From an uncultured Bacteroidota bacterium (GTDB lineage: Bacteria > Bacteroidota > Ignavibacteria > UBA10030 > UBA8401): a stretch of DNA of 64,000 nucleotides. Made by a program: the position numbers and the translations under genes. How positions within the stretch are numbered: the stretch's first letter is position 1; each line of letters opens with the position of its first letter. The DNA lies in NCBI GenBank assembly GCA_937920105.1, contig CALETH010000131.1, forward strand, positions 6,400 to 70,399, read 5' to 3'. Positions 1 through 64,000 of this stretch are shown piece by piece. Under the pieces are notes generated by a model. The model was not told the origin of the DNA and ran no database searches. It worked only from the letters and a program-made list of their open reading frames with translations.

Positions 1-484
1 CAAAACCCAAACCAATACGGGAGGCAGATTCCATTGTAAACTTTCCGGAAGGAACATCAGAAATTCCTTGAAATGTAACATCACCACTGATATTATTAAA
101 AAGAATATCTGCTCCAATGTGTGGTGTGATTGGACTTGCTGGAATCGCAATACTATATTCCGGACCAATACCTATTGACATTATTCCTGTATTAAGTTCA
201 ACGTTGCTGTTTGGTTTATCGGAAGCAGCAATTCCGGAGTTGCTTAAACTTACAAAATTTATAATTCCTCTAAAACCAATTCCACCTAAACCCAATTTTG
301 CTATTAACCCAACATTGTAACCAGATTTTAATCCATAATTTATTCCATTATAGTACTCAATTGTCGTTCCACCAAAATCTTCTTGTGGACTTGCTAATCC
401 AAGTTCACCGCCAAGTTTTATAGATTGTGCATAACTTGTGACTCCGCACAATAATAGTGCTGCAAAAAGGTTTCGTAATTTCAT
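1..484 (-). CDS. Outer-membrane beta-barrel/porin-like protein, N-terminal part (gene runs off window start)
   Basis: Minus-strand ATG at 484-482, open to position 1. Translation MKLRNLFAALLLCGVTSYAQS... gives a signal peptide followed by Gly-rich amphipathic beta-strand pattern. Not in the ORF track because it is truncated by the window edge; the track ORF 117..320 is antisense to it. Confidence 0.6.
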   Translation of the reverse strand, partial: MKLRNLFAALLLCGVTSYAQSIKLGGELGLASPQEDFGGTTIEYYNGINYGLKSGYNVGLIAKLGLGGIGFRGIINFVSLSNSGIAASDKPNSNVELNTGIMSIGIGPEYSIAIPASPITPHIGADILFNNISGDVTFQGISDVPSGKFTMESASRIGLGF

Positions 485-686
485 AAAAAAACTCCTAAAA
501 ATTAGTTAATGATAATATGTGTTGTGATGATAATGATACTACCTTCTTTGTATTTATGCAAGTTTTCACATAGATAAAAATTATTTTTTTCTGTATTTTT
601 TTTGTATAATTGGTGTATAATAAAAAATATGAAAGGATGTTTATGAAAGCCGCATTTTTTTCACATTTATTTTTTTAATTATCATT

Positions 687-2645
687 ATGAATACATCTTC
701 TGCACAAAATTCTCAACCATTTCTCCAAAATATTTCTACCGTAGAACAATTTACTAAACTTCAAGAAGAGCGATTACAAAAAGCACAGCAAATACTCAAT
801 CAATTACAAATACAAAGTAGAGAATATTCAGACGAACAAATTTTACGAATGTACGATGATATTTTGTTACAATTAGATGCTGTTGCTTCTCAATCTTCAT
901 TATTAGAAAACGTCCATCCGGATTCTGCAATGCGAAATAGTGCAGAAAAACTAAGCCAAAAGGCGGCATCATTTGGAGCAGAACTTTCGCTTAATAGAAC
1001 TGTGTATGATTTACTTTCTTCTCTTGATGTAAAAAAGTTTGATAAGGAAACACAATTTTATGTAGAAAAAACATTACGAGAATTTCGTCTTTCTGGGGTA
1101 GATAAAGATGAAGCAACACGAAAAAAAATTAAACAACTTCTTGATGAAATAGTAGAAATTGGACAAGAATTTTCTCGCAACATCCGTTCTGATGTACGAA
1201 CTGTGGTTGCAGAAAACGTGAATGAGTTAGATGGGTTACCACAAGATTTTATTCAACGTCATCCTGTAGAAAAAGATGGAACAATTAAACTCACCATTAA
1301 TTATCCCGATGCAGTTCCAGTTTTTACGTATGCAAAAAATGAAAATCTCCGTAAAAGAATGTATATGGAGTACAATAATAGAGCATATCCTCAAAATAAA
1401 GCAGTATTAGAAAAACTTATTACAAAACGTCATGAATTAGCACAACTTTTAGGATATGATAATTATGCGGCGTACGTTACAGCCAATAAAATGGTGAAAA
1501 GTGAAAAGAATGCTGCGGATTTTATAGAAAAAATTGCTGCTGCATCAGAAAAAAAATCCAAAGAAGAATACGCAATATTAGTAAAGAGAAAAAAACAAGA
1601 CGTTCCTACGGCAACAAAAATTAATTTGTGGGAAAATAGTTATTATTCGGAATTAGTACGAAAGGCAGAATATGATTTTGATGCACAAAGTGTGCGTCCG
1701 TATTTTCAATATGAAAAAGTAAAAGAAGGAATTCTTTCTGTTACCGAAAAATTATTTGATGTGAAATTTAAAAAAGTACAAAATGCACCAGTCTGGCATC
1801 CATCGGTAGAATGTTTAGAGATTTTTGAAAATAATGAATGTATTGGAAGATTGTATTTAGATATGCATCCGCGAGAAAATAAATATAATCACGCAGCACA
1901 ATTTGGAATACGAACCGGAATTAAAGGAAAGCAACTTCCCGAAGCAGCACTTATTTGCAATTTTCCCGGTGGAGTGGAAGGCGACCCGGGCTTAATGGAG
2001 CATAGTGATGTAACAACATTTTTTCATGAATTTGGACATTTACTGCATTCAATTTTTGCAGGAAAAAAGAATTGGGCAGGTACAAGCGGAATCCAAACAG
2101 AATGGGATTTTGTAGAAACACCATCTCAATTATTAGAAGAGTGGGCGTGGGATGCAAAGGTGCTTGCAACATTTGCAAAACATTATCAAACAGGAGAACC
2201 GATTTCTGAAAAATTAGTTCAACAAATGAAACGTGCCAATGAATTTGGAAAAGCGTTAAGTGTACGCCAACAAATGTATTATGCAAAACTTTCACTTTCT
2301 TGTTATGATAGAAAACCACAAATGCTTAATCTTGATAAGTTATCAAAAGAATTACGTGAAAAATATACACCATATTCTTTTGTTGATGGAACGCATTTTT
2401 ATTCTTCGTTCGGACATTTAGATGGCTATTCTGCAATCTACTATACCTACATGTGGTCATTAGTTATCGCCAAAGATTTATTTACACAATTTGATAAAAA
2501 TAATCTTCTCAAAACATCCACAGCACAAAAATATAAAGAAAAAATTCTTGCTCCCGGTGGCTCAAAACCAGCAGCAGAATTAGTAAAAGATTTTCTTGGA
2601 AGGGATTTTAATTTTGATGGTTGGAAAAAGTGGCTTGAAGAGTAG
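687..2645 (+). CDS. M3 family zinc metallopeptidase (thimet oligopeptidase / Dcp-like)
   Basis: 652 aa with HEFGH zinc-binding motif (FFHEFGHLLHS) and overall M3 architecture. Confidence 0.85.
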   Translation: MNTSSAQNSQPFLQNISTVEQFTKLQEERLQKAQQILNQLQIQSREYSDEQILRMYDDILLQLDAVASQSSLLENVHPDSAMRNSAEKLSQKAASFGAELSLNRTVYDLLSSLDVKKFDKETQFYVEKTLREFRLSGVDKDEATRKKIKQLLDEIVEIGQEFSRNIRSDVRTVVAENVNELDGLPQDFIQRHPVEKDGTIKLTINYPDAVPVFTYAKNENLRKRMYMEYNNRAYPQNKAVLEKLITKRHELAQLLGYDNYAAYVTANKMVKSEKNAADFIEKIAAASEKKSKEEYAILVKRKKQDVPTATKINLWENSYYSELVRKAEYDFDAQSVRPYFQYEKVKEGILSVTEKLFDVKFKKVQNAPVWHPSVECLEIFENNECIGRLYLDMHPRENKYNHAAQFGIRTGIKGKQLPEAALICNFPGGVEGDPGLMEHSDVTTFFHEFGHLLHSIFAGKKNWAGTSGIQTEWDFVETPSQLLEEWAWDAKVLATFAKHYQTGEPISEKLVQQMKRANEFGKALSVRQQMYYAKLSLSCYDRKPQMLNLDKLSKELREKYTPYSFVDGTHFYSSFGHLDGYSAIYYTYMWSLVIAKDLFTQFDKNNLLKTSTAQKYKEKILAPGGSKPAAELVKDFLGRDFNFDGWKKWLEE

Positions 2646-2721
2646 TAATGAAGTCAATGAGTAAGAATGGTTGCAAAACCATTCCATAAAAAAATCAAAC
2701 AACTATTTAGGAGAAACACTT

Positions 2722-3195
2722 ATGTTAAAAAAACTTTTTTTTGCAATAGGAATCATTTCATTGTTATTTTCTACCACCACCTTTTCTCAAAAAAATGGTT
2801 TTGGTGTAGGAATAATTATTGGTGAACCCACTGGAATCAGTGTAAAAAAATGGCTTGATAATTATTCTGCCATTGATGGTGCAGTAGCATGGTCTTTTGG
2901 AAAAGGCAGCGGATTTCATCTTCATGCAGATTATCTTGCCCATAGTTATAGTGTATTTAAAGTTTCTCGCGGAACACTTCCGCTGTATTATGGAATTGGT
3001 GCTCGCATAGGAAATACAAACAAAAATAACGGCAGCTCTTCCGCAGGATTAGGAATTAGAGTACCAGTTGGTGTTGCTTATAATTTTGCCAATGACCCAT
3101 TAGATATTTTTTTTGAAATAGTTCCTGTTCTTAATTTAGCCCCAGCAACAGATTTTGGTATCAATGCTGGTTTAGGAATACGATACTTTTTTTAA
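2722..3195 (+). CDS. Small secreted/outer-membrane beta-barrel-like protein
   Basis: ATG at 2722 preceded by aggaga RBS; the track ORF starts at an upstream TTG at 2671. Signal peptide MLKKLFFAIGIISLLFSTTTFSQ, Gly-rich, ends in aromatic residues. Confidence 0.6.
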   Translation: MLKKLFFAIGIISLLFSTTTFSQKNGFGVGIIIGEPTGISVKKWLDNYSAIDGAVAWSFGKGSGFHLHADYLAHSYSVFKVSRGTLPLYYGIGARIGNTNKNNGSSSAGLGIRVPVGVAYNFANDPLDIFFEIVPVLNLAPATDFGINAGLGIRYFF

Positions 3196-3218
3196 TGAAT
3201 TGTTCCATTAATATTATA

Positions 3219-3255
3219 AAAAGCGAAATCCTGATAAAATCAGGATTTCGCTTTT
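3219..3255. terminator. Bidirectional rho-independent terminator between convergent genes
   Basis: aaaagcgaaatcctgat-aaa-atcaggatttcgctttt: perfect 14-bp stem flanked by A-run and T-run. Confidence 0.8.
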
Positions 3256-3276
3256 GTCTTTTCAGTTAATAATTTT

Positions 3277-4434
3277 TTACAAAAAAGCATCTTTCATTTT
3301 TTCAAAAATACTTTTGTTTTTCGTTTTTTCTTCTTCGGTAGGAGAGATGTGTTCGCTGAGAGAAAGTTCTTTGAGCAATTCTTTTTCTCGTGTATTTATT
3401 TTTGTGGGAACCCAAATTTGTACGCGAATGAGTTGGTCTCCTTTACCATAACTATTTAAATGAGGGATTCCTTTTTCTCGCATGCGTAACATTTTTCCTG
3501 CCATTGTTCCGGAATCTATTTTTACTTTTGCTCTTCCGGTGAGGGTTGGTACTTCGATTTCTGTTCCCATCACTGCATCGGGAAAACTAATCAGTGCATT
3601 GTAAATAACGTCATTCCCATTGCGGATAAAATGTTCATGTTTTTCTTCTTCAAATTCTACAATCACATCACCTGCAGAACCACCACGTCTTCCCACATTT
3701 CCTTCACCACGCAAGGTGAGGTAATGTCCTTCAGAAACTCCTGCTGGTACGTTGACTTTGATTGTTGTTTCTCCGTGTTCGCGACCTTCGCCTTTACAGG
3801 TGGTGCAAAAATCTTTTATCACTTGTCCCGTGCCGCTGCAATGAGCACAGGTGGCAATGTTTACAAATTGTCCGAAGACAGAACGGGAGACTTGACGAAT
3901 TTCTCCGGTACCTTCACAGTATTGACAGGTTGATTTTGCTGAACTGGATTTTGCTCCGCTTCCATGGCAGGTATGGCATTTTACCCATTTTTTAATTTTG
4001 ATTTTCTTTTCTACTCCGGTTGCAATTTCTTCTAAGGTGAGTTTGAGTCGAACTTTGAGGTTGGAGCCGGGTTCTCCGGTTTCTCTACTACGACGTTGCT
4101 GCTGCCTACCACCGCCAAAAACTTCTTCAAAAATTGAGCCGCCGAAAATATCTCCGAAGTTAGAAAAAATATCGTTAACGTTGGTGTAGGTGTGGGTATC
4201 ACCGCTTCGCATTCCTTCGTGTCCGAATCTATCGTAGCGTTGTTTTTTATCGGCATCACCTAATACTTCGTATGCTTCGGTTGCTTCTTTAAATTTTTCT
4301 TCGGCTTCTTTATTATCCGGATTTCTATCAGGATGATATTGCATTGCAAGTTTGCGGTACGCTTTTTTTATTTCATCAGATGAAGCGGTACGGGAAACGC
4401 CTAATATTTCGTAGTAATCTTTTTTTGTTGGCAT
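3277..4434 (-). CDS. dnaJ: Molecular chaperone DnaJ
   Basis: J-domain (YYEILGV...HPDRN), G/F region, four CxxCxGxG zinc-finger repeats. Confidence 0.97.
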
Positions 4435-4460
4435 AAATTTTTTGTATTATCGTGTTTTAT

Positions 4461-4494
4461 AGACCTGTGAGGTTTTAAAAACCTCACAGGTTTT
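4461..4494. repeat. Palindromic repeat, AGAC-stem-TTTAAAA-stem-GTCT family (stem variant B)
   Basis: agacctgtgaggttttaaaaacctcacaggtttt; same architecture as copies at 7003, 18874, 24535, 26224, 41968, 59298. Confidence 0.8.
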
Positions 4495-4500
4495 ACTGTA

Positions 4501-5073
4501 TTATTCTGTTTTTTCTTTTGCAACAATAACTTTTGCGTGTCTGATAACTTTATTGTGGAGAAAATATCCTTTTTCTACTTCTTCGATAATTGTGTTTGGT
4601 GCAACATCTTCTTTTGGCATTTGCATGAGTGCATCGTGAAATTCCACGTTAAATTCTTTACCAACGGTTTCCATTGTTTTTACTCCTTGGCTTTCTAACA
4701 CTTTCATAAATTTGGAAAGTATCATTTCTACGCCTTTGTAAAATGGGTCTGAAGAAAGTGTTTGTCCCGCTTTGAGTGAACGATTGAAATCATCAATCAA
4801 TGGTAGAAATTGTGTGATGACATTTTCACTGGCAAATTTTGCCAGTGTTGCAATATCATTTTCCATGCGGCGTTTGTAGTTTTCAAATTCTGCTGCTTTG
4901 CGAAGAAGTTGGTCTTTTACTTGTGCAGTTTGTTTTTCACATTCAGATAATTGTTTTTTTACTGTTTCTACTTCTGAAAGTTCTTCTACAATTTCTTGGT
5001 CTTTCATGACATCGTTTGATGGTGGTTGTGGTGTTTCGGTATTTCCATTTATTTTTTCTTCTTCTGTTTGCAT
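4501..5073 (-). CDS. grpE: Nucleotide exchange factor GrpE
   Basis: 190 aa, GrpE-like coiled-coil plus C-terminal domain; sits between hrcA and dnaJ as in the canonical hrcA-grpE-dnaK/dnaJ arrangement. Confidence 0.9.
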   Translation of the reverse strand: MQTEEEKINGNTETPQPPSNDVMKDQEIVEELSEVETVKKQLSECEKQTAQVKDQLLRKAAEFENYKRRMENDIATLAKFASENVITQFLPLIDDFNRSLKAGQTLSSDPFYKGVEMILSKFMKVLESQGVKTMETVGKEFNVEFHDALMQMPKEDVAPNTIIEEVEKGYFLHNKVIRHAKVIVAKEKTE

Positions 5074-5090
5074 TGGTTTCTCCGTTGAGA

Positions 5091-5576
5091 TTATCGTAAT
5101 TTAAAATCATTTTTAATAAAATCGGGATAGTGTCCACCTAATTCCCAATTATCTTTTGTGTTATTTTCATTTCCTGTAAATGGTGAAGTGTTATTGTTTT
5201 TCCATGTAAATATTTGAGTTTCATCCCAGTTTTCTGTTTCAAGGTATACAATAGCATTATTCCAGTATAATTTAGAAAGTAGATTTTCAAATTTTATTAA
5301 CCAATCTTTCCAGTCATCATATACTTCTTTATACGATGCTCCAAAAGTAATGACTTGGTCTTTATATAATCCATCTCCAAATTTTACTGTTGGTGTATTA
5401 AACATTAGTTTTGTGATTTGTGGATATTCATCTTCTGTCGGTAATTCATCAATAATCATTTTATTTAATCGATGAAAAAGTAATCTATCGTTATCAAGAT
5501 GAATATTTCCACCATAATTATATCTTTTTCCAATAATTCTTCCATAGACAAAAGATTGCCATCCCATACATACCAT
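5091..5576 (-). CDS. Hypothetical Trp-rich protein inserted between hrcA and grpE
   Basis: 161 aa ORF, no recognisable motif; ATG at 5576; tightly packed in the heat-shock gene string. Confidence 0.5.
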   Translation of the reverse strand: MVCMGWQSFVYGRIIGKRYNYGGNIHLDNDRLLFHRLNKMIIDELPTEDEYPQITKLMFNTPTVKFGDGLYKDQVITFGASYKEVYDDWKDWLIKFENLLSKLYWNNAIVYLETENWDETQIFTWKNNNTSPFTGNENNTKDNWELGGHYPDFIKNDFKLR

Positions 5577-5655
5577 CCTTTAAATATTTTTATAGATAAA
5601 ACGCTGATTAATTAAGATTTTTCTTGGTAATAAATTTTACATTGTTAAATAAAGT

Positions 5656-5725
5656 ATCCCGACTTGGCGGGATGAAATTTTCTCGAAATGGATTCCCGCT
5701 AAAAACGTGCAGGAATAACACTTTT
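5656..5725. repeat. REP-like palindromic elements (tcccg-N6-cggga and gattcccgc...gcaggaat)
   Basis: gtatcccgacttggcgggatgaaa and ggattcccgctaaaaacgtgcaggaat; related copies at 13016, 34270, 34326, 47071, 50529, 57358. Confidence 0.7.
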
Positions 5726-5776
5726 CTTGTTTTAATTTTTACATCATATAAATCTTAATAATCCTAAAAATCATAA

Positions 5777-6826
5777 TTATATATTTTTATTTTCTTTTAA
5801 CATTATTGAAATCGTTTTTGCAACATAATCTACTAAGGGAATCATTTTAGAATAATTCATTCGTTTTGTACCGAGAATTCCAATTGTTCCACTGATATCT
5901 CCAACATTATAAGTGGATGTTACAATACTGTATTGTTGAAATTTTTCATCATTATTTTCTTTTCCGATTGTAACGGTAATTGGTTGTGTACTATTTTTAA
6001 GTTCGCTTTTTTCTAATACGTGGACAATGATTTCTTCATTATCTAATAATTCTATCACGCCGCGAAAATTTTCCATGGTTTCAAATTCCGGTTGGGTGAT
6101 AATTTCGGATGTTCCACCTATGTGGACTTTTTCTCGTGTTCGTGTTTCATCAAATAATTTATCAACGGATTCTATAAAAAGTCGGATGAGTCCTGTTTCT
6201 TCATTGTGAACATCTTTCACGCGTGCAGAAAATGTTTCGCGAATTTTTTTGAGTGGAAGTCCTGCTAATCGTTCATTCAGCATTCTGCTGACATCTTCTA
6301 ATTTTGTACGTGGTATTTCTGCGTGAACTTCCATCATAATGGTTTTTACTACTCCGCTGCGAATGGAGAGGATGACCATAATGTGTGTGCTGGATATTTG
6401 CACGAGTTCTAATTTTTCAAAAATTCCTGTGGTGATTTTTGGTGCTAAGACAATTCCTAATTGATGAGAAATTGTTCCTAAAATTTTGGATGCGACTCGT
6501 AAAAGTTCTTCGCGTTCTGCTTCTATGGTTAATTGTTTTTGGATGACTGATTGTTCTTGTTGGGAAAGTTGTTCTACTTCCATCAGTGCATCCACATAAA
6601 AGCGATACCCTTTATCCGTTGGTATTCTTCCGGCGGATGTGTGTGGGTGATTGATGTATCCCAACTCTTCCAAATCGGACATAACGTTTCGCACGGTTGC
6701 GGGACTTAATCCGATTTCTTTATTTTTGGAAATAAATCGCGAACCCACGGGCGTTGCTGTATGGATAAAACTATGGATGATGTTTTTTAAAATTGTTTTT
6801 TCTCGTTCGTTGAGAATTTCTTGCAT
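5777..6826 (-). CDS. hrcA: Heat-inducible transcription repressor HrcA
   Basis: N-terminal winged-helix (ATPVGSRFISKNKEIGLSPATVRNVMSDLEELGYI) and HrcA C-terminal domain. Confidence 0.93.
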   Translation of the reverse strand: MQEILNEREKTILKNIIHSFIHTATPVGSRFISKNKEIGLSPATVRNVMSDLEELGYINHPHTSAGRIPTDKGYRFYVDALMEVEQLSQQEQSVIQKQLTIEAEREELLRVASKILGTISHQLGIVLAPKITTGIFEKLELVQISSTHIMVILSIRSGVVKTIMMEVHAEIPRTKLEDVSRMLNERLAGLPLKKIRETFSARVKDVHNEETGLIRLFIESVDKLFDETRTREKVHIGGTSEIITQPEFETMENFRGVIELLDNEEIIVHVLEKSELKNSTQPITVTIGKENNDEKFQQYSIVTSTYNVGDISGTIGILGTKRMNYSKMIPLVDYVAKTISIMLKENKNI

Positions 6827-7002
6827 AGTTATCTTTTAGAAATTTTTCATAGTATTGCTTTTCAAAATACTCATTTTCGTAAAGTTTTACAATGATGAAT
6901 TATTTGAGCCGCTTGTAACCCTGCCAGAGTTTAATTCGCCTGTGGCGAACTGGCAGGGTTTTTAAATTCATGATTTTGTTTTTTGAATCCTTCTATAGTT
7001 TT

Positions 7003-7035
7003 AGATTTGTCAAGTTTTAAAAACTTGACAAATCT
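7003..7035. repeat. Palindromic repeat, AGAC/AGAT-stem-TTTAAAA-stem family (variant A)
   Basis: agatttgtcaagttttaaaaacttgacaaatct; the upstream hairpin aaccctgccag...ctggcagggtt (6918-6962) shares its 5' arm with the copy at 18858. Confidence 0.8.
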
Positions 7036-7046
7036 GCTTCTATTTT

Positions 7047-7109
7047 TTCACACCCCTAACCCCTCTCTCCAACACACAAGTCCATCGCTGCAGAGGGGAA
7101 TATTCATGC
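7047..7109. repeat. Repeat family P (cacacccctaacccctctctcc...cagaggggaat)
   Basis: Inverted copy of the element at 10735-10795; related copies at 16290-16375 and 26817-26862. Confidence 0.75.
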
Positions 7110-7141
7110 TCAAAATCCTGTTCATCGTTTAATCCTACAAA

Positions 7142-9787
7142 TCATGGTTTTATTTTTCTAAATCCCAACTCACCCTCAGTTTTCATAAAGCACTCTATAG
7201 TATCTCCATCAACAAGATTTCCGGAAAGAATTTCTTCGGAAAGTTTATCTATAATATGTTTTTGGATAACACGTTTTAACGGTCTTGCTCCAAAACTTGG
7301 GTCGTAACCGAGACGAGCGAGCCAATCTTTTGCTTCATCAGCAATGAGCAATTTCATATTTTTTTGCTCTAATAATTTGCGTACGTGTTTCAATTGAATA
7401 TCAACAACTTTTTCAATATCACTTTTGTTGAGTGGTTTGAAAAGAATTGTTTCATCTATGCGATTCAAAAATTCCGGACGAATGGTTTGACGTAATAGTT
7501 GATATAATTGCGAACGCAAATCTCCAACCATGTTTTCCCAATCTTCATCAGTTTGTAATTCGTTAATTTTTTCTTGAATATATTGCGAACCAAGATTGGA
7601 TGTCATGATAATAATGGTATTTTTAAAATTCACAGTTCGTCCTTGTGAATCCGTTAAACGTCCTTCATCTAAAACTTGTAAAAGAATATTAAACACTTCA
7701 GGATGTGCTTTTTCAATTTCATCTAACAATACAACGGAATACGGTTTGCGACGTACGGCTTCTGTGAGTTGTCCGCCTTCTTCATATCCAACATATCCCG
7801 GAGGTGCACCGATGAGGCGGGAGACGGCAAATTTTTCCATGTACTCGCTCATATCAATTCGCACCATAGCATTTTCATCATTAAATAAAAATTCTGCTAA
7901 CGAACGTGCGAGTTCTGTTTTTCCAACACCGGTTGTTCCCAAAAAGATGAATGAACCGATGGGACGTTTTTCATCTTGCAATCCAGCACGGCTGCGGCGA
8001 ATGGCGGAGGCAACGGCATGTACGGCTTCTTCTTGATTTACCATGCGTTCGTGAATTTTTTCTTCGAGATGTAATAATTTTGTGCGTTCGCTTTCCAACA
8101 TTCGTGTTACGGGAATTCCTGTCCACTTGGAAACAATTTCTGCAATATCTTCTGCATCAACTTCTTCTTTCAACATTTTTTGTTCTTTTTGAACTTCTGT
8201 TAATTTGGAGGTTGCGTCTTTCAATTTTTTTTCGATTGTGGTGATTGTTCCGTACCGGAGTTCCGCAACTTTTCCTAAATTTCCTTCGCGTTCAAATTGT
8301 TCGGCTTGCGTGCGTACGTTTTCAATTTCTTCTTTCATGGAGCGAATTGATTGAATGAGATTTTTTTCATTTTGCCAATGGGCTTTTAATTCCGAACGGC
8401 GTTGATTGAGTTCTGCTAATTCTTTTTCAATGTGATGAATACGATTTTCACTCGCTTTTTTGTCGGCTTCATCGGCATACTCTGCGGTGATTTCTCGTTT
8501 CACTGCTTCGCGTTCAATTTCCAATTGTTTGATTTTTCTTTCGATGTCATCCAATTCTTCCGGCATAGAATCTATTTCAATACGCAATTTGGAAGCGGCC
8601 TCATCCACCAAATCAATTGCTTTATCCGGAAGAAATCTATCGGAAATATATCGAGAACTTAATTGTGCAGCGGCAACAATTGCTCCATCGGTGATGCGTA
8701 CGCCGTGATGCACTTCGTAGCGCTCGCTCAATCCACGCAAAATAGAAATTGTATCTTCCACGCTTGGTTCATCAACAAGAACAGGTTGGAAGCGGCGTTC
8801 CAATGCCGGGTCTTTTTCAATATACTTTCGGTATTCATCCAACGTAGTTGCACCGATGGCACGCAAATCTCCGCGGGCAAGTGCTGGCTTGAGCATGTTT
8901 GCTGCATCAACCGCACCTTGTGCTGCACCGGCACCAACAAGTGTGTGAAGTTCATCAATAAATAAAATTATTTCTCCGTTGGAATTTTCTACTTCTTTTA
9001 AAACTGCTTTCAATCGTTCTTCAAACTGTCCGCGAAAACTTGCACCGGCAATAAGTGCTGCCATATCCAATGCAACGATGCGTTTGGTTTTGAGATTTTC
9101 GGGAACGTCGCCTTGAATAATGCGATGGGCAAGTCCTTCAGCGATTGCGGTTTTACCAACGCCGGGCTCGCCGATGAGTACGGGATTATTTTTTGTGCGT
9201 CGTGAAAGTACTTGCAACACGCGTCGGATTTCTTCATCTCGTCCGATGACGGGGTCGAGTTTTCCTTTGCGTGCAAGTTCATTTAAATCTCTTCCGAATT
9301 TTTGGAGTGATTGATATTTATCTTCAGGATTTTGGTCTGTTACTCGTTGCGAACCGCGTACTTCTTTTAATGCTTTGAGTACGCCATCTTTGTTCACACC
9401 TTGGTCTATCAAAATTTTTGCTGCGGGATTTTGTTTTTGTTCCAACAGTGCAAGGAGTAAATGTTCTGTGCTGATGTATTCGTCTTTTAATTTTTCTGCT
9501 TCTTTTTGTGCTTGCTCAAATATTTTATTGAGTGTGTTGGAAAGATATTGATTTCCCGCATTTTGTATTTTTGGAAGTTTTTCTACCAGTTCGTTGACTT
9601 TTACTTTTATATAATTAGTATTTGCTCCCAATTTTTGCAAAAGGGGAATAACGATTCCTTGTGCATCTTGCACTAAGGCAGCAAGCAGATGTTCCGGCTC
9701 TATTGCTTGATTTCCGTAACTTGTCGCAATTTCTTGTGCGTTCTGTACGGCTTCTTGTGATTTGATTGTGAATTTATTGAGGTTCAT
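7142..9787 (-). CDS. clpB: ATP-dependent chaperone ClpB (AAA+ disaggregase)
   Basis: 881 aa, two AAA modules with Walker A ([16 protein letters not shown]), coiled-coil middle domain, ClpB N-domain. Confidence 0.97.
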
Positions 9788-9820
9788 AATAGTTTTGGGT
9801 TATGAGTTTTCAGTTGTGAG

Positions 9821-10564
9821 TTATGAGTATTGAGATTGAAATCGTGATTTTCCAATAGTCGGTGGAATAGTGTCTCGTTCTATCATAAGAATATCTTGAT
9901 TAAATATTACCATACAAATTGCTCCACCATAATTACAGTCATTAGGGTCTCTTACACTAGTCCATACAATTCCTTGGAAATTATTTTTGAAAGCATGTTT
10001 TGCTATAATTTGTGTTAAAGGATAAACAGAATCGTTTTTTGTATATATTTTATCCTTAAAAAAAATTTCTTCACTGTTATAGATATTATATTTTTTTATT
10101 AATCGAAAAAAAGCATTGTTTGTATGTCTTAAATCCAAAATTGGGGCATCAAATTTAAGATACTTCTCTGTTAATGCCCACATAGCATCTTTTTTAACAT
10201 ACTTCATCATTTCTTCTAATGAACATCCTTCTTCTTTATGAAGTTCTTTTGTTATTTCAGTTTTAGATATATAAAAGTCAAAAGCCCAATATGAAACAGG
10301 TTTGTTCTCAAGAGCAAAGCGTCCATTTAATGAGGGAAAAAATAACTTTGGATTATTAGGAATATCTGTTTCTTCTCTTCCATAAATTTTTTGTGGTTTG
10401 TCATAATCAAAAGGCTCTTTGGGATTAACTTCGTAGTATCTTGAATGATACCATAGTTTTTCAGAAAGAGTTTCTCTAGACCATTTATTTTGATGTTTCT
10501 TTATATCGTTCCAATCTTCTGTTGTAATGCGGCTAAATAACTCATCCCAATTTTCTTCTATCAT
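9821..10564 (-). CDS. Hypothetical protein with RES-domain-like C-terminal half (orphan, no Xre partner)
   Basis: 247 aa. NGRFALENKPVSYWAF, a downstream Glu, and GIVWTSVRDPNDCNYGGAICMVIF resemble the R/E/S motif blocks of RES NAD+-glycohydrolase toxin domains; about 90-aa N-terminal extension. Confidence 0.45.
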   Translation of the reverse strand: MIEENWDELFSRITTEDWNDIKKHQNKWSRETLSEKLWYHSRYYEVNPKEPFDYDKPQKIYGREETDIPNNPKLFFPSLNGRFALENKPVSYWAFDFYISKTEITKELHKEEGCSLEEMMKYVKKDAMWALTEKYLKFDAPILDLRHTNNAFFRLIKKYNIYNSEEIFFKDKIYTKNDSVYPLTQIIAKHAFKNNFQGIVWTSVRDPNDCNYGGAICMVIFNQDILMIERDTIPPTIGKSRFQSQYS

Positions 10565-10627
10565 ACCTTATTCTTTCAATAAATATTTTTGTTATAATTT
10601 AATTATCGTTTTTCTCTTCACTGTTTT

Positions 10628-10795
10628 TGACACACCCCCGACCCTCCCAACACACAAAAATAACCAACACATCCCGTAAAAAGCACGGGACACAAAAAGC
10701 GTGCAGAGGGACTTTATGTACTTCTGGGCGTTTTTCATTCCCCTCTGTAGCGATGGTTTAAGCGAAGGAGAGAGGGGTTAGGGATGTGTCCTATT
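10628..10795. repeat. Composite repeat family P element
   Basis: gacacacccccgaccctcccaacacacaaaaa...gtgcagagggac...cattcccctctgtagcgatgg...ggagagaggggttagggatgtgtcc; its 3' part is the reverse complement of 7047-7109. Confidence 0.75.
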
Positions 10796-10807
10796 GAGTG
10801 TTACAAC

Positions 10808-10833
10808 AAAGGCGAGGATGACCTCGCCTTTTG
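10808..10833 (-). terminator. Rho-independent terminator downstream of dnaK
   Basis: aaaggcgagg-atgac-cctcgccttttg, GC-rich stem plus T-run. Confidence 0.75.
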
Positions 10834-10842
10834 TTATTGTTT

Positions 10843-12792
10843 TTATTTTTTCTTTTCTTTTTTGTCATCATCAATTACTTCGTACTCGGCATTTTCTACT
10901 TTTTTCTCATCTTTTTGCTGAGTTGTAGATTGCTGTCCGCCTTCAGGTTGTGCTCCTGCGGTTGCTCCTTGTTGTTTTGCGGCTTCGTACATTTTTGTTG
11001 ATGCTTCATTCCAAATTGCATTCAACGCATCCATTTTAGATTTTATTTCTGTTGTGTTGTTTGTTTTAATTGCTTCTTCTAATGCTGTTGCTGCTGTTTC
11101 TAATTTGGATTTTGTGTCTGCATCAATCTTATCTTCCATTTCTTTCATTTGTTTTCGAGTAGAGAAGACAAGATTATCTGCTTGATTTTTTGTTTCTATT
11201 TCTTCTTTGCGTTTTGCATCATCTGCTGCATGCGCTTGTGCATCTTTTTTCATTCGTTCAACTTCTTCTTTACTCAATCCGGAAGAAGAGGTAATGCGGA
11301 TACTTTGTTCTTTATTGGTTGCTTGGTCTTTTGCTGTTACATGCAGCATTCCGTTAGCATCAATATCAAGTATAACTTCTATTTTTGGTACCCCACGTGG
11401 TGCTGGTGGAATTCCATCCAAATGAAAACGTCCGAGCGTACGATTATCTACTGCCATTGGACGTTCACCTTGAAGAATGTGAACTTCTACTGATGTTTGA
11501 CTATCTGCTGCTGTACTAAACACTTCACTTTTTCGCGTTGGGATGGTTGTGTTTGCATCAATTAATTTTGTCATCACACCACCAAGAGTTTCAATTCCCA
11601 AAGAAAGCGGTGTAACATCTAATAAGAGAACATCAGTAACATCTCCGGCAAGAACACCACCTTGAATTGCTGCTCCGATTGCAACTACTTCATCAGGATT
11701 TACTCCTTTGTGTCCTTCTTTTCCAAAAATGTCTTTTACAAGTTGTTGAATGCGCGGCATACGTGTCATACCACCAACCAAAATTACTTCATCAATTTGA
11801 CTTGGAGAAACACCGGCATCTTTTAATGCTTTTTCTACTGGTGGAATACATCGTTTTACTAAATCATCAACAAGTTGTTCAAATTTTGCACGCGTTAAAT
11901 TCATGTTTAAATGTTTTGGACCTTCGGATGTTGCGGTTACGAAGGGAAGATTGATTTCTGTTTGGTTGAGTTGTGAAAGTTCAATCTTTGCTTTTTCTGC
12001 TGCTTCACGAAGACGTTGTAACGCCATTGGGTCTTTTAACAAATCAATGCCTTCTTGTTTTTTAAATTCTCCGGCAATGTATTCTACAAGACGTTGGTCA
12101 AAATTATCTCCACCAAGATGTGTATCTCCGTTGGTAGATTTTACTTTGAAATTTCCTGTTCCTTCAACTTCGTATAATTCAAGAACGGAAATATCAAATG
12201 TTCCACCACCCAAATCGAACACCGCAACTTTTGCATCTTTTCCTTTTTTATCTAAACCGTAAGCAAGTGCAGCAGCGGTTGGTTCGTTCACAATACGGCG
12301 AACGTTGAGTCCGGCAATTTCTCCGGCTTCTTTTGTTGCTTGACGTTGTGCATCATTAAAATATGCGGGAACAGTGATAACGGCTTCTGTTATTTTTTGT
12401 CCGAGATAATCTTCTGCAGTTTGTTTCATTTTTTGTAAAATCATCGCAGAAATTTCCGGCGGAGAATACATACGGTCATCAATTTTTACACGGGCAGTAT
12501 TGTTATCTCCTGCAATAACATTGTAGGGAACGAGTTTCATTTCGTCATTCACCTCGTTCATGAAACGTCCCATAAATCTTTTGATGGAATAGATGGTGTT
12601 GTGTGGATTAGTTACGGCTTGTCGTTTTGCTGCATGACCAACTAAACGTTCTCCGTTTTTTGCAAATCCAACCATTGATGGTGTTGTGCGAAATCCTTCT
12701 GCGTTTGCAATGACAACGGGGTCATTTCCTTCCATAACGGCAACTACTGAGTTTGTTGTTCCCAAATCTATTCCGATAATTTTTCCAGCCAT
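10843..12792 (-). CDS. dnaK: Molecular chaperone DnaK (Hsp70)
   Basis: 649 aa, [16 protein letters not shown], Hsp70 signatures throughout. Confidence 0.98.
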
Positions 12793-13015
12793 TGTTTTCT
12801 CCTGTGAGATAAATTGTTATTATAATAGATAAACTTTTCTTATAACTTCATCAAATACCGTACCAATAAAAATATGCGAAATTGAATTAAAAATGATGTT
12901 TTTTAAATTTAATTTGATGACAAAATGTCATTCAATAAAGATTTCGCCAATTTGACAAGTGTTGACTATGGATTATGGAAATATTATAGATTATTTTAGA
13001 TGAATATTTTACAGC

Positions 13016-13044
13016 GTCATTCCCGCATGTTTTTAGCGGGAGTC
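13016..13044. repeat. REP-like palindrome gtcattcccgc-N-gcgggagtc
   Basis: Almost identical to 34270-34300; directly abuts the birA start. Confidence 0.75.
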
Positions 13045-13057
13045 TATAAAAAAAAAT

Positions 13058-13816
13058 ATGTTAGATAAAAATACAATAATCGAAAAACTATCCACCAAAT
13101 ATATTGGAAAAAACTTTTCTGTTTTTGCAACAATAGATTCCACTAATACATTTGCAAAATCTTTGGATGCACCAAACGGAACAGTAATTTTTGCTGAAGA
13201 ACAAACATTGGGAAGAGGAAGGATGCAAAGAAGTTGGGTTGCAGAAAAAGAAAAAAATCTTCTCTTTTCAATTATTCTGTATCCGGAAATAGAGCAAACA
13301 AAAATTCCGTTAATTTCTTTTGTTGCTTCGCTTGCGGTTGCAAAGGCAATTCGCGAAACAACAAAACTTTCTACAGAATGTAAATGGCCTAATGATGTTT
13401 TGGTGAATGAAAAAAAAGTCTGTGGGATTTTATTGGAAACAGTTTCTTCCTCAAAAAAAATTATTGTGGGAATTGGCGTTAATGTTAATCAGAAAAATTT
13501 TTCTCAAGAACTTCAACAGAAGGCAACATCATTATACAATGAAGTGAAAAGCGAAATTGACAGAGGTATGTTGTTGATAAAGATTTTAGAAAATTTTGAG
13601 TTTTGGTACGAACAACTTCAAAAAGAATCTTCTATTATAATAGATGAATGGAAAAAATATTCTACAATGCTTGGAAAAAAGATTATCATTAACGAACACC
13701 ATTCTTCTTTTGAAGCAATTGCTGTAGATATACAAAACGATGGTGGATTGTGTATCAAAACTTTTTCTGGTGAAGAAAGAGTTGTGTATTCTGGTGATGT
13801 GAGTGTGAAACTCTAA
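13058..13816 (+). CDS. birA: Biotin--[acetyl-CoA-carboxylase] ligase (group I, no N-terminal HTH)
   Basis: GRGRMQRSW biotin-protein-ligase motif; 252 aa. Confidence 0.9.
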   Translation: MLDKNTIIEKLSTKYIGKNFSVFATIDSTNTFAKSLDAPNGTVIFAEEQTLGRGRMQRSWVAEKEKNLLFSIILYPEIEQTKIPLISFVASLAVAKAIRETTKLSTECKWPNDVLVNEKKVCGILLETVSSSKKIIVGIGVNVNQKNFSQELQQKATSLYNEVKSEIDRGMLLIKILENFEFWYEQLQKESSIIIDEWKKYSTMLGKKIIINEHHSSFEAIAVDIQNDGGLCIKTFSGEERVVYSGDVSVKL

Positions 13817-13886
13817 GTTTTATTATTGGATGTAAATTTTTTATATTTTAGTAGAAATACATTTTACAATTATAAGGAATATCATA

Positions 13887-14105
13887 ATGTCTACAACCAT
13901 AGCAAATATGACAAAACGAGAATTTACGCAAATTATTTCTGATGTTGTTGAAAAAAAACTTCTTGAAATTTTTGCAGACCCTGATAACGGATTAATTTTA
14001 CGAGAAATCGTTCGTAAACAATTACTTCAACAATTAAAAGAAGTAAATGCAGGAAAAAGAGGAAAAAATATTGACGATGTTGTAAAAGAATTGGGATTAC
14101 AATAA
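13887..14105 (+). CDS. Small protein, putative antitoxin partner of the downstream RelE/ParE toxin
   Basis: 72 aa, RBS aaggaa, stop/start TAAATG junction with the toxin gene; no strong family assignment. Confidence 0.5.
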   Translation: MSTTIANMTKREFTQIISDVVEKKLLEIFADPDNGLILREIVRKQLLQQLKEVNAGKRGKNIDDVVKELGLQ

Positions 14106-14369
14106 ATGTATTCGATTCAATTTTTGCAATCCGCAACTAAAAGTCTTAAAAAATTAGATAAAAAAGTTTCCCAACAAATTATTGACCGTATTCGTTGGTT
14201 GGCAGAAAACATTCAATCCACAAAATTATATCCTCTCAAAGGTGAACTTTCCGGTTTGTATAAAATACGAGAAGGTTCATATCGTATTATTTTTCAGACA
14301 CTACATAAAGAAAAAATAATTATCATTCATAGTATTGGGCATAGAAGGGATATTTATAAGGAACGATGA
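14106..14369 (+). CDS. RelE/ParE-family (BrnT-like) type II toxin
   Basis: LKGELSGLYKIREGSYRIIFQTLHKEKIIIIHSIGHRRDIYK matches the RelE/ParE core (G.YR..Y......I.I..IGHR...Y). Confidence 0.8.
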   Translation: MYSIQFLQSATKSLKKLDKKVSQQIIDRIRWLAENIQSTKLYPLKGELSGLYKIREGSYRIIFQTLHKEKIIIIHSIGHRRDIYKER

Positions 14370-14635
14370 AAAAATTATCTCGCTTCAAAAATGAAAATGA
14401 AGAAAGAAAATTTTGGGCAACACACAGTCCATTAGAGTATTTTGATAAGAAAAATATGGTGATAACAACATTTCCTAATCTTAAACCCACAAGTAGAACA
14501 ATTTCTATTCGTCTTCCGGAATTATTGTTAGAAGAAATTAAAGTGTTGGCAAACGAAAAAGATATTCCTTATCAATCTATGTTAAAAATCTTATTGACAG
14601 AAAAAGTAAGAGAAGAATTTAAGATAAAAAAATGA
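14366..14635 (+). CDS. BrnA/CopG-like antitoxin
   Basis: FWATHSPLEYFD...ISIRLPELLLEEIKVLANEKDIPYQSMLKILL matches the BrnA antitoxin family pattern; ATGA overlap with the toxin gene. Confidence 0.7.
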   Translation: MKKLSRFKNENEERKFWATHSPLEYFDKKNMVITTFPNLKPTSRTISIRLPELLLEEIKVLANEKDIPYQSMLKILLTEKVREEFKIKK

Positions 14636-14708
14636 AGATATTGTAAAAAAATTAGGATTAAAAATAATTGTTCATTGCTCATTAATAATTGTTAATTGAT
14701 AATTGATT

Positions 14709-15500
14709 ATGCTTCTTGCTATAGATATCGGTAACACCCATACAGTGTTTGGCATCTACAAAAACTCTACACTTCTCGGAAGTTGGCGAGTAACAAGTTT
14801 TACTACTCGTACCGAAGATGAATTTGGTGCTTTAGTAAAAACATTTTGCGAAAATGCAAAAATCCCACTCAAAAAAATTTCTGTTGTAGGAATTTCTTCA
14901 GTAGTTCCCAATCTTACCGAAACAGTAAGCAGAATGTCCAAAAAATATTTTGCATTGGAGCCAATAATTATTTCTGCAGATTTATCGTTGGGAATAAATG
15001 TTCTGTATGATGACCCTTTTGCTGTTGGTGCAGACCGTTTATGCAACGCTGTGGCTGCCTTCACCAAATATCAATCTCCACTTATTATTGTAGATTTTGG
15101 TACGGCAACAACGTACGATGTTGTTTCCAAAGCAGGAGATTATCTTGGTGGAGTGATTACTGCCGGAGTGGAAACATCTGCTGCAGAACTCCATCGAAGA
15201 GCAGCAAAACTTCCCAAAATAGAATTGCGATTTCCTGAAAATGTTATCGGCAAAAATACTGTTCACAGTATGCAATCCGGAATTTTGTATGGAGCATTAG
15301 ATGCAATGGAATCTATGATTCGCCGCATTACTAAAGAATTGGGAGAACAACCAATAGTTATTGCTACGGGTGGATTTTCGGAAATGTTATGTCGTCATTC
15401 AAAACTCATTCATCATCACGAACCAAATTTAGTGTTGGATGGTATTCGTATTATTGTAGAAAAAGTTGCTCTGCATCACAAAAAGAAACGTAGTTCATAA
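14709..15500 (+). CDS. coaX: Type III pantothenate kinase
   Basis: LLAIDIGNTHTVFGIY N-terminal ASKHA motif; the birA-coaX neighbourhood is conserved in many bacteria. The track ORF starts at TTG 14703. Confidence 0.88.
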   Translation: MLLAIDIGNTHTVFGIYKNSTLLGSWRVTSFTTRTEDEFGALVKTFCENAKIPLKKISVVGISSVVPNLTETVSRMSKKYFALEPIIISADLSLGINVLYDDPFAVGADRLCNAVAAFTKYQSPLIIVDFGTATTYDVVSKAGDYLGGVITAGVETSAAELHRRAAKLPKIELRFPENVIGKNTVHSMQSGILYGALDAMESMIRRITKELGEQPIVIATGGFSEMLCRHSKLIHHHEPNLVLDGIRIIVEKVALHHKKKRSS

Positions 15501-15578
15501 AAGGTATCTTTTGAAAGAAAAAGAAAATTGATATATTGAACATCATTATTATTCATTCATTATTTAATAATTATACTT

Positions 15579-16277
15579 ATGCTTACAGCAAAAAAGAAAA
15601 TTTCACAACGACCCATCGTTCAAGAAAGTCCGTTAATGGAACGATACTATGAAACACAAAGTTGGATTCAAGAAAACAAAAAACGTGTCAATACCATTTT
15701 GGGAATTATTGTTGTTCTTGGACTTGGTATTTGGTTCTATTATAACAATACCAAAGCCAATGATGAAAAAGCCATGACAGAGTTTTCCAAAGTGTTTTCG
15801 TATTACGATAACGGACAGTATCAACTTGCCATTAATGGAATTCCGGAAAAAAACGTTACCGGCTTGCAATCCATTGTAGATAATTATGGAAGCACCAATG
15901 CTGGAAATATTGCAAAATTTTATCTTGCCAATGCGTACTACAACACACAAAATTATGATAAAGCATTAGAATATTTTAGCGGTGTCAGTGTAGGTAATCC
16001 AATGGTAGAAAATTCTGCAGTTGCTGGTGAAGCAGCATGTTATGAAGCAAAAGGAGATTTCAAAACTGCAGCAAGCAAATTTGAAAAAGCAGGAATGAAA
16101 GGCAATGATGACGTACACTCACCGGAATATCTTGCCAATGCAGGACGTAATTATACAAAAGTTGGTGAAAAAGAAAAAGCGATTGAAATTTATAAAATGA
16201 TAAAAAAAGAATATCCCAAATCTCCAATAGCGTTTTCTGTTGATAAAGAACTTGCTGCATTGGGAGTTATGTTGTAA
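15579..16277 (+). CDS. TPR-repeat membrane-anchored protein (YfgM-like architecture)
   Basis: N-terminal TM helix (ILGIIVVLGLGIWFYY) then TPR-like repeats. Confidence 0.55.
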   Translation: MLTAKKKISQRPIVQESPLMERYYETQSWIQENKKRVNTILGIIVVLGLGIWFYYNNTKANDEKAMTEFSKVFSYYDNGQYQLAINGIPEKNVTGLQSIVDNYGSTNAGNIAKFYLANAYYNTQNYDKALEYFSGVSVGNPMVENSAVAGEAACYEAKGDFKTAASKFEKAGMKGNDDVHSPEYLANAGRNYTKVGEKEKAIEIYKMIKKEYPKSPIAFSVDKELAALGVML

Positions 16278-16289
16278 ATATCGTTGTGA

Positions 16290-16375
16290 ACTTTCCCTCC
16301 TACTAGGAGGGAATGCAAGGGTGGTCGTTTTTAAATTTTTTGACCTCCCCTAACCCCTCCTAAATAGGAGGGGAA
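16290..16375. repeat. Two hairpins of repeat family P upstream of nuoA
   Basis: tccctcctactaggaggga and cccctaacccctcctaaataggagggg. Confidence 0.7.
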
Positions 16376-16403
16376 AACATATTTCCAAATTTTATAAAAA
16401 ACC

Positions 16404-16781
16404 ATGCTTACCGATTTTGGTAGAATACTTATTTTTTTTATTGTAGGAATAATTTTCACGGCTGGTGGACTTATTACTTCGTGGTTGTTACGACCTAAAC
16501 GTCCATATCCGGCAAAACTTTCTTCGTACGAATGCGGTGAAGAAGCAACCGGAGATTCTCGAATTCAATTCAATATTCGTTTTTATATTATTGCATTAAT
16601 TTTTGTAGTGTTTGAAGTAGAAGTGGTACTGTTATTTCCGTGGGCATTAGTGTTTAAAGAGTTTGGAATGTTTGCTTTTATTGAAATGCTTATTTTTCTT
16701 TTCATTCTCATAGTTGGTTATATGTACGTGTGGAAGAAAAAAGATTTGGAATGGGATGTACCGCAACCCAAAAATTGGTAA
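16404..16781 (+). CDS. nuoA: NADH-quinone oxidoreductase subunit A
   Basis: 125 aa, 3 TM, ND3/NuoA signature (SYECGEE...FDIRFY). Confidence 0.93.
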   Translation: MLTDFGRILIFFIVGIIFTAGGLITSWLLRPKRPYPAKLSSYECGEEATGDSRIQFNIRFYIIALIFVVFEVEVVLLFPWALVFKEFGMFAFIEMLIFLFILIVGYMYVWKKKDLEWDVPQPKNW

Positions 16782-16824
16782 CAAATTAATTCATTTATCT
16801 TAATAAACAATTAAAGAGACACAA

Positions 16825-18849
16825 ATGAAAAACAAATTTTTCATATATTATATAATTGCATTATTAATAATGCCAATAACCAGTCCCGCTCAATGGGCAA
16901 AAAATATAGGTGGTAATGCTAGTGATAGAGGTAGTAGTATTGCTAATGATGGTAATGGAAATGTGTATATAACAGGGTCTTTTCGTGGGACAGCAGATTT
17001 TGATACAGGTCCAGGAACGACAAACTTGATTGGGAAAGGTTGGACTGACATATATTTTGCAAAATACGATGTTTCCGGTTTATTATTGTGGGCAAAAAGT
17101 GTTGGGAGTACTAATTCTGATGGAGGTAATAGTATTGCTGTCGATGGTAGTGGAGATGTGTATGTAACAGGTTCCTTTGAAGGAATGGCAGATTTTGACC
17201 CTGGAGTAGGAACAACAAATTTGCCTTGGGTTGGTGGTGACGATATCTTTTTTGCAAAATACAAATCTAGTGACGGTTCGCTTATTTGGGCAAAAAGTAT
17301 TGGTGCTGCTAATGGTGCTTCCGAGGGTGGTAATAGTATTGCCATAGATGGAAGTGGAAATGTCTACATAACAGGTATATTTTATGGAACAGTAGATTTT
17401 GACCCAGGGCCAGGAACAACAAATTTAACAAGTGCTGGATATGATATATTTTTTGCGAAATATAGTGGGAATGATGGTTCACTTATATGGGCAAAAAGTG
17501 TTGGTGGTACTACTGATAATGATAAAGGTAATAGTGTTGCTATAGATGGTAGTGGAAATGTCTATATAACAGGACATTTTTTTGGCACAGTAGATTTTGA
17601 CCCAGGTTCAGGAACTGCAAATTTAACGAGTGTTGGTAATTATGATATCTTTTTCGCGAAATATAGTGGTAATGACGGTTCGCTTATATGGGCAAAAAGT
17701 ATTGGTGGTGCTAGTATTGATTATTGTAGCGATATTGTTGTAGATGGTAGTGCAAATGTATATTTAACTGGATATTTTGATTATACAGCAGATTTTGACC
17801 CCAGTGCTGGAGTCGCAAATTTGACAAGTGTTGGTTATGACATTTTTTTTGCCAAATATAACTCTACGGGTTCGCTTTTATGGGTAAAAGGTATAGGGGG
17901 TGGTGGTACTGATGGTAGCGCTAGTATAGATATAGATGGAAGTGGAAATGTGTATGTAACAGGTTCTTTTCAAGGAGCGGTAGATTTTGACCCTGGAGTA
18001 GGAACGACAAGTTTAACTAGTGTTGGTGGTTCCGATATCTTTTTTGCGAAATATAATTCTACTGGTTCATTTGTGTGGGAAAAAAAAATTGGAAGTGGCG
18101 GTGACGATTTTGGTACTAGTCTTGCCTTAGATGGCAGTGGAAATGCCTATACAACAGGATATTTTAATGGAACAGCCGATTTTGACCCATCAACCAATGC
18201 AGCCGATACATTAAAATTAACCAGCAGTGATGATGATATCTTTTTTGCAAAATATAGAACTATTGATGGTCTTCTTCCCGTAGAACTTACCTCATTTACA
18301 GCAACATCAAAAAATAGTGCTGTAGAGTTATCATGGAGTACAGTGAGTGAAATAAATAATTTTGGATTTGAAATTGAGAAAGCAGAAATCCATAATCAAT
18401 CATCAGAAAAACAGTGGAAAAAAATTAGTTTTGTACAGGGAAACGGAACAAGCAATATCCAACACCATTACACATTTATTGATAAAAATGTTACTACAGG
18501 AAAATTTATATATCGATTAAAACAAATTGATATGGATGGAAAGTTTACGTACAGCGAAGAAATAGAAGGAAATGCAGAAATTCCAAAAGAGATAACATTA
18601 TCCCAAAATTATCCAAACCCCTTTAATCCTGTAACAACAATTAATTATGAAATCCCACAAACCGGAAAAGTGTATTTAAAAGTGTACAATGTGTTAGGAG
18701 AAGAAGTCGCAACACTGGTGAATGGAATGCAGGAAGCGGGAAGATATTCTACACAATTTGACGCATCGAAATATTCTTCTGGAATATATTTTTATAAACT
18801 CACATCGAATAATTATATATTAGTAAAATCAATGGTATTGGTGAAATAA
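16825..18849 (+). CDS. Secreted SBBP-repeat beta-propeller protein with T9SS C-terminal sorting domain
   Basis: Signal peptide; about 10 repeats of GNSIAxDGSGNVYxTGxFxGTxDFDPGxGTTNLTSxGxxDIFFAKY (SBBP-like); C-terminal Por_Secre_tail-like domain (NYPNPFNP...GIYFYKL). Confidence 0.8.
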   Translation: MKNKFFIYYIIALLIMPITSPAQWAKNIGGNASDRGSSIANDGNGNVYITGSFRGTADFDTGPGTTNLIGKGWTDIYFAKYDVSGLLLWAKSVGSTNSDGGNSIAVDGSGDVYVTGSFEGMADFDPGVGTTNLPWVGGDDIFFAKYKSSDGSLIWAKSIGAANGASEGGNSIAIDGSGNVYITGIFYGTVDFDPGPGTTNLTSAGYDIFFAKYSGNDGSLIWAKSVGGTTDNDKGNSVAIDGSGNVYITGHFFGTVDFDPGSGTANLTSVGNYDIFFAKYSGNDGSLIWAKSIGGASIDYCSDIVVDGSANVYLTGYFDYTADFDPSAGVANLTSVGYDIFFAKYNSTGSLLWVKGIGGGGTDGSASIDIDGSGNVYVTGSFQGAVDFDPGVGTTSLTSVGGSDIFFAKYNSTGSFVWEKKIGSGGDDFGTSLALDGSGNAYTTGYFNGTADFDPSTNAADTLKLTSSDDDIFFAKYRTIDGLLPVELTSFTATSKNSAVELSWSTVSEINNFGFEIEKAEIHNQSSEKQWKKISFVQGNGTSNIQHHYTFIDKNVTTGKFIYRLKQIDMDGKFTYSEEIEGNAEIPKEITLSQNYPNPFNPVTTINYEIPQTGKVYLKVYNVLGEEVATLVNGMQEAGRYSTQFDASKYSSGIYFYKLTSNNYILVKSMVLVK

Positions 18850-18873
18850 ATTCATAAACCCTGCCATAGTTAG

Positions 18874-18905
18874 AGACCTGTCAAGTTTAAAAACTTGACA
18901 AGTCT
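18874..18905. repeat. Palindromic repeat AGAC-stem-TTTAAAA-stem-GTCT (variant A)
   Basis: agacctgtcaagtttaaaaacttgacaagtct, preceded by aaccctgccatag (half of the 6918 hairpin). Confidence 0.8.
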
Positions 18906-18916
18906 AATAAAAAATC

Positions 18917-19411
18917 ATGGGACTTCTTGATAAACAAATTAACAGCAGCAATATCGTCATCACATCGTTAGATAATTTGATGAATTGGGCAAGACTTTCT
19001 TCTCTTTGGCAAATGCAATTTGGATTAGCATGTTGTGCAATAGAAATGATGGGAGCAGCAGCATCAAATTATGATATTATGCGTTTCGGAGTTATTCCGC
19101 GAGCAACCCCACGTCAATGTGATGTGATGATTGTTTCCGGAACGGTAACCTTAAAAATGGCATCACGTGTGAAACGTTTGTATGACCAAATGTCTGAACC
19201 ACGTTATGTTATTTCTATGGGAAGTTGTTCTAATTGCGGAGGTCCATATTGGGAACACGGTTATCATGTGTTGAAAGGAGTGGATAGAGTAATTCCTGTA
19301 GATGTGTACGTTCCCGGATGTCCGCCAAGACCAGAAGCATTGTTGGAAGGTGTCATTAAATTACAAGAAAAAATTCGCAGTGAAGGTGTTGGAAAGAAGA
19401 AAGTAGCGTAA
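18917..19411 (+). CDS. nuoB: NADH-quinone oxidoreductase subunit B
   Basis: 164 aa, Fe-S cluster N2 cysteines ([20 protein letters not shown]). Confidence 0.95.
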
Positions 19412-19442
19412 TTTTTTTTATTGATAATAAAAAGGTATTATT

Positions 19443-19649
19443 ATGAAATTTACTATCACAATCAATCGTGATGAAGATGGGATGTATATTGCAGAATGTC
19501 CATCTATTCCAGGTTGCTTTAGTCAAGGAAAAACCGAAGAAGAAGCACAAAAAAATATTCAAGAGGCAATCAAAGAATGTTTAGATGTGCGAGCAGAAAA
19601 AGGAATGCCCTTAACTATTTCCACTCGCCAAGTTGAGGTTGCTATTTAA
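19443..19649 (+). CDS. hicB: HicB-family antitoxin (short, UPF0150-like)
   Basis: 68 aa, DGMYIAECPSIPGCFSQGKTEEEAQKNIQEAI matches the HicB N-terminal fold; TAATG junction with hicA. Confidence 0.7.
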   Translation: MKFTITINRDEDGMYIAECPSIPGCFSQGKTEEEAQKNIQEAIKECLDVRAEKGMPLTISTRQVEVAI

Positions 19650-19879
19650 TGCCCCAAGTGCCACTTCTTCGTCCAAAAGATATTATTAAAGTTTTTGAAA
19701 AACTTGGCTGGGAAGTTGTACGTCAACGAGGAAGTCATATCATTCTTACCAAAGAAGGGAGTATTTCAACATTGTCAGTTCCTAATCATTCTGAAGTTGC
19801 TCGTGGTACATTAAGAGGTCTTATTCAAAAAGCAGGAATAACAATAGAACACTTTATCGAAGTTTTACAAACGTTATGA
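19649..19879 (+). CDS. hicA: HicA-family mRNA interferase toxin
   Basis: 76 aa, ...VRQRGSHIILTKEG... matches the HicA motif; its stop overlaps the nuoC start (ATGA). Confidence 0.75.
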   Translation: MPQVPLLRPKDIIKVFEKLGWEVVRQRGSHIILTKEGSISTLSVPNHSEVARGTLRGLIQKAGITIEHFIEVLQTL

Positions 19880-20352
19880 TTACTCCACAAGAAGTATTTG
19901 ATATACTACAATCCAAGTTTGGTGAGAAAATTTTGGAGTTACAACTTCAAACACATAATCCATTTATAAAAATTTCATCAGATGGATTATTAGAAATTGC
20001 ACAATTTCTTCGAGATGATGAACGATTTCAATTTGATTATCTTTCTTGCCTTTCAGGGATGGATTATGAAAAAACGCTTGGAGTTGTGTATCATCTTTTT
20101 TCTATGAAAAAAAAACATAAGATTGTTATCAAGGTTGAAGTGTCAAAAGAAAATCCGATAATTCCATCCGTAGAAAAAATTTGGAAAACCGCAAACTGGC
20201 ACGAACGCGAAGCATACGATTTATTTGGAATTATTTTTTCTGAACATCCGGATTTACGACGGATTCTTTTACCGTATGATTGGGAAGGACATCCACTACG
20301 AAAAGATTATCAAGTTCCGGAATATTATAATGGAATGAAAGTTCCGTATTAA
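19876..20352 (+). CDS. nuoC: NADH-quinone oxidoreductase subunit C
   Basis: 158 aa, 30 kDa subunit signature (EREAYDLFGIIFSEHPDLRRIL). Confidence 0.93.
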   Translation: MITPQEVFDILQSKFGEKILELQLQTHNPFIKISSDGLLEIAQFLRDDERFQFDYLSCLSGMDYEKTLGVVYHLFSMKKKHKIVIKVEVSKENPIIPSVEKIWKTANWHEREAYDLFGIIFSEHPDLRRILLPYDWEGHPLRKDYQVPEYYNGMKVPY

Positions 20353-20361
20353 AAATATTTT

Positions 20362-20628
20362 ATGAAATATCTCCTATGGTTTTTTGTCGCTATTAATGCA
20401 GCAATCGGAATTAAATACCTTTTGAGTTCTTTTGGTGTATTCAAAATGCGATATTATCCATTTATTACAGAATTTATTTTTGCTGTTGTACTGCTTGGTA
20501 CGGCTGCGGTGGCATTATATATTTATCATTATAAAGAAATCATGTGGTTATCATTTCTTATTGTTTGTTCACCACTTATGCTTTTGTGTATAGTAGTATT
20601 TTTTTCAATGGTAACAGGTAAATATTAA
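20362..20628 (+). CDS. Small hypothetical membrane protein (3 TM)
   Basis: 88 aa hydrophobic ORF wedged between nuoC and nuoD. Confidence 0.45.
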   Translation: MKYLLWFFVAINAAIGIKYLLSSFGVFKMRYYPFITEFIFAVVLLGTAAVALYIYHYKEIMWLSFLIVCSPLMLLCIVVFFSMVTGKY

Positions 20629-20674
20629 CTTATAAACTATATTTTTATCAACTAATTATACAGGGAGTTATAAT

Positions 20675-21196
20675 ATGAAAAGCATGTTCTTCGTCATCGC
20701 AATTATTTTTTTCACACTTCCAATCTATGCACAAGTACAAGTAGAGGAAGGTCAGGAAGATGAATGCTATCAAGAAATTATTCAAGATATGAACAAAGAA
20801 ATAGCAGAAGCACCAACGAACGCAGAGTTGTATATCACACGTGGCAATGCGAAATATTATTTAGATGATTTTCGTGGAGCAATGTCTGACTACAAACAAG
20901 CATTAGAAAATAATGAAAGTTCTGCAGAAGCATATTGCCGGCTTGGAATGGTGAAGTTGCAATTTCTCAATCAATTTGAAGAATCGCTTGCAGATTTTGA
21001 AAAATCCATTGAGTTAAATGAAAAATATGCTCTTGCGTATTATGGTAGAGGTTTAGCAAAAATTGCCAAACAAGAAGATGATAAAGAAGGCGGTTGTGCA
21101 GATTTAAGCAAAGCCGGAGAATTAGGAGAAATCAAAGCATATCAAGCATTAAAAAATTTGTGTAAAAGTTCTAAAGATGTAGCAAAAGAAGAATAA
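20675..21196 (+). CDS. Secreted TPR-repeat protein
   Basis: Signal peptide MKSMFFVIAIIFFTLPIYAQ, then TPR-like helical repeats. Confidence 0.6.
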   Translation: MKSMFFVIAIIFFTLPIYAQVQVEEGQEDECYQEIIQDMNKEIAEAPTNAELYITRGNAKYYLDDFRGAMSDYKQALENNESSAEAYCRLGMVKLQFLNQFEESLADFEKSIELNEKYALAYYGRGLAKIAKQEDDKEGGCADLSKAGELGEIKAYQALKNLCKSSKDVAKEE

Positions 21197-21211
21197 ATTT
21201 TACATATCTGC

Positions 21212-22366
21212 ATGTCTAAAGGAGCGCATCTACATAACATTGCAACAAAAAATCTTCGTACCGAGGAAATGGTTCTCAATATGGGACCGCAACATCCATC
21301 AACGCATGGGGTGCTGCGGCTTGAACTTCTTGTTGATGGAGAAATTGTTGTTGATGTCATTCCCCACATAGGTTACCTTCATCGCTGTTTTGAAAAACAC
21401 GCCGAACAAATGCTCAACTATCAACAAATCATTCCGTATGTTGATAGGATGGATTATGTTGCTTCCATGACGAATGAGTTTGCATTTGTTACCGCCGCAG
21501 AAAAACTTTTCAATATTCAAGTTCCCGAACGAGTAGAATACATTCGCGTAATTATGGCGGAGTTGCAACGCATCGCCAGTCATCTTATTGCTGTTGGAAC
21601 CTACGGAATTGATATTGGAGCGTTCACACCATTTTTATATTGTTTCCGTGACCGCGAAAAAATTTTAGATTTATTTGAGATGACCTCCGGTGCACGGCTT
21701 CTTTACAATTATATGTGCATTGGCGGATTGTATCATGATTTGCCAAATGGATTTATTGAAAAAGCAAAAGAATTTTGTCAATACTTTAGAAAACAATTAA
21801 AAGATTTTAATGATTTATTGACATACAATGAAATTTTTATAAACCGAACAGCAAATGTGGGAATCCTTCCTGTAGATGTTGGTATTAATTATGCATGCAG
21901 TGGTCCAATGTTGCGGGGTTCCGGTGTAGATTGGGATTTGCGCCGTGATGACCCATATTCAATTTATCATAAATTGGAATGGGAAGTTTGTGTTGCAAAA
22001 GGGGAAGTGGGAAAGATTGGTGATTGTTGGAATAGACATTTTGTGCGTGTGCGAGAAATGGAGCAAAGCATTCTTATAATAGAGCAAGCGTTGGCACAAC
22101 TTCCGGAAGGAGATGTGAAATCCGCAATTCCTAAAAGAATACGACCGTTGCCTGCAGAAATTTACGTACGCACAGAAGCACCACGTGGAGAATTGGGATT
22201 TTATATTGTGAGTGATAATTCTACATCACCGTACCGTGTGAAAGCACGTTCATCTGCATTTGTGAACTTGAGTGTGATTGCAGAAATTGCTCGTGGTGCA
22301 ATGCTTGCCGATATGGTTGCCATTATCGGAAGTATTGATATTGTGTTGGGTGAAGTGGATAGATGA
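21212..22366 (+). CDS. nuoD: NADH-quinone oxidoreductase subunit D
   Basis: 384 aa, 49 kDa subunit ([16 protein letters not shown]). Confidence 0.96.
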
Positions 22367-22439
22367 TGTTTAATGGAAAGTTGCAAATGAGGAATTGATA
22401 ATATAAAAAATAATATACTTTTAAATAAGTGAGGTATTT

Positions 22440-22691
22440 ATGATAACAGCAAAAGAAGCCACACAAGCAGCAATAAAATATTTCCAAGAAGTTTTTAATG
22501 GCCGTTATGATAATTTAGCAGTAGAAGAAATCGAATTATCTTCTGATGAAAAATTTTGGTCTATTACACTTGGTTATAATATGATGTCAACAATGACAAT
22601 GCTTGTACCTACATCGCAACGAACATATAAAGAATTTAAAGTTTCTGCTGAAAGTGGTAAAGTTACTGCGATGAAAATCCATAATGTTTAA
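22440..22691 (+). CDS. Small hypothetical protein, possibly PepSY-like
   Basis: 83 aa; weak resemblance to the PepSY fold pattern (LAVEEIEL...FKVSAESGKVTAMKI). Confidence 0.35.
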   Translation: MITAKEATQAAIKYFQEVFNGRYDNLAVEEIELSSDEKFWSITLGYNMMSTMTMLVPTSQRTYKEFKVSAESGKVTAMKIHNV

Positions 22692-22696
22692 TATAT

Positions 22697-23207
22697 ATGG
22701 CGGATTATTATATTGAATTGTTAAAAAAATATTATTCTAAAGGTATACTTATAGATACAAATTTACTTTTGATATTTATTATTGGAATGTGTGATAAAAA
22801 TTATATCGCAACATTTAAGCGAACAAAGACATTTTCGTCTGAAGATTATGATATTCTTTTTCATATACTTCAACCATTTTGTAAAATCATAACAACACCA
22901 AATATTCTTACAGAAGTTAGTAATCATCTCGGATTTTTAGAGGAGTCTTTGAAACAGAAAGTTTTGAAAACTTATTTCTAATAATATTAATTCTTATTTT
23001 GCGGAAAGTTATCATAAAAGCAATTTTCTTTCTTCAAAAGATTTTTTTCATAAATTTGGACTTACGGATTCCAGCATTATTGAAGAAGCAAAAAATAAGT
23101 ATTTAGTTCTTACGGAAGATTTAAAATTAACCAATTATCTCCAATACCAAAAAATAGATGTCATGAATTTTCATCATTTGCAAACAATAAATTGGTATTC
23201 AACATAA
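22697..23207 (+). pseudogene. PIN-domain (VapC-like) nuclease gene disrupted by a +1 frameshift near 22968-22981
   Basis: Track ORF 22697..22981 encodes the PIN N-terminal motif (GILIDTNLLL). The C-terminal half (…FAESYHKSNFLSSKDFFHKFGLTDSSIIEEAKNKYLVLTEDLKLTNY…, stop about 23207) continues in a different frame with no start codon. Confidence 0.65.
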
Positions 23208-23242
23208 TATAAACCCATTTCACTCACTTAAATTTATCTATT

Positions 23243-24373
23243 ATGGAAAACTCATACACAGAAACAACATCAAAATCTTGGGGAAATAGAATAATGGAAT
23301 CTCTCAAAGGGATTCTTTTCGGACTTCTTCTTGTTGCACTTGCATTTATCGTTTTATGGTGGAACGAAGGACGTGCCGTAAAAACTGCAAAAAGTTTAGA
23401 AGAAGGTGCATCCAGCGTTGTAACAATTTCTTCATCTGCTGTTGCAAAAGAAAACGAGCAAAAACTTGTTCATCTTACCGGAATGGCAACAACAAATGAA
23501 ATATTAATTGATGCAGATTTTAAAATTTCTCTTCCTGCAATTAAACTTAGAAGAATTGTGGAAATGTATCAATGGAAAGAAGAAAAATCTGAAAAGAAAG
23601 AAAAGAAAATGGGCGGCTCGGAAGAAACGGTAACAACGTATTCTTATAAAAAAGTGTGGGATGATAATATTATTTCTTCTGAAAATTTTAAACAAAAAGA
23701 AGGACATACTAATCCAACAACATTTCAATATTCTTCATCTGAAAAAATTGCACAAAATGTTCAAGTTGGTGGCTTTACACTTTCACCATCACTCATTCAA
23801 AAAATAAATAAATACGAAAAACTCAATCCGCAAACATTTGATTCTACACAAAAATCTTCGCAAGAAATTTATATTGGAAGAGGAAATATTAATTCACCGG
23901 AAATTGGAGATGTAAAAATCTCTTTTGAAGCAGTAAAGCCAATCGAAGTAAGCATTGTTGCAAAACAAGTAGGAAATTCTTTTGAACCATATAAAGCAGA
24001 AGCCGGCGGTGAAGTAGAATTACTGGAGTATGGAAATGTTCCTGCCGCAAAAATGTTTTCTGAAGCACAATCCACCAATACAACAATGACATGGATTTTC
24101 CGCATTGCTGGAATTGCAATGATGTTTTTTGGAATTATGACAATTTTTAAACCACTCGTTACCGTTGCTGATGTGTTACCATTTCTCGGAAGTATATTAA
24201 ATATGGGACTCGGAATTTTTTCTGCTGTAATTTCATTTTCATTAAGTTTTATTACCATTGCCCTTGCGTGGTTATTTTACCGTCCTGTGTTGGGAATTAT
24301 TTTATTAGTTATTGGTATTGGAATTTTTGTGGGAATAAAATTTATTTCACCGAAAAAGAAAACAGCGAAATAA
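23243..24373 (+). CDS. TMEM43-like (DUF1625-type) membrane protein
   Basis: 376 aa, N-terminal TM (LFGLLLVALAFIVLWWNEGR), large soluble domain, C-terminal cluster of TM helices; architecture resembles bacterial TMEM43 homologues. Confidence 0.5.
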   Translation: MENSYTETTSKSWGNRIMESLKGILFGLLLVALAFIVLWWNEGRAVKTAKSLEEGASSVVTISSSAVAKENEQKLVHLTGMATTNEILIDADFKISLPAIKLRRIVEMYQWKEEKSEKKEKKMGGSEETVTTYSYKKVWDDNIISSENFKQKEGHTNPTTFQYSSSEKIAQNVQVGGFTLSPSLIQKINKYEKLNPQTFDSTQKSSQEIYIGRGNINSPEIGDVKISFEAVKPIEVSIVAKQVGNSFEPYKAEAGGEVELLEYGNVPAAKMFSEAQSTNTTMTWIFRIAGIAMMFFGIMTIFKPLVTVADVLPFLGSILNMGLGIFSAVISFSLSFITIALAWLFYRPVLGIILLVIGIGIFVGIKFISPKKKTAK

Positions 24374-24380
24374 GATTTGT

Positions 24381-24405
24381 AGGGACGGTTGCAAAACCGT
24401 CCTTG
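24381..24405. repeat. Hairpin with GGTTGCAAAACC core
   Basis: agggacggttgcaaaaccgtccttg; sister copy agaatggttgcaaaaccattcca at 2664-2686. Both lie just 3' of plus-strand stop codons. Confidence 0.6.
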
Positions 24406-24416
24406 GAAATTTTTAG

Positions 24417-24523
24417 AGAAACGTTCCCTCTATTTTGAAAAAAATCCAAAAGATGGAAAATTGTGGAAGAAAATAAAAGACGAATTTCTTAAAGCAAAAA
24501 ACTATAAGAGAATAGAAAAATAG
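24417..24523 (+). other. Degenerate duplicate of the 3' end of the antitoxin gene 24614..24841
   Basis: gaaacgttccctctattttgaaaaaaatccaaaagatggaaaattgtggaagaaaataaaagacgaatttcttaaagcaaaaaactataag aligns at about 85% with 24751-24841 (…RSLYFEKNPEGGKLWEEIKDEFLKGKKL). Confidence 0.75.
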
Positions 24524-24534
24524 AAACTGAAATA

Positions 24535-24567
24535 AGATTTGTCTAGTTTCAAAAACTTGACAAATCT
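24535..24567. repeat. Palindromic repeat AGAT-stem-TTTAAAA-stem-ATCT (variant A)
   Basis: agatttgtctagtttcaaaaacttgacaaatct. Confidence 0.8.
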
Positions 24568-24613
24568 AATCATAGTAATCCTATAAATTAAGGTCAAATC
24601 AAGAGGCAAATGT

Positions 24614-24841
24614 ATGCAAACACATCTTCGTAATAAAATAAATAAATTGAGCGTTTCTGAAAAAATTTTACTCGTTGAAGAACTTTGGGATGATATTGCT
24701 CGTAAGAATGAAACTTTTGAATTATCACAAAGTCAAAAAAGTGAATTAGAGAAACGCTCACTCTATTTTGAAAAAAATCCAGAAGGTGGAAAATTGTGGG
24801 AAGAAATAAAAGACGAATTTCTTAAAGGCAAAAAATTATAA
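24614..24841 (+). CDS. Putative addiction-module antitoxin (TIGR02574-like) paired with ParE-type toxin
   Basis: 75 aa, LSVSEKILLVEELWDDI...SQSQKSELEKR...NPEGGKLWEEIKDEF matches the 'putative addiction module component' family pattern. Confidence 0.7.
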   Translation: MQTHLRNKINKLSVSEKILLVEELWDDIARKNETFELSQSQKSELEKRSLYFEKNPEGGKLWEEIKDEFLKGKKL

Positions 24842-25134
24842 TGTCTATTCGTTTTCATCCTGAATCTGAAAAAGAATTAAAAGAGTCCGTTTATTGGTAT
24901 GAATATCAACGTAAAGGTCTTGGATTTGAATTTCTTTTTTGTGTTGATGAAGCCATAGAACAAATAAAAAATCGTCCTCAAATGTATCCACTCGTTACAG
25001 AAAAAACTCGTCGTATAGTTGTTAAAAGATTTCCCTTTGCTATTTTTTACGAAACAAATAAATCCAGTATTTATATTTTGGCTATTTTTCATTTACGACG
25101 CAATCCAAAAGAATGGAAAAATAGAAAATCATAG
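24841..25134 (+). CDS. ParE/RelE-family toxin (plasmid stabilisation system protein)
   Basis: 97 aa, IRFHPESEKELKESVYWYE...FPFAIFYE...IYILAIFHLRRNPKEW; TAATG overlap with the antitoxin gene. Confidence 0.75.
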   Translation: MSIRFHPESEKELKESVYWYEYQRKGLGFEFLFCVDEAIEQIKNRPQMYPLVTEKTRRIVVKRFPFAIFYETNKSSIYILAIFHLRRNPKEWKNRKS

Positions 25135-25171
25135 TCATATCATTACAATCCTATAAATCATAGTTTAAGCC

Positions 25172-26218
25172 ATGCCCGAGTTTCTTACCAATATTTTTGG
25201 AAAAACAATAATTGTTCACATTATCATGGGAGCAGTACCGTTATTATTTATACTTCCGTACGCTCTTGTAGTTATTTATGTGGAAATGAAACTTTCTTCC
25301 CACATGCAAAACCGTGTGGGATATATGAGAACCGGTTGGCATGGAACACTGCAACCTTTTGCAGATATTTTCAAACTCTTACAAAAAGAAAATATTGTTC
25401 CAGCAGAAGCAGATAAAATTTTATTTTCATTAGCACCATTTATAGTTTTTATCGGAATGTATGCTGCGTACGCAGTGCTGCCTTTTGGAAGCGGATATGT
25501 TGGCAGCGAAATGGAAATCGGAATTTTTTATCTACTCGCAGTTTCTTCATTAGTGGTTGTAGGAATTTTGATGGCTGGCTGGTCATCCAATAATAAATGG
25601 TCATTATTAGGAGCAATGCGTTCTGTTGCACAAATTGTAAGTTACGAAATTCCGGCAGCATTAGCATTGCTTGGAGTGGTGATGCTTGCCGGAACAATGA
25701 ATACCGAAATGTTAAGTGCAATGCAATCCGGTGGAATGCACGAATGGTTTATTTTTGGCGGAACATTACCATTGTGGAAAAAATTTACAATCATTCCCTT
25801 TATGTTTATAATTTTTTTGGTGTATCTCGTTTCATCAATGGCAGAGGTAAATCGGACACCATTTGATTTGCCCGAAGCAGAATCTGAATTAGTGCAGGGT
25901 TACAATACAGAATACAGCGGAATGAAATTTGCTATTTTTTATTTAGCAGAATATGGAAATTTATTTTTAATTTCTGCTATTGCAGTAATTGTATTTTTTG
26001 GCGGATATACAAGTCCGTTTGGAAAATTTCTTTCCGGAGGTGTGTGGGATGTTTTTTGGTTTATCACCAAAGGAATGTTGTTAGTACTTATTAATATTTG
26101 GATTCGTTGGACTCTTCCTCGTTTGCGAGTTGACCAACTCATGTACGTTTCATGGAAAGTCCTTACACCATTTGCTTTGGTTGGAATTATTGTTATCGGA
26201 TTTATTTTGGTTGTGTAA
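25172..26218 (+). CDS. nuoH: NADH-quinone oxidoreductase subunit H
   Basis: 348 aa polytopic membrane protein with ND1/NuoH signature (SEMEIGIFYLLAVSSL, RTPFDLPEAESELVQGYNTEYSG). Confidence 0.96.
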   Translation: MPEFLTNIFGKTIIVHIIMGAVPLLFILPYALVVIYVEMKLSSHMQNRVGYMRTGWHGTLQPFADIFKLLQKENIVPAEADKILFSLAPFIVFIGMYAAYAVLPFGSGYVGSEMEIGIFYLLAVSSLVVVGILMAGWSSNNKWSLLGAMRSVAQIVSYEIPAALALLGVVMLAGTMNTEMLSAMQSGGMHEWFIFGGTLPLWKKFTIIPFMFIIFLVYLVSSMAEVNRTPFDLPEAESELVQGYNTEYSGMKFAIFYLAEYGNLFLISAIAVIVFFGGYTSPFGKFLSGGVWDVFWFITKGMLLVLINIWIRWTLPRLRVDQLMYVSWKVLTPFALVGIIVIGFILVV

Positions 26219-26223
26219 GTTTT

Positions 26224-26256
26224 ATATTTGTCAAGTTTTTAAAACTTGACAAATCT
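26224..26256. repeat. Palindromic repeat stem-TTTTTAAAA-stem (variant A)
   Basis: atatttgtcaagtttttaaaacttgacaaatctgtat. Confidence 0.8.
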
Positions 26257-26277
26257 GTATGATATAACTTTATAAGT

Positions 26278-26814
26278 ATGCAATACTTTATCAACATATA
26301 TAAATCACTCCGTTCAGTTATTGTTGGGTTGAAAATTACTGCGAAAAATCTTTTTAAGCCAACAGTAACGATTCAATATCCGGATGTGAAAAAAGCAATG
26401 CCGGAGCGGACAAGAAATCGTTTGTATGTCAATATGGATGATTGTATTGGCTGCGACCAATGTGCAATTGCATGTCCGGTAAACTGCATTACCATAGAAA
26501 CAATCAAATCAACACCCGAAGATAATCTTGGTGTAACATCAACAGGACACAAAAAGAAACTTCATGTTCCCGTGTTTGATATTGATATTGCGAAATGTTG
26601 TTATTGTGGATTGTGCGTTCCACCATGTCCCACAGATTGTATTGTGATGACACCGGTGTACGAATTTTCTGAATTTGATAGACAAAATTTAATTTATAAT
26701 TTCAGCACGATGACCCCTTCTGAAATTGAAACAGCAAAACTCAAAGCAAAGAAAATGGAAGAAGAAATTGCTGCGAAAAAATCAGCACAAAATTCTACAA
26801 CTGGTTCTGTATAA
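26278..26814 (+). CDS. nuoI: NADH-quinone oxidoreductase subunit I (2x[4Fe-4S] ferredoxin)
   Basis: CIGCDQCAIACP and CCYCGLCVPPCP motifs. Confidence 0.95.
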   Translation: MQYFINIYKSLRSVIVGLKITAKNLFKPTVTIQYPDVKKAMPERTRNRLYVNMDDCIGCDQCAIACPVNCITIETIKSTPEDNLGVTSTGHKKKLHVPVFDIDIAKCCYCGLCVPPCPTDCIVMTPVYEFSEFDRQNLIYNFSTMTPSEIETAKLKAKKMEEEIAAKKSAQNSTTGSV

Positions 26815-26816
26815 AC

Positions 26817-26862
26817 TCCCCTCTGTGTATTGGCAAGAGCAATGGAGAGAGGGGTGTGTCCA
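26817..26862. repeat. Repeat family P hairpin
   Basis: cccctctgtgtattggcaagagcaatggagagaggggtgtgtcc, compare 10741-10795. Translation of this element produces the spurious N-terminal extension of the nuoJ ORF in the track. Confidence 0.75.
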
Positions 26863-26907
26863 AAAAATAAGAAGAAAAAATTAAGAATTAAGAAAGATAC
26901 TATTACA

Positions 26908-27420
26908 ATGTTCCTCCAACTTTTCGACATCATCTTTTATTTTTTTGCAACAGTAACACTCATTTCTGCAGGGATTGTTGTATTCTCAAAAAATATAGTA
27001 CGCTCAGCATTCTCATTAGTCTTTACATTTTTTGGAATTGCCGGATTGTATGTATTATTGAATGCAGATTTTGTTGCTGTAGCACAACTCTTTGTGTACG
27101 TTGGCGGAATTTTAGTATTACTATTATTTGCAGTTATGTTAACACAAAAAATTTCTAATCTACAAATGAAAATAACAACACTTCATCCAATAATTGCAAT
27201 AATTCTTGTTGCATCACTTATTGGTGTATTGTGCGGAATTGTGCGGATGAATGACTGGCGAATTATTACAATTTCTGAAATACCACAATCCACAGCACAA
27301 TCAATTGGAAAGGCATTGATAACAACACATATTCTTCCATTTGAAATTATTTCCGTTATTTTACTCGTTGCAATTATCGGAGCAGCAATGCTCGCAAGAA
27401 AGAGCGAAAAAAAATCATGA
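26908..27420 (+). CDS. nuoJ: NADH-quinone oxidoreductase subunit J
   Basis: Start chosen at MFLQLFDIIFYFF (ATG 26908) because the track's first 26 codons lie inside a repeat element; 5 TM ND6/NuoJ-like. Confidence 0.85.
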   Translation: MFLQLFDIIFYFFATVTLISAGIVVFSKNIVRSAFSLVFTFFGIAGLYVLLNADFVAVAQLFVYVGGILVLLLFAVMLTQKISNLQMKITTLHPIIAIILVASLIGVLCGIVRMNDWRIITISEIPQSTAQSIGKALITTHILPFEIISVILLVAIIGAAMLARKSEKKS

Positions 27421-27722
27421 TAACACTTCATCATTTTTTATTTGTTAGTATTATTCTTTTTGGATTAGGTGTGTATGCAGTTTTAACACGTCGCAATGCA
27501 GTGATGGTATTGATGGGAATAGAACTTATTCTCAATGCAGCCAATCTCAATTTTGTTGCTTTTTCTCGTTATGGTGGATTGAAATTAGATGGACAAATGT
27601 TTGCGTTGTTTGTGATTATTCTTGCAGCAGCAGAAGCCGCTGTTGCATTAGCTATCATTCTCAATATTTATCAACGCTTCAATACTATTAATGTGGATGA
27701 TGTTGATACGTTGAAAGAGTGA
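27417..27722 (+). CDS. nuoK: NADH-quinone oxidoreductase subunit K
   Basis: 101 aa, 3 TM, ND4L/NuoK (GIELILNAANLNFVAFS). Confidence 0.95.
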   Translation: MITLHHFLFVSIILFGLGVYAVLTRRNAVMVLMGIELILNAANLNFVAFSRYGGLKLDGQMFALFVIILAAAEAAVALAIILNIYQRFNTINVDDVDTLKE

Positions 27723-27865
27723 CCCTGATTTTCAAGATTACAAGATTACGATGATGTAATTAACAAAATTTTTACTTTGCATCTTAGCGACTTTGCGAGA
27801 CAAAACAAATCCGCGAAAATCATAAAAATCTTAACAATCAGTGCTTTATCAAATAATATAATTTA

Positions 27866-29896
27866 ATGCAAAAAACACTTTTACAATTATCTTTTATTGT
27901 TTTTATTCTTCCTCTGTGCAGTTTTCTTTTTCTTATTTTTTTCGGAAAAAAACTGCGAGCGGAAATATTCGCAACTTCTGTTATTGCAGTAACATTTCTT
28001 TTAAGCATATTTATTGCAACTATAAAATTTTTATCTTTTCCTCAAGAAACATTTCATTATTCTTTTTCTTGGATAAATTTTCCCATCAAGATAGAAACCG
28101 GAATTTTACTCGATAATCCCGCAGCAATAATGCTTGTTATCGTAACATTCATCAGTTTTCTTGTACATCTTTTTTCTATAGAATATATGAAAGGAGATGT
28201 ACGTTACTCACGATATTTTTCTTATCTTGGATTTTTTACCACATCAATGCTCGGAATAATTCTCACCGATAATCTTTTTACGATGTACATGTTTTGGGAA
28301 TTGGTTGGTATTAGTTCCTATCTTCTCATCGGACATTGGTACGAAAAAACTTCTGCTGCCAACGCATCAAAAAAAGCATTTATCGTCAATCGCATTGGTG
28401 ATGTAGGAATGTTCATTGGAATTATGTTGTTGTGGAATAATTTTCACACACTCACATTTGAAGGAATTTTTTCTTCACTCAATACTATAGAAAACACATC
28501 ACTACTAACTGTTGCTGGACTTTTACTTTTTTGCGGAGCAATTGGAAAATCTGCACAATTTCCATTACAAGTGTGGTTGCCGGATGCTATGGAAGGACCA
28601 ACTCCCGTGAGTGCATTAATTCATGCAGCAACAATGGTGGCTGCAGGTGTGTATCTGGTGCTTCGCATTTTTCCGTTACTTACCATCGAAGCGTTAACCG
28701 TGATTGCGTACATCGGAGCAGTTACAGCATTTATTGCAGCAACAATTGCAGTTGTTCAAACAGACATCAAAAAAATATTGGCGTACTCTACAATAAGTCA
28801 GTTGGGATATATGATGCTTGGTTTGGGTTCACTTGGATATACAGCGGGATTTTTTCATTTAGTTACACATGCAATTTTTAAGGCGGGACTTTTTCTCGGA
28901 GCCGGTTCGGTAATTTATGCAATGCACAATTCAATACAGGCATTACATCACACAAAAAATCATGATGTTGATGCACAAAATATTTTTTTTATGGGTGGAT
29001 TGAAAAAGAAAATGCCAATTACATTTTGGACTTTTCTTATGTGCACTTTTGCACTCACGGGAATTCCATTGACTTCCGGATTTTTAAGTAAAGATGAAAT
29101 TCTTACATCAGCACTTGTCTTTGGAAACCACACCAATAATTTTCTTCTTCCGTTGTTGGCTTTCAGTACGGTGATGTTAACATCATTTTATATGTTTCGT
29201 CTTATCATTGTTGCATTTTTAGGAAATCATATTGATGAAAAAAGAATAGAACACATTCACGAATCTCCCAAAGTGATGCTCGTACCATTGATTGTATTGG
29301 CAGTGTTATCATTTTTTGTTTTCTATTCGTTCAATCCATTTTCTGTATCAAACAGTTGGTTTACAAAAATTATTACTTTACCACGTTCACTTATTTCAAC
29401 CTATCTTCCTGAACACAGAAAATTTGCAGTAACACCACATCAACAAATACACACTCTTGCAATGGTTGTTTCGTTTGGGGCAACATTATTAGGAATATTA
29501 TTTGCATTTCTTTTGTATTATTGGAAAAAGATTTCTCCACAAAAGATTGCACAAAAATCTCGTTTATTATATTCATTTTTTTCTCAACAATGGTACTTTG
29601 ATAGATTCTATAATATATTTGTGGTGAAAGGAACACTTGCATTTTCTAAAATTTTTTCTTGGTTTGATGTAAAAGTTATTGATGGATGTGTGAATGGAAC
29701 AGCAGTACTATTTCAAAAAATTTCTTTTGTGAGTGGAAAATTTGATTCCATTATTGTTGATGGAATCGTTAATTTTATTGCGTATTTTTCCGGCATGTTG
29801 GGATTAGGGTTACGAAAAATCCAAACAGGAAAAGTGCAAACTTACATTGCATTAGTAATCGTTGGAATTTTAATTTTATTTTTTGTGTATAAATGA
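27866..29896 (+). CDS. nuoL: NADH-quinone oxidoreductase subunit L
   Basis: 676 aa antiporter-like subunit (WLPDAMEGPTPVSALIHAATMV). Confidence 0.96.
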   Translation: MQKTLLQLSFIVFILPLCSFLFLIFFGKKLRAEIFATSVIAVTFLLSIFIATIKFLSFPQETFHYSFSWINFPIKIETGILLDNPAAIMLVIVTFISFLVHLFSIEYMKGDVRYSRYFSYLGFFTTSMLGIILTDNLFTMYMFWELVGISSYLLIGHWYEKTSAANASKKAFIVNRIGDVGMFIGIMLLWNNFHTLTFEGIFSSLNTIENTSLLTVAGLLLFCGAIGKSAQFPLQVWLPDAMEGPTPVSALIHAATMVAAGVYLVLRIFPLLTIEALTVIAYIGAVTAFIAATIAVVQTDIKKILAYSTISQLGYMMLGLGSLGYTAGFFHLVTHAIFKAGLFLGAGSVIYAMHNSIQALHHTKNHDVDAQNIFFMGGLKKKMPITFWTFLMCTFALTGIPLTSGFLSKDEILTSALVFGNHTNNFLLPLLAFSTVMLTSFYMFRLIIVAFLGNHIDEKRIEHIHESPKVMLVPLIVLAVLSFFVFYSFNPFSVSNSWFTKIITLPRSLISTYLPEHRKFAVTPHQQIHTLAMVVSFGATLLGILFAFLLYYWKKISPQKIAQKSRLLYSFFSQQWYFDRFYNIFVVKGTLAFSKIFSWFDVKVIDGCVNGTAVLFQKISFVSGKFDSIIVDGIVNFIAYFSGMLGLGLRKIQTGKVQTYIALVIVGILILFFVYK

Positions 29897-29952
29897 ATAT
29901 AATTTTAAAAAAATACAATTTTATATTTATAAACTATAATAAGGAATAAATT

Positions 29953-30627
29953 ATGCCATGGATGGAATTCATTAGAGAAGATTCTTACGTAAGTAAGGAT
30001 AGCCCAAATATAGCAATAACCAGCGACCGCAAATTCATGTTTAATTCTCAGTTTGTCAGATTAGCTGGCTTGAATATCAAACAACGGGTGGTAGTTCATA
30101 TTCATCCAGAGACGTATAGAATTGGATTTGAATTTGTTACAGATGATAATCAAAATTCTTTCCAATTAGGTTATCAATCTCGTGGTAGTAAATCAGGAGG
30201 ACTTAATTGTACAGCTGGAGCAGTAATTAATAGATTTGCTTGGATAAAGGCAATTTCAGAATTAAAATCTCCCCAAGCAAAACGTTTTTCTCCAAAACAA
30301 GATAGAGAAATGGGGAAATTGGTATGGGCAATACAACTTTGTCCGGCTTTTGAAATTAGCGAGTCTAGAGAAGCAAATAATATTCCAAGTGGAGCAAAAG
30401 GAATATATCGGTATAAACGTCATAGTGGAGAAATAGTTTATATAGGTAAAGGAGATATAAAGAGTAGATTAAATGAACCTCAAAGACGAGAATGGAAGTT
30501 TGATACAATTGAGTATTCAATTGTAGAAGATGTAGATGCAAGAACAAAATGGGAAGAATTTTGGATTGTTCGTTTTCAAGAAGAAAATAAACAACAACTT
30601 CCAATGTATAATAAAATTTCTGCTTAA
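29953..30627 (+). CDS. Swapped-hairpin (AbrB/MazE-like) N-terminal domain fused to a GIY-YIG nuclease domain
   Basis: 224 aa; the N-terminal IAITSDRKFMFNSQFVRLAGLNIKQRVVVHIHPETYRIGFEFV resembles AbrB/SpoVT-type DNA-binding barrels; the C-terminal GIYRYKRHSGEIVYIGKG...R...E is a GIY-YIG core. RBS aaggaa. Confidence 0.6.
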   Translation: MPWMEFIREDSYVSKDSPNIAITSDRKFMFNSQFVRLAGLNIKQRVVVHIHPETYRIGFEFVTDDNQNSFQLGYQSRGSKSGGLNCTAGAVINRFAWIKAISELKSPQAKRFSPKQDREMGKLVWAIQLCPAFEISESREANNIPSGAKGIYRYKRHSGEIVYIGKGDIKSRLNEPQRREWKFDTIEYSIVEDVDARTKWEEFWIVRFQEENKQQLPMYNKISA

Positions 30628-30663
30628 AATTATAGAATATATTTTTACATATTTGATACAATT

Positions 30664-32244
30664 ATGCAATTCACATTTCTCAATATAGGAATACTCACAT
30701 GGCTAACATTCTTACCATTGGTAGGAATGCTGTGTATCTTTTTTCTTCCACAAAAAAAATCACAACTAGCAAAATGGATAACATTAGGTTGCACAACAAT
30801 CCAATTGTTATTAGCAACAATCATTTATATAAAATTTGATAGAACATTAGCAGGAGTAAATTCTATCGAAGGAATGCAATTCAAAGAAATTTTTCCATGG
30901 ATTTCTATTAACAGTACAGAATGGTTCGGGAAAATTTCCATTCAATATTTTTTAGGAATTGATGGACTCAGTGTTCCGATGATTTTATTAACAGCAATTA
31001 TTTCTTTCATTGCCGTTCTTGCATCATGGAAAATAGAAAAATCCGTGAAAGGATATTTTTCATTATTTCTTTTATTAAACACCGGAATGTTTGGCGTTTT
31101 TGTTGCGTTAGATTTTTTCTTGTTCTTTATTTTTTGGGAATTAATGTTGTTACCAATGTATTTTCTTATTGGAGTGTGGGGTGGAGAGCGAAGAGAATAT
31201 GCAGCAGTAAAATTTTTCCTCTACACATTATTTGGTTCAGTGCTGATTTTATTAGTGATGTTGGCATTATACTTTAGTGTTACTGTTACTGATGCAATAA
31301 CTGGAGAAAAAATGCACACCTTCAATATGCTCGCAATGATGAATCCACAAAATTTTGAAAACAATTCACTCTTATTCGGACTTCACACTTATTGGAGATA
31401 CATTGCATTTATTGCACTCTTTATTGGATTTGCAATTAAATTACCGTTGTTTCCATTTCACACATGGCTGCCTGATGCACACGTGGAAGCACCAACAGCA
31501 ATCAGCGTTATTCTTGCCGGCATACTTTTAAAAATGGGTGGATATGGTTTAGTGAGAATTGCATTACCAATTTTTCCGGATGCAGCAATACACTATGTAT
31601 ATCCTATTGCCTTTTTGGGATTTATTAATATTGTGTATGGTGCATTGTGTGCAATGGCACAAAAAGATTTTAAAAAACTCATTGCCTATTCATCCGTCAG
31701 CCACATGGGAATTGTAGTGTTGGGAATTGCAGCGTTAAATACGCAAGGAATGGTTGGAGCAATGTTGCAAATGTTCAATCACGGAACAATTACCGCAATG
31801 CTCTTTGTTATTGTCGGCGTATTGTATGATAGAACACACACACGTCAGATAAGTGAGTTTGGCGGGTTGATGAATAAAATGCCAAAATATTCTGCATTAG
31901 TAGTCATTGCATTTTTTGCATCACTTGGTTTGCCGGGATTAAGCGGATTTATTTCTGAGGCCTTTTCATTTCTCGGTGCATTTCAAACTCATCAATGGTT
32001 AACTATTGCTTCCACATCTGGAATAGTATTAACCGCCGCTTATATGTTGTGGACTTTTCAACGTGTGTATTTAGGAACACTTCCGGAAAAATGGAATTCA
32101 CTACAAGATATTTCCAAACGAGAGTTATTGATGTTAGTTCCGCTAGCAATCATTATAATATTTTTAGGAATTTATCCAACACCAATGTTAGAATTAATGA
32201 ATACTTCTGTGAACGCTCTTGTTGAAATGGTAAAAGTGAAATAA
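30664..32244 (+). CDS. nuoM: NADH-quinone oxidoreductase subunit M
   Basis: 526 aa antiporter-like subunit (FPFHTWLPDAHVEAPTAISVILAGILLKMGGYG). Confidence 0.96.
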   Translation: MQFTFLNIGILTWLTFLPLVGMLCIFFLPQKKSQLAKWITLGCTTIQLLLATIIYIKFDRTLAGVNSIEGMQFKEIFPWISINSTEWFGKISIQYFLGIDGLSVPMILLTAIISFIAVLASWKIEKSVKGYFSLFLLLNTGMFGVFVALDFFLFFIFWELMLLPMYFLIGVWGGERREYAAVKFFLYTLFGSVLILLVMLALYFSVTVTDAITGEKMHTFNMLAMMNPQNFENNSLLFGLHTYWRYIAFIALFIGFAIKLPLFPFHTWLPDAHVEAPTAISVILAGILLKMGGYGLVRIALPIFPDAAIHYVYPIAFLGFINIVYGALCAMAQKDFKKLIAYSSVSHMGIVVLGIAALNTQGMVGAMLQMFNHGTITAMLFVIVGVLYDRTHTRQISEFGGLMNKMPKYSALVVIAFFASLGLPGLSGFISEAFSFLGAFQTHQWLTIASTSGIVLTAAYMLWTFQRVYLGTLPEKWNSLQDISKRELLMLVPLAIIIIFLGIYPTPMLELMNTSVNALVEMVKVK

Positions 32245-32684
32245 TGAAGATATCAGAAAACATCATCCCACTGTCCTTAGAAGAAGTAATAATTTTACAA
32301 AAAAAACGGACGAAAATTATTATTGCTTTATCTAAAATAGAAATTTTTTCTTTGGGAGTATTATTTTTCTTTTTTCGAAATAATCTTAATGAAATAGTAT
32401 TTTTTGTCCTTTTAGGTTGTGTTACAGTTTTGTTGATAGTGATTAGTTTTATAGCAGTAAAACAAATAAATAAAGATTTATATAAAGATATAAAAAAAAT
32501 AATTATAGGTACTATTGATAATAAACTTATTGAGTTTTATAAATCTCCATCGTATTACCTTTTTATCGGTAACGAAAAAATTTTTGTTGATAAAAAAACA
32601 TATCAACAATATGAAATTGGTGCTAAGATAGAGATTCATATCACTTTTTACAGTCAACACGTATTTATTATTAAGTATCTTTAA
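32244..32684 (+). CDS. Small 2-TM membrane protein, paralogue 1 (possibly bPH_2/DUF304-like)
   Basis: Starts MKISENIIPLSLEE; two TM helices then about a 75-aa soluble domain ending KIEIHITFYSQHVFIIKYL; TAATG-coupled to nuoM. Confidence 0.5.
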   Translation: MKISENIIPLSLEEVIILQKKRTKIIIALSKIEIFSLGVLFFFFRNNLNEIVFFVLLGCVTVLLIVISFIAVKQINKDLYKDIKKIIIGTIDNKLIEFYKSPSYYLFIGNEKIFVDKKTYQQYEIGAKIEIHITFYSQHVFIIKYL

Positions 32685-33139
32685 TGAAAATCTCAGAAAA
32701 TATCGTTCCACTTTCTCCGGAAGAAATTGAAACTTTACAAAAAGACAAAAGAAATACTCTTATAGCAGTTCCAATAGTAGGAATAGTTTTTGTAATAGTT
32801 TTATATTTCATTTTTGATGAAAACATTTTGTGGTTTTATACAGTGAGTGGGAGTATCCTTTTATTATTTTCTTTTTTCATGTGGAAAACAACTCAAAAAA
32901 TTCGTAAAGATATTCAAGAAGGAATGAAAAGGGTAATTGTTGGTACGATTGATAATAAATCTGCTCAAAAATCAGCAACCACTAATAATAAATCCAGCAC
33001 CAATACTAATTACTATTTGTGGCTCGGTGAAGAAAAATTTTCCATCAATTCAGATACTTATTATAAATGTGAAAAAGAACAAAAAGTAGAAATTCATATA
33101 ACACCACACTCTCAACATATATATAAAATTATTGTATGA
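32684..33139 (+). CDS. Small 2-TM membrane protein, paralogue 2
   Basis: Starts MKISENIVPLSPEE; same architecture as the upstream gene with a low-complexity insertion (KSATTNNKSSTNTNYY); ends KVEIHITPHSQHIYKIIV. Confidence 0.5.
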   Translation: MKISENIVPLSPEEIETLQKDKRNTLIAVPIVGIVFVIVLYFIFDENILWFYTVSGSILLLFSFFMWKTTQKIRKDIQEGMKRVIVGTIDNKSAQKSATTNNKSSTNTNYYLWLGEEKFSINSDTYYKCEKEQKVEIHITPHSQHIYKIIV

Positions 33140-34242
33140 ATATTGTAATGCTATTGTTTTGTATTATCGCTGGATTTTTTATTTTTTTTGGATGTTCTAA
33201 AGCCATGAAAAAATCTTCATCATTTCCTTCTATAGAACAAGAAACATTAGAAGAACGAGAAAAGGGCTTTCAACAATATCCCAACGCATTATATCCAATA
33301 GAAAAAAATGGAAAATGGGGATATATGAATCGTGCAACAAAAATTATTATTCAACCACAATATGAAAACGTGGAAGATTTTTTTGAAGGAAGAGCAAAAA
33401 TCCAAAAAAATGGAAAGTATGGGTATATTGATAGTACTGGAAAAGAAATTATTTTAGCACAATTTGAAAAGGCAGAAAATTTTTTTGAAGGATTTGCAAA
33501 AATAAAAAAAAATGAGAAATACGGCTTTATTGATAAAACAGGAAAAGAAATTATCTCACCACAATTTGAAGATGCGGGAAATTTTTCTGAGGGCTTTGCT
33601 GCTGTAAAAATAAATGGTAAAACCGGATTTATAAATAGAGAAGGAAAAATAATTATCCAACCGCAATTTTTACGTGCAGTGTATGTTTCGCAATTTTCTG
33701 AAGGACTTGCTTCAGTCTATACCTCGGAAGAAGAAGGTGGTGGATATATTGATAAAAAAGGTGAGTGGATTATTCAACCAAATTTTATTGAAGTTGGTCC
33801 TTTTCGTAATGGACTTGCCAGAGTTGCTGTTCAAGAAGATAAAATACTGACTGGCTTTCTTGATAAAGGTGGTCTATTTGTTATCGCACCATCATTTACT
33901 TTTGCATGGGATTTTTCTGAAAATTTTGTAACGGGTTGGACATTAAGCGAAGACCGAACGAAAAAAATCTGGAAATGTATGGATACACAAGGCAATATTG
34001 TTCTTGATAATTTACCATATCGAACAGTTGGTGCATGTGTGGGAGGATTTATTCCTATACAAAATTCTGAAATGAAGTGGGGATTTATGGATATCACTGG
34101 AAAAGAAATTATTCCACCGCAATTTTCAGGAATAAATCATTTTAAAAATGGACTTGCGAGAATGGAAATAGGAGATTTCTCTCGTGGACATACGTCTATT
34201 GTTTATATTAATCCAACAGGCAAAATAGTTTGGCAACCGTAA
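33136..34242 (+). CDS. WG-repeat (KWG-like) lipoprotein
   Basis: Lipoprotein signal ...FFGCSK; at least 7 repeats of G[KY][WY]G[FY]I[DN]xTGKEIIxPQFExxxxFxEGxA. Confidence 0.7.
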   Translation: MNIVMLLFCIIAGFFIFFGCSKAMKKSSSFPSIEQETLEEREKGFQQYPNALYPIEKNGKWGYMNRATKIIIQPQYENVEDFFEGRAKIQKNGKYGYIDSTGKEIILAQFEKAENFFEGFAKIKKNEKYGFIDKTGKEIISPQFEDAGNFSEGFAAVKINGKTGFINREGKIIIQPQFLRAVYVSQFSEGLASVYTSEEEGGGYIDKKGEWIIQPNFIEVGPFRNGLARVAVQEDKILTGFLDKGGLFVIAPSFTFAWDFSENFVTGWTLSEDRTKKIWKCMDTQGNIVLDNLPYRTVGACVGGFIPIQNSEMKWGFMDITGKEIIPPQFSGINHFKNGLARMEIGDFSRGHTSIVYINPTGKIVWQP

Positions 34243-34269
34243 TATGATTAAGTTATTCAAAAAAACAAT

Positions 34270-34350
34270 GTCATTCCCACATGTTTTTAGTGGGAATCCA
34301 TTTTTTAAATTTTCGTAAAAATATGGATTCCCGCTTTCGCGGGAATGACC
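34270..34350. repeat. Two REP-like palindromes (gtcattcccac-N-gtgggaatcc; ggattcccgctttcgcgggaatgacc)
   Basis: The first is near-identical to 13016-13044; the second is the GAAA-loop type also seen at 50529. Their translation gives the spurious MFLVGIHFLNFRKNMDSRFRGNDLKKF extension of the nuoN ORF in the track. Confidence 0.75.
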
Positions 34351-34373
34351 TTAAAAAATTTTGTATTCGCTTT

Positions 34374-35822
34374 ATGATTGAACACATCCTTTCTTCGCTA
34401 CACTATATTTATCCAGAGATTACACTTCTTGGGACAATTCTTACTATTATAATAGCAGATGTTTTTTTATCATCACATAAAAAAATATCTTTTGTTATAA
34501 TTGCTTTTATTGGAATTTTTCTTCTAGCAACATTTCTTATTCAACAACAATTTTCTCTTAATGCAATTTTTGATGGAATGCTTACAATAGATTCCTTTGC
34601 ACGATTTTTTAAACTTTTAATTATTGCTGCTGGTGCATTCACAATTCTTTTCTCACTCAATTCATCAGAGCTTACTACAATCCATCAACGCCTCGGTGAA
34701 TATTATGCAATTCTTTTCACCGCAATGCTGGGAATGTTTTTAATGGTCAGTGCAACACATCTGCTCACATTATATTTAGCAATAGAACTTACCAGTATTA
34801 GTTTCTACATTTTGGTTGGCATTATAAAAGAAAGACAATCTTCATCCGAAGCATCGCTGAAATATATTTTATATGGAGCATTTTCTTCCGGAGTAATGTT
34901 GTACGGACTTTCACTTTTTTATGGAATGTTTGGTTCGTTAGAATTTAGTGCTATACAAATTGCTCTTATAGAAGGAAGCACAAATCCATTATTACTATTG
35001 TTTGCAACATTGTGTTTGCTTGTCGGACTTGGATATAAAATTTCCATTGTTCCGTTTCATTTTTGGACTCCTGATGTGTACGAAGGTGCACCAATTACTA
35101 TTACAGCATTTCTTTCCGTTGCATCAAAAATTTCCGGATTTGCTTTGCTGATGCGAATAGTAATGATGTTTTCCGAAGTGAAAGAAATTCCTCTACAACA
35201 AATTCTCATTATCATTTCTATTCTAACAATGACGATTGGAAACCTTGTGGCCTTATGGCAAAATAATATTAAAAGATTTCTTGCATACTCTAGTATTGCC
35301 CACGCCGGATATTTATTATTAGGGTGTGTAACGATGGGAAAAGAAGGATTGATGGCAATGATGTTGTACAGCGGAATATATCTTTTTATGAACCTTGGAA
35401 CATTTTATGTTGCAATGTTTGTTGCTGATATAAAACAAAGTGAACATCTTGATGCTTACAAAGGATTAGGAAAATCATTTCCATTTCTTTCTATTGCAAT
35501 GGTAATATTTTTAATTTCGCTAACGGGGTTGCCGCCTACTGCAGGATTTATAGGTAAACTGTATTTATTTTCTTCTTTAATGAATGCAAAACTTGTATGG
35601 TTAGCATTGATAGCAGTTATTAATAGTATTATATCATTATACTATTATATAAGAATTATCCGGAACATGTTTTTGCGTGATGAGGAATTACCAATCATAA
35701 CACATAATATTTTTTTATTTCCTCAAAAAATTCTTCTTTTACTTTTACTTCTTCCCACAATTATTTTTGGAATGTATTTTTCTCCATTGATGGAATTGGT
35801 GCGAAGTTCCATACTGAAATAG
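34374..35822 (+). CDS. nuoN: NADH-quinone oxidoreductase subunit N
   Basis: Start chosen at MIEHILSSLHYIYPE (ATG 34374), downstream of the repeat; ND2/NuoN antiporter-like subunit. Confidence 0.9.
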   Translation: MIEHILSSLHYIYPEITLLGTILTIIIADVFLSSHKKISFVIIAFIGIFLLATFLIQQQFSLNAIFDGMLTIDSFARFFKLLIIAAGAFTILFSLNSSELTTIHQRLGEYYAILFTAMLGMFLMVSATHLLTLYLAIELTSISFYILVGIIKERQSSSEASLKYILYGAFSSGVMLYGLSLFYGMFGSLEFSAIQIALIEGSTNPLLLLFATLCLLVGLGYKISIVPFHFWTPDVYEGAPITITAFLSVASKISGFALLMRIVMMFSEVKEIPLQQILIIISILTMTIGNLVALWQNNIKRFLAYSSIAHAGYLLLGCVTMGKEGLMAMMLYSGIYLFMNLGTFYVAMFVADIKQSEHLDAYKGLGKSFPFLSIAMVIFLISLTGLPPTAGFIGKLYLFSSLMNAKLVWLALIAVINSIISLYYYIRIIRNMFLRDEELPIITHNIFLFPQKILLLLLLLPTIIFGMYFSPLMELVRSSILK

Positions 35823-35880
35823 TGTTCTTGCCAATACATCTTTTTTTTTGTACATTATTAAACTTTTCTCAATTCTTAAG

Positions 35881-35954
35881 GCGGGGTAGCTCAGCTGGTT
35901 AGAGCGTCGGAATCATAATCCGTAGGTCGGGGGTTCAAGTCCCTCCCCCGCTAC
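35881..35954 (+). tRNA. tRNA with CAT anticodon (Met, or more likely Ile2/lysidine given the tilS neighbour)
   Basis: ggcggggtagctcagctggttagagcgtcggaatcataatccgtaggtcgggggttcaagtccctcccccgcta folds as a cloverleaf (7-bp acceptor with G1-U72, D-arm GCTC/GAGC, anticodon loop aTCATAa, T-arm GGGGG/CCCTC, TTCAAGT loop); no encoded CCA. Confidence 0.85.
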
Positions 35955-35962
35955 AATAATAA

Positions 35963-36000
35963 CCCTTTCAATCGGCTCAACGATATGAAAGGTTTTTTTT
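35963..36000 (+). terminator. Hairpin plus T9 run downstream of the tRNA
   Basis: cctttcaatcggctcaacgatatgaaagg followed by ttttttttt. Confidence 0.6.
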
Positions 36001-36001
36001 T

Positions 36002-37381
36002 ATGAGGAATAAAAAAAACATAAAACCATTTCAGCAAAAGATTCTCTCCTTTATCACACAACACCAATTATTGAAAAAACACCAACAAATTGCTGTTGCG
36101 GTGAGTGGGGGAATTGATTCTGTGGTTTTATTAGATGTTCTTTTTCAATTACGAGAAATATTGAAAATTTCATTACATGTTGTTCATGTCAATCATCAAT
36201 TGCGAGGAAAAGAATCTAATGCTGATGAGCAGTTTGTAAAAAAACTTGCAAAGAAATATGGTGTTCCGATTTATAGTGAACGATATGATACTCAAAAAAT
36301 TGCATTGCAAAACTCACAATCTATTCTAGTGGCTGCGAGAGAATTACGATATAATTTTTTTTCTACGCTAAAAAATATTCATCATATTGCCACCGCACAT
36401 AATGCTAATGATAATGCAGAAACTATGTTGTTTAATTTTTTTCGAGGGACGGGAATTTATGGTATAACGGGAATTCCAATTCAACGAGAAAAAATTGTGC
36501 GTCCGCTGTTGTGTGTTACACGTTCAGAAATTGTAGAATATGCAAAAGAACACAAATTATCTTTTCGTGAAGATTCTTCTAACAACAAAGATGTGTATAG
36601 TAGAAATTTTTTGCGACATCATATTATTCCGTTGATAGAAAAGAATATCAATCCATCACTTGTTCAAACATTACAAGCGGAAGCAAAAATCTTTTTTAAT
36701 GCAGGAAATTTTTTACAGTCTCAAATTGAACAAGTAAAACAAGAAATTGTAAAAGTTGATGAAAAAAAAATAATACTACCAGTCACATTATTTCAAAAGC
36801 AACATTCATATCTTCAACAAATGTTGGTTGCAGATATTTTATTGCAACAAAAGATTGAATTGCATCATCTTCATATTGAAGCAATAATTTCTCTTTGTAA
36901 TTCACAAAAAGGAAAATCTGTAGAATTAGGAAATGGTTGGGTTGTAGAAAAAAATTCAAAAGAAATAGTTTTTCAGAAAAAAAGAAATGTGCAGGATTTT
37001 TTATTTGTTCTTAGCAAAGAAGGGAAAGTCACAACAAAAGATTTTTCTATGTCCATTACAAAAAGTACACGTCCAAAAAAGTTTGAGAAAAATCCTTTTG
37101 TGGAATACGTGGATGCAGAAATGATTCAATTTCCTGTTACCATTCGTTCATGGAAAAACGGAGACGAATTTTTTCCATTAGGAATGCATCATGTAAAAAA
37201 AGTGAGTGATTTTTTTGTGGATGAAAAAATCCCGCGTTCAGAAAAACACACTATTCCGATTATAGAATCCAGCAAATCTATCGTATGGATTGCAGGTCAT
37301 CGATTAGATAATCGGTTTAAGATAACGGACAAAACAAAAAAAGTATTTAAGTTAGAGTATTCAGTTATCAGTAGTCAGTAG
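36002..37381 (+). CDS. tilS: tRNA(Ile)-lysidine synthetase
   Basis: PP-loop SGGIDS (VAVSGGIDSVVLL), 459 aa with TilS C-terminal domains. Confidence 0.92.
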   Translation: MRNKKNIKPFQQKILSFITQHQLLKKHQQIAVAVSGGIDSVVLLDVLFQLREILKISLHVVHVNHQLRGKESNADEQFVKKLAKKYGVPIYSERYDTQKIALQNSQSILVAARELRYNFFSTLKNIHHIATAHNANDNAETMLFNFFRGTGIYGITGIPIQREKIVRPLLCVTRSEIVEYAKEHKLSFREDSSNNKDVYSRNFLRHHIIPLIEKNINPSLVQTLQAEAKIFFNAGNFLQSQIEQVKQEIVKVDEKKIILPVTLFQKQHSYLQQMLVADILLQQKIELHHLHIEAIISLCNSQKGKSVELGNGWVVEKNSKEIVFQKKRNVQDFLFVLSKEGKVTTKDFSMSITKSTRPKKFEKNPFVEYVDAEMIQFPVTIRSWKNGDEFFPLGMHHVKKVSDFFVDEKIPRSEKHTIPIIESSKSIVWIAGHRLDNRFKITDKTKKVFKLEYSVISSQ

Positions 37382-37470
37382 ATTATTACATTCTGAACGT
37401 AGTGAGGAATCTTCGGACTAATTTCATAGTTATCATAACAATCATTTAATCATAGTTGAAAAGTAAACTT

Positions 37471-38016
37471 ATGCACACAAACATTACCATTAATAACGAA
37501 GATTTTTCTATCTACATTAGTGAAAAAGAAATTCAAGAACGAGTGCGAGAACTTGGTGAAGAAATGAATAAGCGATATGAAGGAAAAACTCCAATTTTTA
37601 TCGGAGTGTTGAATGGTTCTTTTATTTTTTTTGCAGATTTGCTTCGTGAAATTACTATTGATTGCGAAGTGGATTTCTTAAAACTTTCCAGTTATGGAGA
37701 TTCAAAAATTTCTTCAGGAAACGTTACACTATTGAAAGACCTCAATTGCCAAATTACCGGAAGAGATATTGTTCTTGTTGAAGATATTATTGATTCTGGT
37801 CTTTCTATTGATTATATCCGAAAATTAGTGTTAGCACAATCACCAAAATCACTTGCCGTTGCTGCTTTGCTTTATAAAAAAGAAGCAATAAAAATTCATA
37901 ATCCCATAGAATATATTGGTTTTGAAATTCCCAATGATTTTGTGATTGGATATGGTTTGGATTATGCTCAAAAGGGAAGAAATTTGAGAGCGATTTATAA
38001 GATTGTAAATCAATAA
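37471..38016 (+). CDS. hpt: Hypoxanthine(-guanine) phosphoribosyltransferase
   Basis: PRPP-binding motif VLVEDIIDSGLS; tilS-hpt-ftsH synteny as in Bacillus. The track ORF begins at TTG 37456. Confidence 0.9.
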   Translation: MHTNITINNEDFSIYISEKEIQERVRELGEEMNKRYEGKTPIFIGVLNGSFIFFADLLREITIDCEVDFLKLSSYGDSKISSGNVTLLKDLNCQITGRDIVLVEDIIDSGLSIDYIRKLVLAQSPKSLAVAALLYKKEAIKIHNPIEYIGFEIPNDFVIGYGLDYAQKGRNLRAIYKIVNQ

Positions 38017-38088
38017 GATTCATTGTTTTTTCTTCATTTCTTTTTTACTTTGGAAAGAGGAAATTAGTTTTCAAAATTTCAAATTTGT

Positions 38089-38658
38089 ATGATAAAAAAG
38101 ATATTGTTTGTTGTAATGTGCTTTTCTTTTCATGTAGTATATACACAACCTATTGAGCGTTCAAATTTTTTTGTTACAGGTTCTCTAGGAACAACGATTC
38201 CTACCCAAGAAGATTTTATTCAATATGGCATTTCATTTAGTAAATCATTTTCAGTTGCTATTGTTTCTTTGGTTGACCCATTAAAGATATCGTTAAAGTT
38301 TACAGAATTTTCTGCAAACGCAAATCCAAAAAACCTCACACAATATTATACGCAGACAACGTGTAATGCTGGAATATATTTTTGTGATGTGGCAAAATTT
38401 TTAGATGTTTCTTTTAATGCTGGTGGTGGTTTTGTTTTTATGAATAGTAGAGAAACGCACACGATAACAAAAACGGGTAGATTGTGGTATGAAAATAGAT
38501 ATTCTAGTTTGCCAGGATTGTGGATTGGAGGTTCAATAGAAAAATCGCTTTTTGTACAATCACTTGTTGGAATAATGGAACTAGAATACAACTATCCAAT
38601 ATATCGTTTCTCTGGGCATAATATAAATATTTCTTTTGGAATAGGATATTATTTGTGA
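38089..38658 (+). CDS. Hypothetical outer-membrane beta-barrel-like protein
   Basis: Signal peptide, alternating hydrophobic pattern, C-terminal aromatic GIGYYL. Confidence 0.5.
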   Translation: MIKKILFVVMCFSFHVVYTQPIERSNFFVTGSLGTTIPTQEDFIQYGISFSKSFSVAIVSLVDPLKISLKFTEFSANANPKNLTQYYTQTTCNAGIYFCDVAKFLDVSFNAGGGFVFMNSRETHTITKTGRLWYENRYSSLPGLWIGGSIEKSLFVQSLVGIMELEYNYPIYRFSGHNINISFGIGYYL

Positions 38659-39146
38659 GAGCACGATTATTAATAGCAATTTTTGCCTCGTTTCTTTTTC
38701 TCGGTGTAACCTGTGAAGATGGGTCTGGTGTTACTGAAGAACCGTTAAAAGGGAAAATTACAAATGAAAATGGAGAAAATATTTTTCAAGCAAAAATTCA
38801 ATTTCAAAAACCTTTTCCCTTTTTAGGAGGTACTTATACTTATTCAGATAGCGAAGGACAATATATAATGCAAAATGGTTTTTCTTATCCTTGTTCTACA
38901 GATATTGGAGCATGCAATAAAACAACAAGTTATAGCGAATGGGAAGACTTTGTTTTAATAGTAACTCATGTTGATTATGATACTACAATTGTTGGAATCG
39001 TAAAAAATAATAACAATAATTTAAAAATGGTTATGCAAAATCGTAACATAGAAATAGACACAATTTTTTCTTCTGAGCAATATAACTTTGGAGAATTTGG
39101 CGAAGAACATTTTATACCAACCATTATTTTGAAATCAAAAAAATAA
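38655..39146 (+). CDS. Hypothetical secreted protein
   Basis: GTG start overlapping the previous stop (GTGA); signal peptide MRARLLIAIFASFLFLGVTC. Confidence 0.45.
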   Translation: MRARLLIAIFASFLFLGVTCEDGSGVTEEPLKGKITNENGENIFQAKIQFQKPFPFLGGTYTYSDSEGQYIMQNGFSYPCSTDIGACNKTTSYSEWEDFVLIVTHVDYDTTIVGIVKNNNNNLKMVMQNRNIEIDTIFSSEQYNFGEFGEEHFIPTIILKSKK

Positions 39147-39215
39147 AACATGTAATTTTTGTGAAAATCAGTACATTGTAAGTAATGAAATAATAACTTA
39201 GGAGCAATTATAAAG

Positions 39216-41312
39216 ATGTCAGAAAAAAATAACAATACAGAATTTTCTCCCAAAAAAGAAAAAGGGAAAAAATCGCCAATGCGAAAAAACGATGATTTTA
39301 ATTGGGCAAAAACTTTTCGTGTTGTTCTCACATGGTCAGCAATTATACTTGGCGTATTTTTGTTAATGACAATTTTTAAAAATCAAGATGGAACAGAGTA
39401 TGAAATTACTTTTACTCAGTACCAACAATTTTTAGAAAATAAACAAATCACAAAAGCCGTTGTAAAAAAATCTGATTTTAACAATTTTGATTTTCATGGA
39501 ACGCTGAAATCATCTCAAGAAATTTTTACGCCAAACGGAAAAAAGATTATTGTAGAAAAATTCGTCCTCACACTTCCATACACAAACATTGATGATAATG
39601 TTATTGCTAAATGGAATGAAAAAGGAGTTTCTTTTACTATCACCAAAGAAGATACTATGTGGTTAAATACACTGTTAAGTATTTTACCATGGATAATTAT
39701 TTTTGCTGTGTGGATTTTTATTTTTCGTAGAATGCAGGGCGGTGCAGGTGGTGGCGGAGGTCCACGAGGAATATTTTCTTTTGGAAAAAGTCGTGCAAAA
39801 ATGCTGAATGAAGGAGCAACTAAAATTACTTTTGCGGATGTTGCTGGTGCTGATGAAGCAAAAGTAGAACTTCAAGAAGTTATTGAGTTTTTAAAAGACC
39901 CGGGAAAATTTCAAAAACTCGGTGGAAAAATTCCACGAGGCGTTTTGTTACTTGGTCCTCCGGGAACAGGAAAAACACTTCTTGCTCGTGCCGTTGCTGG
40001 CGAAGCAGGAGTTCCATTTTTTTCTATTAGTGGAGCAGAATTTGTTGAAATGTTTGTTGGTGTTGGTGCAAGCCGTGTAAGAGATTTATTTGAACAAGGA
40101 AAGCGCAGTGCACCATGTATTATTTTTATTGATGAAATTGATGCCGTTGGTCGTCATCGTGGAGCAGGACTTGGCGGTGGACATGATGAGCGTGAACAAA
40201 CACTCAATCAACTTCTTGTAGAGATGGATGGTTTTGAACAAAACAGTGGTGTGATTATTATTGCAGCAACAAATCGTCCTGATGTTCTTGACCCAGCACT
40301 TTTGCGTCCAGGACGTTTTGATAGACAAGTTGTTGTTGACCGTCCCGATGTTCGCGGACGTGAAGGAATTCTGAAAGTTCACACACGAAAAATTCCTTTA
40401 GCACCAGATGTAAAAGTAGAAATTCTTGCAAAAGGAACTCCCGGACTTTCCGGTGCAGACCTTGCGAATTTAGTGAACGAAGCCGCACTTCTTGCAGCAC
40501 GCGAAAATAAAAAAGAAGTTTCCATGCATCATTTTGAAGATGCAAAAGATAAAGTGATGATGGGAATGGAACGAAAATCTATGATTATTTCTGATAAAGA
40601 AAAACGCATTACAGCGTATCACGAAGCCGGACACGTTCTTGTTGCAAAACTTATTCCTGAATCAGACCCAATTCACAAAGTAACAATTATTCCGCGGGGA
40701 AGAGCGCTTGGTGTAACAACATCATTACCGATAGATGAAAAACATACATACTCCAAAACATATCTCGAAGCGATGATGGCAATGTTATTTGGCGGACGTG
40801 CTGCGGAAAAAATTGTGTTCAACGAATTTACTACTGGAGCAGGAAATGATATTGAGCGAGCAAGTAATCTTGCACGAAAAATGGTTTGTGAATGGGGAAT
40901 GAGTGAAAAAATGGGACCATTAGCATACGGAGCAAAGGAAGAAGAATTATTTCTTGGACGTGAAGTTACCAAACATCGAGATTTTAGCGAAGAAACAGGA
41001 AGAATGATTGATGAAGAAGTTAAAAAAATTATTAACTCTTGTATGAAAAAAGCAGAAACACTTCTTTCGGAAAACATTGATAAACTTCACAATCTTTCTA
41101 ACGCATTATTAGAGCGAGAAAATTTGGATAGTGAAGAAATAGATAAAGTTTTACGTGGAGAAGCATTACCATCATTGGAAAAAGTTAATGGTAACGGAAA
41201 AACTATTCCCGAAACAATTCCACCAATAGTAAAACCAGTACAAGAAATCAATACTGTTGTGGAACAAAGTTCTAAACCAAAAACAAAAGGAAGAAAACCC
41301 CGCACATCATGA
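39216..41312 (+). CDS. ftsH: ATP-dependent zinc metalloprotease FtsH
   Basis: Two N-terminal TM, AAA module ([16 protein letters not shown]), HEAGH zinc site. Confidence 0.97.
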
Positions 41313-41935
41313 TTGATAATGCTATTCAATATAAAGCGGAAGTTGTTCGCAAAGGCATTCACCTTTGTTCATTAAGTATTCCAATTATATATCATCATCT
41401 TACTCGTCAAGAGGCACTAGTTTTATTAGTGCCTCTTGCATTTTTATTTTTGATGGTCGATATCACCCGCTATTATCATAAACCAACAGCAGAAATTTTT
41501 TATAAATTTTTTCGTCCAATTCTTCGCTCTCACGAACAAAACGAAAATCAAAAAAGATTGAATGGTGCAACGTATGTTCTTCTTTCTGCAGCCTTATGTG
41601 TAGCAATATTTCCTAAAATTATTTTTCTTACAGCATTTTCTATTCTCATTATTTCAGATTCTGTTGCTGCATTAATAGGAAGAAAGTTTGGCAAGAAAAA
41701 ATTTTTTAGTAAAAGTGTAGAAGGAAGTTTCGCATTTTTTCTTTCAGCGTGTATTGTTGTACTTGTTGCACCAAAACTCACCAATACGTTTAATGAGTAT
41801 GCTATAGGATTTTTTGCAGCAGCAGTGGGTGCTGTGGTAGAAGCATTATCAATTACGATAGATGATAATTTTTCTATACCAATTTCTGTAGGAAGTGTGA
41901 TGTGGATTGGATATATATTATTTCATCTTTTGTAA
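41309..41935 (+). CDS. CTP-dependent polyprenol/diacylglycerol kinase-like membrane protein (CTP_transf_1 / DGK1-Sec59 superfamily)
   Basis: 208 aa, 6 TM, ATGA-coupled to ftsH. Confidence 0.5.
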   Translation: MIDNAIQYKAEVVRKGIHLCSLSIPIIYHHLTRQEALVLLVPLAFLFLMVDITRYYHKPTAEIFYKFFRPILRSHEQNENQKRLNGATYVLLSAALCVAIFPKIIFLTAFSILIISDSVAALIGRKFGKKKFFSKSVEGSFAFFLSACIVVLVAPKLTNTFNEYAIGFFAAAVGAVVEALSITIDDNFSIPISVGSVMWIGYILFHLL

Positions 41936-41967
41936 ATTAAGCAAGATTTTTTTCATCTATACAGCCA

Positions 41968-42002
41968 AGACCTCACAGGTTTTTAAAACCTGTGAGGTCT
42001 TG
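41968..42002. repeat. Palindromic repeat AGAC-stem-TTTAAAA-stem-GTCT (variant B, opposite orientation to 4461)
   Basis: aagacctcacaggtttttaaaacctgtgaggtctt. Confidence 0.8.
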
Positions 42003-42058
42003 TACTGCAAAAAAATAGTTTTTATATAAATCCATTCTTGTAAAATAATTTCTCAATC

Positions 42059-44542
42059 GTGAAAAGTATTTTCCTCAAAAAAACATTTTTCTTTTTATCA
42101 CTCATTACCATTTTTTCCGGTTGTGATTGTGGAAGAAAAATTACACTTCAAGAAATTCAATCTCTTCGTATTCAAGCACAAGAATATCTTCAGCAAAAAC
42201 AATATCAATCTGCGGAAAAACTGTTTGTAGAAATTCTTCAAAACGAACAAACATTCTCAGAAAACGAATCCTCAATCGCAAAAGATAAAAGTACGTTTGC
42301 TGAAATACAAAGTTTTGTAGGAAAAATTTCTCCAGCAATAGAAAACTACGAATTTGCTTTAGAGTATTATCGTAAAACATTCGATAAAAAAAATGAAATA
42401 CAAATATTAAACTCTTTAGGTGGACTTTGTTTAGCACTAAAAGATAACGAAAGAGCAAAATCCTATTTTGCAGATGCACTCACAATAAGTGAAGTGTATG
42501 GAGATTCTTTTTCTACAATACAAAGCACAAATAATTATGCTATGATGTTGTATCAGAACGGAGAATATCAAAAAGCACTTTCATATTTTTTTCGTGTAAA
42601 AGACTTTTACCAAAATCATTCTTTAGAAAATACCGCAAAAGCAATTTTTAGTATTGCAGATATTTACACAAAAATAAATAATGAAACTGAAGCCATTCGT
42701 ATTTTTACAGAAGCAAAAAACACTCTTCAATTATTAAATAATGATTTTGTACAAAGCGAATTTCATTTTCACTATGGAAATAGTTTAGCATATTTTGAGC
42801 ACTGGTCTCAAGCACTCTATCACTATAAACAAGCATTACAAATTTTTCAAAAAAAATCTTTAGATAATGAACAAAAAAAACGCGTAGTAGATATACAGAA
42901 AAATATTGGAAATATTTTTTACAAAAATTTTAATTTTGAACTCGCAAAATCTCATTTTATAGAAGCATATACACTTGCAAAATCTATCAATGATAAGCTT
43001 TCCACGGGATATCTTCTTGTTCTTATTGCGGATTGTGAATTAAAAAACGGATTACCAAAGTTTTCACAACAATCCACAATTAATGCAAAAAATTATTATG
43101 AACAATCACTCACATTTTTTTCTCGAATAGGATTTATCCCGGGACAATCTGTGGCGTTGTGGAAATTGGGTTTTTTGCAGGAACTTTCTCGTGATGTTGA
43201 TGGAGCAATACAATCCTACAAAAAAGCATTGGAATTGCAATCATCACTATTGCAAGATTTTTCTACCAACGATAATGTTTTTGATGAACTCCAACAAATT
43301 CCATATACAAATCTTATAGAATTACTTCTTCAACAAAACAAAATCTCCGAAGCACTGTATTATGCGGAACAAGAGCGAACACTTCCATTATGGAGAACGT
43401 TGCAAAAATTTTCATTTACTTTTAATAATGAAAAAAAACAATATTTAGTTCACTCTTACCAAAAACAATTTCGTGAATCTGCGATAATGGAACGAGAATT
43501 ATTATTACAAACAATTTCTTTATATACAGACACGCAATATAGAAATGAAGTAGAGCAAAAAAATCTACAAAACGAGAAAAATCTTTTGACAACAAGTTCA
43601 ACGTTAGCACGAGAATATCCTGCGGTGGAAATTTATGCAAAAATTCCTTCGTTCACGGATGAAGAAATACAAGCATCGTTACCGGAAAACACAACCATTC
43701 TTAATTATTATCAAACAAAAAATACATTGTATATTTTTGTCATTAATCCCGCACAAAAAATTTCTGTAATAAAAAAAGACGTACAAAAAAATGGTGGATA
43801 TAATTATTGGATTTCTTCTGTGGAAAATCTTTTTCAAAAAAGAGTGGTAATTATTCCGCCGAAAGATATACCATTTTTTTCAATGCATTCATTGCAAAAA
43901 AATGAAAAAGAAACGTTGTTAGATAAGGTTGATGTTTCCTATCTTCCGTATCTTTCCTGTGTAAGAAGTATCAACAATACTTCTCGTTTTGTGAACAGTG
44001 TTTCTGCCTTTGGAAATCCTACAGGAAAACAATGGGCGGTAGATTTTGAATTGCGTGATATTCGTTCGTTTTTTAAAGATGCTTCTATTAATGCGGGAAA
44101 AAATTTTACTAAACAGCGATTACTTTCTTCCACTGGAGATTTGTTGCAACTTTCCACAACATTTCAGCAAGAAGAAGATATTACATCGTCTGCATTAAAA
44201 ATTTCTGCTGGCAATACTACGGATGATAGCGAAAAAATGTTTCTTTCAGAATATACTCAACTCAATTCTTTTTCAGCAGTGTATTTTTCTTCACAAGAAA
44301 ATGAGGAAAATCGGATTTCAATTTTCCATGCAATTATTCCAATGCTGAATGATGCTTGTTACGTTATTGCAACACCATTTTCTTCAACAACAAAAGCAAA
44401 TAAAATATTTAGCGAAAAATTTTACTCCACTCTTGCTAGTGGTGGTACAGTGAATGAAGCATATCGCGAAGCAGTTCTTGAGATAAAAAATCGTAAAGAG
44501 TTTTCTCAACAATGGTTTCAGTTTTTTAAATTTGGGAAGTAG
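42059..44542 (+). CDS. TPR-repeat lipoprotein with degenerate CHAT-like C-terminal domain
   Basis: GTG start; lipoprotein signal (…ITIFSGC); many TPR-like repeats; the C-terminal 250 aa loosely resembles CHAT (…LNDACYVIATPFS…FYSTLASGGTVNEAYREAVLEI) but the catalytic His/Cys are not clearly conserved. Confidence 0.5.
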   Translation: MKSIFLKKTFFFLSLITIFSGCDCGRKITLQEIQSLRIQAQEYLQQKQYQSAEKLFVEILQNEQTFSENESSIAKDKSTFAEIQSFVGKISPAIENYEFALEYYRKTFDKKNEIQILNSLGGLCLALKDNERAKSYFADALTISEVYGDSFSTIQSTNNYAMMLYQNGEYQKALSYFFRVKDFYQNHSLENTAKAIFSIADIYTKINNETEAIRIFTEAKNTLQLLNNDFVQSEFHFHYGNSLAYFEHWSQALYHYKQALQIFQKKSLDNEQKKRVVDIQKNIGNIFYKNFNFELAKSHFIEAYTLAKSINDKLSTGYLLVLIADCELKNGLPKFSQQSTINAKNYYEQSLTFFSRIGFIPGQSVALWKLGFLQELSRDVDGAIQSYKKALELQSSLLQDFSTNDNVFDELQQIPYTNLIELLLQQNKISEALYYAEQERTLPLWRTLQKFSFTFNNEKKQYLVHSYQKQFRESAIMERELLLQTISLYTDTQYRNEVEQKNLQNEKNLLTTSSTLAREYPAVEIYAKIPSFTDEEIQASLPENTTILNYYQTKNTLYIFVINPAQKISVIKKDVQKNGGYNYWISSVENLFQKRVVIIPPKDIPFFSMHSLQKNEKETLLDKVDVSYLPYLSCVRSINNTSRFVNSVSAFGNPTGKQWAVDFELRDIRSFFKDASINAGKNFTKQRLLSSTGDLLQLSTTFQQEEDITSSALKISAGNTTDDSEKMFLSEYTQLNSFSAVYFSSQENEENRISIFHAIIPMLNDACYVIATPFSSTTKANKIFSEKFYSTLASGGTVNEAYREAVLEIKNRKEFSQQWFQFFKFGK

Positions 44543-44545
44543 ATG

Positions 44546-45082
44546 TTATAATTTTCTCAACTTTTCTTTTCCCAACATAATTCCCACAATAGATTTTCCA
44601 TCCACAATAACTCCATTATAAATTTTTTCTATTGCTTCATCAAGAGGTATGCGGAGAAGTTTAATGCTTTGTTCTCCTTCTTCTAATGCTTGTCCATGAG
44701 GAGAAGGGAAAAGATTTTGTGCAAGATAAATGTGAAGGTGTTCGTTACAAAATCCGGGAGTGGTGAGAAGTGTGGTAAGTTTTGTCCATTGATGAGCAGT
44801 ATATCCAGTTTCTTCTTGCAATTCTCGTGCAGCACAATGTTGAGGGTCTTCATTATAATCCAATTTTCCTGCAGGAAGTTCAATAATTTCTTTGCCAATG
44901 GGATGACGATATTGTTGGATGAGAAGAATATCTCCATTTTCAAAAACAGGAAGCACAACGCTTCCTCCGGGATGTTCTACAATTTCTCGTGATGTGAGTG
45001 TGCCGGATGGATGTTGAAAATGTTCTATAGAAACATCAATAATATATCCTTGATATTTTTTTTCTTTACGAAGGATTTGCAT
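44546..45082 (-). CDS. NUDIX hydrolase (ADP-ribose pyrophosphatase-like)
   Basis: Nudix box GKLDYNEDPQHCAARELQEETGY. Start placed at ATG 45082; the track extends to GTG 45109. Confidence 0.85.
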   Translation of the reverse strand: MQILRKEKKYQGYIIDVSIEHFQHPSGTLTSREIVEHPGGSVVLPVFENGDILLIQQYRHPIGKEIIELPAGKLDYNEDPQHCAARELQEETGYTAHQWTKLTTLLTTPGFCNEHLHIYLAQNLFPSPHGQALEEGEQSIKLLRIPLDEAIEKIYNGVIVDGKSIVGIMLGKEKLRKL

Positions 45083-46187
45083 CAGTTTGATTTTTGAGAT
45101 GAACAACACGTTGCGGGAAGGGAATTTCTATATTTGCTTCTGCTAATGCATTATAAAGAGAAACACGTAAATTTTCTGCAACAAGAAATTGTTCTTGAAA
45201 ACTATCTATTCTACACACTGCTGTAAATTCCAAAGCAGAATCTCCTAAATTTTTTAACAAAACAATTGGTTCTGGGTCTTTTAATATTTTGGGATGTGTC
45301 TGCATAATGGTAAGCATAATTTTTTTTACTTGTTCTACATTTGAGCCATATGCAACACCAAAATCCACTACCACACGAACATGAGGATTTGGATAGGAAT
45401 AATTGATAATTCTTGTTTTTACTAATTCAGAATTAGGAATAATTATTATGTTGTTATCAAAATCCAATACTCTGGTACTTCGCAAACCAATATCAGTAAC
45501 TTCACCAATTTCTCCAGATGGAATTTTTATTCTATCACCAACGTGATACGATTGGTCAATCATAATAACAAAGCCGGCAATCATATTTGCAAGGGTTTCT
45601 TGTGCCGCAAGACCGATGATGATGGTACCAGCACCAAGTACGGTAAATAAACTTGAAATATCTTGTCCAAAATGTCCAAGAACAATAACAAGTCCTATAA
45701 AAACAACAAAAGTATTGGTAAGCCGGCTAATGAGAATAGAAAGAGAAGAACTGAATTTTTTCTTTTTGTCTTCTTCAACAGAAGTAATAACATGGTGAAC
45801 CGTTAATCGCACAGCACGTACAGCGATAATAAGAAAAGCAATAACTATTCCGATGAAAAGAGTATCTTTTGTATAATCGAGAATTCTTACTGTAACATTA
45901 TCTGAACTGGAAATGCCGCTGATAACTTTCGTAATCCCTACATACACACCAGCAACAATAGAAATTCCAAAAGTAAATTTGGTAAGAATTTCAATAACTT
46001 TATTGAGAATTCTGAAACGAATACCTTTATTAATAAAGATGAGAATAATTTGTAAAATTTTTCCTGCTAAGATGAAAAATAGTACAAACAACAATGCTTT
46101 TACTATTTGATAAAAAATTCCTGTACCAAATAATGATTGAATAAATGTTAAACTTGTTTCTCCAAAAACACTAAAAAAAGAATCCAT
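45066..46187 (-). CDS. Mechanosensitive ion channel, MscS family
   Basis: TM3-pore helix region GAGTIIIGLAAQETLANMIAGFVIM and beta-domain. Confidence 0.85.
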   Translation of the reverse strand: MDSFFSVFGETSLTFIQSLFGTGIFYQIVKALLFVLFFILAGKILQIILIFINKGIRFRILNKVIEILTKFTFGISIVAGVYVGITKVISGISSSDNVTVRILDYTKDTLFIGIVIAFLIIAVRAVRLTVHHVITSVEEDKKKKFSSSLSILISRLTNTFVVFIGLVIVLGHFGQDISSLFTVLGAGTIIIGLAAQETLANMIAGFVIMIDQSYHVGDRIKIPSGEIGEVTDIGLRSTRVLDFDNNIIIIPNSELVKTRIINYSYPNPHVRVVVDFGVAYGSNVEQVKKIMLTIMQTHPKILKDPEPIVLLKNLGDSALEFTAVCRIDSFQEQFLVAENLRVSLYNALAEANIEIPFPQRVVHLKNQTDANPS

Positions 46188-46768
46188 TATATTTTCCTAC
46201 TCCCCGGTTTAATTGCTTCACTACCTTCTTTGCATAACGGACATTCTTCGGCTTTATGAGTAATCACATCCATATCTAAAACAGAATATGTTTTTGCATC
46301 AAATTTTACTTTTCCATTACTGCGGTCCACAATGTAACCAACACCAGATAATATTGCTCCAGCATTCTTCACAATGGAAATTACTTCTTCTACAGAGCCA
46401 CCAGTTGTTACAACATCTTCTACAACCAAGACACGTTCACCTTTTTTTAATTCAAATCCACGGCGGAGAGACATTACTCCGTTTTCGCGTTCAGTGAACA
46501 TTGTACGTGCTTCTAACAATCTTCCAACTTCAGTTGCAACAACAATTCCGCCAATTGCCGGAGAAATAACAACTTCTATTTCACTGTATTGAAAATGTTT
46601 TGCAATTTCTCCAGAAAATAGATGAAGATATTTTGGATATTGCAATACTTTTGCACATTGAAAATATTGCGGACTGTGTAAGCCCGAGGAAAGAAGAAAA
46701 TGACCTTCAAGTAAAGCGTGGGTTTCTTTGAAGATTTCTAATATTTGTTGTTTGGGAAGTTTTTGCAT
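46187..46768 (-). CDS. pyrE: Orotate phosphoribosyltransferase
   Basis: GHFLLSSGLHSPQYF, PRPP-binding VLVVEDVVTTGGS. Confidence 0.88.
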   Translation of the reverse strand: MQKLPKQQILEIFKETHALLEGHFLLSSGLHSPQYFQCAKVLQYPKYLHLFSGEIAKHFQYSEIEVVISPAIGGIVVATEVGRLLEARTMFTERENGVMSLRRGFELKKGERVLVVEDVVTTGGSVEEVISIVKNAGAILSGVGYIVDRSNGKVKFDAKTYSVLDMDVITHKAEECPLCKEGSEAIKPGSRKI

Positions 46769-46774
46769 AAGAGT

Positions 46775-47050
46775 TTATAATTTATCAATACATTGTGCTA
46801 ATAGAAAATCTTTTTCCGTCAACCCGCCTTTACTGTGAGTAGAAAGTACGAGTGTAATTTTATTCCATCGAATATCAATATCAGGATGGTGATTCATTTT
46901 TTCTGAAAGAAGTGCAACAGATTGTACAAAACCCATTGCATGAACGAAATCTTTTTTAGTGAATGTTTTATAGATTTCCGTTCCGTTTTGTTTCCAGCCC
47001 TTAAGCTTTTTTAAAGAAGTGGAAATTTGTTTTTTTGTGAGAAGTTTCAT
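46775..47050 (-). CDS. Pterin-4a-carbinolamine dehydratase (PCD/DCoH)
   Basis: 91 aa, [EDKH]-x(3)-H-[HN]-P motif region NHHPDIDIRWNKITLVLSTHSKGGLT. Confidence 0.85.
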   Translation of the reverse strand: MKLLTKKQISTSLKKLKGWKQNGTEIYKTFTKKDFVHAMGFVQSVALLSEKMNHHPDIDIRWNKITLVLSTHSKGGLTEKDFLLAQCIDKL

Positions 47051-47070
47051 AAAAGATATAAAATTTTAAA

Positions 47071-47102
47071 TTTGTCATCCCGTAATAACAGGATGACAAA
47101 TC
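47071..47102. repeat. REP-like palindrome tgtcatcc-N-ggatgaca
   Basis: tttgtcatcccgtaataacaggatgacaaatc. Confidence 0.65.
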
Positions 47103-47111
47103 TTTATAGCA

Positions 47112-47414
47112 TTATTTTCTTGTTTGTACTTCTACTGCAACAATTTCTTCAACAAGAATAAGGGCATCAAAGAAATTTTTTCCATCTAACTGTGTTATTA
47201 CACAAGTATTATTTCCAACGTCACCAACAAATCCTTTATAAGATTTTCCATTTTTTAACACTACTTCAACTTTAATTTTTTGTTCTTTCGCAGTATCTAA
47301 AAGTTTAGGAATGCTAAAAACAGAACTTAATTTGAGTTCTTGTTTTTCTTGTGAAAAAAGTGGCGAGGTACTAAATAACAATCCAACAATGAGAGAAAAG
47401 AAAAAGGTTTTCAT
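47112..47414 (-). CDS. Small secreted hypothetical protein
   Basis: 100 aa, signal peptide MKTFFFSLIVGLLFSTSPLFSQ. Confidence 0.5.
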   Translation of the reverse strand: MKTFFFSLIVGLLFSTSPLFSQEKQELKLSSVFSIPKLLDTAKEQKIKVEVVLKNGKSYKGFVGDVGNNTCVITQLDGKNFFDALILVEEIVAVEVQTRK

Positions 47415-47775
47415 AAAAACTCCTTATAAAATAAAAAATGAATTAAGTGAATTATTAGAACATGCAAATAGAATGTACAAAAAATAAGGGAAAAATTTAG
47501 AGTCAAGAAAAAAATAAATTTTTTTTCAAAAAAAATCTTGCTTTCGCTTTACTAAATATCTTATATTAAACCAGCAACAAAAAATATCCCCCGTGTTGTT
47601 AAAAATTCTGCACCTCGTTACAACACTATCATTATATATCAAGATAAAAATTTCATGTTTATACAGTCAACAATTGTTTGTAGTAGAAATCACATTTCGT
47701 TTTCTACAAAATAATTATTATTGAATGTATGCAAACATTTTCTATATACTTTTTTTATAAATAAGGAATACTACC

Positions 47776-50517
47776 ATGGTAGAAGAAAAAGTCATCATCG
47801 CAGAAAAAAAAGTTTCTGTGCGTTCTTCTCAAGATGAAAAAGAAAGTATCTCCAAAGGACTTTCTTTTCGTCGTTATTTTACCACTGCCGGAGTTCATCC
47901 ATTTGATGAGTTAGAATGGGAATTTCGTACGGCAACAATCTCCAATGAAAAAGGAGAGAAAATTTTTGTTCAAGAAAATGTAGAAATTCCTAAAACATGG
48001 TCGATGACAGCAACGAATGTTGTTGTATCAAAATATTTTCATGGATTGATTGGTACGCCAGAACGTGAAACCAGTGTACGTCAATTAGTAGAGCGAGTTG
48101 CAAAAACCACAATGGAGTGGGGAAAAAAACAAAAATATTTTGCAACCGAAGAAGATTCAGAAATTTTTTACAATGAATTATCTTTTCTCCTCGTCAATCA
48201 ATACATGGCATTCAACAGTCCAGTGTGGTTTAATGTTGGTGTGGAAGAAAAACCACAATGCTCTGCATGTTTTATCAATTCCGTTCAAGATAACATGGAA
48301 TCCATTTTAAAACTTGCAAAAACGGAAGGCATGCTTTTCAAATGGGGTTCTGGAACTGGTTCAAATCTTTCAACGCTACGTTCTTCAAAAGAAACATTGA
48401 GTGGTGGAGGAACTGCATCAGGTCCGGTTTCCTTTATGAAGGGCTTTGATGCATTCGCTGGAGTTATTAAATCCGGAGGAAAAACTCGTCGAGCAGCAAA
48501 AATGGTCATTCTCAATGCAGACCATCCTGATGTTATGGATTTTATTCATTGCAAATCCGATGAAGAAAAAAAAGCATGGGCACTAATTGATGCTGGTTAT
48601 AATGGTGGATTTAATGTTCCGGGTGGAGCGTATGATTCCGTTTCTTACCAAAACGCAAATCATTCCGTACGAGTTACTGATGAATTTATGAAAGCCGTTT
48701 TGGAAGATAAAGAATGGTTCACCAAAAGTGTTAAAGGTGGAAAGATTGTACAAACATATAGAGCAAGAGATATTATGAAACAAATCTCTGAATCTGCTTG
48801 GGTTTGCGGAGACCCCGGAATGCAGTATGATACAACAATCAATAACTGGCACACATCAGCAAACACGGCACGCATCAATGCATCCAATCCATGCAGCGAA
48901 TATATGTATCTTGATGATTCAGCATGTAATCTTGCATCACTTAATTTAATGAAATTTAGAAAACAAGATGGTGAATTTGATGTAGAAGCATTTAAGCATG
49001 CAGTAGATATTACCATCACATCACAAGAAATTTTTGTTGATAATGCAAGTTATCCAACACCAGCAATTGAAAAAAATAGTCATGATTTTCGTCCGCTTGG
49101 ATTAGGATATGCAAATCTTGGTGCATTGCTTATGGCACGCGGACTTGCGTACGATAGTGATGCTGGAAGAGAATATTCTGCAGCAATTACATCATTAATG
49201 TGTGGAGAAGCATATAAACAATCTGCACTTATTGCAAAAGAAATGGGAACGTTTAAAGGGTATGCAATTAATCGTGAACCAATGTTAAATGTGATGAACA
49301 AGCACAGCATCTATGCAGAAAAAATAAATGAAAAACATGTTCCAGAAGAATTATTACACGAAGCACGTCAAGTATGGCAAGAGGCAATTGAGTATGGAAA
49401 ACAGTACGGTTATCGTAACGGACAAGCAACAGTGCTTGCACCAACGGGAACAATTGGATTTATGATGGATTGTGATACCACAGGTGTTGAACCAGATATT
49501 GCATTGGTGAAATACAAAAAACTTGTTGGTGGCGGACTTTTAAAAATTGTCAACCAAACCGTACCAGAAGCATTACGAAAATTAAATTATGATAGTGAAC
49601 AAATAGAACACATTATAAAGTACATCGAAAAAAATGACACCATTGAAGGTGCACCATATTTAAAAGAAGAACATCTTTCTGTTTTTGATTGTGCATTCAA
49701 ACCAGCAAAAGGAAAACGTTCTATTCAATATATGGGGCACATTAAAATGATGGCAGCAACACAGCCATTTTTAAGCGGAGCAATTTCTAAAACAGTAAAT
49801 ATGCCAAATGAAGTTACTGTTGATGAAATAATGCAAGCATACATTGAAGCATGGAAACTTGGATTGAAAGCAATCGCAGTGTACCGAGATGGATGTAAAC
49901 GTACACAACCACTCAGCACGTCTTTAGAAAGCAAAGATGGAGAAAAATTAAAACTTGCACGTCCCGTGCGAAGAAAACTTCCCGCAGAACGAAAAGCCAT
50001 TACACACAAGTTCAGCATCGCAGGACATGAGGGCTATATCACTGCTGGATTATATGAAGATGGAACACTTGGTGAAGTTTTTATCACAATGTCAAAAGAA
50101 GGTTCAACAATTTCCGGAATGATGGATGCATTTGCAACATCAGTTTCGTTGGCATTGCAATACGGAGTTCCGTTAAAAGTATTGGTAGATAAATTCAGCC
50201 ACATGAGATTTGAACCATCCGGATTTACCAACAATCCCGATATACCAATAGCAAAATCTTTCTGTGATTATATTTTTAGATGGTTAGGAATGAAATTTTT
50301 ATCCAAAGAAGAACAACCATTTGTAGCAGAAACAATTGCAGAAAAAACAGATGCACCAAAAATAGCAAAACAATCAGCAAATGTTGAAAGTAAAGAAAAA
50401 GTAATTTTCCAAACACAAGCAGATGCACCACCATGCCATGAATGCGGAAGTATTATGATACGTTCTGGAAGTTGTTATAAGTGTATTCAATGTGGTTCAA
50501 CAAGCGGTTGTTCGTAA
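47776..50517 (+). CDS. nrdJ: Class II (adenosylcobalamin-dependent) ribonucleotide reductase
   Basis: 913 aa; RNR barrel signatures (NPCSEYM, active-site Cys regions) and C-terminal CxxC...CxxC zinc ribbon (CHECGSIMIRSGSCYKCIQCG). Confidence 0.93.
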   Translation: MVEEKVIIAEKKVSVRSSQDEKESISKGLSFRRYFTTAGVHPFDELEWEFRTATISNEKGEKIFVQENVEIPKTWSMTATNVVVSKYFHGLIGTPERETSVRQLVERVAKTTMEWGKKQKYFATEEDSEIFYNELSFLLVNQYMAFNSPVWFNVGVEEKPQCSACFINSVQDNMESILKLAKTEGMLFKWGSGTGSNLSTLRSSKETLSGGGTASGPVSFMKGFDAFAGVIKSGGKTRRAAKMVILNADHPDVMDFIHCKSDEEKKAWALIDAGYNGGFNVPGGAYDSVSYQNANHSVRVTDEFMKAVLEDKEWFTKSVKGGKIVQTYRARDIMKQISESAWVCGDPGMQYDTTINNWHTSANTARINASNPCSEYMYLDDSACNLASLNLMKFRKQDGEFDVEAFKHAVDITITSQEIFVDNASYPTPAIEKNSHDFRPLGLGYANLGALLMARGLAYDSDAGREYSAAITSLMCGEAYKQSALIAKEMGTFKGYAINREPMLNVMNKHSIYAEKINEKHVPEELLHEARQVWQEAIEYGKQYGYRNGQATVLAPTGTIGFMMDCDTTGVEPDIALVKYKKLVGGGLLKIVNQTVPEALRKLNYDSEQIEHIIKYIEKNDTIEGAPYLKEEHLSVFDCAFKPAKGKRSIQYMGHIKMMAATQPFLSGAISKTVNMPNEVTVDEIMQAYIEAWKLGLKAIAVYRDGCKRTQPLSTSLESKDGEKLKLARPVRRKLPAERKAITHKFSIAGHEGYITAGLYEDGTLGEVFITMSKEGSTISGMMDAFATSVSLALQYGVPLKVLVDKFSHMRFEPSGFTNNPDIPIAKSFCDYIFRWLGMKFLSKEEQPFVAETIAEKTDAPKIAKQSANVESKEKVIFQTQADAPPCHECGSIMIRSGSCYKCIQCGSTSGCS

Positions 50518-50528
50518 ATTATAAAGTA

Positions 50529-50597
50529 GTCATTCCTGCGAAAGCAGGAATCCAGAAATGCTCAAAAGCGGAAAGAATAACATTTTTTCCGCTTTTG
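50529..50597 (+). terminator. REP-like palindrome followed by rho-independent terminator downstream of nrdJ
   Basis: gtcattcctgcgaaagcaggaatcc, then aaaagcggaaagaataacattttttccgctttt. Confidence 0.7.
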
Positions 50598-50685
50598 TGT
50601 TATATTAGCAGTAGTTCAGTACACAGTAAGCAGTAATCAGAAAAAAATAATTTCCATAATCAATATAATCCACAGTGAAATAATT

Positions 50686-51267
50686 ATGACCCGACAACAA
50701 TTCATTCAACACTCACTAAAAGAAAGTTCAGAAACAAAACTAAAAATTGCTGAACACTGTCCCACAGAAATTTCCAAAGCAATAGATATACTCATCAACG
50801 CATTCAACAATAAAAAGAAAATTCTTTTATGTGGAAACGGCGGCAGTGCTGCCGATGCACAACATCTCGCAACCGAATTTGTTATCCGTCTTTCACCAAC
50901 AATAAAACGTCCCGGACTTCCAGCAATCGCACTCACAACCGATGTGTCAAATCTCACTGCAGGAGCAAATGATATTGGTTATGATAATGTATTCGCACGT
51001 TCTGTTGAAGCATTGGGAAATGAAGGAGATGTTCTTATTGGCATCAGTACCAGTGGAAATTCTCCCAGTGTGAATAATGCATTTGTAAAAGCAAAAGAAA
51101 TGAAAATATCTACCATTGGATTTTTAGGAAAAGATGGTGGAAAAGCAAAACCCCTCGTTGACCTTCCAATAATTATTCCTTCAAATGATACACAACGTAT
51201 CCAAGAAGGACATATCACTATTGGACATATTATTTTTCAACAAGTAGAACAAGAAATGTTTGGATAA
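50686..51267 (+). CDS. gmhA: Sedoheptulose-7-phosphate isomerase / SIS-domain protein (GmhA-DiaA family)
   Basis: ILLCGNGGSAADAQHLATEF, SIS domain. Confidence 0.85.
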   Translation: MTRQQFIQHSLKESSETKLKIAEHCPTEISKAIDILINAFNNKKKILLCGNGGSAADAQHLATEFVIRLSPTIKRPGLPAIALTTDVSNLTAGANDIGYDNVFARSVEALGNEGDVLIGISTSGNSPSVNNAFVKAKEMKISTIGFLGKDGGKAKPLVDLPIIIPSNDTQRIQEGHITIGHIIFQQVEQEMFG

Positions 51268-51299
51268 ATAAAAATAACAACAAAATAAGGAGGTGGGTT

Positions 51300-52028
51300 A
51301 TGAAATTACAAACAAGAAATACGTTGAAAATATTTTGTTATGCTTTTGTATTATCTATATTTTTTGGTAATATATATTCTCAAATTAAAGCAACCACTGA
51401 AGATGGTAAAGAAGTAGTTCTCTATAATAATGGTCAGTGGAAGTATGGGAATAAAACCCTTTCAGAGCAATATGATGAAGTTGCTCAACATGCTAAAACT
51501 ACATTAAAAATGACTGTTGATAAAGATATATCATCAGGAAGAGAAGGGCATGAATATGTGGTAAAATCTATAGAACAAAAAGGGTACATCAGTAAAAATA
51601 AAACTCTTTCAGAACAGTATGATGAAGTTGCTCAGTATGTAAAAACAAAATTAGGAATGTTAGTAAATAAAGATTTGTCATCAGGAAAAGATGGTTATGA
51701 ATATGTAGTAAACTTGATGGAACAAAAAGCATATTTAGGGAATAAAACCCTTTCAGAACAATATGATGAAGTTGCTCAGTATGTGAAAACAAAATTAGGA
51801 ATGTTTGTTCATAAAGATTTATCATCAGGAAAAGAAGGTCAACAATACATTATGAAATTTATAGAGCGAAGAGGATATTTAGATAAAAGTAAAACCCTTT
51901 CAGAGCAATATAATGAAGTTGCTCGCTATGTTGAAACCAAATTAGGAATGACAGTTGACAAAGATTTTTCATCAGGGAAAGAAGGGTATCAATATGTAAA
52001 TAAGTTGATGGAATTGCTTGATAAATAA
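51300..52028 (+). CDS. Secreted protein made of about 5 tandem 48-aa repeats
   Basis: Signal peptide, then repeats NKTLSEQYDEVAQYVKTKLGMxVxKDLSSGKxGYEYVVxLMEQKxYL with about a 144-bp period in the DNA (51440-51990). Confidence 0.6.
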   Translation: MKLQTRNTLKIFCYAFVLSIFFGNIYSQIKATTEDGKEVVLYNNGQWKYGNKTLSEQYDEVAQHAKTTLKMTVDKDISSGREGHEYVVKSIEQKGYISKNKTLSEQYDEVAQYVKTKLGMLVNKDLSSGKDGYEYVVNLMEQKAYLGNKTLSEQYDEVAQYVKTKLGMFVHKDLSSGKEGQQYIMKFIERRGYLDKSKTLSEQYNEVARYVETKLGMTVDKDFSSGKEGYQYVNKLMELLDK

Positions 52029-52064
52029 AATGGAAAATTTGAGTTTAGTAAAAATAATACATAA

Positions 52065-52832
52065 ATGAAATTACTTGCCGATACATATTTCAAACAATAC
52101 AATGATATAATTGGAAATCAAATAGAAAATCTAATTACATCATTCAATTTTGTAGAAAAAAATATTGATTTGGGATATACAACTCAAGCATCAGCCGTGT
52201 ATTCTTCCAATATTGAGGGAAATAGTATTGATTTAAATTCCTATATGAATTATAAATTATCACCACAAAAAACTCCACCTCATAAAGAAATTCAGGAAAT
52301 TGAAAATTTAGTTTTGGCTTATACATTTGCACAATCAAATCCGTTAACCGAAAAAAATCTTTTACAATCTCATAAAATATTTGCACAAACACTGGTAATA
52401 AAAAGTGAACAAGGCAATTATCGCAAAGAAAAAGTTGGCGTTTTTGATACATCCGGATTAGTGTATCTTGCCATTGAACCCGAACACGTACAAAAAACAA
52501 TGAGAGATTTTTTTCATGATGTAGAATTGCTCATAAAAAAAAAATTATCGACAACAGAAACATTGTATTTTGCTTCATTCATTCATTTACTTTTTGCTCA
52601 TATCCATCCCTTTAGAGATGGTAACGGACGTGCTGCACGGTTGCTGGAAAAATGGTTTTTAGCAGAAAAACTTGGTAAAGATTTTTGGAAAATATCTTCG
52701 GAAAAATTTTATAAAGAACATCAACAAGAATATTACCGTAATATCAATTTAGGAATAAATTATTATGAATTGGATTATAATAAATGTATTCCCTTTTTAT
52801 TGATGCTGCCGAACTCTTTAGAGGAGAAATAA
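52065..52832 (+). CDS. Fic-family protein, class II (intramolecular N-terminal inhibitory motif)
   Basis: Fic active-site HPFRDGNGRAAR; N-terminal SSNIEGN fits the [ST]xxxE[GN] inhibitory helix motif. Confidence 0.85.
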   Translation: MKLLADTYFKQYNDIIGNQIENLITSFNFVEKNIDLGYTTQASAVYSSNIEGNSIDLNSYMNYKLSPQKTPPHKEIQEIENLVLAYTFAQSNPLTEKNLLQSHKIFAQTLVIKSEQGNYRKEKVGVFDTSGLVYLAIEPEHVQKTMRDFFHDVELLIKKKLSTTETLYFASFIHLLFAHIHPFRDGNGRAARLLEKWFLAEKLGKDFWKISSEKFYKEHQQEYYRNINLGINYYELDYNKCIPFLLMLPNSLEEK

Positions 52833-52839
52833 AAAATAC

Positions 52840-53649
52840 ATGATACCAATTTTACCCAACATCTTTTTTACTATTGTAATTGTACTACTTACTACTTTTT
52901 TAATTATTTTAACTGAAAAATTTACCAAGAAAGATAAATTAGTTTTCTTTATTATATTTTGCATGGTTTTGATGCAAATATGGCAGGAATGGAACAATCA
53001 GCGAGAGAATGACCAAAATGATTTAAAATTAACGAGTGAACGAAACCAAAGAGATTCTTTAATAACCGTTGGAGTTGAGAAAAACAGAAGAGAACTTTTT
53101 GAGGATATTTCAAAAGCATTTGCAAAACAGGAATTAAAGTTAGATGTAGTAACAAAAGAAATAAGCAGAATTAGAGATTCTACAAAAATTATTACAAATA
53201 ACTTTGGACAACCTGACCCTGTACTTCTTATTAGAAGTAATGGAATTTATTTTAAAACTACCGCTGATTCAATGAATATTTATACTATAAGATTGACTAG
53301 CTTTGATGCGGGTTCGACTAATTTTGACATATCATGTTATATTTTAGCACAATTTATTGATGGAACGTATGATTTTGGTAAAATGAATTTTCCAGGAGGT
53401 GGACAAATACCTAAAAATGGAATTTGTACGACTGACCTGCTTCCAACAAAAATTAAGTGCAATAAAATATACGTTTATTTAAAAGGAACATATACTACAC
53501 TAGATAATATTAAAACTTATAAAATTGATACTGTATATGAATATGATTCAAACCAAAATAATGTAGTAATTGTTAGTCAGAATATTAAAAAGGAACTTGT
53601 AGAAAAAATGAGTCATTTATCTAAGGATTCTAATTTTTTTGAAAAATAA
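52840..53649 (+). CDS. Hypothetical membrane-anchored protein
   Basis: 269 aa, two N-terminal TM helices, no recognisable motif. Confidence 0.45.
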   Translation: MIPILPNIFFTIVIVLLTTFLIILTEKFTKKDKLVFFIIFCMVLMQIWQEWNNQRENDQNDLKLTSERNQRDSLITVGVEKNRRELFEDISKAFAKQELKLDVVTKEISRIRDSTKIITNNFGQPDPVLLIRSNGIYFKTTADSMNIYTIRLTSFDAGSTNFDISCYILAQFIDGTYDFGKMNFPGGGQIPKNGICTTDLLPTKIKCNKIYVYLKGTYTTLDNIKTYKIDTVYEYDSNQNNVVIVSQNIKKELVEKMSHLSKDSNFFEK

Positions 53650-53706
53650 TTTTATATAAAAAATAACACTACTTTCACTTAAACAGTAATTTATCAAAAA
53701 ACCCTT

Positions 53707-54117
53707 ATGCAAAACCAAAACAATCAAACAGACCCAACACCAAAAGTAACAGGAATCGGCGGCATCTTCTTTTTTTCTGAAAACCCTAAAGAAACAAGAG
53801 AATGGTATGCAAAAAATTTGGGACTTGAAGTGAATGACTACGGTTCCACATTTGAATTTAGAGATGTAAAAAATCCGGAAGAAATTGGCTCGCTCCAATG
53901 GAGTCCATTTAAAAAAGGAAGCAAATATTTTGAACCATCAAAAAAAGAATTTATGATAAATTACCGAGTGCAAAATATTGAAGCACTCGTAGAAAAACTC
54001 AAAGCAAACGGAGTAACCATATTGGATGACATTGCAAGTTACGACTACGGAAAATTTGTCCATATTATGGATGCAGAAGGCAACAAAATTGAACTCTGGG
54101 AGCCAATAAATAAATAA
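53707..54117 (+). CDS. VOC-family (glyoxalase/bleomycin-resistance fold) protein
   Basis: 136 aa, beta-alpha-beta-beta-beta pattern (ITGIGGIFFFSENPKETREWYAKNLGLEV ... HIMDAEGNKIELWEP). Confidence 0.6.
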   Translation: MQNQNNQTDPTPKVTGIGGIFFFSENPKETREWYAKNLGLEVNDYGSTFEFRDVKNPEEIGSLQWSPFKKGSKYFEPSKKEFMINYRVQNIEALVEKLKANGVTILDDIASYDYGKFVHIMDAEGNKIELWEPINK

Positions 54118-54143
54118 AATTCATTATTGTAAGAATATACATT

Positions 54144-54578
54144 ATGAAATTATCACAATTCAAATACTATTTAGAAACCGTTCCACAATTACATTTTGTT
54201 CAGCCCAATGGAACGTTGATTCCAAAACATTTTCATATAACAGAAGCGGGCTTAACCACGAAACATTTTATTGATTGTGGTGGAACAGTGCGAATGGAAA
54301 AAACAGTGAGTTTGCAGATTTGGGTTGCTAATGATTTTGACCACCGTCTTGAACCACAAAAATTGAAAAAAATTCTAAGTATTGCGGAAAATTTATTTGG
54401 AAATGAAGATTTAGAAGTTGAAATAGAATATCAAACGGAAACAATTAGTCGATACGGCCTAGATTTTAATGGAGCAAATTTTTTGCTGGTAACGAAACAA
54501 ACAGAGTGTTTAGCAAAAGACCATTGTAAAACACCAACAATTGAAGCATCGTGTTGTTCAACAGACAAATGTTGTTAA
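54144..54578 (+). CDS. Hypothetical protein with Cys-rich C-terminus
   Basis: 144 aa; C-terminal CLAKDHC...SCCSTDKCC. Confidence 0.45.
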   Translation: MKLSQFKYYLETVPQLHFVQPNGTLIPKHFHITEAGLTTKHFIDCGGTVRMEKTVSLQIWVANDFDHRLEPQKLKKILSIAENLFGNEDLEVEIEYQTETISRYGLDFNGANFLLVTKQTECLAKDHCKTPTIEASCCSTDKCC

Positions 54579-54610
54579 CTTAATATTGTAATTATTTTTT
54601 ACTGATAGTT

Positions 54611-56038
54611 ATGAAAACCTCAACCCAACATATCACCACATCACTCTTTGATTTATTCAAAGTCGGACCAGGTCCATCAAGTTCGCACACCATCGGACCG
54701 ATGAAAGCCGCGTACAATTTTCTTCAAGAACTCAAAAAACTTCCTGATACAACTGTTGCAATTAACGCAACACTTGAAGTTACTCTTTACGGCTCACTCA
54801 GTGCAACAGGAAAAGGACACGGTACGGATAGAGCAATTGTTGCTGGTTTATTAGGCTGGCTTCCCGAAGAATGCAATCCGGAAAAATTTTCTCATTTAGT
54901 TTCTAGTGAAAAAGATAATTATGCTATCAGTGTTCCTGGTTGTAAACCAATTTTATTTTCTGCGAAAAATATTCATTTTGAACGTGGCAGATTTGATTTT
55001 CCACATCCCAACACACTCATAATTCGTCTTATCAATGAAAATGGCAATGTTATTTTGGAACACGAATATTATTCCATTGGTGGTGGATTTATTATCCGAA
55101 AAGGAGAGCAGCAGCAAAAATCTGATGTAATCCCACCATATCCATATTCCACAATGAAAGAATTAAAAAATCATCTCCAAAAAAATTCTCTTTCATTAAC
55201 GGAATTAGTTATAGAAAATGAAATCGCAATTTCTCATCTCACAAAAGAAGAAGTTTATAAGAAGATGGAAAACATTTTGCAATTTATGCACAATGCTGTA
55301 GAACGCGGATTACATACAGAAGGAGTTTTGCCTGGTTCAATTCAACTTCATAGAAAAGCACCATCACTTTTTCAAAAAGCAGAAGCATTTTCCCAATCTT
55401 CACAACAAGAAAAGCCGCAAGCCCAAAATCAAGCCCAAAACCAAGATAGCTTTTTAATTTTTCTCAATGCATATTGTGAAGCCGCATCAGAAGAAAATGC
55501 GGCAGGAAATATTGTAGTAACCGCACCAACTTCCGGTGCATCCGGAGTTATTCCCGGAATTACCTATCTTCTCAAACATCATTATCATTACGATACCAAA
55601 AAAATTTGTGAAGGTATGTTTGTTGCTGCTGTTATCGGATTTTTGGTAAAACATAACGCCAGCATTTCCGGAGCAGAGATGGGGTGTATGGGAGAAATCG
55701 GAACTGCCTCCGCAATGGGAGCAGCAATGTTAGCCCATTGTGCAGGACATTCTGTTGATGTTATTGAAGCCGCTGCAGAAATCGCGATTGAACATCACCT
55801 CGGAATGACGTGTGACCCAATTGGTGGTTACGTGCAGATTCCTTGTATAGAACGCAATGCTATGGGAGCGGTGAAAGCATACAACGCCTATCTTCTTGCC
55901 TCGTTAGGAAATCACGCCTACCAAAAAATTTCTTTGGATAATGTTATTAAGGTAATGAAAGCCACCGGAGATGATATGTCTAAAAAATATAAAGAAACTT
56001 CCGAAGCAGGTTTAGCATTGAGTAGTACAGAATGTTGA
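54611..56038 (+). CDS. sdaA: L-serine dehydratase, iron-sulfur-dependent, single chain
   Basis: FKVGPGPSSSHTIGPM N-terminus, alpha-type C-terminal half with Cys ligands. Confidence 0.9.
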   Translation: MKTSTQHITTSLFDLFKVGPGPSSSHTIGPMKAAYNFLQELKKLPDTTVAINATLEVTLYGSLSATGKGHGTDRAIVAGLLGWLPEECNPEKFSHLVSSEKDNYAISVPGCKPILFSAKNIHFERGRFDFPHPNTLIIRLINENGNVILEHEYYSIGGGFIIRKGEQQQKSDVIPPYPYSTMKELKNHLQKNSLSLTELVIENEIAISHLTKEEVYKKMENILQFMHNAVERGLHTEGVLPGSIQLHRKAPSLFQKAEAFSQSSQQEKPQAQNQAQNQDSFLIFLNAYCEAASEENAAGNIVVTAPTSGASGVIPGITYLLKHHYHYDTKKICEGMFVAAVIGFLVKHNASISGAEMGCMGEIGTASAMGAAMLAHCAGHSVDVIEAAAEIAIEHHLGMTCDPIGGYVQIPCIERNAMGAVKAYNAYLLASLGNHAYQKISLDNVIKVMKATGDDMSKKYKETSEAGLALSSTEC

Positions 56039-56676
56039 AATATTTTCCTCAAAAAAAGAAAAAACGTACTCCCCAACAATTACACTACATCGTTTTTTAT
56101 AAACCCTTCAATGTACTTTGTCAGTTTACGGATAACTCTATTCCTAAAAGAGCAATATTATCAGATTTTGGAAATTTTCCATCGGATGTATATCCAGTTG
56201 GACGTTTGGATTTTGATAGTGAAGGTTTGCTTCTTCTTACGAATGATAATATTCTCAAACACAAATTACTTTCTCCAAAATTTGAACACCCGCGAACATA
56301 TCTTGTACAAGTAGAAAAAATTCCCGATAACACTGCCATAGAAAAATTACAAAAGGGAGTTGTTATTGAAGGCAAGAAAACAAAACCTGCAAAAGTAGAA
56401 TTATTGTTGAATGAACCAGAATTACCACCACGTAATCCTCCAATTCGATTTCGAAAATATATTCCAACATCATGGTTAAAAATTACTCTTACGGAAGGAC
56501 GTAACAGACAGGTAAGAAAAATGACTGCATGTGTTGGACATCCAACATTACGATTGGTAAGAATTACTTTTGGAAATATTACTCTTGATTCACTTGTTCC
56601 GGGTGAGATGAGAAAGCTGAGTGAGGAAGAGATAAAATTCTTAAAGAATTCAGAAAATCAATACTTGTCAACTTGA
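56032..56676 (+). CDS. RsuA/RluE-family rRNA pseudouridine synthase (no S4 domain)
   Basis: VYPVGRLDFDSEGLLLLTNDN catalytic Asp motif; the stop codon lies inside a short palindrome tacttgtcaacttgacaagt. Confidence 0.8.
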   Translation: MLKYFPQKKKKRTPQQLHYIVFYKPFNVLCQFTDNSIPKRAILSDFGNFPSDVYPVGRLDFDSEGLLLLTNDNILKHKLLSPKFEHPRTYLVQVEKIPDNTAIEKLQKGVVIEGKKTKPAKVELLLNEPELPPRNPPIRFRKYIPTSWLKITLTEGRNRQVRKMTACVGHPTLRLVRITFGNITLDSLVPGEMRKLSEEEIKFLKNSENQYLST

Positions 56677-56708
56677 CAAGTTCAAAATAGTTTCGTACCA
56701 TTCTTATT

Positions 56709-56954
56709 ATGAAAACATTACCAGTTGGAGAACTTAAAACTCATTTTTCGGAAGCAATGGAAAGTGTACGCAAAGGAGAAAAAATTTGTGTACTGTATGG
56801 AAAAAAGAAAAAACCAATAGCCATGATAGTTCCGTACACCATACAAAAAAAGAAACAAAGAAAAATCGGTTTGCTTGATGGAAAAGTAAAAGTAAAATTT
56901 TCTCCTCATTTCACGATAACAGAAGAAGAATTTTTACATGAAATATCTTCTTGA
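56709..56954 (+). CDS. Phd/YefM-type antitoxin (VapB-like)
   Basis: 81 aa, MKTLPVGELKTHFSEAMESVRKGEKICVLYGKKKKPIAMIVP; overlaps the downstream PIN gene. Confidence 0.65.
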   Translation: MKTLPVGELKTHFSEAMESVRKGEKICVLYGKKKKPIAMIVPYTIQKKKQRKIGLLDGKVKVKFSPHFTITEEEFLHEISS

Positions 56955-57336
56955 TACGCATACACTTATTTGGTCTATAACAGATTCTCGTAGACTTTCT
57001 CCTCGTATTCTTGAATTACTACGAAATTCTGATAATGAAATTTTTGTTTCTGTGATTTCATTGTGGGAAATTTCATTAAAGTATAAACTCGGAAAACTAA
57101 TATTGAATAATTTATCTCCCGAAGATTTTCCTTCTCTTATCAAAAAATTACACTATGAACTTATTACATTGACGGGAGAAGAAGTGAGTACTTATCATTT
57201 ACTTAACGAACACACTCACAAAGACCCTTTTGATAGAATGTTGGCTTGGCAGGCAATACAACGAAAAATTGTTGTTATTACAAAAGATTCAAAGTTTGAA
57301 CTTTTTACTCCATTAGGTTTAGAGATTTTTTGGTAA
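56938..57336 (+). CDS. vapC: PIN-domain toxin VapC
   Basis: 132 aa, MKYLLDTHTLIW...SVISLWEISLK...ITKD acidic quartet pattern. Confidence 0.8.
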   Translation: MKYLLDTHTLIWSITDSRRLSPRILELLRNSDNEIFVSVISLWEISLKYKLGKLILNNLSPEDFPSLIKKLHYELITLTGEEVSTYHLLNEHTHKDPFDRMLAWQAIQRKIVVITKDSKFELFTPLGLEIFW

Positions 57337-57357
57337 AACGTTTTTGATATTGTCTAT

Positions 57358-57401
57358 AAGCGGACTTGTCCCGTTTACACGGGATGAAAATCCGCTTTTT
57401 T
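57358..57401 (+). terminator. Compound hairpin plus T-run
   Basis: aagcggacttgtcccgtttacacgggatgaaaatccgctttttt; the inner tcccg-N6-cggga is the same motif as at 5656. Confidence 0.65.
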
Positions 57402-57588
57402 ATTTTTTTGTAGATGCTAAAAATCCATCACACTGTAATACAGGCAATCGCGGATATTTTGGAAATGCTTTATCCTCTTTATTTTTTTCACATAAATGAA
57501 AAATACTTCCACGAGTATTTTTTATGATGGTGTGAAAAGAGCAGTCTTTACACAATCCTATTTTATCATCGGTACTTTTACGTTCCAT
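57400..57588 (-). CDS. Small Cys-containing hypothetical protein (uncertain)
   Basis: 62 aa with CKDC...HLC...C spacing; overlaps hutU 3' end by 31 nt; could be spurious. Confidence 0.25.
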
Positions 57589-59177
57589 TGTTTTGCATTT
57601 TTTATTGCACGTTCATAACCTGCATCAGCATGTCGGATAATTCCCATTCCCGGGTCGTACGTTAGTACACGTTCTAATCGGGCTTCGGCATCTTTAGTTC
57701 CATCGGCAACAACCACCATTCCCGCATGAAGAGATAAACCAATTCCCACACCGCCACCGTGATGCACACTTACCCAACTTGCTCCGCCAACGGCATTTAA
57801 AAGAGCATTCAAAATTGGCCAATCAGCAATAGCATCGCTGCCGTCTTTCATTTTTTCCGTTTCGCGATTTGGTGATGCAACCGAACCACAATCCAAATGG
57901 TCTCTTCCAATAACAATTGGGGCGCTGACTTTTCCTTTGGCAACAAGTGTGTTAAAAATCTTTCCCATCTTTGCACGTTCTCCGTATCCTAACCAGCAAA
58001 TGCGAGCGGGAATCCCTTGAAAAGAAATTTGTTTTTGTGCTTTTTCAATCCACGTACATAATTGTTTATTTTCTGGAAATGCTTTGAGAATTGCTTCATC
58101 GGTGCGGTAAATATCTTCAGGGTTTCCGGAAAGTGCGACCCAACGAAAAGGTCCTTTCCCATCACAAAAGAGTGGACGAATATATTCAGGAACAAATCCC
58201 GGAATATCAAACGCATTTTTTAGACCGTTGGCAAGTGCTTCTCCGCGAATATTATTTCCGTAATCAAAAACAACAGCACCTTTTTTTTGCAAAGTCAGCA
58301 TTGCCTTTACATGTTCTGTGATGGATTGTTGTGCAAGTGCAATATATTTTTTTGGATTTTTTTTGCGGAGTTCTACTGCTTTTGTGTAGGTCATTCCCGC
58401 AGGAACATATCCGTTTAATGTATCATGTGCGGAAGTTTGGTCTGTAACAATGTCTGGTAAAAATTTTCCTTTTGCAATTTGTGGAATTATTTCTGCGGCA
58501 TTTCCTAATAATCCAACAGAAAGCGGTTGTTTTTTTTCTTTTGCTTGCTGAATAATTTTTAATGCTTCTTCAAGAGAAGTTGTGAACACATCCAAATATT
58601 TTGTTTGCAATCTTTTTTTAATACGTTCTTCATCAACTTCTATAGCAAGACATGCAGCACCGTTCATTGTTGCAGCGAGTGGTTGTGCACCGCCCATTCC
58701 GCCAAGTCCGGCAGTGAGAAGAAATTTTCCGGCAAGTGTTCCGTTAAAATATTTTTGTGCAGCAGCGGCAAAGGTTTCGTAGGTTCCTTGCACAATTCCT
58801 TGCGAGCCGATGTATATCCAACTTCCAGCCGTCATTTGTCCGTACATTGTTAACCCGAGTGCTTCAAGTCTGCGAAATTCATTCCATGTTGCCCAATGTG
58901 GTACGAGCATAGAATTAGAAATTAATACTCGTGGTGCATTGGTGTGCGTGCGAAAAATTCCGACAGGTTTTCCGGATTGGATAAGAAGTGTTTCATCGTT
59001 CTCTAAAGTTTTTAAACTTTTTACAATTGCTTCATAACATTCCCAGTTGCGTGCGGCTTTTCCTGTTCCGCCGTACACAATAAGTTCATTGGGATTTTCT
59101 GCAACTTCTGGGTTGAGGTTGTTTTGGAGCATTCGGAGTGCGGCTTCTTGTAGCCAGCCTTTACAGGTGAATTTCAT
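57558..59177 (-). CDS. hutU: Urocanate hydratase
   Basis: [26 protein letters not shown]-terminus and NAD-binding [13 protein letters not shown] at 59177 preferred; the track ORF extends to TTG 59201. Confidence 0.93.
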
Positions 59178-59297
59178 AATATTTTTGACCATGATTTTCA
59201 AGATTAAAGGATTATTATGATTTGAATTGTGTAAGATGTGAATTAAATGATAACATTTTTTAATTATTATCTTTTTGTATTAGAAAATAACTGTATA

Positions 59298-59333
59298 TAG
59301 ACTACAAAAAATTTAAAAACTTTTGTAGTCTCA
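59298..59333. repeat. Palindromic repeat AGAC-stem-TTTAAAAA-stem-GTCT (variant C)
   Basis: tagactacaaaaaatttaaaaacttttgtagtctca in the divergent hutU / response-regulator intergenic region; a second imperfect palindrome actattgtcttttataagacgatagt follows. Confidence 0.7.
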
Positions 59334-59418
59334 TTTTTATTTTCTCTTTTGTAATTTTTAGACTATTGTCTTTTATAAGACGATAGTTTATTTTGAAAGC
59401 ATTATAATATAAAAAAAT

Positions 59419-60210
59419 ATGCAAAAACTTTCTGCTCTTATTGTTGATGATGAAATGTGGGGAAGGAAAAATTTAGAAAAACTATTATTGTATTACTGTC
59501 CTGAAATACAAATTATAGGGATGGCAAGCTCTGCAGCAGAAGCGAAAACAATAGTTGAGCAACAAACTCCCGATATTATTTTTTTGGATATTGAAATGCC
59601 AAATGTTAATGGCTTTCAATTTTTGGATTCTTTTACAGAAAGAAATTTTTCTGTTATTTTTGTTACTGCTTACAGCCGTTATGCATTGCAAGCCATTAAA
59701 GCCAGTGCTGTTGATTACATTCTCAAACCGATTAATATACAAGAATTACAGAATGCAGTACAAAAATCATGTACAATTCATACATTAAAAAAATCTCATA
59801 AGACGCTGCAAAAAAATTATCGTGCTTCTGTAACTAATTTGCTTAATGAAATACAAAAAGAACAATATCCGGATAAAATTACACTTCCGCATTCCGAAGA
59901 ATATCGCATTGTAAATGTGAAAGATATTATCCGATTGGAAGGCGATGATAATTACACACACATTTATTGTTTCAATCAAAAACCTGTTCTTGCTTCTAAA
60001 ACACTTCGTGAGTTTGAAGAATTATTTGATACGACAAAATTTTTTCGAATTCACAAATCTCACATTATTAATCTCGCTTATCTTAAAAGTTATTCTTCTC
60101 GTGATGGTGGTTTTGTAACGATGTTCGATGGTGTAAAACTTCCTATTTCACGGAGAAGATATACAGATTTTCTCGATGTAGTAAAAAATTCAGCGCCGTT
60201 AATTCAGTAA
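59419..60210 (+). CDS. LytTR-family two-component response regulator
   Basis: Receiver domain (ALIVDDE...DIIFLDIEMP) plus C-terminal LytTR DNA-binding domain. Confidence 0.88.
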   Translation: MQKLSALIVDDEMWGRKNLEKLLLYYCPEIQIIGMASSAAEAKTIVEQQTPDIIFLDIEMPNVNGFQFLDSFTERNFSVIFVTAYSRYALQAIKASAVDYILKPINIQELQNAVQKSCTIHTLKKSHKTLQKNYRASVTNLLNEIQKEQYPDKITLPHSEEYRIVNVKDIIRLEGDDNYTHIYCFNQKPVLASKTLREFEELFDTTKFFRIHKSHIINLAYLKSYSSRDGGFVTMFDGVKLPISRRRYTDFLDVVKNSAPLIQ

Positions 60211-60212
60211 AT

Positions 60213-63050
60213 ATGAGAAAAATCTTTCCTCTTTTCTTTTGTATTATTTCCACAACTTTTGCACAAATGTTTCCATACTATCATTACACCGTTGATGATG
60301 GTTTGCCGCATTCAGTAGTGTATAGAATGCTTCAAGATAAAAAGGGCTTTTTGTGGTTCACAACGGATAATGGAGTAAGTAAATATGATGGTGAAACATT
60401 TACGAATTTTTCTGTTGTAGAGGGTCTTCTTTCCAACAGTGTTGTTCCAATAGCAGAATCTTCGGATGGAAAAATTTTTGTTGGAGTATATGGAAAAGGA
60501 ATTAATTATATACAAAATAATAAAGTGTATTTATATCATAAGAATATTAATATAAACTCTTTTATGATAGAACGTAATGGTTATTTGTATGTACAATCAG
60601 GTTTTGCATGTGTAAAAATTAATGATACTAGTAGTCAGTTTTTATGGAAACCTACGGGGAAATCTTTTGGTTTATACAAAACCTTACAACAAGATATTTT
60701 AGTCATGAAAGAAGGAGGGGGTCTTTACAGCATGGTTAATGATACAATTGTACCATACAAAAATAATATTCTTGGGAACAAAGAAATATTTTCTTTACAC
60801 CAAGAAGAAGATAGTATTCTTTGGTGCGGTTCTATAGGAAAGATATTAAAAATTCAGGATACAATAGTACATGAAATAGTTCTTCCTTTTAAAAAAAAAG
60901 TTTATGGAATTTTTATTGATTCTCAAAAGCGAATCTGGTTTACTATTCCAAATGAAGGCATTTTTTTATTAGAAAATGAAAAAATCACCTCTATAGGCAA
61001 AAAATTAAATATAGAAAAAGATAATATAGGTTGGCCAAAAGAAGATAAAGAAGGAAATATATGGATTACACCATATGGCAAGGAAGTGTATTGTATCTAT
61101 AATACTTATATCACCAATTATTCTACACAAGATGGTTTAAGCCATAACTATGTAAAAACAATAACACAAGATAGATATGGAAGAATTTTAATTGGAACAC
61201 TTAATGGAATTACAATTATTCATAATGATAGTGTAACTCTACCAAAAAATAATTATCAAAATTATGAAGTACGGACAATCTTTACAGGATTGAAAGATAC
61301 AATAGCAATTTTTGGTTCTGCGTCTGCTATCCAGAACAAAAAAAATCTTCCATATGATAGCTACACAACATATTACTATTGGCCAAATTTAACATCTCTA
61401 GCAAAAATTAATAATACAGATACATTATTAGGTGGAATGTGGCAAAACTGGATAGTTTTTACTAATCCTCAAGGCAATATTATACGATATACACAACTTT
61501 ATAAAAACTTTTCCGGTTACATTCGAACAAAAAAACTTTATAAAGATGTGCACAATAGAATATGGATTGGTACAACATCAGGTTTATGTCAATATGTAAA
61601 TACTGATAGTGTGTATTGTTATGAAGGTGATACACCACTCACAGGAATTATTGAAGATATTACCGAAGATAGTTCACAGAGAGTATGGGTCGTCAGCAAT
61701 AAAGGAGTAATGTATTACAAAAATAATGAATGGAAAAATTTTATCTTACCGGAATATACAATCAATGCCGCAACATCACTTCAGTTTGATTTAAAGAACC
61801 ATCTTTGGCTTGGTACATCAAACGGTTTGTATTATTATGATGGAAAAACCGTAAAACATTTTACTAAATATTCAGGTCTTACTTCCAACAATATTACTAC
61901 ACTTTATTATGAAAAAGAAAAAAATTTTTTATGGATTGGAACAACTGAAGGTTTATCCAGAATAAATATTACACAATATCATTCGTCTATTGCTAAACCA
62001 CTTACACCGATTATTTCAAAAGTGGTTGTTGAAGATTCTACTATTTATGAACCCACATCATTACAACTTTCATCAATACAAAATGCTGTAAAAATTTATT
62101 TTGCTGGACTTCATTTTCAACGTCCTAAAAGTGTAATTTATGAATACCGACTTAATGAAGACACTTTATGGCGAAAAACACAAAGTAATATAGTGGAACT
62201 GTTAAATATTTCTTATGGAACAACACAACTTTTTATGCGGGCAAAAACAGAAAACAGAGAATGGAGTACCCCAATTACATTTCTTATAGAAAAAGAAACA
62301 CCATTCTGGGCAACACTTCCATTTTACATTTTTTGTGGTATGATTGGCATCACTATTATTTTTGTGATAACGGAACGTCGCATTCGTAGTATAAAAAAAC
62401 GCGAGCAGGAAAAAACAACATTACTCAATACAATGAAAAAATTAGAATACCAAGCACTTGCTGCAATGATGAATCCGCATTTTATTTTTAATTCACTTAA
62501 TGCCATACAATCTTTAATAAATAATTTGGAAATCCGCAAAGCCAATGAATATCTTACAAGTTTTTCACAACTGATACGTAGTAATTTGGATGTTGTAGAA
62601 AAAAATATAATTTCATTGCACGAAGAATTAGAAAGATTACAATTATATTTATTATTAGAAAAACTTCGATTTGGAGATTCTTTAGAATATATCATCACCG
62701 TAGAAAAAGAAATAGATTTAGAAGAAACCTTTATTCCTAATATGCTTTTACAACCATTTGTAGAAAATTCTTTACGACATGGAATTTTACCCAGTGGAAG
62801 AGATGGAAAAATTTCTATTATTATCAAAAAGGAAAATACTATAAAAATTTTTATAGAAGATAATGGTGTTGGTATGAAAACAACATCTTTTGATTATACT
62901 TCTAAGGGAATACGACTTATACAAGAACGCCTACAACTGCTTTACAAAGAACAGTACACACCAATTCTTTTTCATACACTCACCGATAATTCTGGAAATA
63001 TTCTGGGTACTCGTGTAGAAATCACTCTTCCAGACTCTGCAATACTCTAA
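60213..63050 (+). CDS. Sensor histidine kinase with periplasmic two-component-regulator beta-propeller + Y_Y_Y domain and LytS-type (His_kinase/HATPase_c) cytoplasmic module
   Basis: 945 aa; repeated propeller blades (LW.GT..GL..YD), single TM (FYIFCGMIGITIIFVI), then the PF06580-like H-box region (MNPHFIFNSLNAIQSLI) and ATPase. Confidence 0.85.
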   Translation: MRKIFPLFFCIISTTFAQMFPYYHYTVDDGLPHSVVYRMLQDKKGFLWFTTDNGVSKYDGETFTNFSVVEGLLSNSVVPIAESSDGKIFVGVYGKGINYIQNNKVYLYHKNININSFMIERNGYLYVQSGFACVKINDTSSQFLWKPTGKSFGLYKTLQQDILVMKEGGGLYSMVNDTIVPYKNNILGNKEIFSLHQEEDSILWCGSIGKILKIQDTIVHEIVLPFKKKVYGIFIDSQKRIWFTIPNEGIFLLENEKITSIGKKLNIEKDNIGWPKEDKEGNIWITPYGKEVYCIYNTYITNYSTQDGLSHNYVKTITQDRYGRILIGTLNGITIIHNDSVTLPKNNYQNYEVRTIFTGLKDTIAIFGSASAIQNKKNLPYDSYTTYYYWPNLTSLAKINNTDTLLGGMWQNWIVFTNPQGNIIRYTQLYKNFSGYIRTKKLYKDVHNRIWIGTTSGLCQYVNTDSVYCYEGDTPLTGIIEDITEDSSQRVWVVSNKGVMYYKNNEWKNFILPEYTINAATSLQFDLKNHLWLGTSNGLYYYDGKTVKHFTKYSGLTSNNITTLYYEKEKNFLWIGTTEGLSRINITQYHSSIAKPLTPIISKVVVEDSTIYEPTSLQLSSIQNAVKIYFAGLHFQRPKSVIYEYRLNEDTLWRKTQSNIVELLNISYGTTQLFMRAKTENREWSTPITFLIEKETPFWATLPFYIFCGMIGITIIFVITERRIRSIKKREQEKTTLLNTMKKLEYQALAAMMNPHFIFNSLNAIQSLINNLEIRKANEYLTSFSQLIRSNLDVVEKNIISLHEELERLQLYLLLEKLRFGDSLEYIITVEKEIDLEETFIPNMLLQPFVENSLRHGILPSGRDGKISIIIKKENTIKIFIEDNGVGMKTTSFDYTSKGIRLIQERLQLLYKEQYTPILFHTLTDNSGNILGTRVEITLPDSAIL

Positions 63051-63311
63051 TTTTTATCCTTTTTCTTTTATACTTAATACTTTTCTGTAACCGTTTCCTC
63101 GCCACACACTACCGTTTACTCATTTATTGCTACCGTTGGCTCATTCTCTCTTGAAAGCAGGTATCATCTTTTTGTATTATTTCACCTCACAAAAAACTAA
63201 AAATAGGAATTACTAAAAAATAGGAGGTCTTTATGCCACCATAAATTAATATGCAATCTGCAATGAAAAATCACAAAAAATCAAATTTAAAAATTATAAG
63301 GAAAACAAAAA

Positions 63312-64000
63312 ATGAAAACCATAAAACTTTTTTACCTCATCGTAATAACAATGTGTGTAACACACACAACAATATTTGCACAAGCAACACAGGCAACAAA
63401 TGTATTAAATGGTACACAATATTTAGGTTCAAGTAATAATTTTGATATTATTTTTAAAAGAAATAATACACCTGCTGGGTTATTAGGACCATTTAATACA
63501 TCATTTGGAGTAAATGCTCTTAATCTTTCTTCAACGGGTTCATATAATACAGCAGTAGGAGTATCATCGTTAGCATTAAATATCAGTGGAAGTAGTAACA
63601 CTGCTAATGGTGTTTTCTCATTGTATTACAATACAACAGGAAATTATAATACTGCTTTTGGTTACAATTCTTTAATAGACAATACCAGTGGAACTTTAAA
63701 TACTGCAATAGGATATGGTGCTAATGTTGGTTCAGGGAATTTAAAGCATGCAACAGCAGTAGGTGCTAATGCAATTGTTACCAGTGATAGCAGTGTTCAA
63801 TTAGGTAGTGCATTCGTAAAAAAAGTGTATGCTGGAGTAGGTGCTAATGCTACGCTTATTGCAGGAAAATTGCAAATTACCGGTGGTACGTTAGGAGCAG
63901 GAAAAGTTCTTACTTCTACTGATGCTACTGGTATTGCTACATGGCAAACCCCACCTACATCACCATGGTTAACTTCTGGTTCTAATACCTATTATAATAA
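63312..64000 (+). CDS. Secreted repeat protein, N-terminal part (tail-fibre/adhesin-head-like NTAxGxxSL repeats); runs off window end
   Basis: Signal peptide MKTIKLFYLIVITMCVTHTTIFAQA, then repeated NTA[VFI]G motifs; open to the last base. Confidence 0.55.
   Translation, partial: MKTIKLFYLIVITMCVTHTTIFAQATQATNVLNGTQYLGSSNNFDIIFKRNNTPAGLLGPFNTSFGVNALNLSSTGSYNTAVGVSSLALNISGSSNTANGVFSLYYNTTGNYNTAFGYNSLIDNTSGTLNTAIGYGANVGSGNLKHATAVGANAIVTSDSSVQLGSAFVKKVYAGVGANATLIAGKLQITGGTLGAGKVLTSTDATGIATWQTPPTSPWLTSGSNTYYN

Follow-up and report, generated by a model that had tools for sequence, protein, structure and literature searches.

A divergent RES-domain gene in the dnaK–clpB spacer of an uncultured bacterium of the Ignavibacteria/Bacteroidota group

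We analyzed a 64-kb stretch of DNA (hereafter, the window) from an uncultured, AT-rich bacterium belonging to the Ignavibacteria/Bacteroidota group. The first-pass annotation of this DNA proposed one contiguous Hsp supercluster with two foreign-looking insertions, one of them a solitary RES gene under the control of the HrcA repressor.

Two chaperone units and their promoters

ORF calls and Pfam/NCBIfam searches agree with the proposed gene order: dnaK, a 247-aa ORF, clpB, hrcA, a 161-aa ORF, grpE and dnaJ follow each other on the minus strand (seven of seven ORFs; Table 1). The count of "all five major Hsp genes" plus their repressor was correct as to the single strand but not as to the number, which is four chaperone genes and hrcA; groES and groEL were not found within the 64-kb window. 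The neighborhood of these genes in the window consists of housekeeping genes (birA, coaX and peptidase M3).

Table 1. Genes and sequence elements of the chaperone region, with positions in the window.
Feature	Position	Strand	Remarks
σ54-type -24/-12 promoter-like element, dnaK	12851..12865	-	TGGTACGGTATTTGA, 73 nt before ATG
dnaK (Hsp70), 649 aa	10843..12792	-	Pfam HSP70, 877 bits
dnaK terminator hairpin	10808..10831	-	AAAGGCGAGG-N4-CCTCGCCTTT; also after dnaK in relatives
GC-rich REP-like elements, dnaK/RES-like spacer	10620..10800		hairpin at 10668-10694
RES-like gene, 247 aa	9821..10564	-	N-terminal extension of ~75 aa, then RES domain (~residues 75-228)
clpB gap with CA-rich leader, 33 nt	9788..9820	-	terminator absent between RES-like gene and clpB
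clpB disaggregase, 881 aa	7142..9787	-	Pfam Clp_N, AAA, AAA_lid_9, AAA_2, ClpB_D2-small
clpB/hrcA junction	6925..7110		REP-like 7049-7101; 40-nt palindromic repeat 6997-7036; hairpin ~6930-6975
Putative σ70-like hrcA promoter	6864..6892	-	TTGTAA-N17-TATTTT; aligns with TTGAC-N17-TATTTT of relatives
hrcA repressor, 349 aa	5777..6826	-	TIGR00331, 326 bits; Pfam HrcA, 182 bits
Hairpin element, hrcA/161-aa ORF spacer	5688-5722		TTCCCGC-N9-GCGGGAA; 1 of 3 window copies
Terminator-like hairpin, hrcA/161-aa ORF spacer	5656-5673		both hairpins within 5656..5722
Trp-rich ORF, 161 aa (probably 158 aa, start 5567)	5091..5576	-	between hrcA and grpE
grpE, 190 aa	4501..5073	-	Pfam GrpE, 161 bits
Palindromic hairpin repeat, grpE/dnaJ spacer	4455..4494		repeat families D9, I8
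dnaJ, 385 aa, type I with Zn-finger domain	3277..4434	-	Pfam DnaJ, DnaJ_CXXCXGXG, DnaJ_C
Bidirectional terminator hairpin after dnaJ	3219..3255		hairpin

The comparison of loci indicated that dnaK–clpB and hrcA–grpE–dnaJ stay separate in the relatives of this bacterium. The order hrcA–grpE–dnaJ is common to the window and these relatives, but in the window this unit is joined to dnaK–clpB, with hrcA following clpB on that strand after 315 nt, and an extra ORF lies between hrcA and grpE. The terminator hairpin 3' of dnaK is kept in relatives (loci L064-L071 and L074), and one REP-like block of the dnaK/RES-like spacer (10737-10788) recurs in inverted orientation at 7049-7101. The proposal of one supercluster read as a single operon fails, since terminators and REP-like hairpins lie between its parts and the units are apart in relatives. 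The region is composed of two ancestral chaperone units, dnaK–clpB and hrcA–grpE–dnaJ, which were juxtaposed in a lineage-specific manner.

The σ54-type element upstream of dnaK presents two mismatches to TGGCAC-N5-TTGC, including a change of the -12 GC to GA, and is not significant alone in the window. At the equivalent position, 12 relatives carry a σ54-type site with zero or one mismatch, relative to 1.2% of random 200-nt windows. Chaperone genes dependent on σ54 have been reported in Bacteroidota (PMC12316311), and a σ54-type promoter-like element precedes the dnaK of the window. No bEBP gene (GAFTGA motif) was found in the window. These results suggest that dnaK carries a σ54-type promoter in this clade, with a predicted function. 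Conservation among relatives also points to a σ70-like promoter for hrcA, devoid of CIRCE.

The scan for CIRCE (TTAGCACTC-N9-GAGTGCTAA) yielded no match with up to three mismatches in the entire 64 kb, which confirms its reported absence upstream of hrcA and dnaK. The best match in the window has mismatches at 5 of 18 positions and is located elsewhere than the promoter regions. In the loci of clade relatives that we examined, a single match was obtained with up to four mismatches; it has four, lies ~2 kb upstream of dnaK in L071 and was taken as a chance occurrence. As a positive control, the same scan recovered canonical CIRCE with 0-2 mismatches in ~34 other loci, in each case upstream of hrcA, and the hrcA operons sampled in Firmicutes and other phyla possess CIRCE, in contrast to the hrcA of the window. 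The hrcA promoter is overlapped by a perfect 6-bp inverted repeat, AGTATT-N9-AATACT (6851-6871), which is dissimilar to CIRCE and not conserved in relatives; by a rough estimate, a 6-N9-6 repeat of this kind is expected by chance about once per five AT-rich 300-nt spacers. The position of hrcA on the same strand shortly after clpB and this repeat over its promoter are the observations that would favor a RES toxin placed under HrcA/CIRCE heat-shock repression in one Hsp supercluster operon. However, CIRCE is absent at up to four mismatches in the window, terminators and hairpins part dnaK, RES-like/clpB and hrcA from one another, and dnaK presents the putative σ54-type promoter. This model is largely refuted in silico and we consider it extremely unlikely.

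A divergent RES-domain protein without partner gene

The C-terminal half of the 247-aa protein had been noted to match RES motif blocks. The search against the Pfam profile RES (PF08808) returned a match (E = 1.2e-4), yet its score of 22.6 bits is marginally below the gathering threshold of 23.2 bits (by 0.6 bits), and it covers only residues 174-226 and profile positions 94-143. An exhaustive phmmer search identified 74 relatives, mostly full length. The family is rare, and its proteins measure 220–250 aa. PF08808 was matched by 53 of the 55 aligned homologues (E up to 0.01), and the full-length homologues clear the cut-off over profile positions ~14-152. The homologues P0005, P0011, P0013 and P0028 score 35-43 bits (P0005, 34.9; P0013, 41.1; P0028, 42.9), and P0004, which is 41% identical to the window protein (E = 1e-44), reaches 29.4 bits across profile positions 22-141. 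The RES domain of the window protein spans ~residues 75-228; the family assignment stands but its restriction to the C-terminal half does not. When the 55 sequences are aligned, R82 and E103 never vary, and Y92, S203 and R205 are conserved in at least 90% of them. The Arg, Glu and Ser of RES domains are thus retained, together with one Tyr and a second Arg, all with a putative placement in the active site.

No solved RES structure was found by sequence with the family profile. We built an AF2 model of the protein (pLDDT 92.1, pTM 0.88), and the first six PDB matches given by Foldseek are all RES toxins: NatT, MbcT, the RES toxin of P. putida and VPA0770 (E from 3.7e-4 to 0.13; next match, E = 0.85), with modest TM-scores of 0.34-0.57. 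The best of these is NatT (E = 3.7e-4; probability 0.99), with the full 247-aa query set against a 250-aa target. The Pfam matches, the conserved R/E/S residues and the fold matches establish, at the family level, that the 247-aa ORF is a genuine but very divergent RES-domain relative.

NatT (PA1030; PDB 8qnq/8qnl), from the NatR–NatT RES–Xre module of Pseudomonas aeruginosa, is like the window protein a "long" RES with extra N-terminal structure. The active-site residues of NatT are R82, Y93 and S184; R82 and R186 help to coordinate the active-site phosphate, and E104 takes part in coordinating the phosphate at the NatR-NatT interface (PMC11535050). The R…Y…E…S-x-R pattern of the window family is similar, a correspondence drawn from this published residue list; sequence identity to NatT is ~10%. 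NatT is paired with NatR/Xre in an autoregulated bicistron, whereas the window gene has no antitoxin and lies in a dnaK–clpB context. The classical type II toxins MbcT, P. putida Res and VPA0770 (NAD+ phosphorylase/NADase) share the RES fold and PF08808 with the window protein, but they are ~145-185 aa long, lack the ~75-aa N-terminal extension and are always accompanied by an upstream Xre/MbcA antitoxin.

The earlier observation that the gene lacks an Xre antitoxin was upheld. No Xre/COG5642-type partner (MbcA/ParS/NatR-like) was detected in the window, including the 278-nt upstream spacer and the downstream side, and from dnaK to the RES-like gene the coding (minus) strand has no ORF of at least 50 aa. 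The one 50-aa ORF listed for this spacer (10527-10679) is encoded on the other strand and extends over the REP-like repeats and the start of the RES-like gene. No partner gene is conserved across four further syntenic loci (L048, L049, L052 and L138), in which the RES-like neighbors are KAP NTPase, small TM protein or DUF2442 genes; the small TM protein occurs also in RES-less loci. Antitoxin-type domains were not found in any of the 55 family members. The window gene does not qualify as part of a type II RES–Xre module, as an adjacent antitoxin gene is absent.

Stand-alone RES proteins without antitoxins, named aRES, defend against phages through NAD+ depletion; by definition they are 300-600 aa long and combine RES with PF18870 at the N-terminus, and they occur in defence islands (bioRxiv 10.64898/2026.01.28.702374). 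Their description reduces the novelty of a solitary RES protein. The window protein is similar in its RES domain, extra N-terminal region and lack of an operonic antitoxin, and a role as NAD+-depleting effector is plausible. It differs by its length (247 aa), by its location in a chaperone locus and by PF18870, which was not detected in a Pfam search even at E up to 1. Length and domain content exclude it from aRES as defined, and PADLOC did not match it.

Accessory cargo of a variable spacer

The GC-content of the RES-like gene (0.290) and of the 161-aa ORF (0.278) is lower than the mean of the window genes (0.339; sd 0.036). Several further genes of the window are equally low, and this is a weak sign of foreign origin. 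The order dnaK–[cargo]–RES-like–clpB was also observed in L048, L049/50/51, L052 and L138. The four closest homologues of the window protein (31–41% identity) are all encoded between dnaK and clpB, and identity at these syntenic loci reaches 73–84% for DnaK and ClpB. In this sub-branch, five RES-like genes have enough flanking sequence, and each of them lies on the same strand between dnaK and clpB. In the window and L048 only 33-35 nt separate the gene from the clpB downstream of it, and in the others a single small gene intervenes. The clpB-linked members cluster together in the family tree. Contrary to the initial suggestion of a foreign insertion, the gene is not a recent foreign acquisition, since it occupies the same site in five divergent lineages.

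Among the dnaK–clpB loci of the clade that were sampled through clpB, 0 of ~23 carry the RES-like gene, the closest relatives of the window included, which indicates that the chaperone locus can do without this gene. The dnaK–clpB gap of relatives ranges from ~0 to 3 kb and contains diverse cargo (KAP NTPase, DUF2442 pairs, DUF559 and serA-like genes). The window has lost a small TM gene that is usual at this site, and REP-like elements occupy the gap. The next family member outward in the tree, P0008, is not near chaperone genes, and neither is P0013; the neighbors of P0008 are TumE, HVO_A0114, Fic and HTH genes. As cargo of a variable spacer, the RES-like gene is accessory, patchily distributed and fast-evolving.

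The 161-aa ORF, described as Trp-rich and indeed containing 7 Trp, likely starts at Met4 (5567), as its homologues do, and its stop is 17 nt before grpE. It had been suggested for comparison with immunity-protein families. It was unmatched in Pfam, NCBIfam and PADLOC, and its AF2 model (pLDDT 74.5) yielded a best PDB match at E = 0.08 and a best viral match at E ~0.01, to uncharacterised proteins, so that an identity as SMI1/KNR4 or another immunity-type protein is unsupported by any family or fold match. Five relatives have a hrcA–grpE junction without this ORF. Its homologues are found in unrelated contexts, partly rich in IS/RM, and never co-occur with RES-like genes elsewhere. The insertion between hrcA and grpE is confined to this genome, and the 161-aa ORF is an unrelated accessory gene.

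Possible roles of the RES-like gene

The RES-like gene might encode a chaperone-coupled stress effector: an enzyme induced with clpB upon proteotoxic stress, which would deplete NAD(P)+ and cause dormancy, or would ADP-ribosylate a chaperone or client in a ParT-like manner, with DnaK/ClpB controlling its folding or activity. The five same-strand genes at or near clpB, their grouping in the family tree, the missing antitoxin and the precedent of NatT, by which RES toxins are able to drive persistence (PMC11535050), are consistent with such coupling. However, the gene is missing from the ~23 sampled loci, evolves far faster than its neighbors and has members away from chaperone genes (P0008 and P0013), and the unrelated cargo suggests a permissive insertion site; we regard this coupling as unlikely. 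Patchy distribution and rapid divergence relative to the flanks would fit a pure anti-phage or conflict gene, an aRES-like NADase that senses infection via its N-terminal region, the chaperone site being a recombination-friendly hot spot with highly conserved flanks. The antitoxin-free phage defence of aRES, the KAP-family NTPase and DUF2442 pairs in the spacers of relatives and the gene neighborhood of P0008 agree with this possibility, but the protein departs from the aRES definition and from PADLOC models, its surroundings in the window are housekeeping genes, and mobile defence genes are not usually kept so strictly at one site across five lineages. A purely defensive role seems improbable to a similar degree.

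The gene could also be what is left of a former toxin-antitoxin module, now decaying, inactive and without function, as the lack of an antitoxin, the score below the Pfam cut-off, the low GC-content and the replacement of the usual TM gene by REP-like elements might suggest. This is very unlikely, given that five lineages retain an intact ORF of full length although identity is 31-41%, that the catalytic-type residues are invariant or nearly so and that the fold is predicted very confidently.

The explanation that we favor, with about even confidence, combines the two juxtaposed chaperone units with a RES-like gene that is accessory cargo of the dnaK–clpB spacer and encodes a putative NAD(P)+-consuming enzyme, the 161-aa ORF being unrelated. 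The first unit would run from dnaK, driven by its σ54-type promoter, through the variable spacer to clpB, and the second, hrcA–grpE–dnaJ, would be expressed from the σ70-like promoter without CIRCE. By analogy with NatT and MbcT, the 247-aa protein is predicted to be a phosphorylase or glycohydrolase of NAD(P)+. The 33-nt gap without terminator suggests that the gene shares a transcript with clpB. Points against the favored explanation are the REP-like elements and terminator-like hairpin that precede the gene, the Pfam score below the threshold, the lack of a sequence match to solved RES structures and of a PADLOC match, and the absence of the gene from the ~23 sampled loci. Because no antitoxin gene is present, the protein may be held in check by the extension at its N-terminus or by some factor whose gene lies elsewhere; autoinhibition through the extension is a guess. 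Once triggered, the RES-like protein would serve as an effector of growth arrest or abortive infection.

Family and fold of the RES-like protein

The 247-aa ORF located between dnaK and clpB encodes a real but divergent RES-domain protein, whose membership is established at the level of its family. The protein itself scores marginally under the cut-off of the Pfam RES profile PF08808 (22.6 bits for a cut-off of 23.2), and only residues 174-226 match. Using this protein as query, a word-indexed search of 5.8 billion proteins retrieved the query alone, and an exhaustive phmmer search of 1.84 billion cluster representatives yielded 74 relatives, mostly of 210-270 aa and aligning over their full length. 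We found that 53 of the 55 aligned members of the family match PF08808 (best E-value 3.6e-11). The close full-length homologues exceed the cut-off, with profile positions ~14-152 corresponding to residues ~75-228 of the window protein. Two residues are invariant in the alignment (R82 and E103) and seven others are conserved in at least 90% of the sequences (F83, Y92, T184, G198, S203, R205 and F221).

The fold predicted by AlphaFold2 from this alignment (pLDDT 92.1; pTM 0.88) was compared to the PDB with Foldseek. The six best matches were all RES toxins, covering NatT (8qnq and 8qnl), MbcT (6fkg), the RES protein of P. putida (9r35) and VPA0770 (8gug), and the seventh had an E-value of 0.85. 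Sequence and profile searches of the family against PDB sequences returned no RES match. Together, the family-level hits, the conserved residues and the fold bear out the RES match proposed in the first-pass annotation. In NatT, the active-site residues are R23, R82, Y93, S184 and N193, the active-site phosphate is coordinated by R82, Y108, Y162 and R186, and E104 is among the residues at the interface phosphate (PMC11535050). Relative to this published list, R82, Y92, E103 and S203-x-R205 of the RES-like protein appear to follow the same order with similar spacing. The first 75 residues are an extension specific to the family, made of three helices and a β-hairpin, without any Pfam assignment.

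The dnaK–clpB spacer and the accessory genes

The coordinates of the features in the window and in the related loci are listed in the table. The 278-nt spacer upstream of the RES-like gene contains no coding-strand ORF of at least 50 aa. A 50-aa ORF (10527-10679) is on the opposite strand and crosses the RES-like start and REP-like repeats. A 48-aa ORF (10592-10738) was treated as spurious because it spans REP-like repeats and a hairpin. The gene has no credible partner ORF beside it in the window, as initially reported for an Xre antitoxin.

Features of the window and of related loci (L numbers designate fetched loci of relatives; P numbers designate RES-like homologues; TM, transmembrane)
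Feature	Locus	Coordinates	Strand	Basis or description
dnaK	window	10843-12792	-	ORF calling, Pfam/NCBIfam
RES-like ORF (247 aa)	window	9821-10564	-	ORF calling
clpB	window	7142-9787	-	ORF calling, Pfam/NCBIfam
hrcA	window	5777-6826	-	ORF calling, Pfam/NCBIfam
161-aa ORF	window	5091-5576	-	ORF calling
grpE	window	4501-5073	-	ORF calling, Pfam/NCBIfam
dnaJ	window	3277-4434	-	ORF calling, Pfam/NCBIfam
hrcA promoter region	window	6892-6864		TTGTAA…TATTTT
σ54-type match	window	12851-12865	-	TGGTACGGTATTTGA, at -73 of dnaK
TGACA/TGTCA-type palindromes	window	~12918-12930		further upstream of dnaK
clpB leader	window	9788-9820		CA-rich short repeats
REP-like element	window	10737-10788; 7049-7101		~55 nt, GC-rich, CCCCTCTC…CAGAGGGG blocks
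Perfect palindromes	window	4455-4494; 6997-7036; 24529-24568; 26218-26257; 41967-42000		34-40 nt, AGATTTGTCAAGTTT-TAAA-AACTTGACAAATCT and CCTGTGAGG variant
TTCCCGC-N9-GCGGGAA hairpin	window	5688-5722; 13013-13047; 34261-34303		
Tandem coding repeats	window	16851-18270		period ~195-201 nt, 6-7 copies, in 674-aa ORF 16825-18849
Tandem coding repeats	window	33297-34125		period 102 nt (34 aa), in ORF 33136-34242
Direct repeat (89 nt)	window	24413-24501; 24746-24834		90% identity, 333 nt apart
P0004	L048			41% identity; dnaK fragment – small TM gene – KAP NTPase – RES-like – clpB
P0005	L049-51			35% identity; dnaK – small TM gene – RES-like – clpB
P0006	L052			33% identity; hsp20 – hsp20 – dnaK – DUF2442 ×2 – RES-like – clpB
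P0007	L138			38% identity; dnaK – RES-like – small TM gene – clpB
Small TM gene	L048	1233-1448		
Small TM gene	L049	1445-1675		
Small TM gene	L057	5799-6014		
Small TM gene	L058	2765-2998		
Small TM gene	L063	5500-5733		
Small TM gene	L138	2371-2646		
Small TM gene remnant	L052	~5920-6027		
dnaK fragment	L048	430-1092		C-terminal, with rearranged pieces
Split clpB	L048	3747-6402		two ORFs, 340 and 548 aa
Two hsp20 genes	L052	1837-2778		upstream of dnaK

The closest homologues, P0004-P0007, all share the position between dnaK and clpB, and the RES-like ORF is therefore not a recent foreign insertion; the DnaK and ClpB encoded on either side share 73-84% identity with those of the window. In the family tree, these clpB-linked proteins are found together in one part without forming an exclusive clade, and the genes of the outer members P0008 and P0013 are located elsewhere. 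The distribution of the RES-like gene is nonetheless patchy: hmmsearch with the family profile detected it in no locus of the 80 obtained with ClpB. The tree of ClpB N-termini places the window among RES-less loci, with L048, L049 and L052 as a group of their own. Other dnaK–clpB spacers are empty or contain a serA-like dehydrogenase, an unassigned 297-aa protein or DUF2442/DUF559-like genes. Most simply, the RES-like gene can be read as accessory and fast-evolving, and as being retained at, or exchanged by way of, a permissive site between two highly conserved genes.

A small single-pass TM protein (71-91 aa; …FHDMQ..EKQNAMETVIE…) is a conserved resident of this spacer in the clade. It was considered as an antitoxin, since rejected, in the form of the 76-aa ORF that overlaps the RES-like start in L049: it is present in RES-less spacers and absent from the window. 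The dnaK and clpB genes of L048 appear broken, which reflects either assembly errors or pseudogenisation of this locus bearing a RES-like gene and a KAP NTPase.

The 161-aa ORF between hrcA and grpE is also an accessory gene, inserted into the operon, and no tie to the RES protein was seen. Its product is probably 158 aa long, because its homologues begin at the equivalent of Met4. It has no match in Pfam, NCBIfam or PADLOC and is not SMI1/KNR4-like, so that the immunity families first suggested for it find no profile match. The word-indexed search retrieved the ORF itself and one relative, and a profile search ten relatives only. Homologues lie after serS (L001), on a 5.2-Mb contig amid IS3/IS21 elements and an EcoRI restriction-modification system (L136), and beside a TonB-dependent receptor (L137), contexts that are unconnected with heat shock. 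For five relatives, we estimate the gap between hrcA and grpE at no more than ~160 nt, which is too short for this ORF. Its AlphaFold2 model presents an α/β fold of moderate confidence (pLDDT 74.5) with no significant match in the PDB (best E-value 0.08), and uncharacterised phage proteins match it weakly (E ~0.01). The ORF ends 17 nt upstream of grpE and is itself preceded by REP-like and terminator-like hairpins. As a distant immunity or antitoxin partner of the RES protein it was rejected: the two families co-occur solely in the window.

Both small ORFs had been described as foreign-looking. They are AT-rich: their GC contents of 0.290 and 0.278 fall in the range covered by the 47 other genes of the window (mean 0.339, sd 0.036), several of which are at 0.27-0.30. 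The apparent contrast arises mainly because the neighbouring chaperone genes are GC-richer.

Organization and regulation of the chaperone loci

The order and single strand of the seven genes in the first-pass annotation match our ORF calling exactly, and dnaK, clpB, hrcA, grpE and dnaJ obtained very high Pfam and NCBIfam scores. Neither groES nor groEL lies within the 64-kb window, and the cluster therefore comprises four chaperone genes and hrcA rather than all five major Hsp genes plus their repressor. The nearest HrcA relatives, searched with one genome per species, are 56-69% identical and belong to MAGs labelled Bacteroidota, Ignavibacteriae or 'Chitinophagaceae'. In all of these, hrcA–grpE–dnaJ are contiguous, and neither dnaK nor clpB was found upstream of hrcA in flanks of ~6.7 to 10 kb. 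Metagenomes searched with the ClpB N-terminus yielded ~23 clade loci with clpB directly after dnaK on the same strand (spacer of ~0 to 3 kb), and no hrcA, grpE or dnaJ downstream of clpB in flanks of up to ~4.8 kb. In the window, the 315-nt clpB/hrcA junction contains a REP-like GC-rich element, a 40-nt palindromic repeat and another hairpin, and the hairpin at the dnaK end (AAAGGCGAGG-N4-CCTCGCCTTT) is kept across relatives. Because relatives keep the units apart, and given these junction repeats and the conserved hairpin, the presumed single supercluster is a juxtaposition of transcription units rather than one operon, two ancestral units having been joined in this lineage.

Several repeats were observed along the window. 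The two REP-like copies are inverted and bracket the RES-like gene and clpB; by eye, similar elements appear upstream of clpB in L062 and L052, and they may be recombination sites or plain REP elements. The perfect palindromes are intergenic (including grpE/dnaJ and clpB/hrcA) and are probably bidirectional terminators or REP elements; the 89-nt direct repeat adjoins copies of them. Two copies of the TTCCCGC-N9-GCGGGAA hairpin, which is not CIRCE-like, flank heat-shock genes. The Rfam scan of the cluster returned sub-threshold hairpin matches only.

The HrcA operator CIRCE was not detected in the window with up to three mismatches, in agreement with the absence first noted upstream of hrcA and dnaK; the best match in the 64 kb has 5/18 mismatches and lies away from the chaperone promoters. 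In the same scan of all fetched loci, hrcA is preceded at a distance of ~45 nt by a canonical CIRCE (0-2 mismatches) in ~34 loci, which belong to Firmicutes and other phyla. With up to four mismatches, the clade loci L003-L008, L048-L052 and L056-L081 contain none, except L071, whose four-mismatch match ~2 kb upstream of dnaK was taken as chance. Two other candidate HrcA operators were rejected because neither resembles CIRCE or is conserved in relatives: a 6-N9-6 repeat located at the promoter of hrcA, and the TTCCCGC-N9-GCGGGAA hairpin, of which a further copy (34261-34303) lies at an unrelated locus. The hrcA promoter region aligned across the clade reads TTGAC-N17-TATTTT.

Upstream of dnaK, 12 relatives (L056-58, L062-64, L070, L074-78) present a σ54-type -24/-12 element, TGGCAC-N5-TTGC, with 0-1 mismatch and 61-94 nt before the ATG, a match equalled in only 1.2% of random 200-nt windows. 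The window presents a version with two mismatches. This agrees with the σ54-dependent chaperone genes reported to be typical of Bacteroidota (PMC12316311). No gene for a σ54 activator of the GAFTGA type lies in the window; the TGACA/TGTCA-type palindromes are possible activator sites. In L052, no σ54-type site lies directly upstream of dnaK, and the promoter may be upstream of hsp20. Because CIRCE is missing from the window and from the clade loci examined and a σ54-type match precedes dnaK, the HrcA control proposed for the RES-like gene is unsupported, and we regard regulation through HrcA/CIRCE as scarcely credible. The location of hrcA beside chaperone genes does not imply CIRCE control in this clade.

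The clpB gene starts 33 nt downstream of the RES-like gene, and since this gap has no terminator, the two genes are likely to be co-expressed. The leader of clpB consists of CA-rich short repeats, also seen just upstream of clpB in L058, L059, L060 and L064 (e.g., CAAGAAC ×8 in L060 and AGCACCA repeats in L058), and may serve as an unstructured leader that enhances translation, Shine-Dalgarno usage being weak in this clade.

Possible functions and relation to known RES systems

The RES-like gene falls outside the RES–Xre toxin–antitoxin class because it has no antitoxin gene. It also differs from aRES, the stand-alone antiphage RES proteins of 300-600 aa with PF18870 (bioRxiv 10.64898/2026.01.28.702374), by its length and by the absence of PF18870. 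Since stand-alone RES proteins were described in 2026 in that study, the lack of a partner no longer makes a RES protein new; what is new here is the architecture of the subfamily and its recurrent dnaK–clpB position. PADLOC returned no matches, and our literature searches turned up nothing that connects RES domains to clpB or dnaK.

The most likely interpretation, to which we give about even chances, is that the RES-like protein would consume NAD(P)+ as a NatT/MbcT-type enzyme, would be made together with clpB, would be silenced without a dedicated antitoxin and would act as a growth-arrest or abortive-infection effector. A functional coupling of the gene to the DnaK–ClpB stress response is unlikely in our view; the shared position of P0004-P0007 speaks for it and the RES-less spacers of the clade against it. 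We consider it just as unlikely that the gene is a pure aRES-like defence gene with the locus as a hot spot, a reading favoured by the varied content of the spacers and opposed by the departures from aRES. In a more elaborate scenario, the RES branch would have become a lasting part of the DnaK–ClpB locus, as a chaperone-gated switch acting by NAD(P)+ depletion or ADP-ribosylation: made under stress with clpB, with the bichaperone system or the N-terminal extension replacing the antitoxin, it would couple proteotoxic stress directly to metabolic shutdown and dormancy. This scenario is speculative and rather improbable. An inactive relic, for which the marginal profile score of the window protein speaks and against which the invariant residues of its family speak, seems very improbable.

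So far, RES toxins have been described paired with Xre antitoxins or, in very recent work, acting alone against phages. Our results add a third configuration: a short RES subfamily that lacks an antitoxin and is retained between dnaK and clpB in divergent lineages. If this linkage is functional, it would tie proteostasis stress to NAD depletion and dormancy with no classical antitoxin involved. Should it be incidental, the locus would represent a hot spot of variable cargo inside a core chaperone locus, and would also document a rare, poorly annotated RES subfamily (74 cluster representatives in 1.8 billion).

Follow-up and report, generated by a model that had tools for sequence, protein, structure and literature searches.

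Short palindromes of an uncultured Bacteroidota bacterium as a probable REP/REPIN-type repeat family

Nearly all knowledge of REP elements and their RAYT transposases comes from Enterobacteria and Pseudomonas. The elements of these bacteria bear a GTAG tag, which is thought to guide cleavage by RAYT. In the classification of TnpA-Y1 proteins, subclasses 2.4 and 2.6 (Quentin et al. 2018) correspond to Bertels groups 4 and 5, class 2 carries a Y...NP signature, and no REPs were found for RAYT line 2.1 (PMC6006769). Additionally, among the TIRYT/TIRtron repeats there are self-complementary ones, which make up dispersed families of moderate abundance (PMC3733652).

Here we describe a family of 33-nt palindromes in a 64-kb stretch of A/T-rich DNA (the window; GC content 33%) from an uncultured Bacteroidota bacterium. 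We regard it as probable that the palindromes are a REP/REPIN-type repeat family spread by a RAYT; the family is most likely a known kind of element and not a new regulatory signal. With this, a concrete identity takes the place of a vague 'structured motif' in the window. In annotation, the palindromes should be labelled as REP-type repeats or masked, and neither regulatory function, termination nor cassette borders should be assigned to them.

Palindromes of the window

All eight palindromes listed in the original prediction are present in the 64-kb window where it had placed them. The window was searched with a covariance model (A2/R1, below R1) trained only on copies from other genomes and containing no window sequence. 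Six strong matches of 39-52 bits (E 1e-13 to 2e-9) were obtained, at 4461, 7003, 18874, 24535, 26224 and 41968, which form one family of 33-nt palindromes. The strong copies are 32-33 nt long, occur at a density of about 1 per 10 kb and are all intergenic (6/6), as had been predicted. As single-stranded DNA they fold with -10 to -19 kcal/mol (z -5 to -9.6). A count of palindromes with 12 nt or more per arm and no more than one mismatch gave 13 in the window, compared with a mean of 2.5 and a maximum of 7 in 30 dinucleotide shuffles of the window; six of the 13 belong to this family. Genome-wide counts at chance level had been named beforehand as a possible refutation; within the window, the count was clearly in excess. 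The predicted repeat family of hairpin-forming palindromes was thus recovered by the independent model and exceeded the shuffles.

The copy at 4461..4493 has the stem CCTGTGAGG/CCTCACAGG (R1 50.3 bits; single-stranded DNA hairpin -13.9 kcal/mol, z -7.6) and lies inside the 66-nt grpE-dnaJ spacer, 7 nt past the grpE stop codon, both genes being on the minus strand. At the clpB-hrcA junction, the copy at 7003..7035 shows an AT-shifted stem, TTTGTCAAG/CTTGACAAA, with perfect 16-nt arms (50.9 bits; -14.0 kcal/mol, z -7.0). The copy at 18874..18905 is 32 nt long with one unpaired position (38.9 bits) and is flanked by the gene of a T9SS-tailed SBBP protein and by nuoB; its sequence occurs identically in the metagenome contig L118. 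When metagenomes were scanned for the TTGTCAAG variant specific to the window, one unrelated contig was the only result. One arm mismatch is present in the copy at 24535..24567 (39.2 bits), which is flanked by a TMEM43-like gene and an antitoxin/ParE pair and has a truncated duplicate of the antitoxin 3' end immediately to its left. Within the nuo operon, the copy at 26224..26256 (42.6 bits) is located 5 nt past the nuoH stop and 21 nt ahead of the nuoI start. The highest score was that of the copy at 41966..42002 (core 41968-42000; 52.2 bits), which has perfect 18-nt arms (-19 kcal/mol, z -9.6) and has a cytidylyltransferase-like gene on one side and a TPR/CHAT gene on the other; compared with the copy at 4461, three central stem pairs are flipped (CCTCACAGG...CCTGTGAGG).

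Three further palindromes are marginal. At 59299..59331, in the divergent spacer of hutU and a LytTR-regulator gene, the outer AGAC/GTCT and the centre TTTAAAAA are kept, and the A/T stem is imperfect and different from that of the strong copies (R1 17.2 bits, E ~0.02; -8.1 kcal/mol). The palindrome at 47068..47103, absent from the earlier list, lies in the spacer of two small minus-strand ORFs (16.6 bits, E ~0.035); it agrees with the window variant in the outer arms, AAATTTGTCA...TGACAAATCT, and differs in the apical part. These two appear to be weak relatives of the 33-nt family. Doubtful is the palindrome at 56662..56682, ACTTGTCAAcTTGACAAGT (14.2 bits, E ~0.2; -6.3 kcal/mol, z -3.6), which shares bases with the stop codon of an RluA-like ORF and lies ahead of a Phd/PIN pair. 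Possible identities are a copy lacking the apical GTTTnnAAAC, a Phd/PIN operator and a chance occurrence. Of the predicted list of eight, six therefore stand as strong members, the proposed 'third version' at 59299 is weak with an imperfect stem, and the 'short form' at 56662 remains questionable.

Architecture and edges of the element

The consensus of the element is AGACCTGTCAGGTTTnnAAAACCTGACAGGTCT (33 nt), with the arms AGACCTGTCAGGTTT and AAACCTGACAGGTCT. AGACCTGTCAGGTTT is the consensus of a 15-nt module, which itself is a small palindrome: A3 pairs with T13, C4 with G12, C5 with G11 and T6 with A10 around a 3-nt loop, as read directly from the sequence. The 33-mer consists of two inverted 15-nt units and a 3-nt centre and forms a 15-bp hairpin in single-stranded DNA. 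Besides the arrangement with the 3-nt centre, the units were found in swapped order (locus L121) and with a spacer of about 31 nt (locus L131). Judged by its sequence, the 33-mer resembles two REPs joined in inverted orientation and is REPIN-like.

In 127 copies the flanks AGACC/GGTCT were conserved although they had not been specified in the scan, and both conservation and pairing ended exactly at the 33-nt edges. The outer pair 2-32 covaried (GC 87, AT 21, CG 7, TA 3). Other genomes supplied 37 distinct copies, in which 96% of the cells paired and double changes were observed in 13 of the 15 pairs. The stem variants are complementary within each copy of the window as well, in good agreement with the original prediction, which had explained this covariation by selection on structure 'rather than simple duplication'. 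As the arms are inverted copies of one 15-nt unit, their complementarity may stem from doublet formation and not only from selection for pairing. The evidence points to a copied, mobile-type REP/REPIN repeat linked to a RAYT-like transposase, contrary to the exclusion of duplication.

Outside the 33 nt nothing was conserved (position -5, for example: A44 C34 G12 T37). A GT[AG]G tag was absent from the hairpin foot, which is formed by AGAC paired with GTCT. No target-site duplication was detected: flanking direct repeats of 1-6 nt were not above re-paired controls, except for a few 5-nt matches (3 observed, control mean 0.3). The length of the element is a multiple of 3, and it can sit in frame inside genes.

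These data also bear on whether the palindromes derive, like MITEs, from a DDE-type insertion sequence or arose by chance in an A/T-rich genome, as their short, repeated, inverted-repeat build might suggest. We consider this extremely unlikely. The comparison of flanks with re-paired controls led us to reject the MITE reading with its target-site duplication, the elements comprise 33 nt only, with a 3-nt centre and no internal sequence, and a related insertion sequence was not found; chance is opposed by the excess of long palindromes, six of them of one family, and by the E-values of the independent model.

Placement and RAYT-like genes in other genomes

A scan of a genome collection found the element in at least 117 loci from Bacteroidota, Rhodothermota/Balneolota, Chloroflexota and Gammaproteobacteria, and it was strongly conserved even in Chloroflexota with 58% GC. 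Most copies were intergenic and just past stop codons; some were in frame inside ORFs. Convergent spacers contained a copy more often than divergent ones (29 vs 6), and in co-directional spacers the copy was closer to the upstream stop codon in 45 of 57 cases. At gathering score, only tRNA-Met passed in an Rfam 15 search and no family matched the palindromes; with E up to 5, only chance-level matches to miRNA models, overlapping two copies, were obtained. A full-text literature search for the core sequence gave no relevant match.

Such placement could be expected of terminators or mRNA 3'-end hairpins, in which case selection would act at the RNA level and the likeness of the copies to each other would be incidental. 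The copies are stable hairpins just past stop codons and enriched in convergent spacers, and the copy at 7003 fits a loose terminator pattern, as the only one of three strong copies covered when 20 kb were scanned. Side effects on mRNA decay and on termination are known for classical REPs, and the palindromes may likewise influence mRNA. Against this, the match at 7003 is on the strand opposite to the genes, the stems are A/T-rich, and at least six T within 8 nt downstream were present in only 5 of the 127 copies, in line with the predicted lack of the GC-rich stem and U-tract of classic terminators. Moreover, copies lie within operons (grpE-dnaJ, nuoH-nuoI, ahead of nuoB), where termination would be harmful, and terminators give no reason for one sequence across phyla or for flanking RAYT-like genes. 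Because of the missing T-tract and the copies inside operons this reading was rejected; we regard it as improbable.

Dyad operators of a conserved dimeric DNA-binding regulator, which the prediction had also considered, would account for the perfect dyad symmetry and for the conservation in GC-rich Chloroflexota. In the window, the copy at 24535 is 46 nt upstream of the antitoxin gene and the palindrome at 56662 precedes the Phd/PIN pair. However, positions past stop codons and in convergent spacers are far commoner than divergent promoter regions, the two half-sites vary in concert, in a different way in each genome, copies occur in frame inside ORFs, and the neighbouring genes have no common function. 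Copies past stop codons and at convergent gene ends thus make an operator function most unlikely.

A census of neighbours in other genomes assigned 114 ORFs to 135 Pfam families, none of which occurred more than three times; the neighbours are unrelated housekeeping genes. On this basis we discarded a link to any one neighbour family, for example toxin-antitoxin or mobile genes. The census also bears on attC- or dif-like recombination or insertion sites serving as entry points of cassettes such as toxin-antitoxin genes, which we consider very unlikely. The nuo operon of the window carries at least five inserts, the copies at 18874 and 24535 adjoin inserts, the latter next to the truncated antitoxin duplicate, and in locus L091 two copies bracket a gene pair that by appearance only is a candidate toxin-antitoxin pair. 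Yet most insert boundaries of the nuo operon lack a palindrome, the neighbours elsewhere are ordinary housekeeping genes, and neither an integrase nor a cassette array nor an attC core motif was seen. The predicted position at 'boundaries of inserted cargo' applies to only two of the six strong copies; the other four adjoin no insert and include the plain operon junctions grpE-dnaJ, nuoH-nuoI and clpB-hrcA. In two relatives (L126 and L128), the palindrome is missing between grpE and dnaJ, which overlap or are separated by 2 nt; the element was absent from this orthologous junction and from all 33 kb sampled in relatives.

Evidence for the REP/REPIN-type reading came from genes next to the element. 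A Y1_Tnp-like gene of about 185 codons adjoined the palindrome in 6 of 117 8-kb loci, and further homologues flanked by palindromes on both sides were found in Flavobacterium, Aequorivita, Cryomorpha and one Anaerolineales MAG. In total, 10 of 10 RAYT-like loci of other genomes were flanked by the family palindrome with genome-specific stems; in an eleventh (L131) the 15-nt units occurred as spaced inverted pairs. Among 29 protein sequences, N54-H-F-H57, Y116 and N120 were invariant and P121 nearly so, corresponding to the motifs HUH and Y-x3-NP. NCBIfam REP_Tyr_transpos (NF047646) matched with E 1e-14 to 1e-15 (52-56 bits, cut-off 80) and Pfam Y1_Tnp (PF01797) with 20.4 and 24.7 bits (cut-off 23). 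Single-sequence comparison with PDB was uninformative, whereas a profile search gave E. coli TnpA-REP (4ER8) as best PDB match with both motifs aligned (E 3.9e-4). JGI names the homologues 'REP element-mobilizing transposase RayT'. In-frame palindrome copies were present inside RAYT-like genes past the HUH motif, for example in one Anaerolineales gene, and the RAYT-like protein P0249 carries translated palindromes. In-frame copies within the gene are a trait described for RAYT subclass 2.4 (PMC6006769).

No RAYT-like gene was detected in the 64-kb window by tblastn and hmmsearch. If the characterised REP/RAYT systems are a guide, a RAYT-like Y1 HUH transposase, encoded in single copy, would be expected elsewhere in the source genome. 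This enzyme would recognise single-stranded hairpins and cut and rejoin them, and the presumably mobile element would thereby be copied into intergenic spacers without target-site duplication. Copies would then be inherited vertically and drift, those of the window towards A/T with their arms kept matched.

Comparison with known repeat systems

The repeat tables of Quentin et al. 2018 (PMC6006769) contain neither the 33-nt palindrome nor its core words, and the RepRanger paper counts palindromes only in general. With TnpA-Y1 class 2 of PMC6006769, the RAYT-like proteins share the Y...NP signature. Their motifs NHFH, LFQ and YIHLNP are no exact fit to the consensus of 2.4 or 2.6 or to other published lines, and also resemble 2.1. 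Unlike canonical RAYTs, the associated proteins score below the NCBIfam RAYT cut-off.

In TIRYT/TIRtron elements and untagged stem-loop repeats (Di Nocera et al. 2013, PMC3733652), as in the system described here, RAYT-like genes have GTAG-less repeats on their flanks. In contrast to the present family, those TIRs are longer and share GGGGWSAS or are mutually unrelated, and none equals the 33-mer (PMC3733652).

We see it as a serious possibility, just short of an even chance, that one near-identical REP doublet and one RAYT-like clade, putative in Gammaproteobacteria, are common to Bacteroidota, Rhodothermota/Balneolota, Chloroflexota (58% GC) and giant sulfur and methanotrophic Gammaproteobacteria. 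This would be an exceptionally conserved, perhaps horizontally spreading REPIN-RAYT partnership that does without the GTAG tag and follows a different recognition rule. If true, such a partnership would be a natural experiment on the persistence of 'domesticated' repeats, and an untagged, A/T-rich, multi-phylum family could help to define RAYT recognition and movement between phyla.

A close likeness exists to REP/REPIN and RAYT (TnpA-REP) of Escherichia and Pseudomonas (Nunvar 2010; Bertels and Rainey 2011, PMC3116915; Ton-Hoang 2012; PDB 4ER8). In both cases short intergenic palindromes are found, often just past genes. Arranged as inverted doublets, they fold into one long hairpin, and, for the present family in other genomes, they border a small gene of the Y1 HUH type with the motifs HUH and Y...NP. 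Target-site duplications are lacking, and each genome, with its RAYT, has its own variant of the repeat. Unlike REPs of Escherichia and Pseudomonas, the window family has the foot AGAC and no GT[AG]G tag, an A/T-rich and not a G+C-rich stem with the apex TTTnnAAA, and almost no doublet spacer. Finally, a classical REP is confined to one genus or species, whereas the near-identical 33-mer occurs in three phyla or more.

Palindromes in the window

An unbiased scan, which required arms of 12 nt or longer, tolerated a single mismatch and limited the loop to 4 nt, found 13 palindromes in the window, six of which form one family of 33-nt inverted repeats; in dinucleotide shuffles the mean was 2.5 and the maximum 7. 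The variants for this genome include TTGTCAAG and CTGTGAGG. The covariance model R1 rests on 37 distinct copies of other genomes and on no window sequence; in its alignment pairing was kept in 96% of cells. With filters off, R1 recovered the copies at 41968, 7003, 4461, 26224, 24535 and 18874 on both strands with 35-52 bits (E-values 4e-8 to 1e-13). The original prediction had listed eight copies, and all eight sequences were found at their positions, but only these six scored strongly; that at 59299 was weak (17 bits) and the 'short form' at 56662 doubtful (14 bits). A further weak match, absent from that list, lies at 47068 (16.6 bits), its outer arms agreeing with the window variant. The window thus holds six solid copies, two weak relatives and a doubtful short form. 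A 20-bit match at 6917-6960, whose foot AACCCTGCCAG faintly resembles the family, has the appearance of a usual terminator, a G+C-rich hairpin with T-run.

Hairpins of this terminator-like kind, with G+C-richer stems and T-runs, were also seen at 3219-3255, 35961-35995 and 50563-50597, and one of the four directly follows tRNA-Met; classical terminators are therefore also used by this genome. That the 33-mers themselves terminate transcription is unlikely: their stems are A/T-rich and lack a U-tract, as had been remarked from the outset, and several window copies lie inside operons. No family match for the palindromes was found in Rfam.

Each 15-nt arm is, from sequence, itself a small palindrome (A3-T13, C4-G12, C5-G11, T6-A10, 3-nt loop), which makes the 33-mer a pair of inverted REP units with minimal spacer, the layout of a REPIN. 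The stem variants had been taken as compensatory changes reflecting selection on structure. Double changes indeed occurred at 13 of 15 pairs in the R1 alignment, but selection on pairing is not their sole possible cause: the window variants GTC, GTG and CAC occupy stem positions 7-9, which belong to the small unit's loop, so the matched arms may also stem from doublet formation or correction.

Distribution and placement relative to genes

One genome per species was searched with a degenerate pattern made to match both main variants of the window, and at least 117 loci carry the element. Among the 117 matches listed, 77 were from Bacteroidota, in all major classes (mean GC 40%), 20 from Gammaproteobacteria (Methylococcales and Beggiatoa/Thiomargarita-type; 41%), 13 from Chloroflexota (58%), six from Rhodothermota/Balneolota (47%) and one was unclassified (GC 49%). 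Among these matches, the 127 copies whose flanks were complete have AGACCTGTCAGGTTTnnAAAACCTGACAGGTCT as their consensus. Conservation extended to the five outermost bases of either side although they lie outside the search pattern, the outer pair 2-32 covaried (GC 87, AT 21, CG 7, TA 3), and both conservation and pairing were lost sharply at the 33-nt edges. A T-tract was usually absent beside the copies. Chance, or a MITE, is a most improbable source of such a family: the shuffled mean of 2.5 against 13 and the R1 E-values oppose the former strongly, while for the latter the unit is only 33 nt long and flank comparison of the copies revealed no target-site duplication. In two Winogradskyella species (L038 and L053) the palindrome flanks match in reverse orientation, thus the same copy seems to have been kept at an orthologous site, which would be consistent with vertical inheritance.

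Placement was biased towards gene ends. With genes in other genomes called crudely as longest ORFs, 29 of the copies listed lay between convergent and 6 between divergent genes; in co-directional spacers the copy was closer to the upstream stop in 45 of 57 cases, and median distances were 22 nt from a gene 3' end and 63 nt from a 5' end. In the window, the copy at 4461 is placed 7 nt past the grpE stop and that at 26224 5 nt past the nuoH stop. Position after stop codons, the absence of a common regulon and stems that differ genome by genome make a role as operators highly improbable. The 114 neighbour genes among the matches listed fell into 135 Pfam families, each seen at most three times; the neighbours are unrelated housekeeping genes. 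In-frame copies inside ORFs also occur in other genomes, which is possible because a length of 33 nt is divisible by 3.

The window, from an uncultured Bacteroidota member, is A/T-rich (GC ~33%) and encodes a protein bearing a T9SS sorting tail, a hrcA-grpE-dnaJ cluster and a nuo operon (nuoB, C, D, H and I of NADH dehydrogenase), the ORFs downstream being assigned to nuoJ to nuoL from their position. Public metagenomes contain an exact match to the GrpE of the window; the next relatives, labelled 'Bacteroidota bacterium', are only 63-64% identical. In the two nearest relatives compared (L126, L128) grpE and dnaJ are 2 nt apart or overlap, and no family copy was present in 33 kb of these; copy-free relatives fit a putative insertion within the window's lineage. 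The hrcA-grpE gap, only 10-48 nt in the same relatives, holds a 161-aa minus-strand ORF without Pfam match in the window (5091-5576).

The nuo operon (16404-34242) is interrupted by at least five inserts: the gene of a T9SS-tailed SBBP protein before nuoB, HicB/HicA between nuoB and nuoC, a small ORF and a TPR protein gene between nuoC and nuoD, and two small ORFs, a TMEM43-like gene and an antitoxin/ParE pair between nuoD and nuoH. A metagenome contig (L119, 1-978) is identical to window 18793-19544 (100%) through nuoB and diverges inside hicB, which points to a toxin-antitoxin insert that varies among strains or to a chimeric assembly. Directly to the left of the palindrome at 24535, a 44-aa ORF fragment (24389-24523) duplicates the last ~30 residues of the antitoxin preceding ParE (24614-24841), the common residues being EKRSLYFEKNP.GGKLW..IKDEFLK; this truncated duplicate hints at past rearrangement. 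It is also the point worth noting in favour of the palindromes as cassette borders, in line with the original placement at boundaries of inserted cargo. That placement did not hold up, since inserts adjoin only two of the six copies and the neighbour census was negative, and cassette borders are very unlikely.

The copy at 26224 is an A/T-shifted variant whose left edge (26220-26231) reads TATATTTG. This edge, ~45 nt ahead of nuoI, matches TAnnTTTG, the -7 promoter consensus of Bacteroidetes; the repeat might create such promoter-like boxes through chance.

Association with a RAYT-like gene

The link to RAYT, the small Y1 HUH transposase tied to REP repeats, was examined in Bacteroidota and Chloroflexota. 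In two-copy loci the palindromes bracket a gene of ~185 aa with HUH motif, which stood beside the palindrome in 6 of the 117 8-kb loci listed. Its product matched Pfam Y1_Tnp weakly and the NCBIfam 'REP-associated tyrosine transposase' with E-values of 1e-14 to 1e-15, under the curated cut-off; HFH and Y-x3-NP were invariant. Homologues number in the thousands, and JGI annotates several as 'REP element-mobilizing transposase RayT'. When the protein was searched as a profile, the best solved-structure match was E. coli TnpA-REP (4ER8), with which both motifs align. In the 64-kb window, protein-versus-DNA and profile searches detected no such gene.

Further homologues were fetched from genomes picked irrespective of the palindrome, and in each of these the architecture stood on both sides of the gene with a genome-specific stem: CCTAACAGG in four copies in Flavobacterium sp. 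90, consensus stems in Aequorivita (one copy with its two units in swapped order), and CCCAAAGG in Cryomorpha. In Chloroflexota, the gene of an Anaerolineales MAG (55% GC) likewise has AGACCTGACAGGTTTTTGGGAAACCTGTCAGGTCT on either side and carries a further in-frame copy directly after the HUH motif. In a 68%-GC genome the gene is flanked by the 15-nt units AGACCCTTCGGGTTT / AAACCCGAAGGGTCT, arranged as inverted pairs ~31 nt apart. Among the in-frame copies after the HUH motif are those at L129 4376-4408 and in the proteins P0249, P0269 and P0261, and in several representative homologues repeated peptides such as DLSGSENLTG and GFKNLEG are the translated palindrome. In Tamlana, Algibacter and Winogradskyella (L029, L032, L002) the RAYT-like gene and hemF (coproporphyrinogen oxidase) are neighbours separated by a palindrome, and a naive ORF call reads through it, fusing both genes. 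The palindrome-flanked RAYT-like gene is a 'REPtron', the arrangement that defines REP/RAYT systems. By analogy, the palindromes would be mobile and the RAYT-like protein would act as catalyst.

Comparison with known REP/RAYT systems

Neither the palindrome nor its core words appear in the REP table of Quentin et al. (PMC6006769), and a full-text literature search did not retrieve the core. There is an ample literature on REPs, REPINs and RAYTs (PMC3116915, PMC5581495), and RAYT-like subclasses occur in Bacteroidetes (Quentin et al. 2018, PMC6006769). For subclass 2.6, 'atypical secondary structures' lacking GTAG are reported, and subclass 2.4, from various phyla, has REP insertions in frame within the transposase gene (PMC6006769); the motifs NHFH, LFQ and YIHLNP found here fit no single subclass cleanly. 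Unusual in the family are the missing GTAG tag and the near-identity of its sequence across phyla. RAYT-like genes flanked by untagged, self-complementary repeats were described by Di Nocera et al. 2013 (PMC3733652). On this literature comparison we place the palindromes within the known REP/RAYT kind, and they are probably REP/REPIN-type repeats tied to RAYT.

Follow-up and report, generated by a model that had tools for sequence, protein, structure and literature searches.

Three small genes, a toxin gene flanked by two candidate antitoxin genes, lie between birA and coaX in this DNA, and the question they raise is how one toxin came to have two potential partners. An earlier note on this DNA had offered two answers, namely, that the 72-aa ORF upstream of the toxin is a third module component (a regulator or chaperone), or that two toxin-antitoxin (TA) modules were fused with loss of one toxin.

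Three genes between birA and coaX

In the window, i.e., the whole stretch of 64,000 nucleotides that was analyzed, the birA–coaX interval holds three co-directional ORFs (all coordinates given here refer to the + strand): ORF1 (13887 to 14105), ORF2 (14106 to 14369), and ORF3 (14366 to 14635), with lengths of 72, 87, and 89 aa, respectively. Read directly in the sequence, ORF1 and ORF2 meet at TAAATG, while ORF2 and ORF3 overlap by the 4 nt ATGA (14366 to 14369). The upstream flank is birA (13058 to 13816), encoding biotin-protein ligase (176 bits to TIGR00121, cut-off 83; also PF03099 and PF02237), and the downstream flank is coaX (14709 to 15500, with the start at 14703 or 14709), encoding type III pantothenate kinase (PF03309, 230 bits; NF009855, 303 bits). 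The three ORFs, both junctions, and the flanking genes, as the earlier note had described them, were thereby borne out by coordinates, sequence, and profile matches.

The 70-nt spacer between birA and ORF1 (13817 to 13886; 15.7% GC) is the presumed promoter/operator region of the module. Between birA and coaX, no sigma-70-like sites above shuffle expectation were found, in a scan that is doubtful for this phylum, and no terminator-like sites were found there either, including within the module. PADLOC made no defense-system assignment for the locus. The GC content of the three ORFs was 27 to 30%, compared to 33.5% for the window, and they are compositionally at home in it.

The claim that birA and coaX are commonly adjacent could be confirmed for this lineage. 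The comparison set consisted of Ignavibacteriota/Bacteroidota MAGs, whose CoaX homologues were 54 to 76% identical to that of the window. Of the 22 loci closest to it (CoaX identity of at least 54%), 20 had birA 5' of coaX at a distance of 16 to 328 nt, and no TA genes lay between them. An NCBIfam model exists for a fused BirA/CoaX protein (NF009862). The gap in the window is about 890 nt. Since birA adjoins coaX without TA genes in these relatives of the Ignavibacteriota-like organism, the TA block is, on this comparison, a lineage-specific insertion between the two housekeeping genes.

The toxin and its upstream partner

The module had been described as "RelE/BrnT-like", and for ORF2 only the first half of this label held. 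In the Pfam search, ORF2 matched PF05016 (ParE_toxin) with 42.6 bits (cut-off 23), and in NCBIfam it marginally passed TIGR02385 (RelE_StbE) with 28.2 bits (cut-off 27.9); it also matched the phage RelE-like family phrog_1213 (E=1e-20). A match to the Gp49/HigB-like family PF05973 was sub-threshold (23.6 bits against a cut-off of 23.9). Full-length alignments were obtained with the RelE-like toxin of T. thermophilus (2KHE; 8e-10), Rv2866 of M. tuberculosis (1e-6), and E. coli RelE. On the other hand, the Pfam profile search gave no PF04365 (BrnT) match for ORF2, and neither ORF2 nor the rest of the locus was matched by a BrnT HMM derived from four canonical loci. The length (87 aa) and C-terminus of ORF2 are typical of its toxin family, whose members end …GHRRDIYK[RQK][RK]*.

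In a HMMER alignment to RelE of 4V7K/4FXE, residues K53, R60, R80, and Y84 of ORF2 correspond to K54, R61, R81, and Y87 of E. coli RelE, and K53, R55, R60, H79, R80, and Y84 were invariant among 17 close homologues. Judged by alignment only, ORF2 has thus kept the RelE catalytic constellation, which ParE lacks. ORF2 is accordingly assigned as a putative RelE-type toxin of the RelE/ParE superfamily, which answers the concern that profile searches might place the middle ORF in a non-toxin family. PF05016 includes an mRNA-cleaving subcluster and has the gene order antitoxin then toxin (PMC11980606). Because of this subcluster and the retained catalytic residues, ORF2 is read as a RelE-type mRNA interferase, with ribosome-dependent mRNA endonuclease as its most likely predicted activity.

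ORF1 matched no model in Pfam, NCBIfam, PHROG, or PADLOC; its best NCBIfam score, to the RelB-like NF048017, was 12.9 bits, where the cut-off is 50. A C-terminal RelB-like match of this kind was seen in 2 of 83 members of the ORF1 family, far below threshold. A word-indexed homology search returned only ORF1 itself, which reflects a limit of sensitivity and not an absence of homologues. Indeed, exhaustive HMMER searching gave 263 cluster representatives at E<=1e-3 and 31 at E<=1e-10 (clusters at 50% identity), mostly of 71 to 73 aa and aligning end to end, and the 72-aa ORF is therefore far from being a sequence without homologues.

The genomic context of this family is highly regular. In four of four toxin-anchored contexts from unrelated genomes, an ORF of 71 to 88 aa, 45 to 57% identical to ORF1, was found directly 5' of the toxin, and the remaining neighbors differed across all four. 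A metagenome scan with a 12-sequence ORF1 alignment yielded 80 loci, of which 72 had enough downstream sequence to be informative; a toxin of the ORF2 family was located directly 3' of the ORF1 homologue in 67 of these 72, and the five exceptions carried no trace of a toxin. Furthermore, the pairwise distances of ORF1 and ORF2 homologues were correlated (Mantel r = 0.72 for 58 pairs), and none of 2000 permutations exceeded 0.16. The viral-contig scans contained no ORF1 homologues; the toxins there were distant RelE-like proteins with other antitoxins. A small ORF ended at the toxin start in 26 of 26 of these cases, and none of the 26 toxins had an ORF1- or ORF3-type neighbor.

The AF2 model of ORF1, made from an 83-sequence alignment, had a confident pLDDT of 85.8 and three helices, at residues 10 to 28, 40 to 54, and 62 to 69. 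Comparing the ORF1-family profile with PDB sequences gave no significant match (best E=0.15), nor did Foldseek with the model (best E=1.3; TM<=0.32). The winged-helix and LysR DNA-binding domains among the top Foldseek matches (E>1; TM about 0.3) were rejected as evidence. Across Pfam, the PDB profile comparison, and Foldseek, no recognizable DNA-binding domain or fold was found in ORF1, and neither by profile nor by structure did it match the curated antitoxin families RelB/DinJ, ParD, Phd/YefM, HigA, or CopG/RHH. The ORF1 and ORF3 families are unrelated to each other (hhalign probability of 0.1%).

As the regular and co-inherited partner of this toxin subfamily, ORF1 is an antitoxin by genomic criteria, and from near-obligate synteny and co-divergence we infer that it is the cognate antitoxin of ORF2. 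The two genes would form a complete module in antitoxin-then-toxin order, in which ORF1, by analogy with other TA modules, is presumed to bind ORF2 directly and to autoregulate the operon. This speaks against the idea of the 72-aa ORF as an added regulator or chaperone: ORF1 is the usual, and the only conserved, partner of the toxin, and it is ORF3 that is the odd one out. The ORF1 family is sizeable and near-obligately linked to a RelE subfamily, and it would define a widespread antitoxin family with neither a Pfam or NCBIfam model nor a structural relative of known fold. With no curated model for the family, annotation pipelines will call ORF1 hypothetical and report the toxin as unpaired. 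This unmodeled family is the most useful by-product of the analysis; the rest of the locus consists of known kinds of part.

A probable orphan antitoxin and the proposed origin of the locus

The description of the downstream gene as a BrnA/CopG-like antitoxin was confirmed, as ORF3 matched PF12441 (CopG_antitoxin) in Pfam with 90.8 bits (cut-off 28) over 79 of 79 profile positions. ORF3 scored below the cut-off of the narrower NCBIfam BrnA equivalog NF047399 (31 bits; cut-off 60), and its residues 40 to 88 gave weak matches only, to RHH_5 (E=0.036), DUF6290 (0.017), and a phrog Arc-like repressor (0.0013). BrnA has a C-terminal RHH and acts as an autoregulator, and the brnTA order is toxin then antitoxin (PMC11980606). 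The family of ORF3 is large (>2000 matches), and the context sample comprised 9 independent contexts of these >2000 members. In all nine, brnT or its trace was located directly upstream: it was intact and overlapping in seven (P0077, P0095, P0099, P0145, P0129, and two viral contigs, whose scans had added these two further brnTA pairs), fused in frame in L193, and reduced to a fragment in L018. Proteins 70 to 73% identical to ORF3 were always encoded 3' of a BrnT gene, overlapping the brnT 3' end. As a side observation, related Bacteroidota and Ignavibacteriota metagenomes commonly carry brnTA modules, which also occur on viral contigs.

At the locus itself, and in the entire 64-kb window, no brnT remnant was detected by tblastn or the BrnT HMM. 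The single weak match, at ~62.3 kb (tblastn E=0.059; HMM 4e-3), was discarded as chance, as it falls within, or antisense to, a sensor-kinase ORF of 945 aa. ORF3 is thus a member of the protein family that stands outside a brnTA module, which would have an overlapping brnT upstream. The gene shows no sign of decay: it is intact in all conserved columns, including the highly conserved N-terminal half, its HMM E-value (1e-46) is inside the family range, and its GC content (27%) is host-like. Its shorter C-terminus was considered as a truncation and rejected, as some relatives stop at the same point (EEFRIAK in P0116). From these comparisons, ORF3 is best read as an orphan BrnA-type antitoxin without a BrnT partner in the 64-kb window; it may be a harmless leftover, or may have been kept as a BrnT neutralizer or RHH repressor.

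The three-gene arrangement is a one-off, as the order was absent from all other loci examined except for an identical sequence. Three-component TA systems of the paaR2-paaA2-parE2 or TAC type would be expected to keep their arrangement across genomes. An ORF3-type gene followed ORF1–ORF2 in none of the 57 pairs with room downstream, and the full order was found in none of the four toxin-anchored and none of the nine ORF3-anchored contexts; ORF1 and ORF2 together at the same position were seen elsewhere only on a short contig of identical sequence. ORF1 alone must therefore suffice for the module elsewhere. In L018, brnA and the brnT fragment lie beside an ORF1 homologue without toxin, an independent and decayed pairing of both families.

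We also looked at the ends of the joined genes. Members of the ORF3 family start with ATGAA[AG]AAA (MKK), and in canonical loci this start lies 23 nt inside brnT. Here, the join between ORF2 and ORF3 falls within the four bases ATGA, which are at once the native stop of ORF2 and the native start of ORF3, so that both gene ends are those of their families. Such an overlap is easily obtained because the toxin family ends …[AG]A/CG[ATG] TGA, and in L002 an unrelated permease gene overlaps the toxin gene by these same four bases. On its own, the overlap is no evidence of design. It may be added that an intact ORF3 of host-like GC, joined to ORF2 without a spacer, is also expected of a recruited, working third component.

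Downstream of this seam, we found a relic of an ORF1–ORF2 junction (14623 to 14671), which straddles the ORF3 stop codon (14633 to 14635) and runs into the spacer before coaX. It is a diverged copy of 14062 to 14109, i.e., of the last 14 ORF1 codons, the stop, and the toxin start. Gapless comparison of relic and source gave 36 of 46 matches, where 200 dinucleotide shuffles reached 31 at most, and the gapped score was 46, where none of 500 shuffles scored above 38. Read in the ORF1 frame, the relic encodes EDIVKKLGL, which ranked 2nd to 3rd of about 80,000 six-frame positions for the C-terminal motif of the ORF1 family, tied with one chance match. A tandem 21-nt repeat follows immediately before coaX (14663 to 14704; two copies, 86% identical), and the AATAATTGT motif of the relic recurs in it. 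Direct repeats of the 3' end of ORF1 thus lie on either side of ORF2 and ORF3, and the tandem duplication comes after them. No repeat of the relic type was present in 61 other ORF1–ORF2 cassettes, where the maximum was 26 of 46 matches, and we therefore rejected the relic as a general cassette feature such as a recombination site. Single-crossover integration, tandem duplication with deletion, and insertion into a second cassette copy are possible routes to it. The relic supports a history of rearrangement, with the locus rearranged at least once more, as opposed to a designed operon.

Together, these results made it probable (about 0.8) that two unrelated type II TA modules were merged and one toxin was lost, giving a composite present in one lineage. 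This is the second of the two answers in the earlier note, and it agrees with a complete ORF1–ORF2 pair next to an ORF3 that is without its usual BrnT. ORF3 would be the antitoxin half of a brnT–brnA module whose toxin has been completely removed, and the RelE-type toxin gene would now occupy the position of brnT exactly, its stop overlapping the ORF3 start. Since the RelE-type gene sits at the brnT position and forms the ATGA overlap, ORF3 would no longer have a promoter of its own, and its expression probably depends on the ORF1 operon, through read-through and translational coupling.

One functional sub-case of the merged-modules origin is that ORF3, its expression riding on the ORF1–ORF2 operon, was kept as an anti-addiction or immunity gene against incoming BrnT from plasmids, phages, or other brnTA copies. 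Such roles have been proposed for orphan antitoxins (PMC7192599), and the intact ORF3 and the frequency of brnTA in related metagenomes and its presence on viral contigs would fit; however, intactness could simply reflect a recent event, and we regard this retention as unlikely. Co-option of ORF3 in the wider sense, i.e., as RHH regulator or cross-family second antitoxin of the RelE-type module or as standing BrnT immunity, we consider unlikely. If it were true, the locus would have caught in nature an antitoxin switching partners from one RelE-fold branch to another, and the seam between ORF2 and ORF3 offers a simple test case for recruitment of an orphan antitoxin by another RelE-fold toxin or for anti-addiction immunity.

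A true three-component system, with ORF3 recruited as RHH operon regulator, comparable to PaaR2 in paaR2-paaA2-parE2, or as a second, cross-neutralizing antitoxin, is distinctly unlikely. It could be argued that ORF3 is intact, scores within its family range, is compositionally at home, and has a coupling-type ATGA overlap with ORF2; that ORF1 has no recognizable DNA-binding domain, so that an added RHH protein could supply regulation; and that BrnT and RelE have the BECR/RelE fold in common, which could permit cross-neutralization. There are also known RelE/ParE modules of three genes, one of them a separate regulator (PMC8630535), and cross-talk of orphan antitoxins has been proposed (PMC7192599). 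However, the order recurred in none of the 57 pairs or the 4 and 9 anchored contexts, the overlap arises easily with the toxin's terminal codons, as the permease gene in L002 illustrates, and the nearby relic points to an accidental rearrangement. Finally, that ORF2 and ORF3 form the real pair in HigBA- or BrnTA-like toxin-then-antitoxin order, with ORF1 unrelated or accessory, is hardly credible: the two genes overlap and the sub-threshold PF05973 match is to a family with that order (PMC11980606), but close ORF2 homologues (55 to 70% identity) always had an ORF1 homologue upstream and never an ORF3-type gene downstream, ORF1 co-diverges with ORF2 while ORF3 homologues pair with BrnT, and all 26 distant viral-contig RelE-like toxins had a small ORF ending at the toxin start.

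Comparison with known systems

The merged-modules reading can be set against four kinds of known system. Orphan antitoxins and decaying TA loci likewise present an antitoxin without its toxin beside another TA module, and orphan antitoxins are common, the median Klebsiella strain having nine of them (PMC7192599). In contrast to such decaying loci, brnT has here gone without a trace, and the orphan is seamlessly joined to an active-looking module, with no pseudogene. The paaR2-paaA2-parE2 system of E. coli O157:H7 resembles this locus in having three small co-directional genes, a RelE/ParE toxin, and a protein of DNA-binding type (PMC8630535). In that system, however, the arrangement is conserved and the third gene is a dedicated regulator (PMC8630535), whereas ORF3 is an antitoxin that belongs to a different TA family and is encoded 3' of the toxin, in an arrangement found in no other locus examined.

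With Brucella abortus BrnT/BrnA and other PF04365/PF12441 pairs, ORF3 shares the N-terminal conserved region and, going by the weak profile matches, possibly the C-terminal RHH-like region. The difference is that the toxin is absent and a RelE-type gene of another Pfam family is found at the brnT position, with the usual 23-nt brnT/brnA overlap replaced by the 4-nt ATGA overlap with ORF2. As in the RelBE-type modules of the RelE/StbE branch (E. coli RelBE, M. tuberculosis RelBE2 Rv2865/Rv2866, and T. thermophilus 2KHE), the antitoxin and toxin genes abut in that order, the 87-aa toxin has the RelE fold signature and keeps the catalytic Arg/Arg/Tyr, and the antitoxin is small and largely helical; ORF1 differs in matching no RelB, ParD, Phd/YefM, or other curated antitoxin and no solved structure. 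With its RelE-type pair, stranded BrnA antitoxin, and junction relic, the locus is an example of TA assembly and decay, pieced together from known parts, and does not amount to a new three-part system.

Repeats flanking the toxin and BrnA-type genes

Directly past ORF3, the gene for the BrnA-type antitoxin, lies a relic (window 14623-14671) comprising the 3' end of ORF1, the cognate antitoxin gene, together with the ORF1 stop codon and the start codon of the toxin gene, as a diverged copy of 14062-14109. The copy has statistical support and was found at this locus only; with it, ORF2 (the RelE-type toxin gene) and ORF3 are bounded on both sides by direct repeats. A tandem 21-nt duplication is present at 14663-14704, with units AATAATTGTTCATTGCTCATT and AATAATTGTTAATTGATAATT that are 86% identical. 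Its first unit shares bases with the end of the relic and carries the AATAATTGT junction motif again, and coaX is situated directly downstream. The mechanical ORF call placed the coaX start at TTG 14703 (site spanning 14703-14711), while the alignment with relatives opens at ATG 14709 (MLLAIDIGNT), and 14709 is probably the real start.

ORF1 also contains a 26-nt repeat (13930-13955 versus 14065-14090, 73% identical), and its two copies encode similar motifs, ISDVVEKK in helix 1 and IDDVVKE in helix 3. An internal duplication could account for this, as could accidental similarity, the coding sequence being AT-rich.

Orphan antitoxins and decayed loci

Among the 72 ORF1-family genes, a toxin remnant was undetectable downstream in five (L029, L058, L092, L094 and L018), indicating that this uncurated antitoxin family also has orphan copies. 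At L018 (1280-2216), a brnT fragment is followed by an intact 98-aa brnA and, approximately 220 nt further on, by the ORF1 homologue, with no toxin downstream of the latter; the locus looks like a decayed TA patch with two orphan antitoxins. L018 is a second, independent site at which the ORF1 and BrnA families occur together.

BrnT-like matches and an apparent BrnT-BrnA fusion

Within the window, the only weak BrnT-like matches came from a 945-aa ORF (60213-63050) that resembles a histidine kinase joined to a beta-propeller sensor, and they were taken as chance. At another comparison locus, L013, brnT is frameshifted and continues into the brnA frame. BrnT-BrnA fusion proteins are on record (PMC11980606), and since the BrnT and BrnA profile matches share one reading frame in L193:1195-1776 (GCA_016177845.1, JACOUO010000003.1), the product there appears to be a fusion protein of the kind described.

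What the first reader, a model, noticed from the sequence alone, without database searches (positions are those of the whole stretch)
16404..35822. Complex I (nuo) operon broken up by accessory cargo at almost every gene junction
Eleven nuo genes (A,B,C,D,H,I,J,K,L,M,N) occur in canonical order on one strand. Unrelated genes sit at most junctions. A–B: a 674-aa SBBP/T9SS secreted protein. B–C: hicB-hicA. C–D: a 3-TM peptide and a TPR protein. D–H: a PepSY-like peptide, a frameshifted PIN gene, a TMEM43-like membrane protein and a ParE-type TA pair. L–M: an AbrB-like/GIY-YIG nuclease fusion. M–N: two paralogous 2-TM proteins and a WG-repeat lipoprotein. Only the tightly overlapping H-I-J-K-L and the J/K pair are intact. 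Most cargo is co-directional and often translationally coupled (TAATG/ATGA overlaps), so it is probably co-transcribed with the respiratory complex. A highly expressed essential operon acting as an insertion hotspot for addiction modules and secreted proteins is unusual. It suggests either selfish-element exploitation of a strong promoter or stress-linked control of complex I.
Basis: partly seen in the sequence, partly recalled or inferred. Interest (0 to 1): 0.75.

Follow-up and report, generated by a model that had tools for sequence, protein, structure and literature searches.

The report
Complex I operon stuffed with accessory genes
An intact 11-gene respiratory complex I operon in an uncultured Ignavibacteria-like bacterium carries 14 unrelated genes (toxin-antitoxin pairs, a nuclease, secreted and membrane proteins) wedged between its genes, but this genome does the same to other housekeeping operons, so it is a genome-wide habit rather than a property of complex I.

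Summary
nuoA,B,C,D,H,I,J,K,L,M,N lie in canonical order on the + strand. All are full length. Fourteen unrelated co-directional genes occupy 6 of the 10 junctions, and the operon is stretched from about 10.6 kb to 19.4 kb.

In 160 related loci only 3.7% of 1205 nuo junctions hold more than 250 nt. None of the window's cargo sits at a nuo junction there, so the inserts are lineage-specific.

The "nuo hotspot" reading is only partly supported.
- The window shows the same insertions in hrcA-grpE, birA-coaX and probably hpt-ftsH.
- Toxin-antitoxin density is no higher inside nuo than outside.
- Among related genomes, nuo operons gain or lose genes about 7 times less often per aligned kb than their flanks.

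One other lineage (L115) has 7 of 10 junctions filled with similar cargo classes. Its close relative L118 differs from it by clean, junction-exact indels, so such insertion is real and ongoing.

Two terminator-like hairpins inside the operon make single-transcript expression uncertain.

A GIY-YIG fusion and a frameshifted PIN gene were both verified. This is an extreme case of a known phenomenon, of moderate interest.

The parts
16404..16781 (+). nuoA
   Evidence: PF00507, 128.7 bits. Aligns end to end with relatives.
16825..18849 (+). Cargo 1: secreted SBBP beta-propeller protein with a T9SS C-terminal sorting domain (A-B junction)
   Evidence: PF06739, 6 repeats, and PF18962. Internal repeats of about 195-200 nt. 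No relative has any insert at A-B (0 of 109).
18874..18905 (.). Palindromic hairpin, variant of repeat A, at the 3' end of cargo 1
   Evidence: Sequence. Folds at -15.6 kcal/mol, z -6.4.
18917..19411 (+). nuoB
   Evidence: PF01058. Up to 90% identical to relatives.
19443..19879 (+). Cargo 2-3: hicB (19443-19649) and hicA (19649-19879), a type II TA pair. The hicA stop overlaps the nuoC start (ATGA).
   Evidence: PF15919 and PF07927 above cutoff. Overlaps. Reproduced in independent contig L171.
19876..20352 (+). nuoC
   Evidence: PF00329.
20362..21196 (+). Cargo 4-5: 88-aa 3-TM protein (20362-20628) and TPR protein with a signal peptide (20675-21196)
   Evidence: No family hit for the 88-aa protein. 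Three hydrophobic segments. TPR families.
21212..22366 (+). nuoD
   Evidence: PF00346, 314.8 bits.
22440..23207 (+). Cargo 6-7: two-gene PIN-like module. The 83-aa partner lies at 22440-22691. The PIN-like gene is split by a +1 frameshift near 22971-22981 (22697-22981 plus 22971-23207), so it is a pseudogene.
   Evidence: Frames. 829 full-length homologues of about 166 aa. A conserved upstream partner of 84-86 aa in L169 and L170, 36-43% identical.
23243..24373 (+). Cargo 8: TMEM43-family membrane protein
   Evidence: PF07787, E 4.8e-82.
24380..24415 (+). Terminator-like hairpin plus T-run just after the TMEM43 gene
   Evidence: Best + strand site in the scan. -20.8 kcal/mol, z -5.9.
24413..24526 (+). 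Decayed second copy of the ParE-type TA cassette: antitoxin 3' end joined to toxin 3' end
   Evidence: 24413-24507 is 90.6% identical to 24746-24841. 24509-24526 is 94% identical to 25110-25127.
24535..24567 (.). Palindromic repeat A copy
   Evidence: 0 expected by chance. Fold.
24614..25134 (+). Cargo 9-10: antitoxin (24614-24841) and ParE/RelE-family toxin (24841-25134)
   Evidence: PF09720 and PF05016 above cutoff. 1-nt overlap. Present in independent contig L081.
25172..26218 (+). nuoH
   Evidence: PF00146, 368 bits.
26224..26256 (.). Palindromic repeat A copy in the nuoH-nuoI spacer
26278..27722 (+). nuoI (26278-26814), nuoJ (ORF from 26842, conserved part from about 26908, to 27420), nuoK (27417-27722)
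   Evidence: The N-terminal extension of NuoJ is not conserved.
27866..29896 (+). nuoL, preceded by a 143-nt non-coding spacer (median in relatives 17 nt)
29953..30627 (+). Cargo 11: AbrB-like N-terminal domain fused to a GIY-YIG nuclease domain (L-M junction)
30664..32244 (+). nuoM
   Evidence: PF00361 and PF01059.
32244..34242 (+). Cargo 12-14: two paralogous 2-TM proteins (32244-32684, 32684-33139) and a WG-repeat lipoprotein (33136-34242). All overlap head to tail, starting at the nuoM stop.
   Evidence: Paralogy. PF14903, 236.7 bits. Overlaps. Hydrophobic segments.
34270..34346 (.). Repeat B element forming two convergent terminator-like hairpins between the WG-repeat gene and nuoN
   Evidence: The 34255-34350 stretch folds at -36.6 kcal/mol, z -7.7.
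34374..35822 (+). nuoN. The ORF opens at 34281, but its first 31 codons read through repeat B and are not conserved.
   Evidence: PF00361. Median first aligned query residue is 28.5.

Best explanation
This is a functional-looking 11-subunit (NuoEFG-less) complex I operon in a low-GC, toxin-antitoxin-rich, Ignavibacteria-like genome.

**What happened (shown).** The lineage has accumulated small accessory genes in the short spacers between co-directional housekeeping genes throughout the genome. With ten junctions in a row, the nuo operon shows this most conspicuously. Fourteen lineage-specific genes fill six junctions.

**How the cargo arrived (inferred).** It arrived by junction-exact insertion, most likely illegitimate recombination or recombination mediated by flanking homology. 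No transposon or integron signature was found.

**Why only this kind of insert survives (inferred).** An essential operon tolerates only inserts that are co-oriented and compact, many of them overlapping the neighbouring start or stop. Once in place, an insert persists for three reasons:
- it gets free transcription;
- TA pairs are addictive;
- an imprecise deletion would damage an essential neighbour.

**Turnover continues (shown).** One PIN-like toxin is frameshifted. One ParE cassette is present as an intact copy plus a decayed copy.

**Transcription (inferred).** It is probably broken into at least three units by cargo-borne terminator-like hairpins after the TMEM43 gene and before nuoN. 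Downstream nuo genes would then depend on read-through or on promoters supplied by the inserts.
For: - **Gene identities and order:**
- **nuo genes intact:** full-length alignments, with NuoB up to 90% and NuoD up to 82% identical to relatives.
- **Lineage-specific:** none of the window's cargo sits at a nuo junction in 160 related loci, and only 3.7% of 1205 junctions there exceed 250 nt.
- **Genome-wide pattern:**
  - birA-coaX is adjacent in 34 relatives. Here it holds a 72-aa ORF, ParE and CopG.
  - hrcA-grpE-dnaJ is contiguous in 4 of 4 relatives. Here a 161-aa ORF plus repeat B separate hrcA from grpE.
  - Further TA-like genes are a RES-domain protein, Fic and Phd+PIN.
- **No TA enrichment in nuo:** P = 0.36.
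- **nuo is colder than its flanks among relatives:** 3.4 against 23 gene-scale indels per 100 kb aligned.
- **Junction-exact insertion seen directly:** L115 against L118.
- **Orientation filter:** 14 of 14 cargo genes here and 36 of 39 insert ORFs of at least 80 aa in relatives are co-directional.
- **Decay and turnover:**
- **Cargo composition differs:**
- **Terminator-like hairpins:**
- **Not an assembly artefact:** two other contigs reproduce the A-B to C-D and D-H to L-M junctions.
Against: - No genome closer than about 75% NuoH identity was found. The timing, order and mechanism of the window's own insertions are therefore inferred by analogy with L115/L118.
- Only 64 kb of this genome was seen, so 'genome-wide' rests on a handful of junctions. 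Two of these (birA-coaX and hrcA-grpE) were checked against relatives.
- The lower GC3 of the cargo could reflect low expression rather than foreign origin.
- Some small membrane or TPR cargo could have been co-opted for complex I assembly.
- Promoters could not be predicted. Neither the sigma-70 nor the Bacteroidetes-type consensus exceeded shuffles. The transcription-unit model is therefore speculative.
Confidence: 0.7

Rival explanations
1. The nuo operon is a specific insertion hotspot. Selfish elements target it, or are selectively retained there, because its strong constitutive promoter gives them expression.
For: - The load is extreme: 6 of 10 junctions here and 7 of 10 in the independent locus L115.
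- The same cargo classes recur in nuo operons of other lineages: HicAB, PIN, RelE/ParE, DUF2442/DUF4160, 23S_rRNA_IVP, PDDEXK_3 and T9SS-sorted propellers.
- L115 and L118 differ by 4 events in nuo and 0 in 4.5 kb of aligned flank.
- The cargo is co-oriented and has overlapping start and stop codons.
Against: - Other operons in the same window are interrupted in the same way.
- TA density is not higher inside nuo.
- Over 428 related pairs, nuo has about 7 times fewer gene-scale indels per aligned kb than its flanks.
- 134 of 161 loci have no insert at all.
Confidence: 0.15
2. Some or all inserts are functional additions to complex I or its regulation. The small TM proteins, the TPR protein and the TMEM43-like protein could be supernumerary subunits or assembly factors. 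The TA promoters could couple nuoH-N expression to stress.
For: - Several inserts are membrane or periplasmic proteins translationally coupled to nuo genes.
- L115 and L118 also carry small TM ORFs at C-D.
- A terminator-like site upstream of the ParE cassette would leave the TA promoter as the nearest driver of nuoH.
- Some inserts in relatives are retained across about 20% NuoH divergence.
Against: - None of the window's cargo sits at a nuo junction in any of 160 relatives.
- The cargo includes a pseudogene and a decayed cassette.
- The cargo classes are typical mobile or selfish genes. Homologues of the GIY-YIG protein sit beside integrases and restriction-modification genes.
- No family link to complex I was found.
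Confidence: 0.1
3. Assembly chimera or a degenerating spare copy: the interleaving is a metagenome mis-assembly, or this is a decaying second nuo operon.
For: The source is a metagenomic contig with low coverage, and the related ENA contigs are at about 3x. The first 301 nt of L081 disagree with the window.
Against: - Independent contigs reproduce SBBP-nuoB-hicBA-nuoC-88aa-TPR and parE-nuoH...nuoL-GIY-YIG-nuoM at 99.97% identity.
- Junctions are seamless, with overlapping codons.
- All 11 Nuo proteins are full length and conserved.
Confidence: 0.03

Closest known systems
nqo/nuo clusters of Paracoccus denitrificans and Rhodobacter capsulatus with interspersed unidentified reading frames (own knowledge: Xu, Matsuno-Yagi & Yagi 1993; Dupuis et al. 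1998; not found in the searchable library)
   Same: A complex I gene cluster in canonical order on one strand, with several co-directional unrelated ORFs between the structural genes.
   Different: - Those are 14-subunit clusters with 6-7 URFs, in Alphaproteobacteria.
- Here the operon has 11 subunits.
- The 14 inserts are recognisably TA modules, a nuclease, and T9SS-secreted, lipoprotein and membrane proteins.
- They are absent from all relatives sampled and show ongoing decay.
Chromosomal type II toxin-antitoxin modules as mobile, addictive genes that are very abundant in some free-living bacteria (own knowledge: Pandey & Gerdes 2005; Van Melderen & Saavedra De Bast 2009)
   Same: - HicBA, ParE/antitoxin and the PIN-like pair are compact two-gene overlapping modules.
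- They are patchily distributed.
- There are about 7 TA-like loci in 64 kb.
- Pseudogenised and duplicated copies are present.
   Different: They sit inside an essential respiratory operon, and one overlaps the start codon of nuoC. Toxicity and addiction were not tested.
Core-gene-flanked hotspots of horizontal gene transfer (own knowledge: Oliveira, Touchon & Rocha 2017)
   Same: Accessory genes are concentrated between conserved core genes. There is presence/absence and replacement polymorphism at the same spot in close relatives, as in L115 against L118.
   Different: Classical hotspots are few, large and lie between operons. Here many tiny inserts lie inside one operon, and nuo overall turns over less than its flanks.
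Free-standing GIY-YIG homing endonuclease genes between conserved genes of T4-like phages (seg/mob genes; own knowledge)
   Same: Cargo 11 is a GIY-YIG nuclease with an N-terminal DNA-binding-like domain. It is inserted alone between two highly conserved genes, nuoL and nuoM.
   Different: Two homologues examined lie in integrase and restriction-modification neighbourhoods, not at nuoL-M. No evidence of homing was obtained.
23S rRNA intervening-sequence proteins (PF05635) and PDDEXK_3/'GxxExxY' proteins
   Same: In relatives these small genes occupy nuo junctions H-I, K-L, D-H and L-M. They behave as interstitial passengers of highly expressed loci.
   Different: None is present in the window itself.

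Membership tests
11-subunit complex I operon (nuoABCDHIJKLMN, without nuoEFG) | All eleven subunit families present above curated cutoffs | tested here: met
   Pfam hits for Oxidored_q4, q6, Complex1_30kDa, 49kDa, NADHdh, Fer4, q3, q2 and three Proton_antipo_M.
11-subunit complex I operon (nuoABCDHIJKLMN, without nuoEFG) | Canonical order on one strand, with no nuoE/F/G between D and H | tested here: met
   Coordinates. The D-H interval holds only the PIN-like pair, TMEM43 and the ParE cassette.
11-subunit complex I operon (nuoABCDHIJKLMN, without nuoEFG) | Subunits intact (full length against orthologues) | tested here: met
   Median unaligned ends are 0-2 residues, except for the non-conserved ORF extensions of NuoJ, NuoN and NuoD and the NuoI C-terminal tail of about 24 residues.
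11-subunit complex I operon (nuoABCDHIJKLMN, without nuoEFG) | Transcribed as one unit | not testable with these tools
   Only consensus scans were possible. Two internal terminator-like hairpins argue against a single unit.
HicAB type II toxin-antitoxin | HicA toxin and HicB antitoxin domains in adjacent overlapping genes | tested here: met
   PF07927 at 70.6 bits and PF15919 at 41.5 bits. 1-nt overlap.
HicAB type II toxin-antitoxin | Toxin arrests growth and antitoxin neutralises it | not testable with these tools
   Needs expression experiments.
ParE/RelE-type toxin-antitoxin | ParE/RelE-fold toxin with an upstream small antitoxin | tested here: met
   PF05016 at 31.3 bits (cutoff 23) and PF09720 at 50.5 bits. 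1-nt overlap.
PIN-domain toxin module | Match to a PIN-domain profile | tested here: not met
   The reconstructed protein has no Pfam or NCBIfam PIN hit at E <= 1. Membership rests on 829 homologues that sources name 'PIN domain/FCF1'.
PIN-domain toxin module | Intact reading frame | tested here: not met
   A +1 frameshift near 22971-22981 splits the gene.
PIN-domain toxin module | Conserved small upstream partner gene | tested here: met
   84-86 aa partners lie 2-6 nt upstream in L169 and L170 and are 36-43% identical to the 83-aa ORF.
GIY-YIG nuclease superfamily | GIY and YIG motifs plus conserved Arg, Glu and Asn | tested here: met
   G150-I-Y152, Y163-I-G165, R172, E187 and N220 are invariant in 38 sequences.
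GIY-YIG nuclease superfamily | GIY-YIG fold | tested here: met
GIY-YIG nuclease superfamily | Match to a curated sequence profile | tested here: not met
   No Pfam hit. The only NCBIfam hit is a UvrC N-terminal match at E 0.096.
Free-standing homing endonuclease | Homologues occupy the same conserved intergenic site in other genomes, or show presence/absence at that site | tested here: not met
   Two homologues lie beside integrases, HNH and restriction-modification genes, not at nuoL-M. No relative has it at L-M.
Core-genome HGT hotspot | Higher gene turnover than surrounding regions | tested here: not met
   3.4 against 23 events per 100 kb aligned (nuo against flanks) over 428 related pairs. 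Met only locally in L115/L118, at 4 against 0.
Integron cassette array / transposon insertion | Integrase or transposase, attC-like or inverted-repeat ends, target-site duplications | tested here: not met
   No integrase or transposase domain among the called ORFs of the window that were scanned. No significant flanking direct repeats at any nuo junction. The only significant repeat stems from the duplicated ParE cassette. L115/L118 breakpoints show no duplications.

The most novel reading that the evidence does not exclude
Junctions of essential, highly conserved operons may act as long-lived safe harbours for selfish genes. In TA-rich lineages the genes could accumulate there until the operon's transcription is rewired by the cargo. 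In this window, terminator-like hairpins after the TMEM43 gene and before nuoN would leave the autoregulated ParE-cassette promoter as the driver of nuoH-M. Expression of the membrane arm of complex I would then be coupled to toxin-antitoxin state. Cargo 11 could additionally be a free-standing homing nuclease that targets the nuoL-nuoM junction.
Probability: 0.1. Interest if true: 0.7.

Novelty: new variant of a known kind. Interest (0 to 1): 0.45.

Why it matters
It shows how much foreign DNA an essential multi-subunit operon can absorb without losing any subunit. The operon nearly doubles in length and carries toxins, a nuclease and secreted proteins.

It also shows what filter the survivors pass. 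They are co-oriented and compact, and they are placed exactly between stop and start codons.

The window, together with the independent L115/L118 pair, gives a natural system for three questions:
- how selfish genes enter operons;
- how long they persist (some are shared across about 20% NuoH divergence);
- whether they perturb the stoichiometric expression of a respiratory complex.

There is a practical warning too. In such genomes 'operon membership' is a poor guide to function.

Tried and rejected
- **Target-site duplications or flanking direct repeats at each insert.** None was significant, apart from the repeat generated by the duplicated ParE cassette.
- **Integron or transposon origin.** No integrase, transposase or cassette-end consensus was found. 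The palindromic repeats A and B occur at only some boundaries, also occur away from cargo, and repeat A is absent from all relatives' loci.
- **Promoter prediction.** Sigma-70-like sites and terminator-like sites are not above shuffles. The Bacteroidetes-type TTTG/TAnnTTTG pattern is not above chance.
- **Rfam scan of 13-42 kb.** It found only the tRNA.
- **PADLOC defence models on 10 cargo or unknown proteins.** No hits.
- **Pfam and NCBIfam at relaxed thresholds on the unassigned cargo.** Only hints appeared: PepSY at E 0.024 and the UvrC N-terminus at E 0.096.
- **Closer relatives.** The genome and metagenome scans reached at most 75% NuoH identity. L081 and L171 are the same strain.
- **Literature.** Searches for TA modules or inserts in nuo operons found nothing relevant.
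- **Horizontal spread of inserts shared by relatives.** Rejected as unnecessary. Inserts shared at the same junction are less similar than the flanking Nuo proteins, as vertical inheritance predicts.

Full report
**1. What is there**

ORF listing and Pfam scans show eleven complex I genes on the + strand in the order nuoA, B, C, D, H, I, J, K, L, M, N between 16404 and 35822. Every subunit family scores far above its gathering cutoff. No nuoE, F or G is present, so this is the 11-subunit form. All eleven proteins align end to end with orthologues from related genomes. NuoB is up to 90% identical, NuoD up to 82% and NuoH up to 75%. The operon therefore looks functional and under purifying selection. 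The long ORFs for nuoN (from 34281) and nuoJ (from 26830/26842) have N-terminal extensions that relatives lack. The nuoN extension is a read-through of a repeated hairpin element, and the likely start is 34374.

**2. The cargo**

Fourteen + strand genes sit at six of the ten junctions.

| Junction | Cargo |
|---|---|
| A-B | A 674-aa SBBP beta-propeller protein with a T9SS sorting domain |
| B-C | hicB-hicA, with the hicA stop overlapping the nuoC start (ATGA) |
| C-D | An 88-aa protein with three hydrophobic segments, and a TPR protein with a signal peptide |
| D-H | An 83-aa ORF, a split PIN-like gene, a TMEM43-family protein (E 5e-82), and an Unstab_antitox/ParE pair |
| L-M | A 224-aa protein |
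| M-N | Two paralogous 2-TM proteins (37% identical, E 1e-31) and a WG-repeat lipoprotein, all overlapping head to tail from the nuoM stop |

- **The PIN-like gene.** Joining the two frames of 22697-23207 gives a 169-aa protein. It matches 829 full-length proteins of about 166 aa over 95-98% of its length at 45-53% identity. Several sources name these proteins PIN-domain or FCF1 proteins. Curated PIN profiles do not detect it.

The 83-aa "PepSY-like" ORF is better described as the conserved upstream partner of the PIN-like gene. Two unrelated genomes have an 84-86 aa homologue (36-43% identical) 2-6 nt upstream of the intact PIN-like gene.

**3.

- Directly upstream of the ParE cassette lies a decayed second copy. 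The antitoxin 3' end (24413-24507, 90.6% identical) is joined to the toxin 3' end (24509-24526).
- A 33-nt palindrome (repeat A) occurs at 24535-24567 and 26224-26256 (the nuoH-nuoI spacer). A variant lies at 18874-18905, and further copies lie elsewhere in the window. Chance expectation is 0.
- A second repeat (B) forms two convergent terminator-like hairpins between the WG-repeat gene and nuoN.
- The best terminator-like site on the + strand of the whole region follows the TMEM43 gene: 24380-24405, -20.8 kcal/mol, with a T-run.
- H-I (59 nt) and K-L (143 nt) are not tight. Only J/K overlap.

**4. Comparison with relatives**

A scan of one genome per species and a scan of metagenomes each returned 80 loci encoding NuoH (48-75% identical). 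The closest are labelled Bacteroidota or Ignavibacteria MAGs. Nothing closer than about 75% exists in these collections apart from two contigs of the same strain. Those two contigs independently reproduce the A-B to C-D and D-H to L-M junctions, which argues against a chimera.

Of 1205 nuo junctions in these loci, 44 (3.7%) exceed 250 nt. 134 of 161 loci have none. Six of ten in the window has a binomial P of about 4e-7. None of the window's cargo sits at a nuo junction in any relative. The "conserved vertically inherited operon members" refutation therefore fails, and the cargo is lineage-specific.

Cargo GC3 is 0.188, against 0.262 for the nuo genes and 0.233 for other housekeeping genes in the window (P = 1e-4 and P = 0.002).

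**5. The phenomenon recurs elsewhere**

Locus L115 (NuoH 62% identical to the window) has seven of ten junctions occupied. Its cargo includes:
- a retropepsin-like protein;
- HicB-HicA;
- DUF2442;
- two T9SS-sorted proteins, one a FG-GAP propeller;
- a 23S_rRNA_IVP four-helix protein;
- a PIN protein.

Other relatives carry single inserts of HicA/HicB, DUF4258/DUF2283, DUF2442/DUF4160 and PDDEXK_3. By sequence inspection only, some also carry MNT/HEPN-like and RelE-like pairs. 36 of 39 insert ORFs of at least 80 aa are co-directional.

L118 is a close relative of L115 (NuoH 93% and NuoD 97% identical, about 80-90% nucleotide identity). It is collinear with L115 except for clean indels placed exactly between a stop and the next start:
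- hicBA at C-D;
- 1.7 kb at D-H;
- different cargo at H-I;
- 3.1 kb at J-K.

None of these shows a target duplication.

Inserts shared at the same junction by related loci are less similar than the flanking Nuo proteins. This fits vertical retention over about 20% NuoH divergence.

**6. Is nuo special?**

Three lines of evidence say no.

First, the same window shows the same habit in other conserved gene strings.
- birA-coaX is adjacent in 34 relatives. Here it is separated by a 72-aa ORF, a ParE/RelE toxin and a CopG antitoxin.
- hrcA-grpE-dnaJ is contiguous in 4 of 4 relatives. Here a 161-aa ORF and repeat B separate hrcA from grpE.
- Two unassigned ORFs separate hpt from ftsH. Adjacency of these two genes in relatives was not tested.
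- A RES-domain gene lies between dnaK and clpB.
- Fic and Phd+PIN genes lie further on.

Second, TA-like loci number 3 in the 19.4-kb nuo span and 4 in the other 44.6 kb (P = 0.36).

Third, I compared 428 pairs of loci with 85-99.5% NuoH identity. These pairs are not independent of one another. Gene-scale indels number 93 in 2.73 Mb of aligned nuo DNA and 191 in 0.82 Mb of aligned flank. That is about seven times fewer per kb inside nuo. The operon is, if anything, refractory. The window and L115 are lineages with an unusually high general load.

**7. Mechanism**

*Shown:*
- The cargo is lineage-specific, co-oriented, compact and often overlapping its neighbours.
- It includes addictive-type modules and a nuclease.
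- It decays in place.
- In a sister lineage it is gained or lost exactly at stop/start boundaries.

*Inferred:*
- Insertion occurs by illegitimate recombination or recombination assisted by flanking homology, not by transposition or integron capture. There is no integrase or transposase among the scanned ORFs, and no duplications or common cassette ends.
- Survivorship is filtered by the need not to disrupt expression of essential downstream genes.
- Persistence is helped by free transcription, by TA addiction and by the lethality of imprecise deletions.

*Speculative:*
- The terminator-like hairpins split the operon into nuoA to TMEM43, ParE cassette to WG-repeat gene, and nuoN. Insert-borne promoters would then drive the distal genes. 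Promoters could not be predicted.

**8. What is known**

Literature searches found no description of TA or selfish-gene colonisation of nuo operons.

From my own knowledge, the Paracoccus nqo and Rhodobacter capsulatus nuo clusters contain six to seven unidentified reading frames between structural genes, so an interrupted complex I cluster has precedent. TA-rich chromosomes and core-flanked HGT hotspots are also established concepts.

What is unusual here:
- the degree of interruption, with the operon almost doubled in length;
- the nature of the cargo, including toxins overlapping nuo start codons and T9SS-secreted proteins;
- the independent recurrence in L115.

**9. Verdict**

This is a new, extreme variant of a known kind of arrangement, and it is of moderate interest.

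Noticed in passing
window 35880-35954 and 36002-37381: A tRNA with anticodon CAT lies between nuoN and tilS, the tRNA-Ile lysidine synthetase gene. It may be tRNA-Ile2, the TilS substrate, encoded next to its modifying enzyme.
   Followed up: no
window 7003-7035, 24535-24567, 26224-26256; variants 18874-18905, 4455-4494, 41967-42000: A 33-nt perfect-palindrome repeat family (AGATTTGTCAAGTTTTAAAAACTTGACAAATCT) lies in intergenic spacers without a T-run. It is not found in any of 160 relatives' loci, so it is a lineage-specific REP-like element.
   Followed up: partly
window 5690-5719 (-), 13016-13045, 34270-34299: A second repeat family has a GC-rich hairpin (GTCATTCCCGCATGTTTTTAGCGGGAATCC). 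Translated, it yields the spurious 'SRFRGND' N-terminus of the nuoN ORF. Two of its three copies lie next to inserted cargo.
   Followed up: partly
window 29953-30627: This gene represents an unannotated protein family of about 64 members. It combines an AbrB/MraZ-like domain with a GIY-YIG nuclease domain and has no Pfam, NCBIfam or PADLOC model. The few members that carry an organism name come from Phycisphaerae, Melioribacteraceae and Patescibacteria. Two homologues examined lie beside integrases, HNH and restriction-modification genes.
   Followed up: yes
L115 4503-20763 versus L118 5321-12232: This is a pair of close relatives (NuoH 93% identical). One has 7 of 10 nuo junctions filled. 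The two differ by four clean junction-exact indels or replacements, which makes them a natural before-and-after system for operon invasion.
   Followed up: yes
window 13058-15500 versus L001, L005 and others: birA-coaX lies upstream of nuo and co-directional with it in the window. In 34 relatives it lies downstream of nuoN on the opposite strand, which implies a rearrangement in this lineage.
   Followed up: partly
window 3277-12792 (- strand): The heat-shock cluster dnaK, RES-domain gene, clpB, hrcA, 161-aa ORF, grpE, dnaJ is also interrupted by unassigned or toxin-like genes. Downstream synteny with relatives (HHH, PilM_2, rsmD-like, coaD) is lost.
   Followed up: partly
window 51300-53649: A run of likely mobile or defence-type genes follows a SIS-domain (GmhA-like) gene. 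It comprises an LPD26-domain protein with an internal 276-nt duplication (51447-52013, 80% identical), a Fic/DOC protein and an unassigned 269-aa protein.
   Followed up: no
window 56709-57336: A further Phd/YefM-type antitoxin plus PIN (VapC-like) pair follows a pseudouridine synthase gene. This brings TA-like loci to about 7 in 64 kb.
   Followed up: no
L003 14667-15101, L007 7771-8145, L091 14748-15140; L115 15919-16293, L122 192-569, L124 4277-4675, L126 11080-11475, L140 1035-1433: PDDEXK_3 ('GxxExxY') and 23S_rRNA_IVP four-helix proteins are known from rRNA intervening sequences. In several lineages they recur as single-gene passengers at nuo junctions and appear to be inherited vertically there. 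Only L003, L115, L122 and L124 were checked against Pfam. The others were assigned by sequence similarity.
   Followed up: partly
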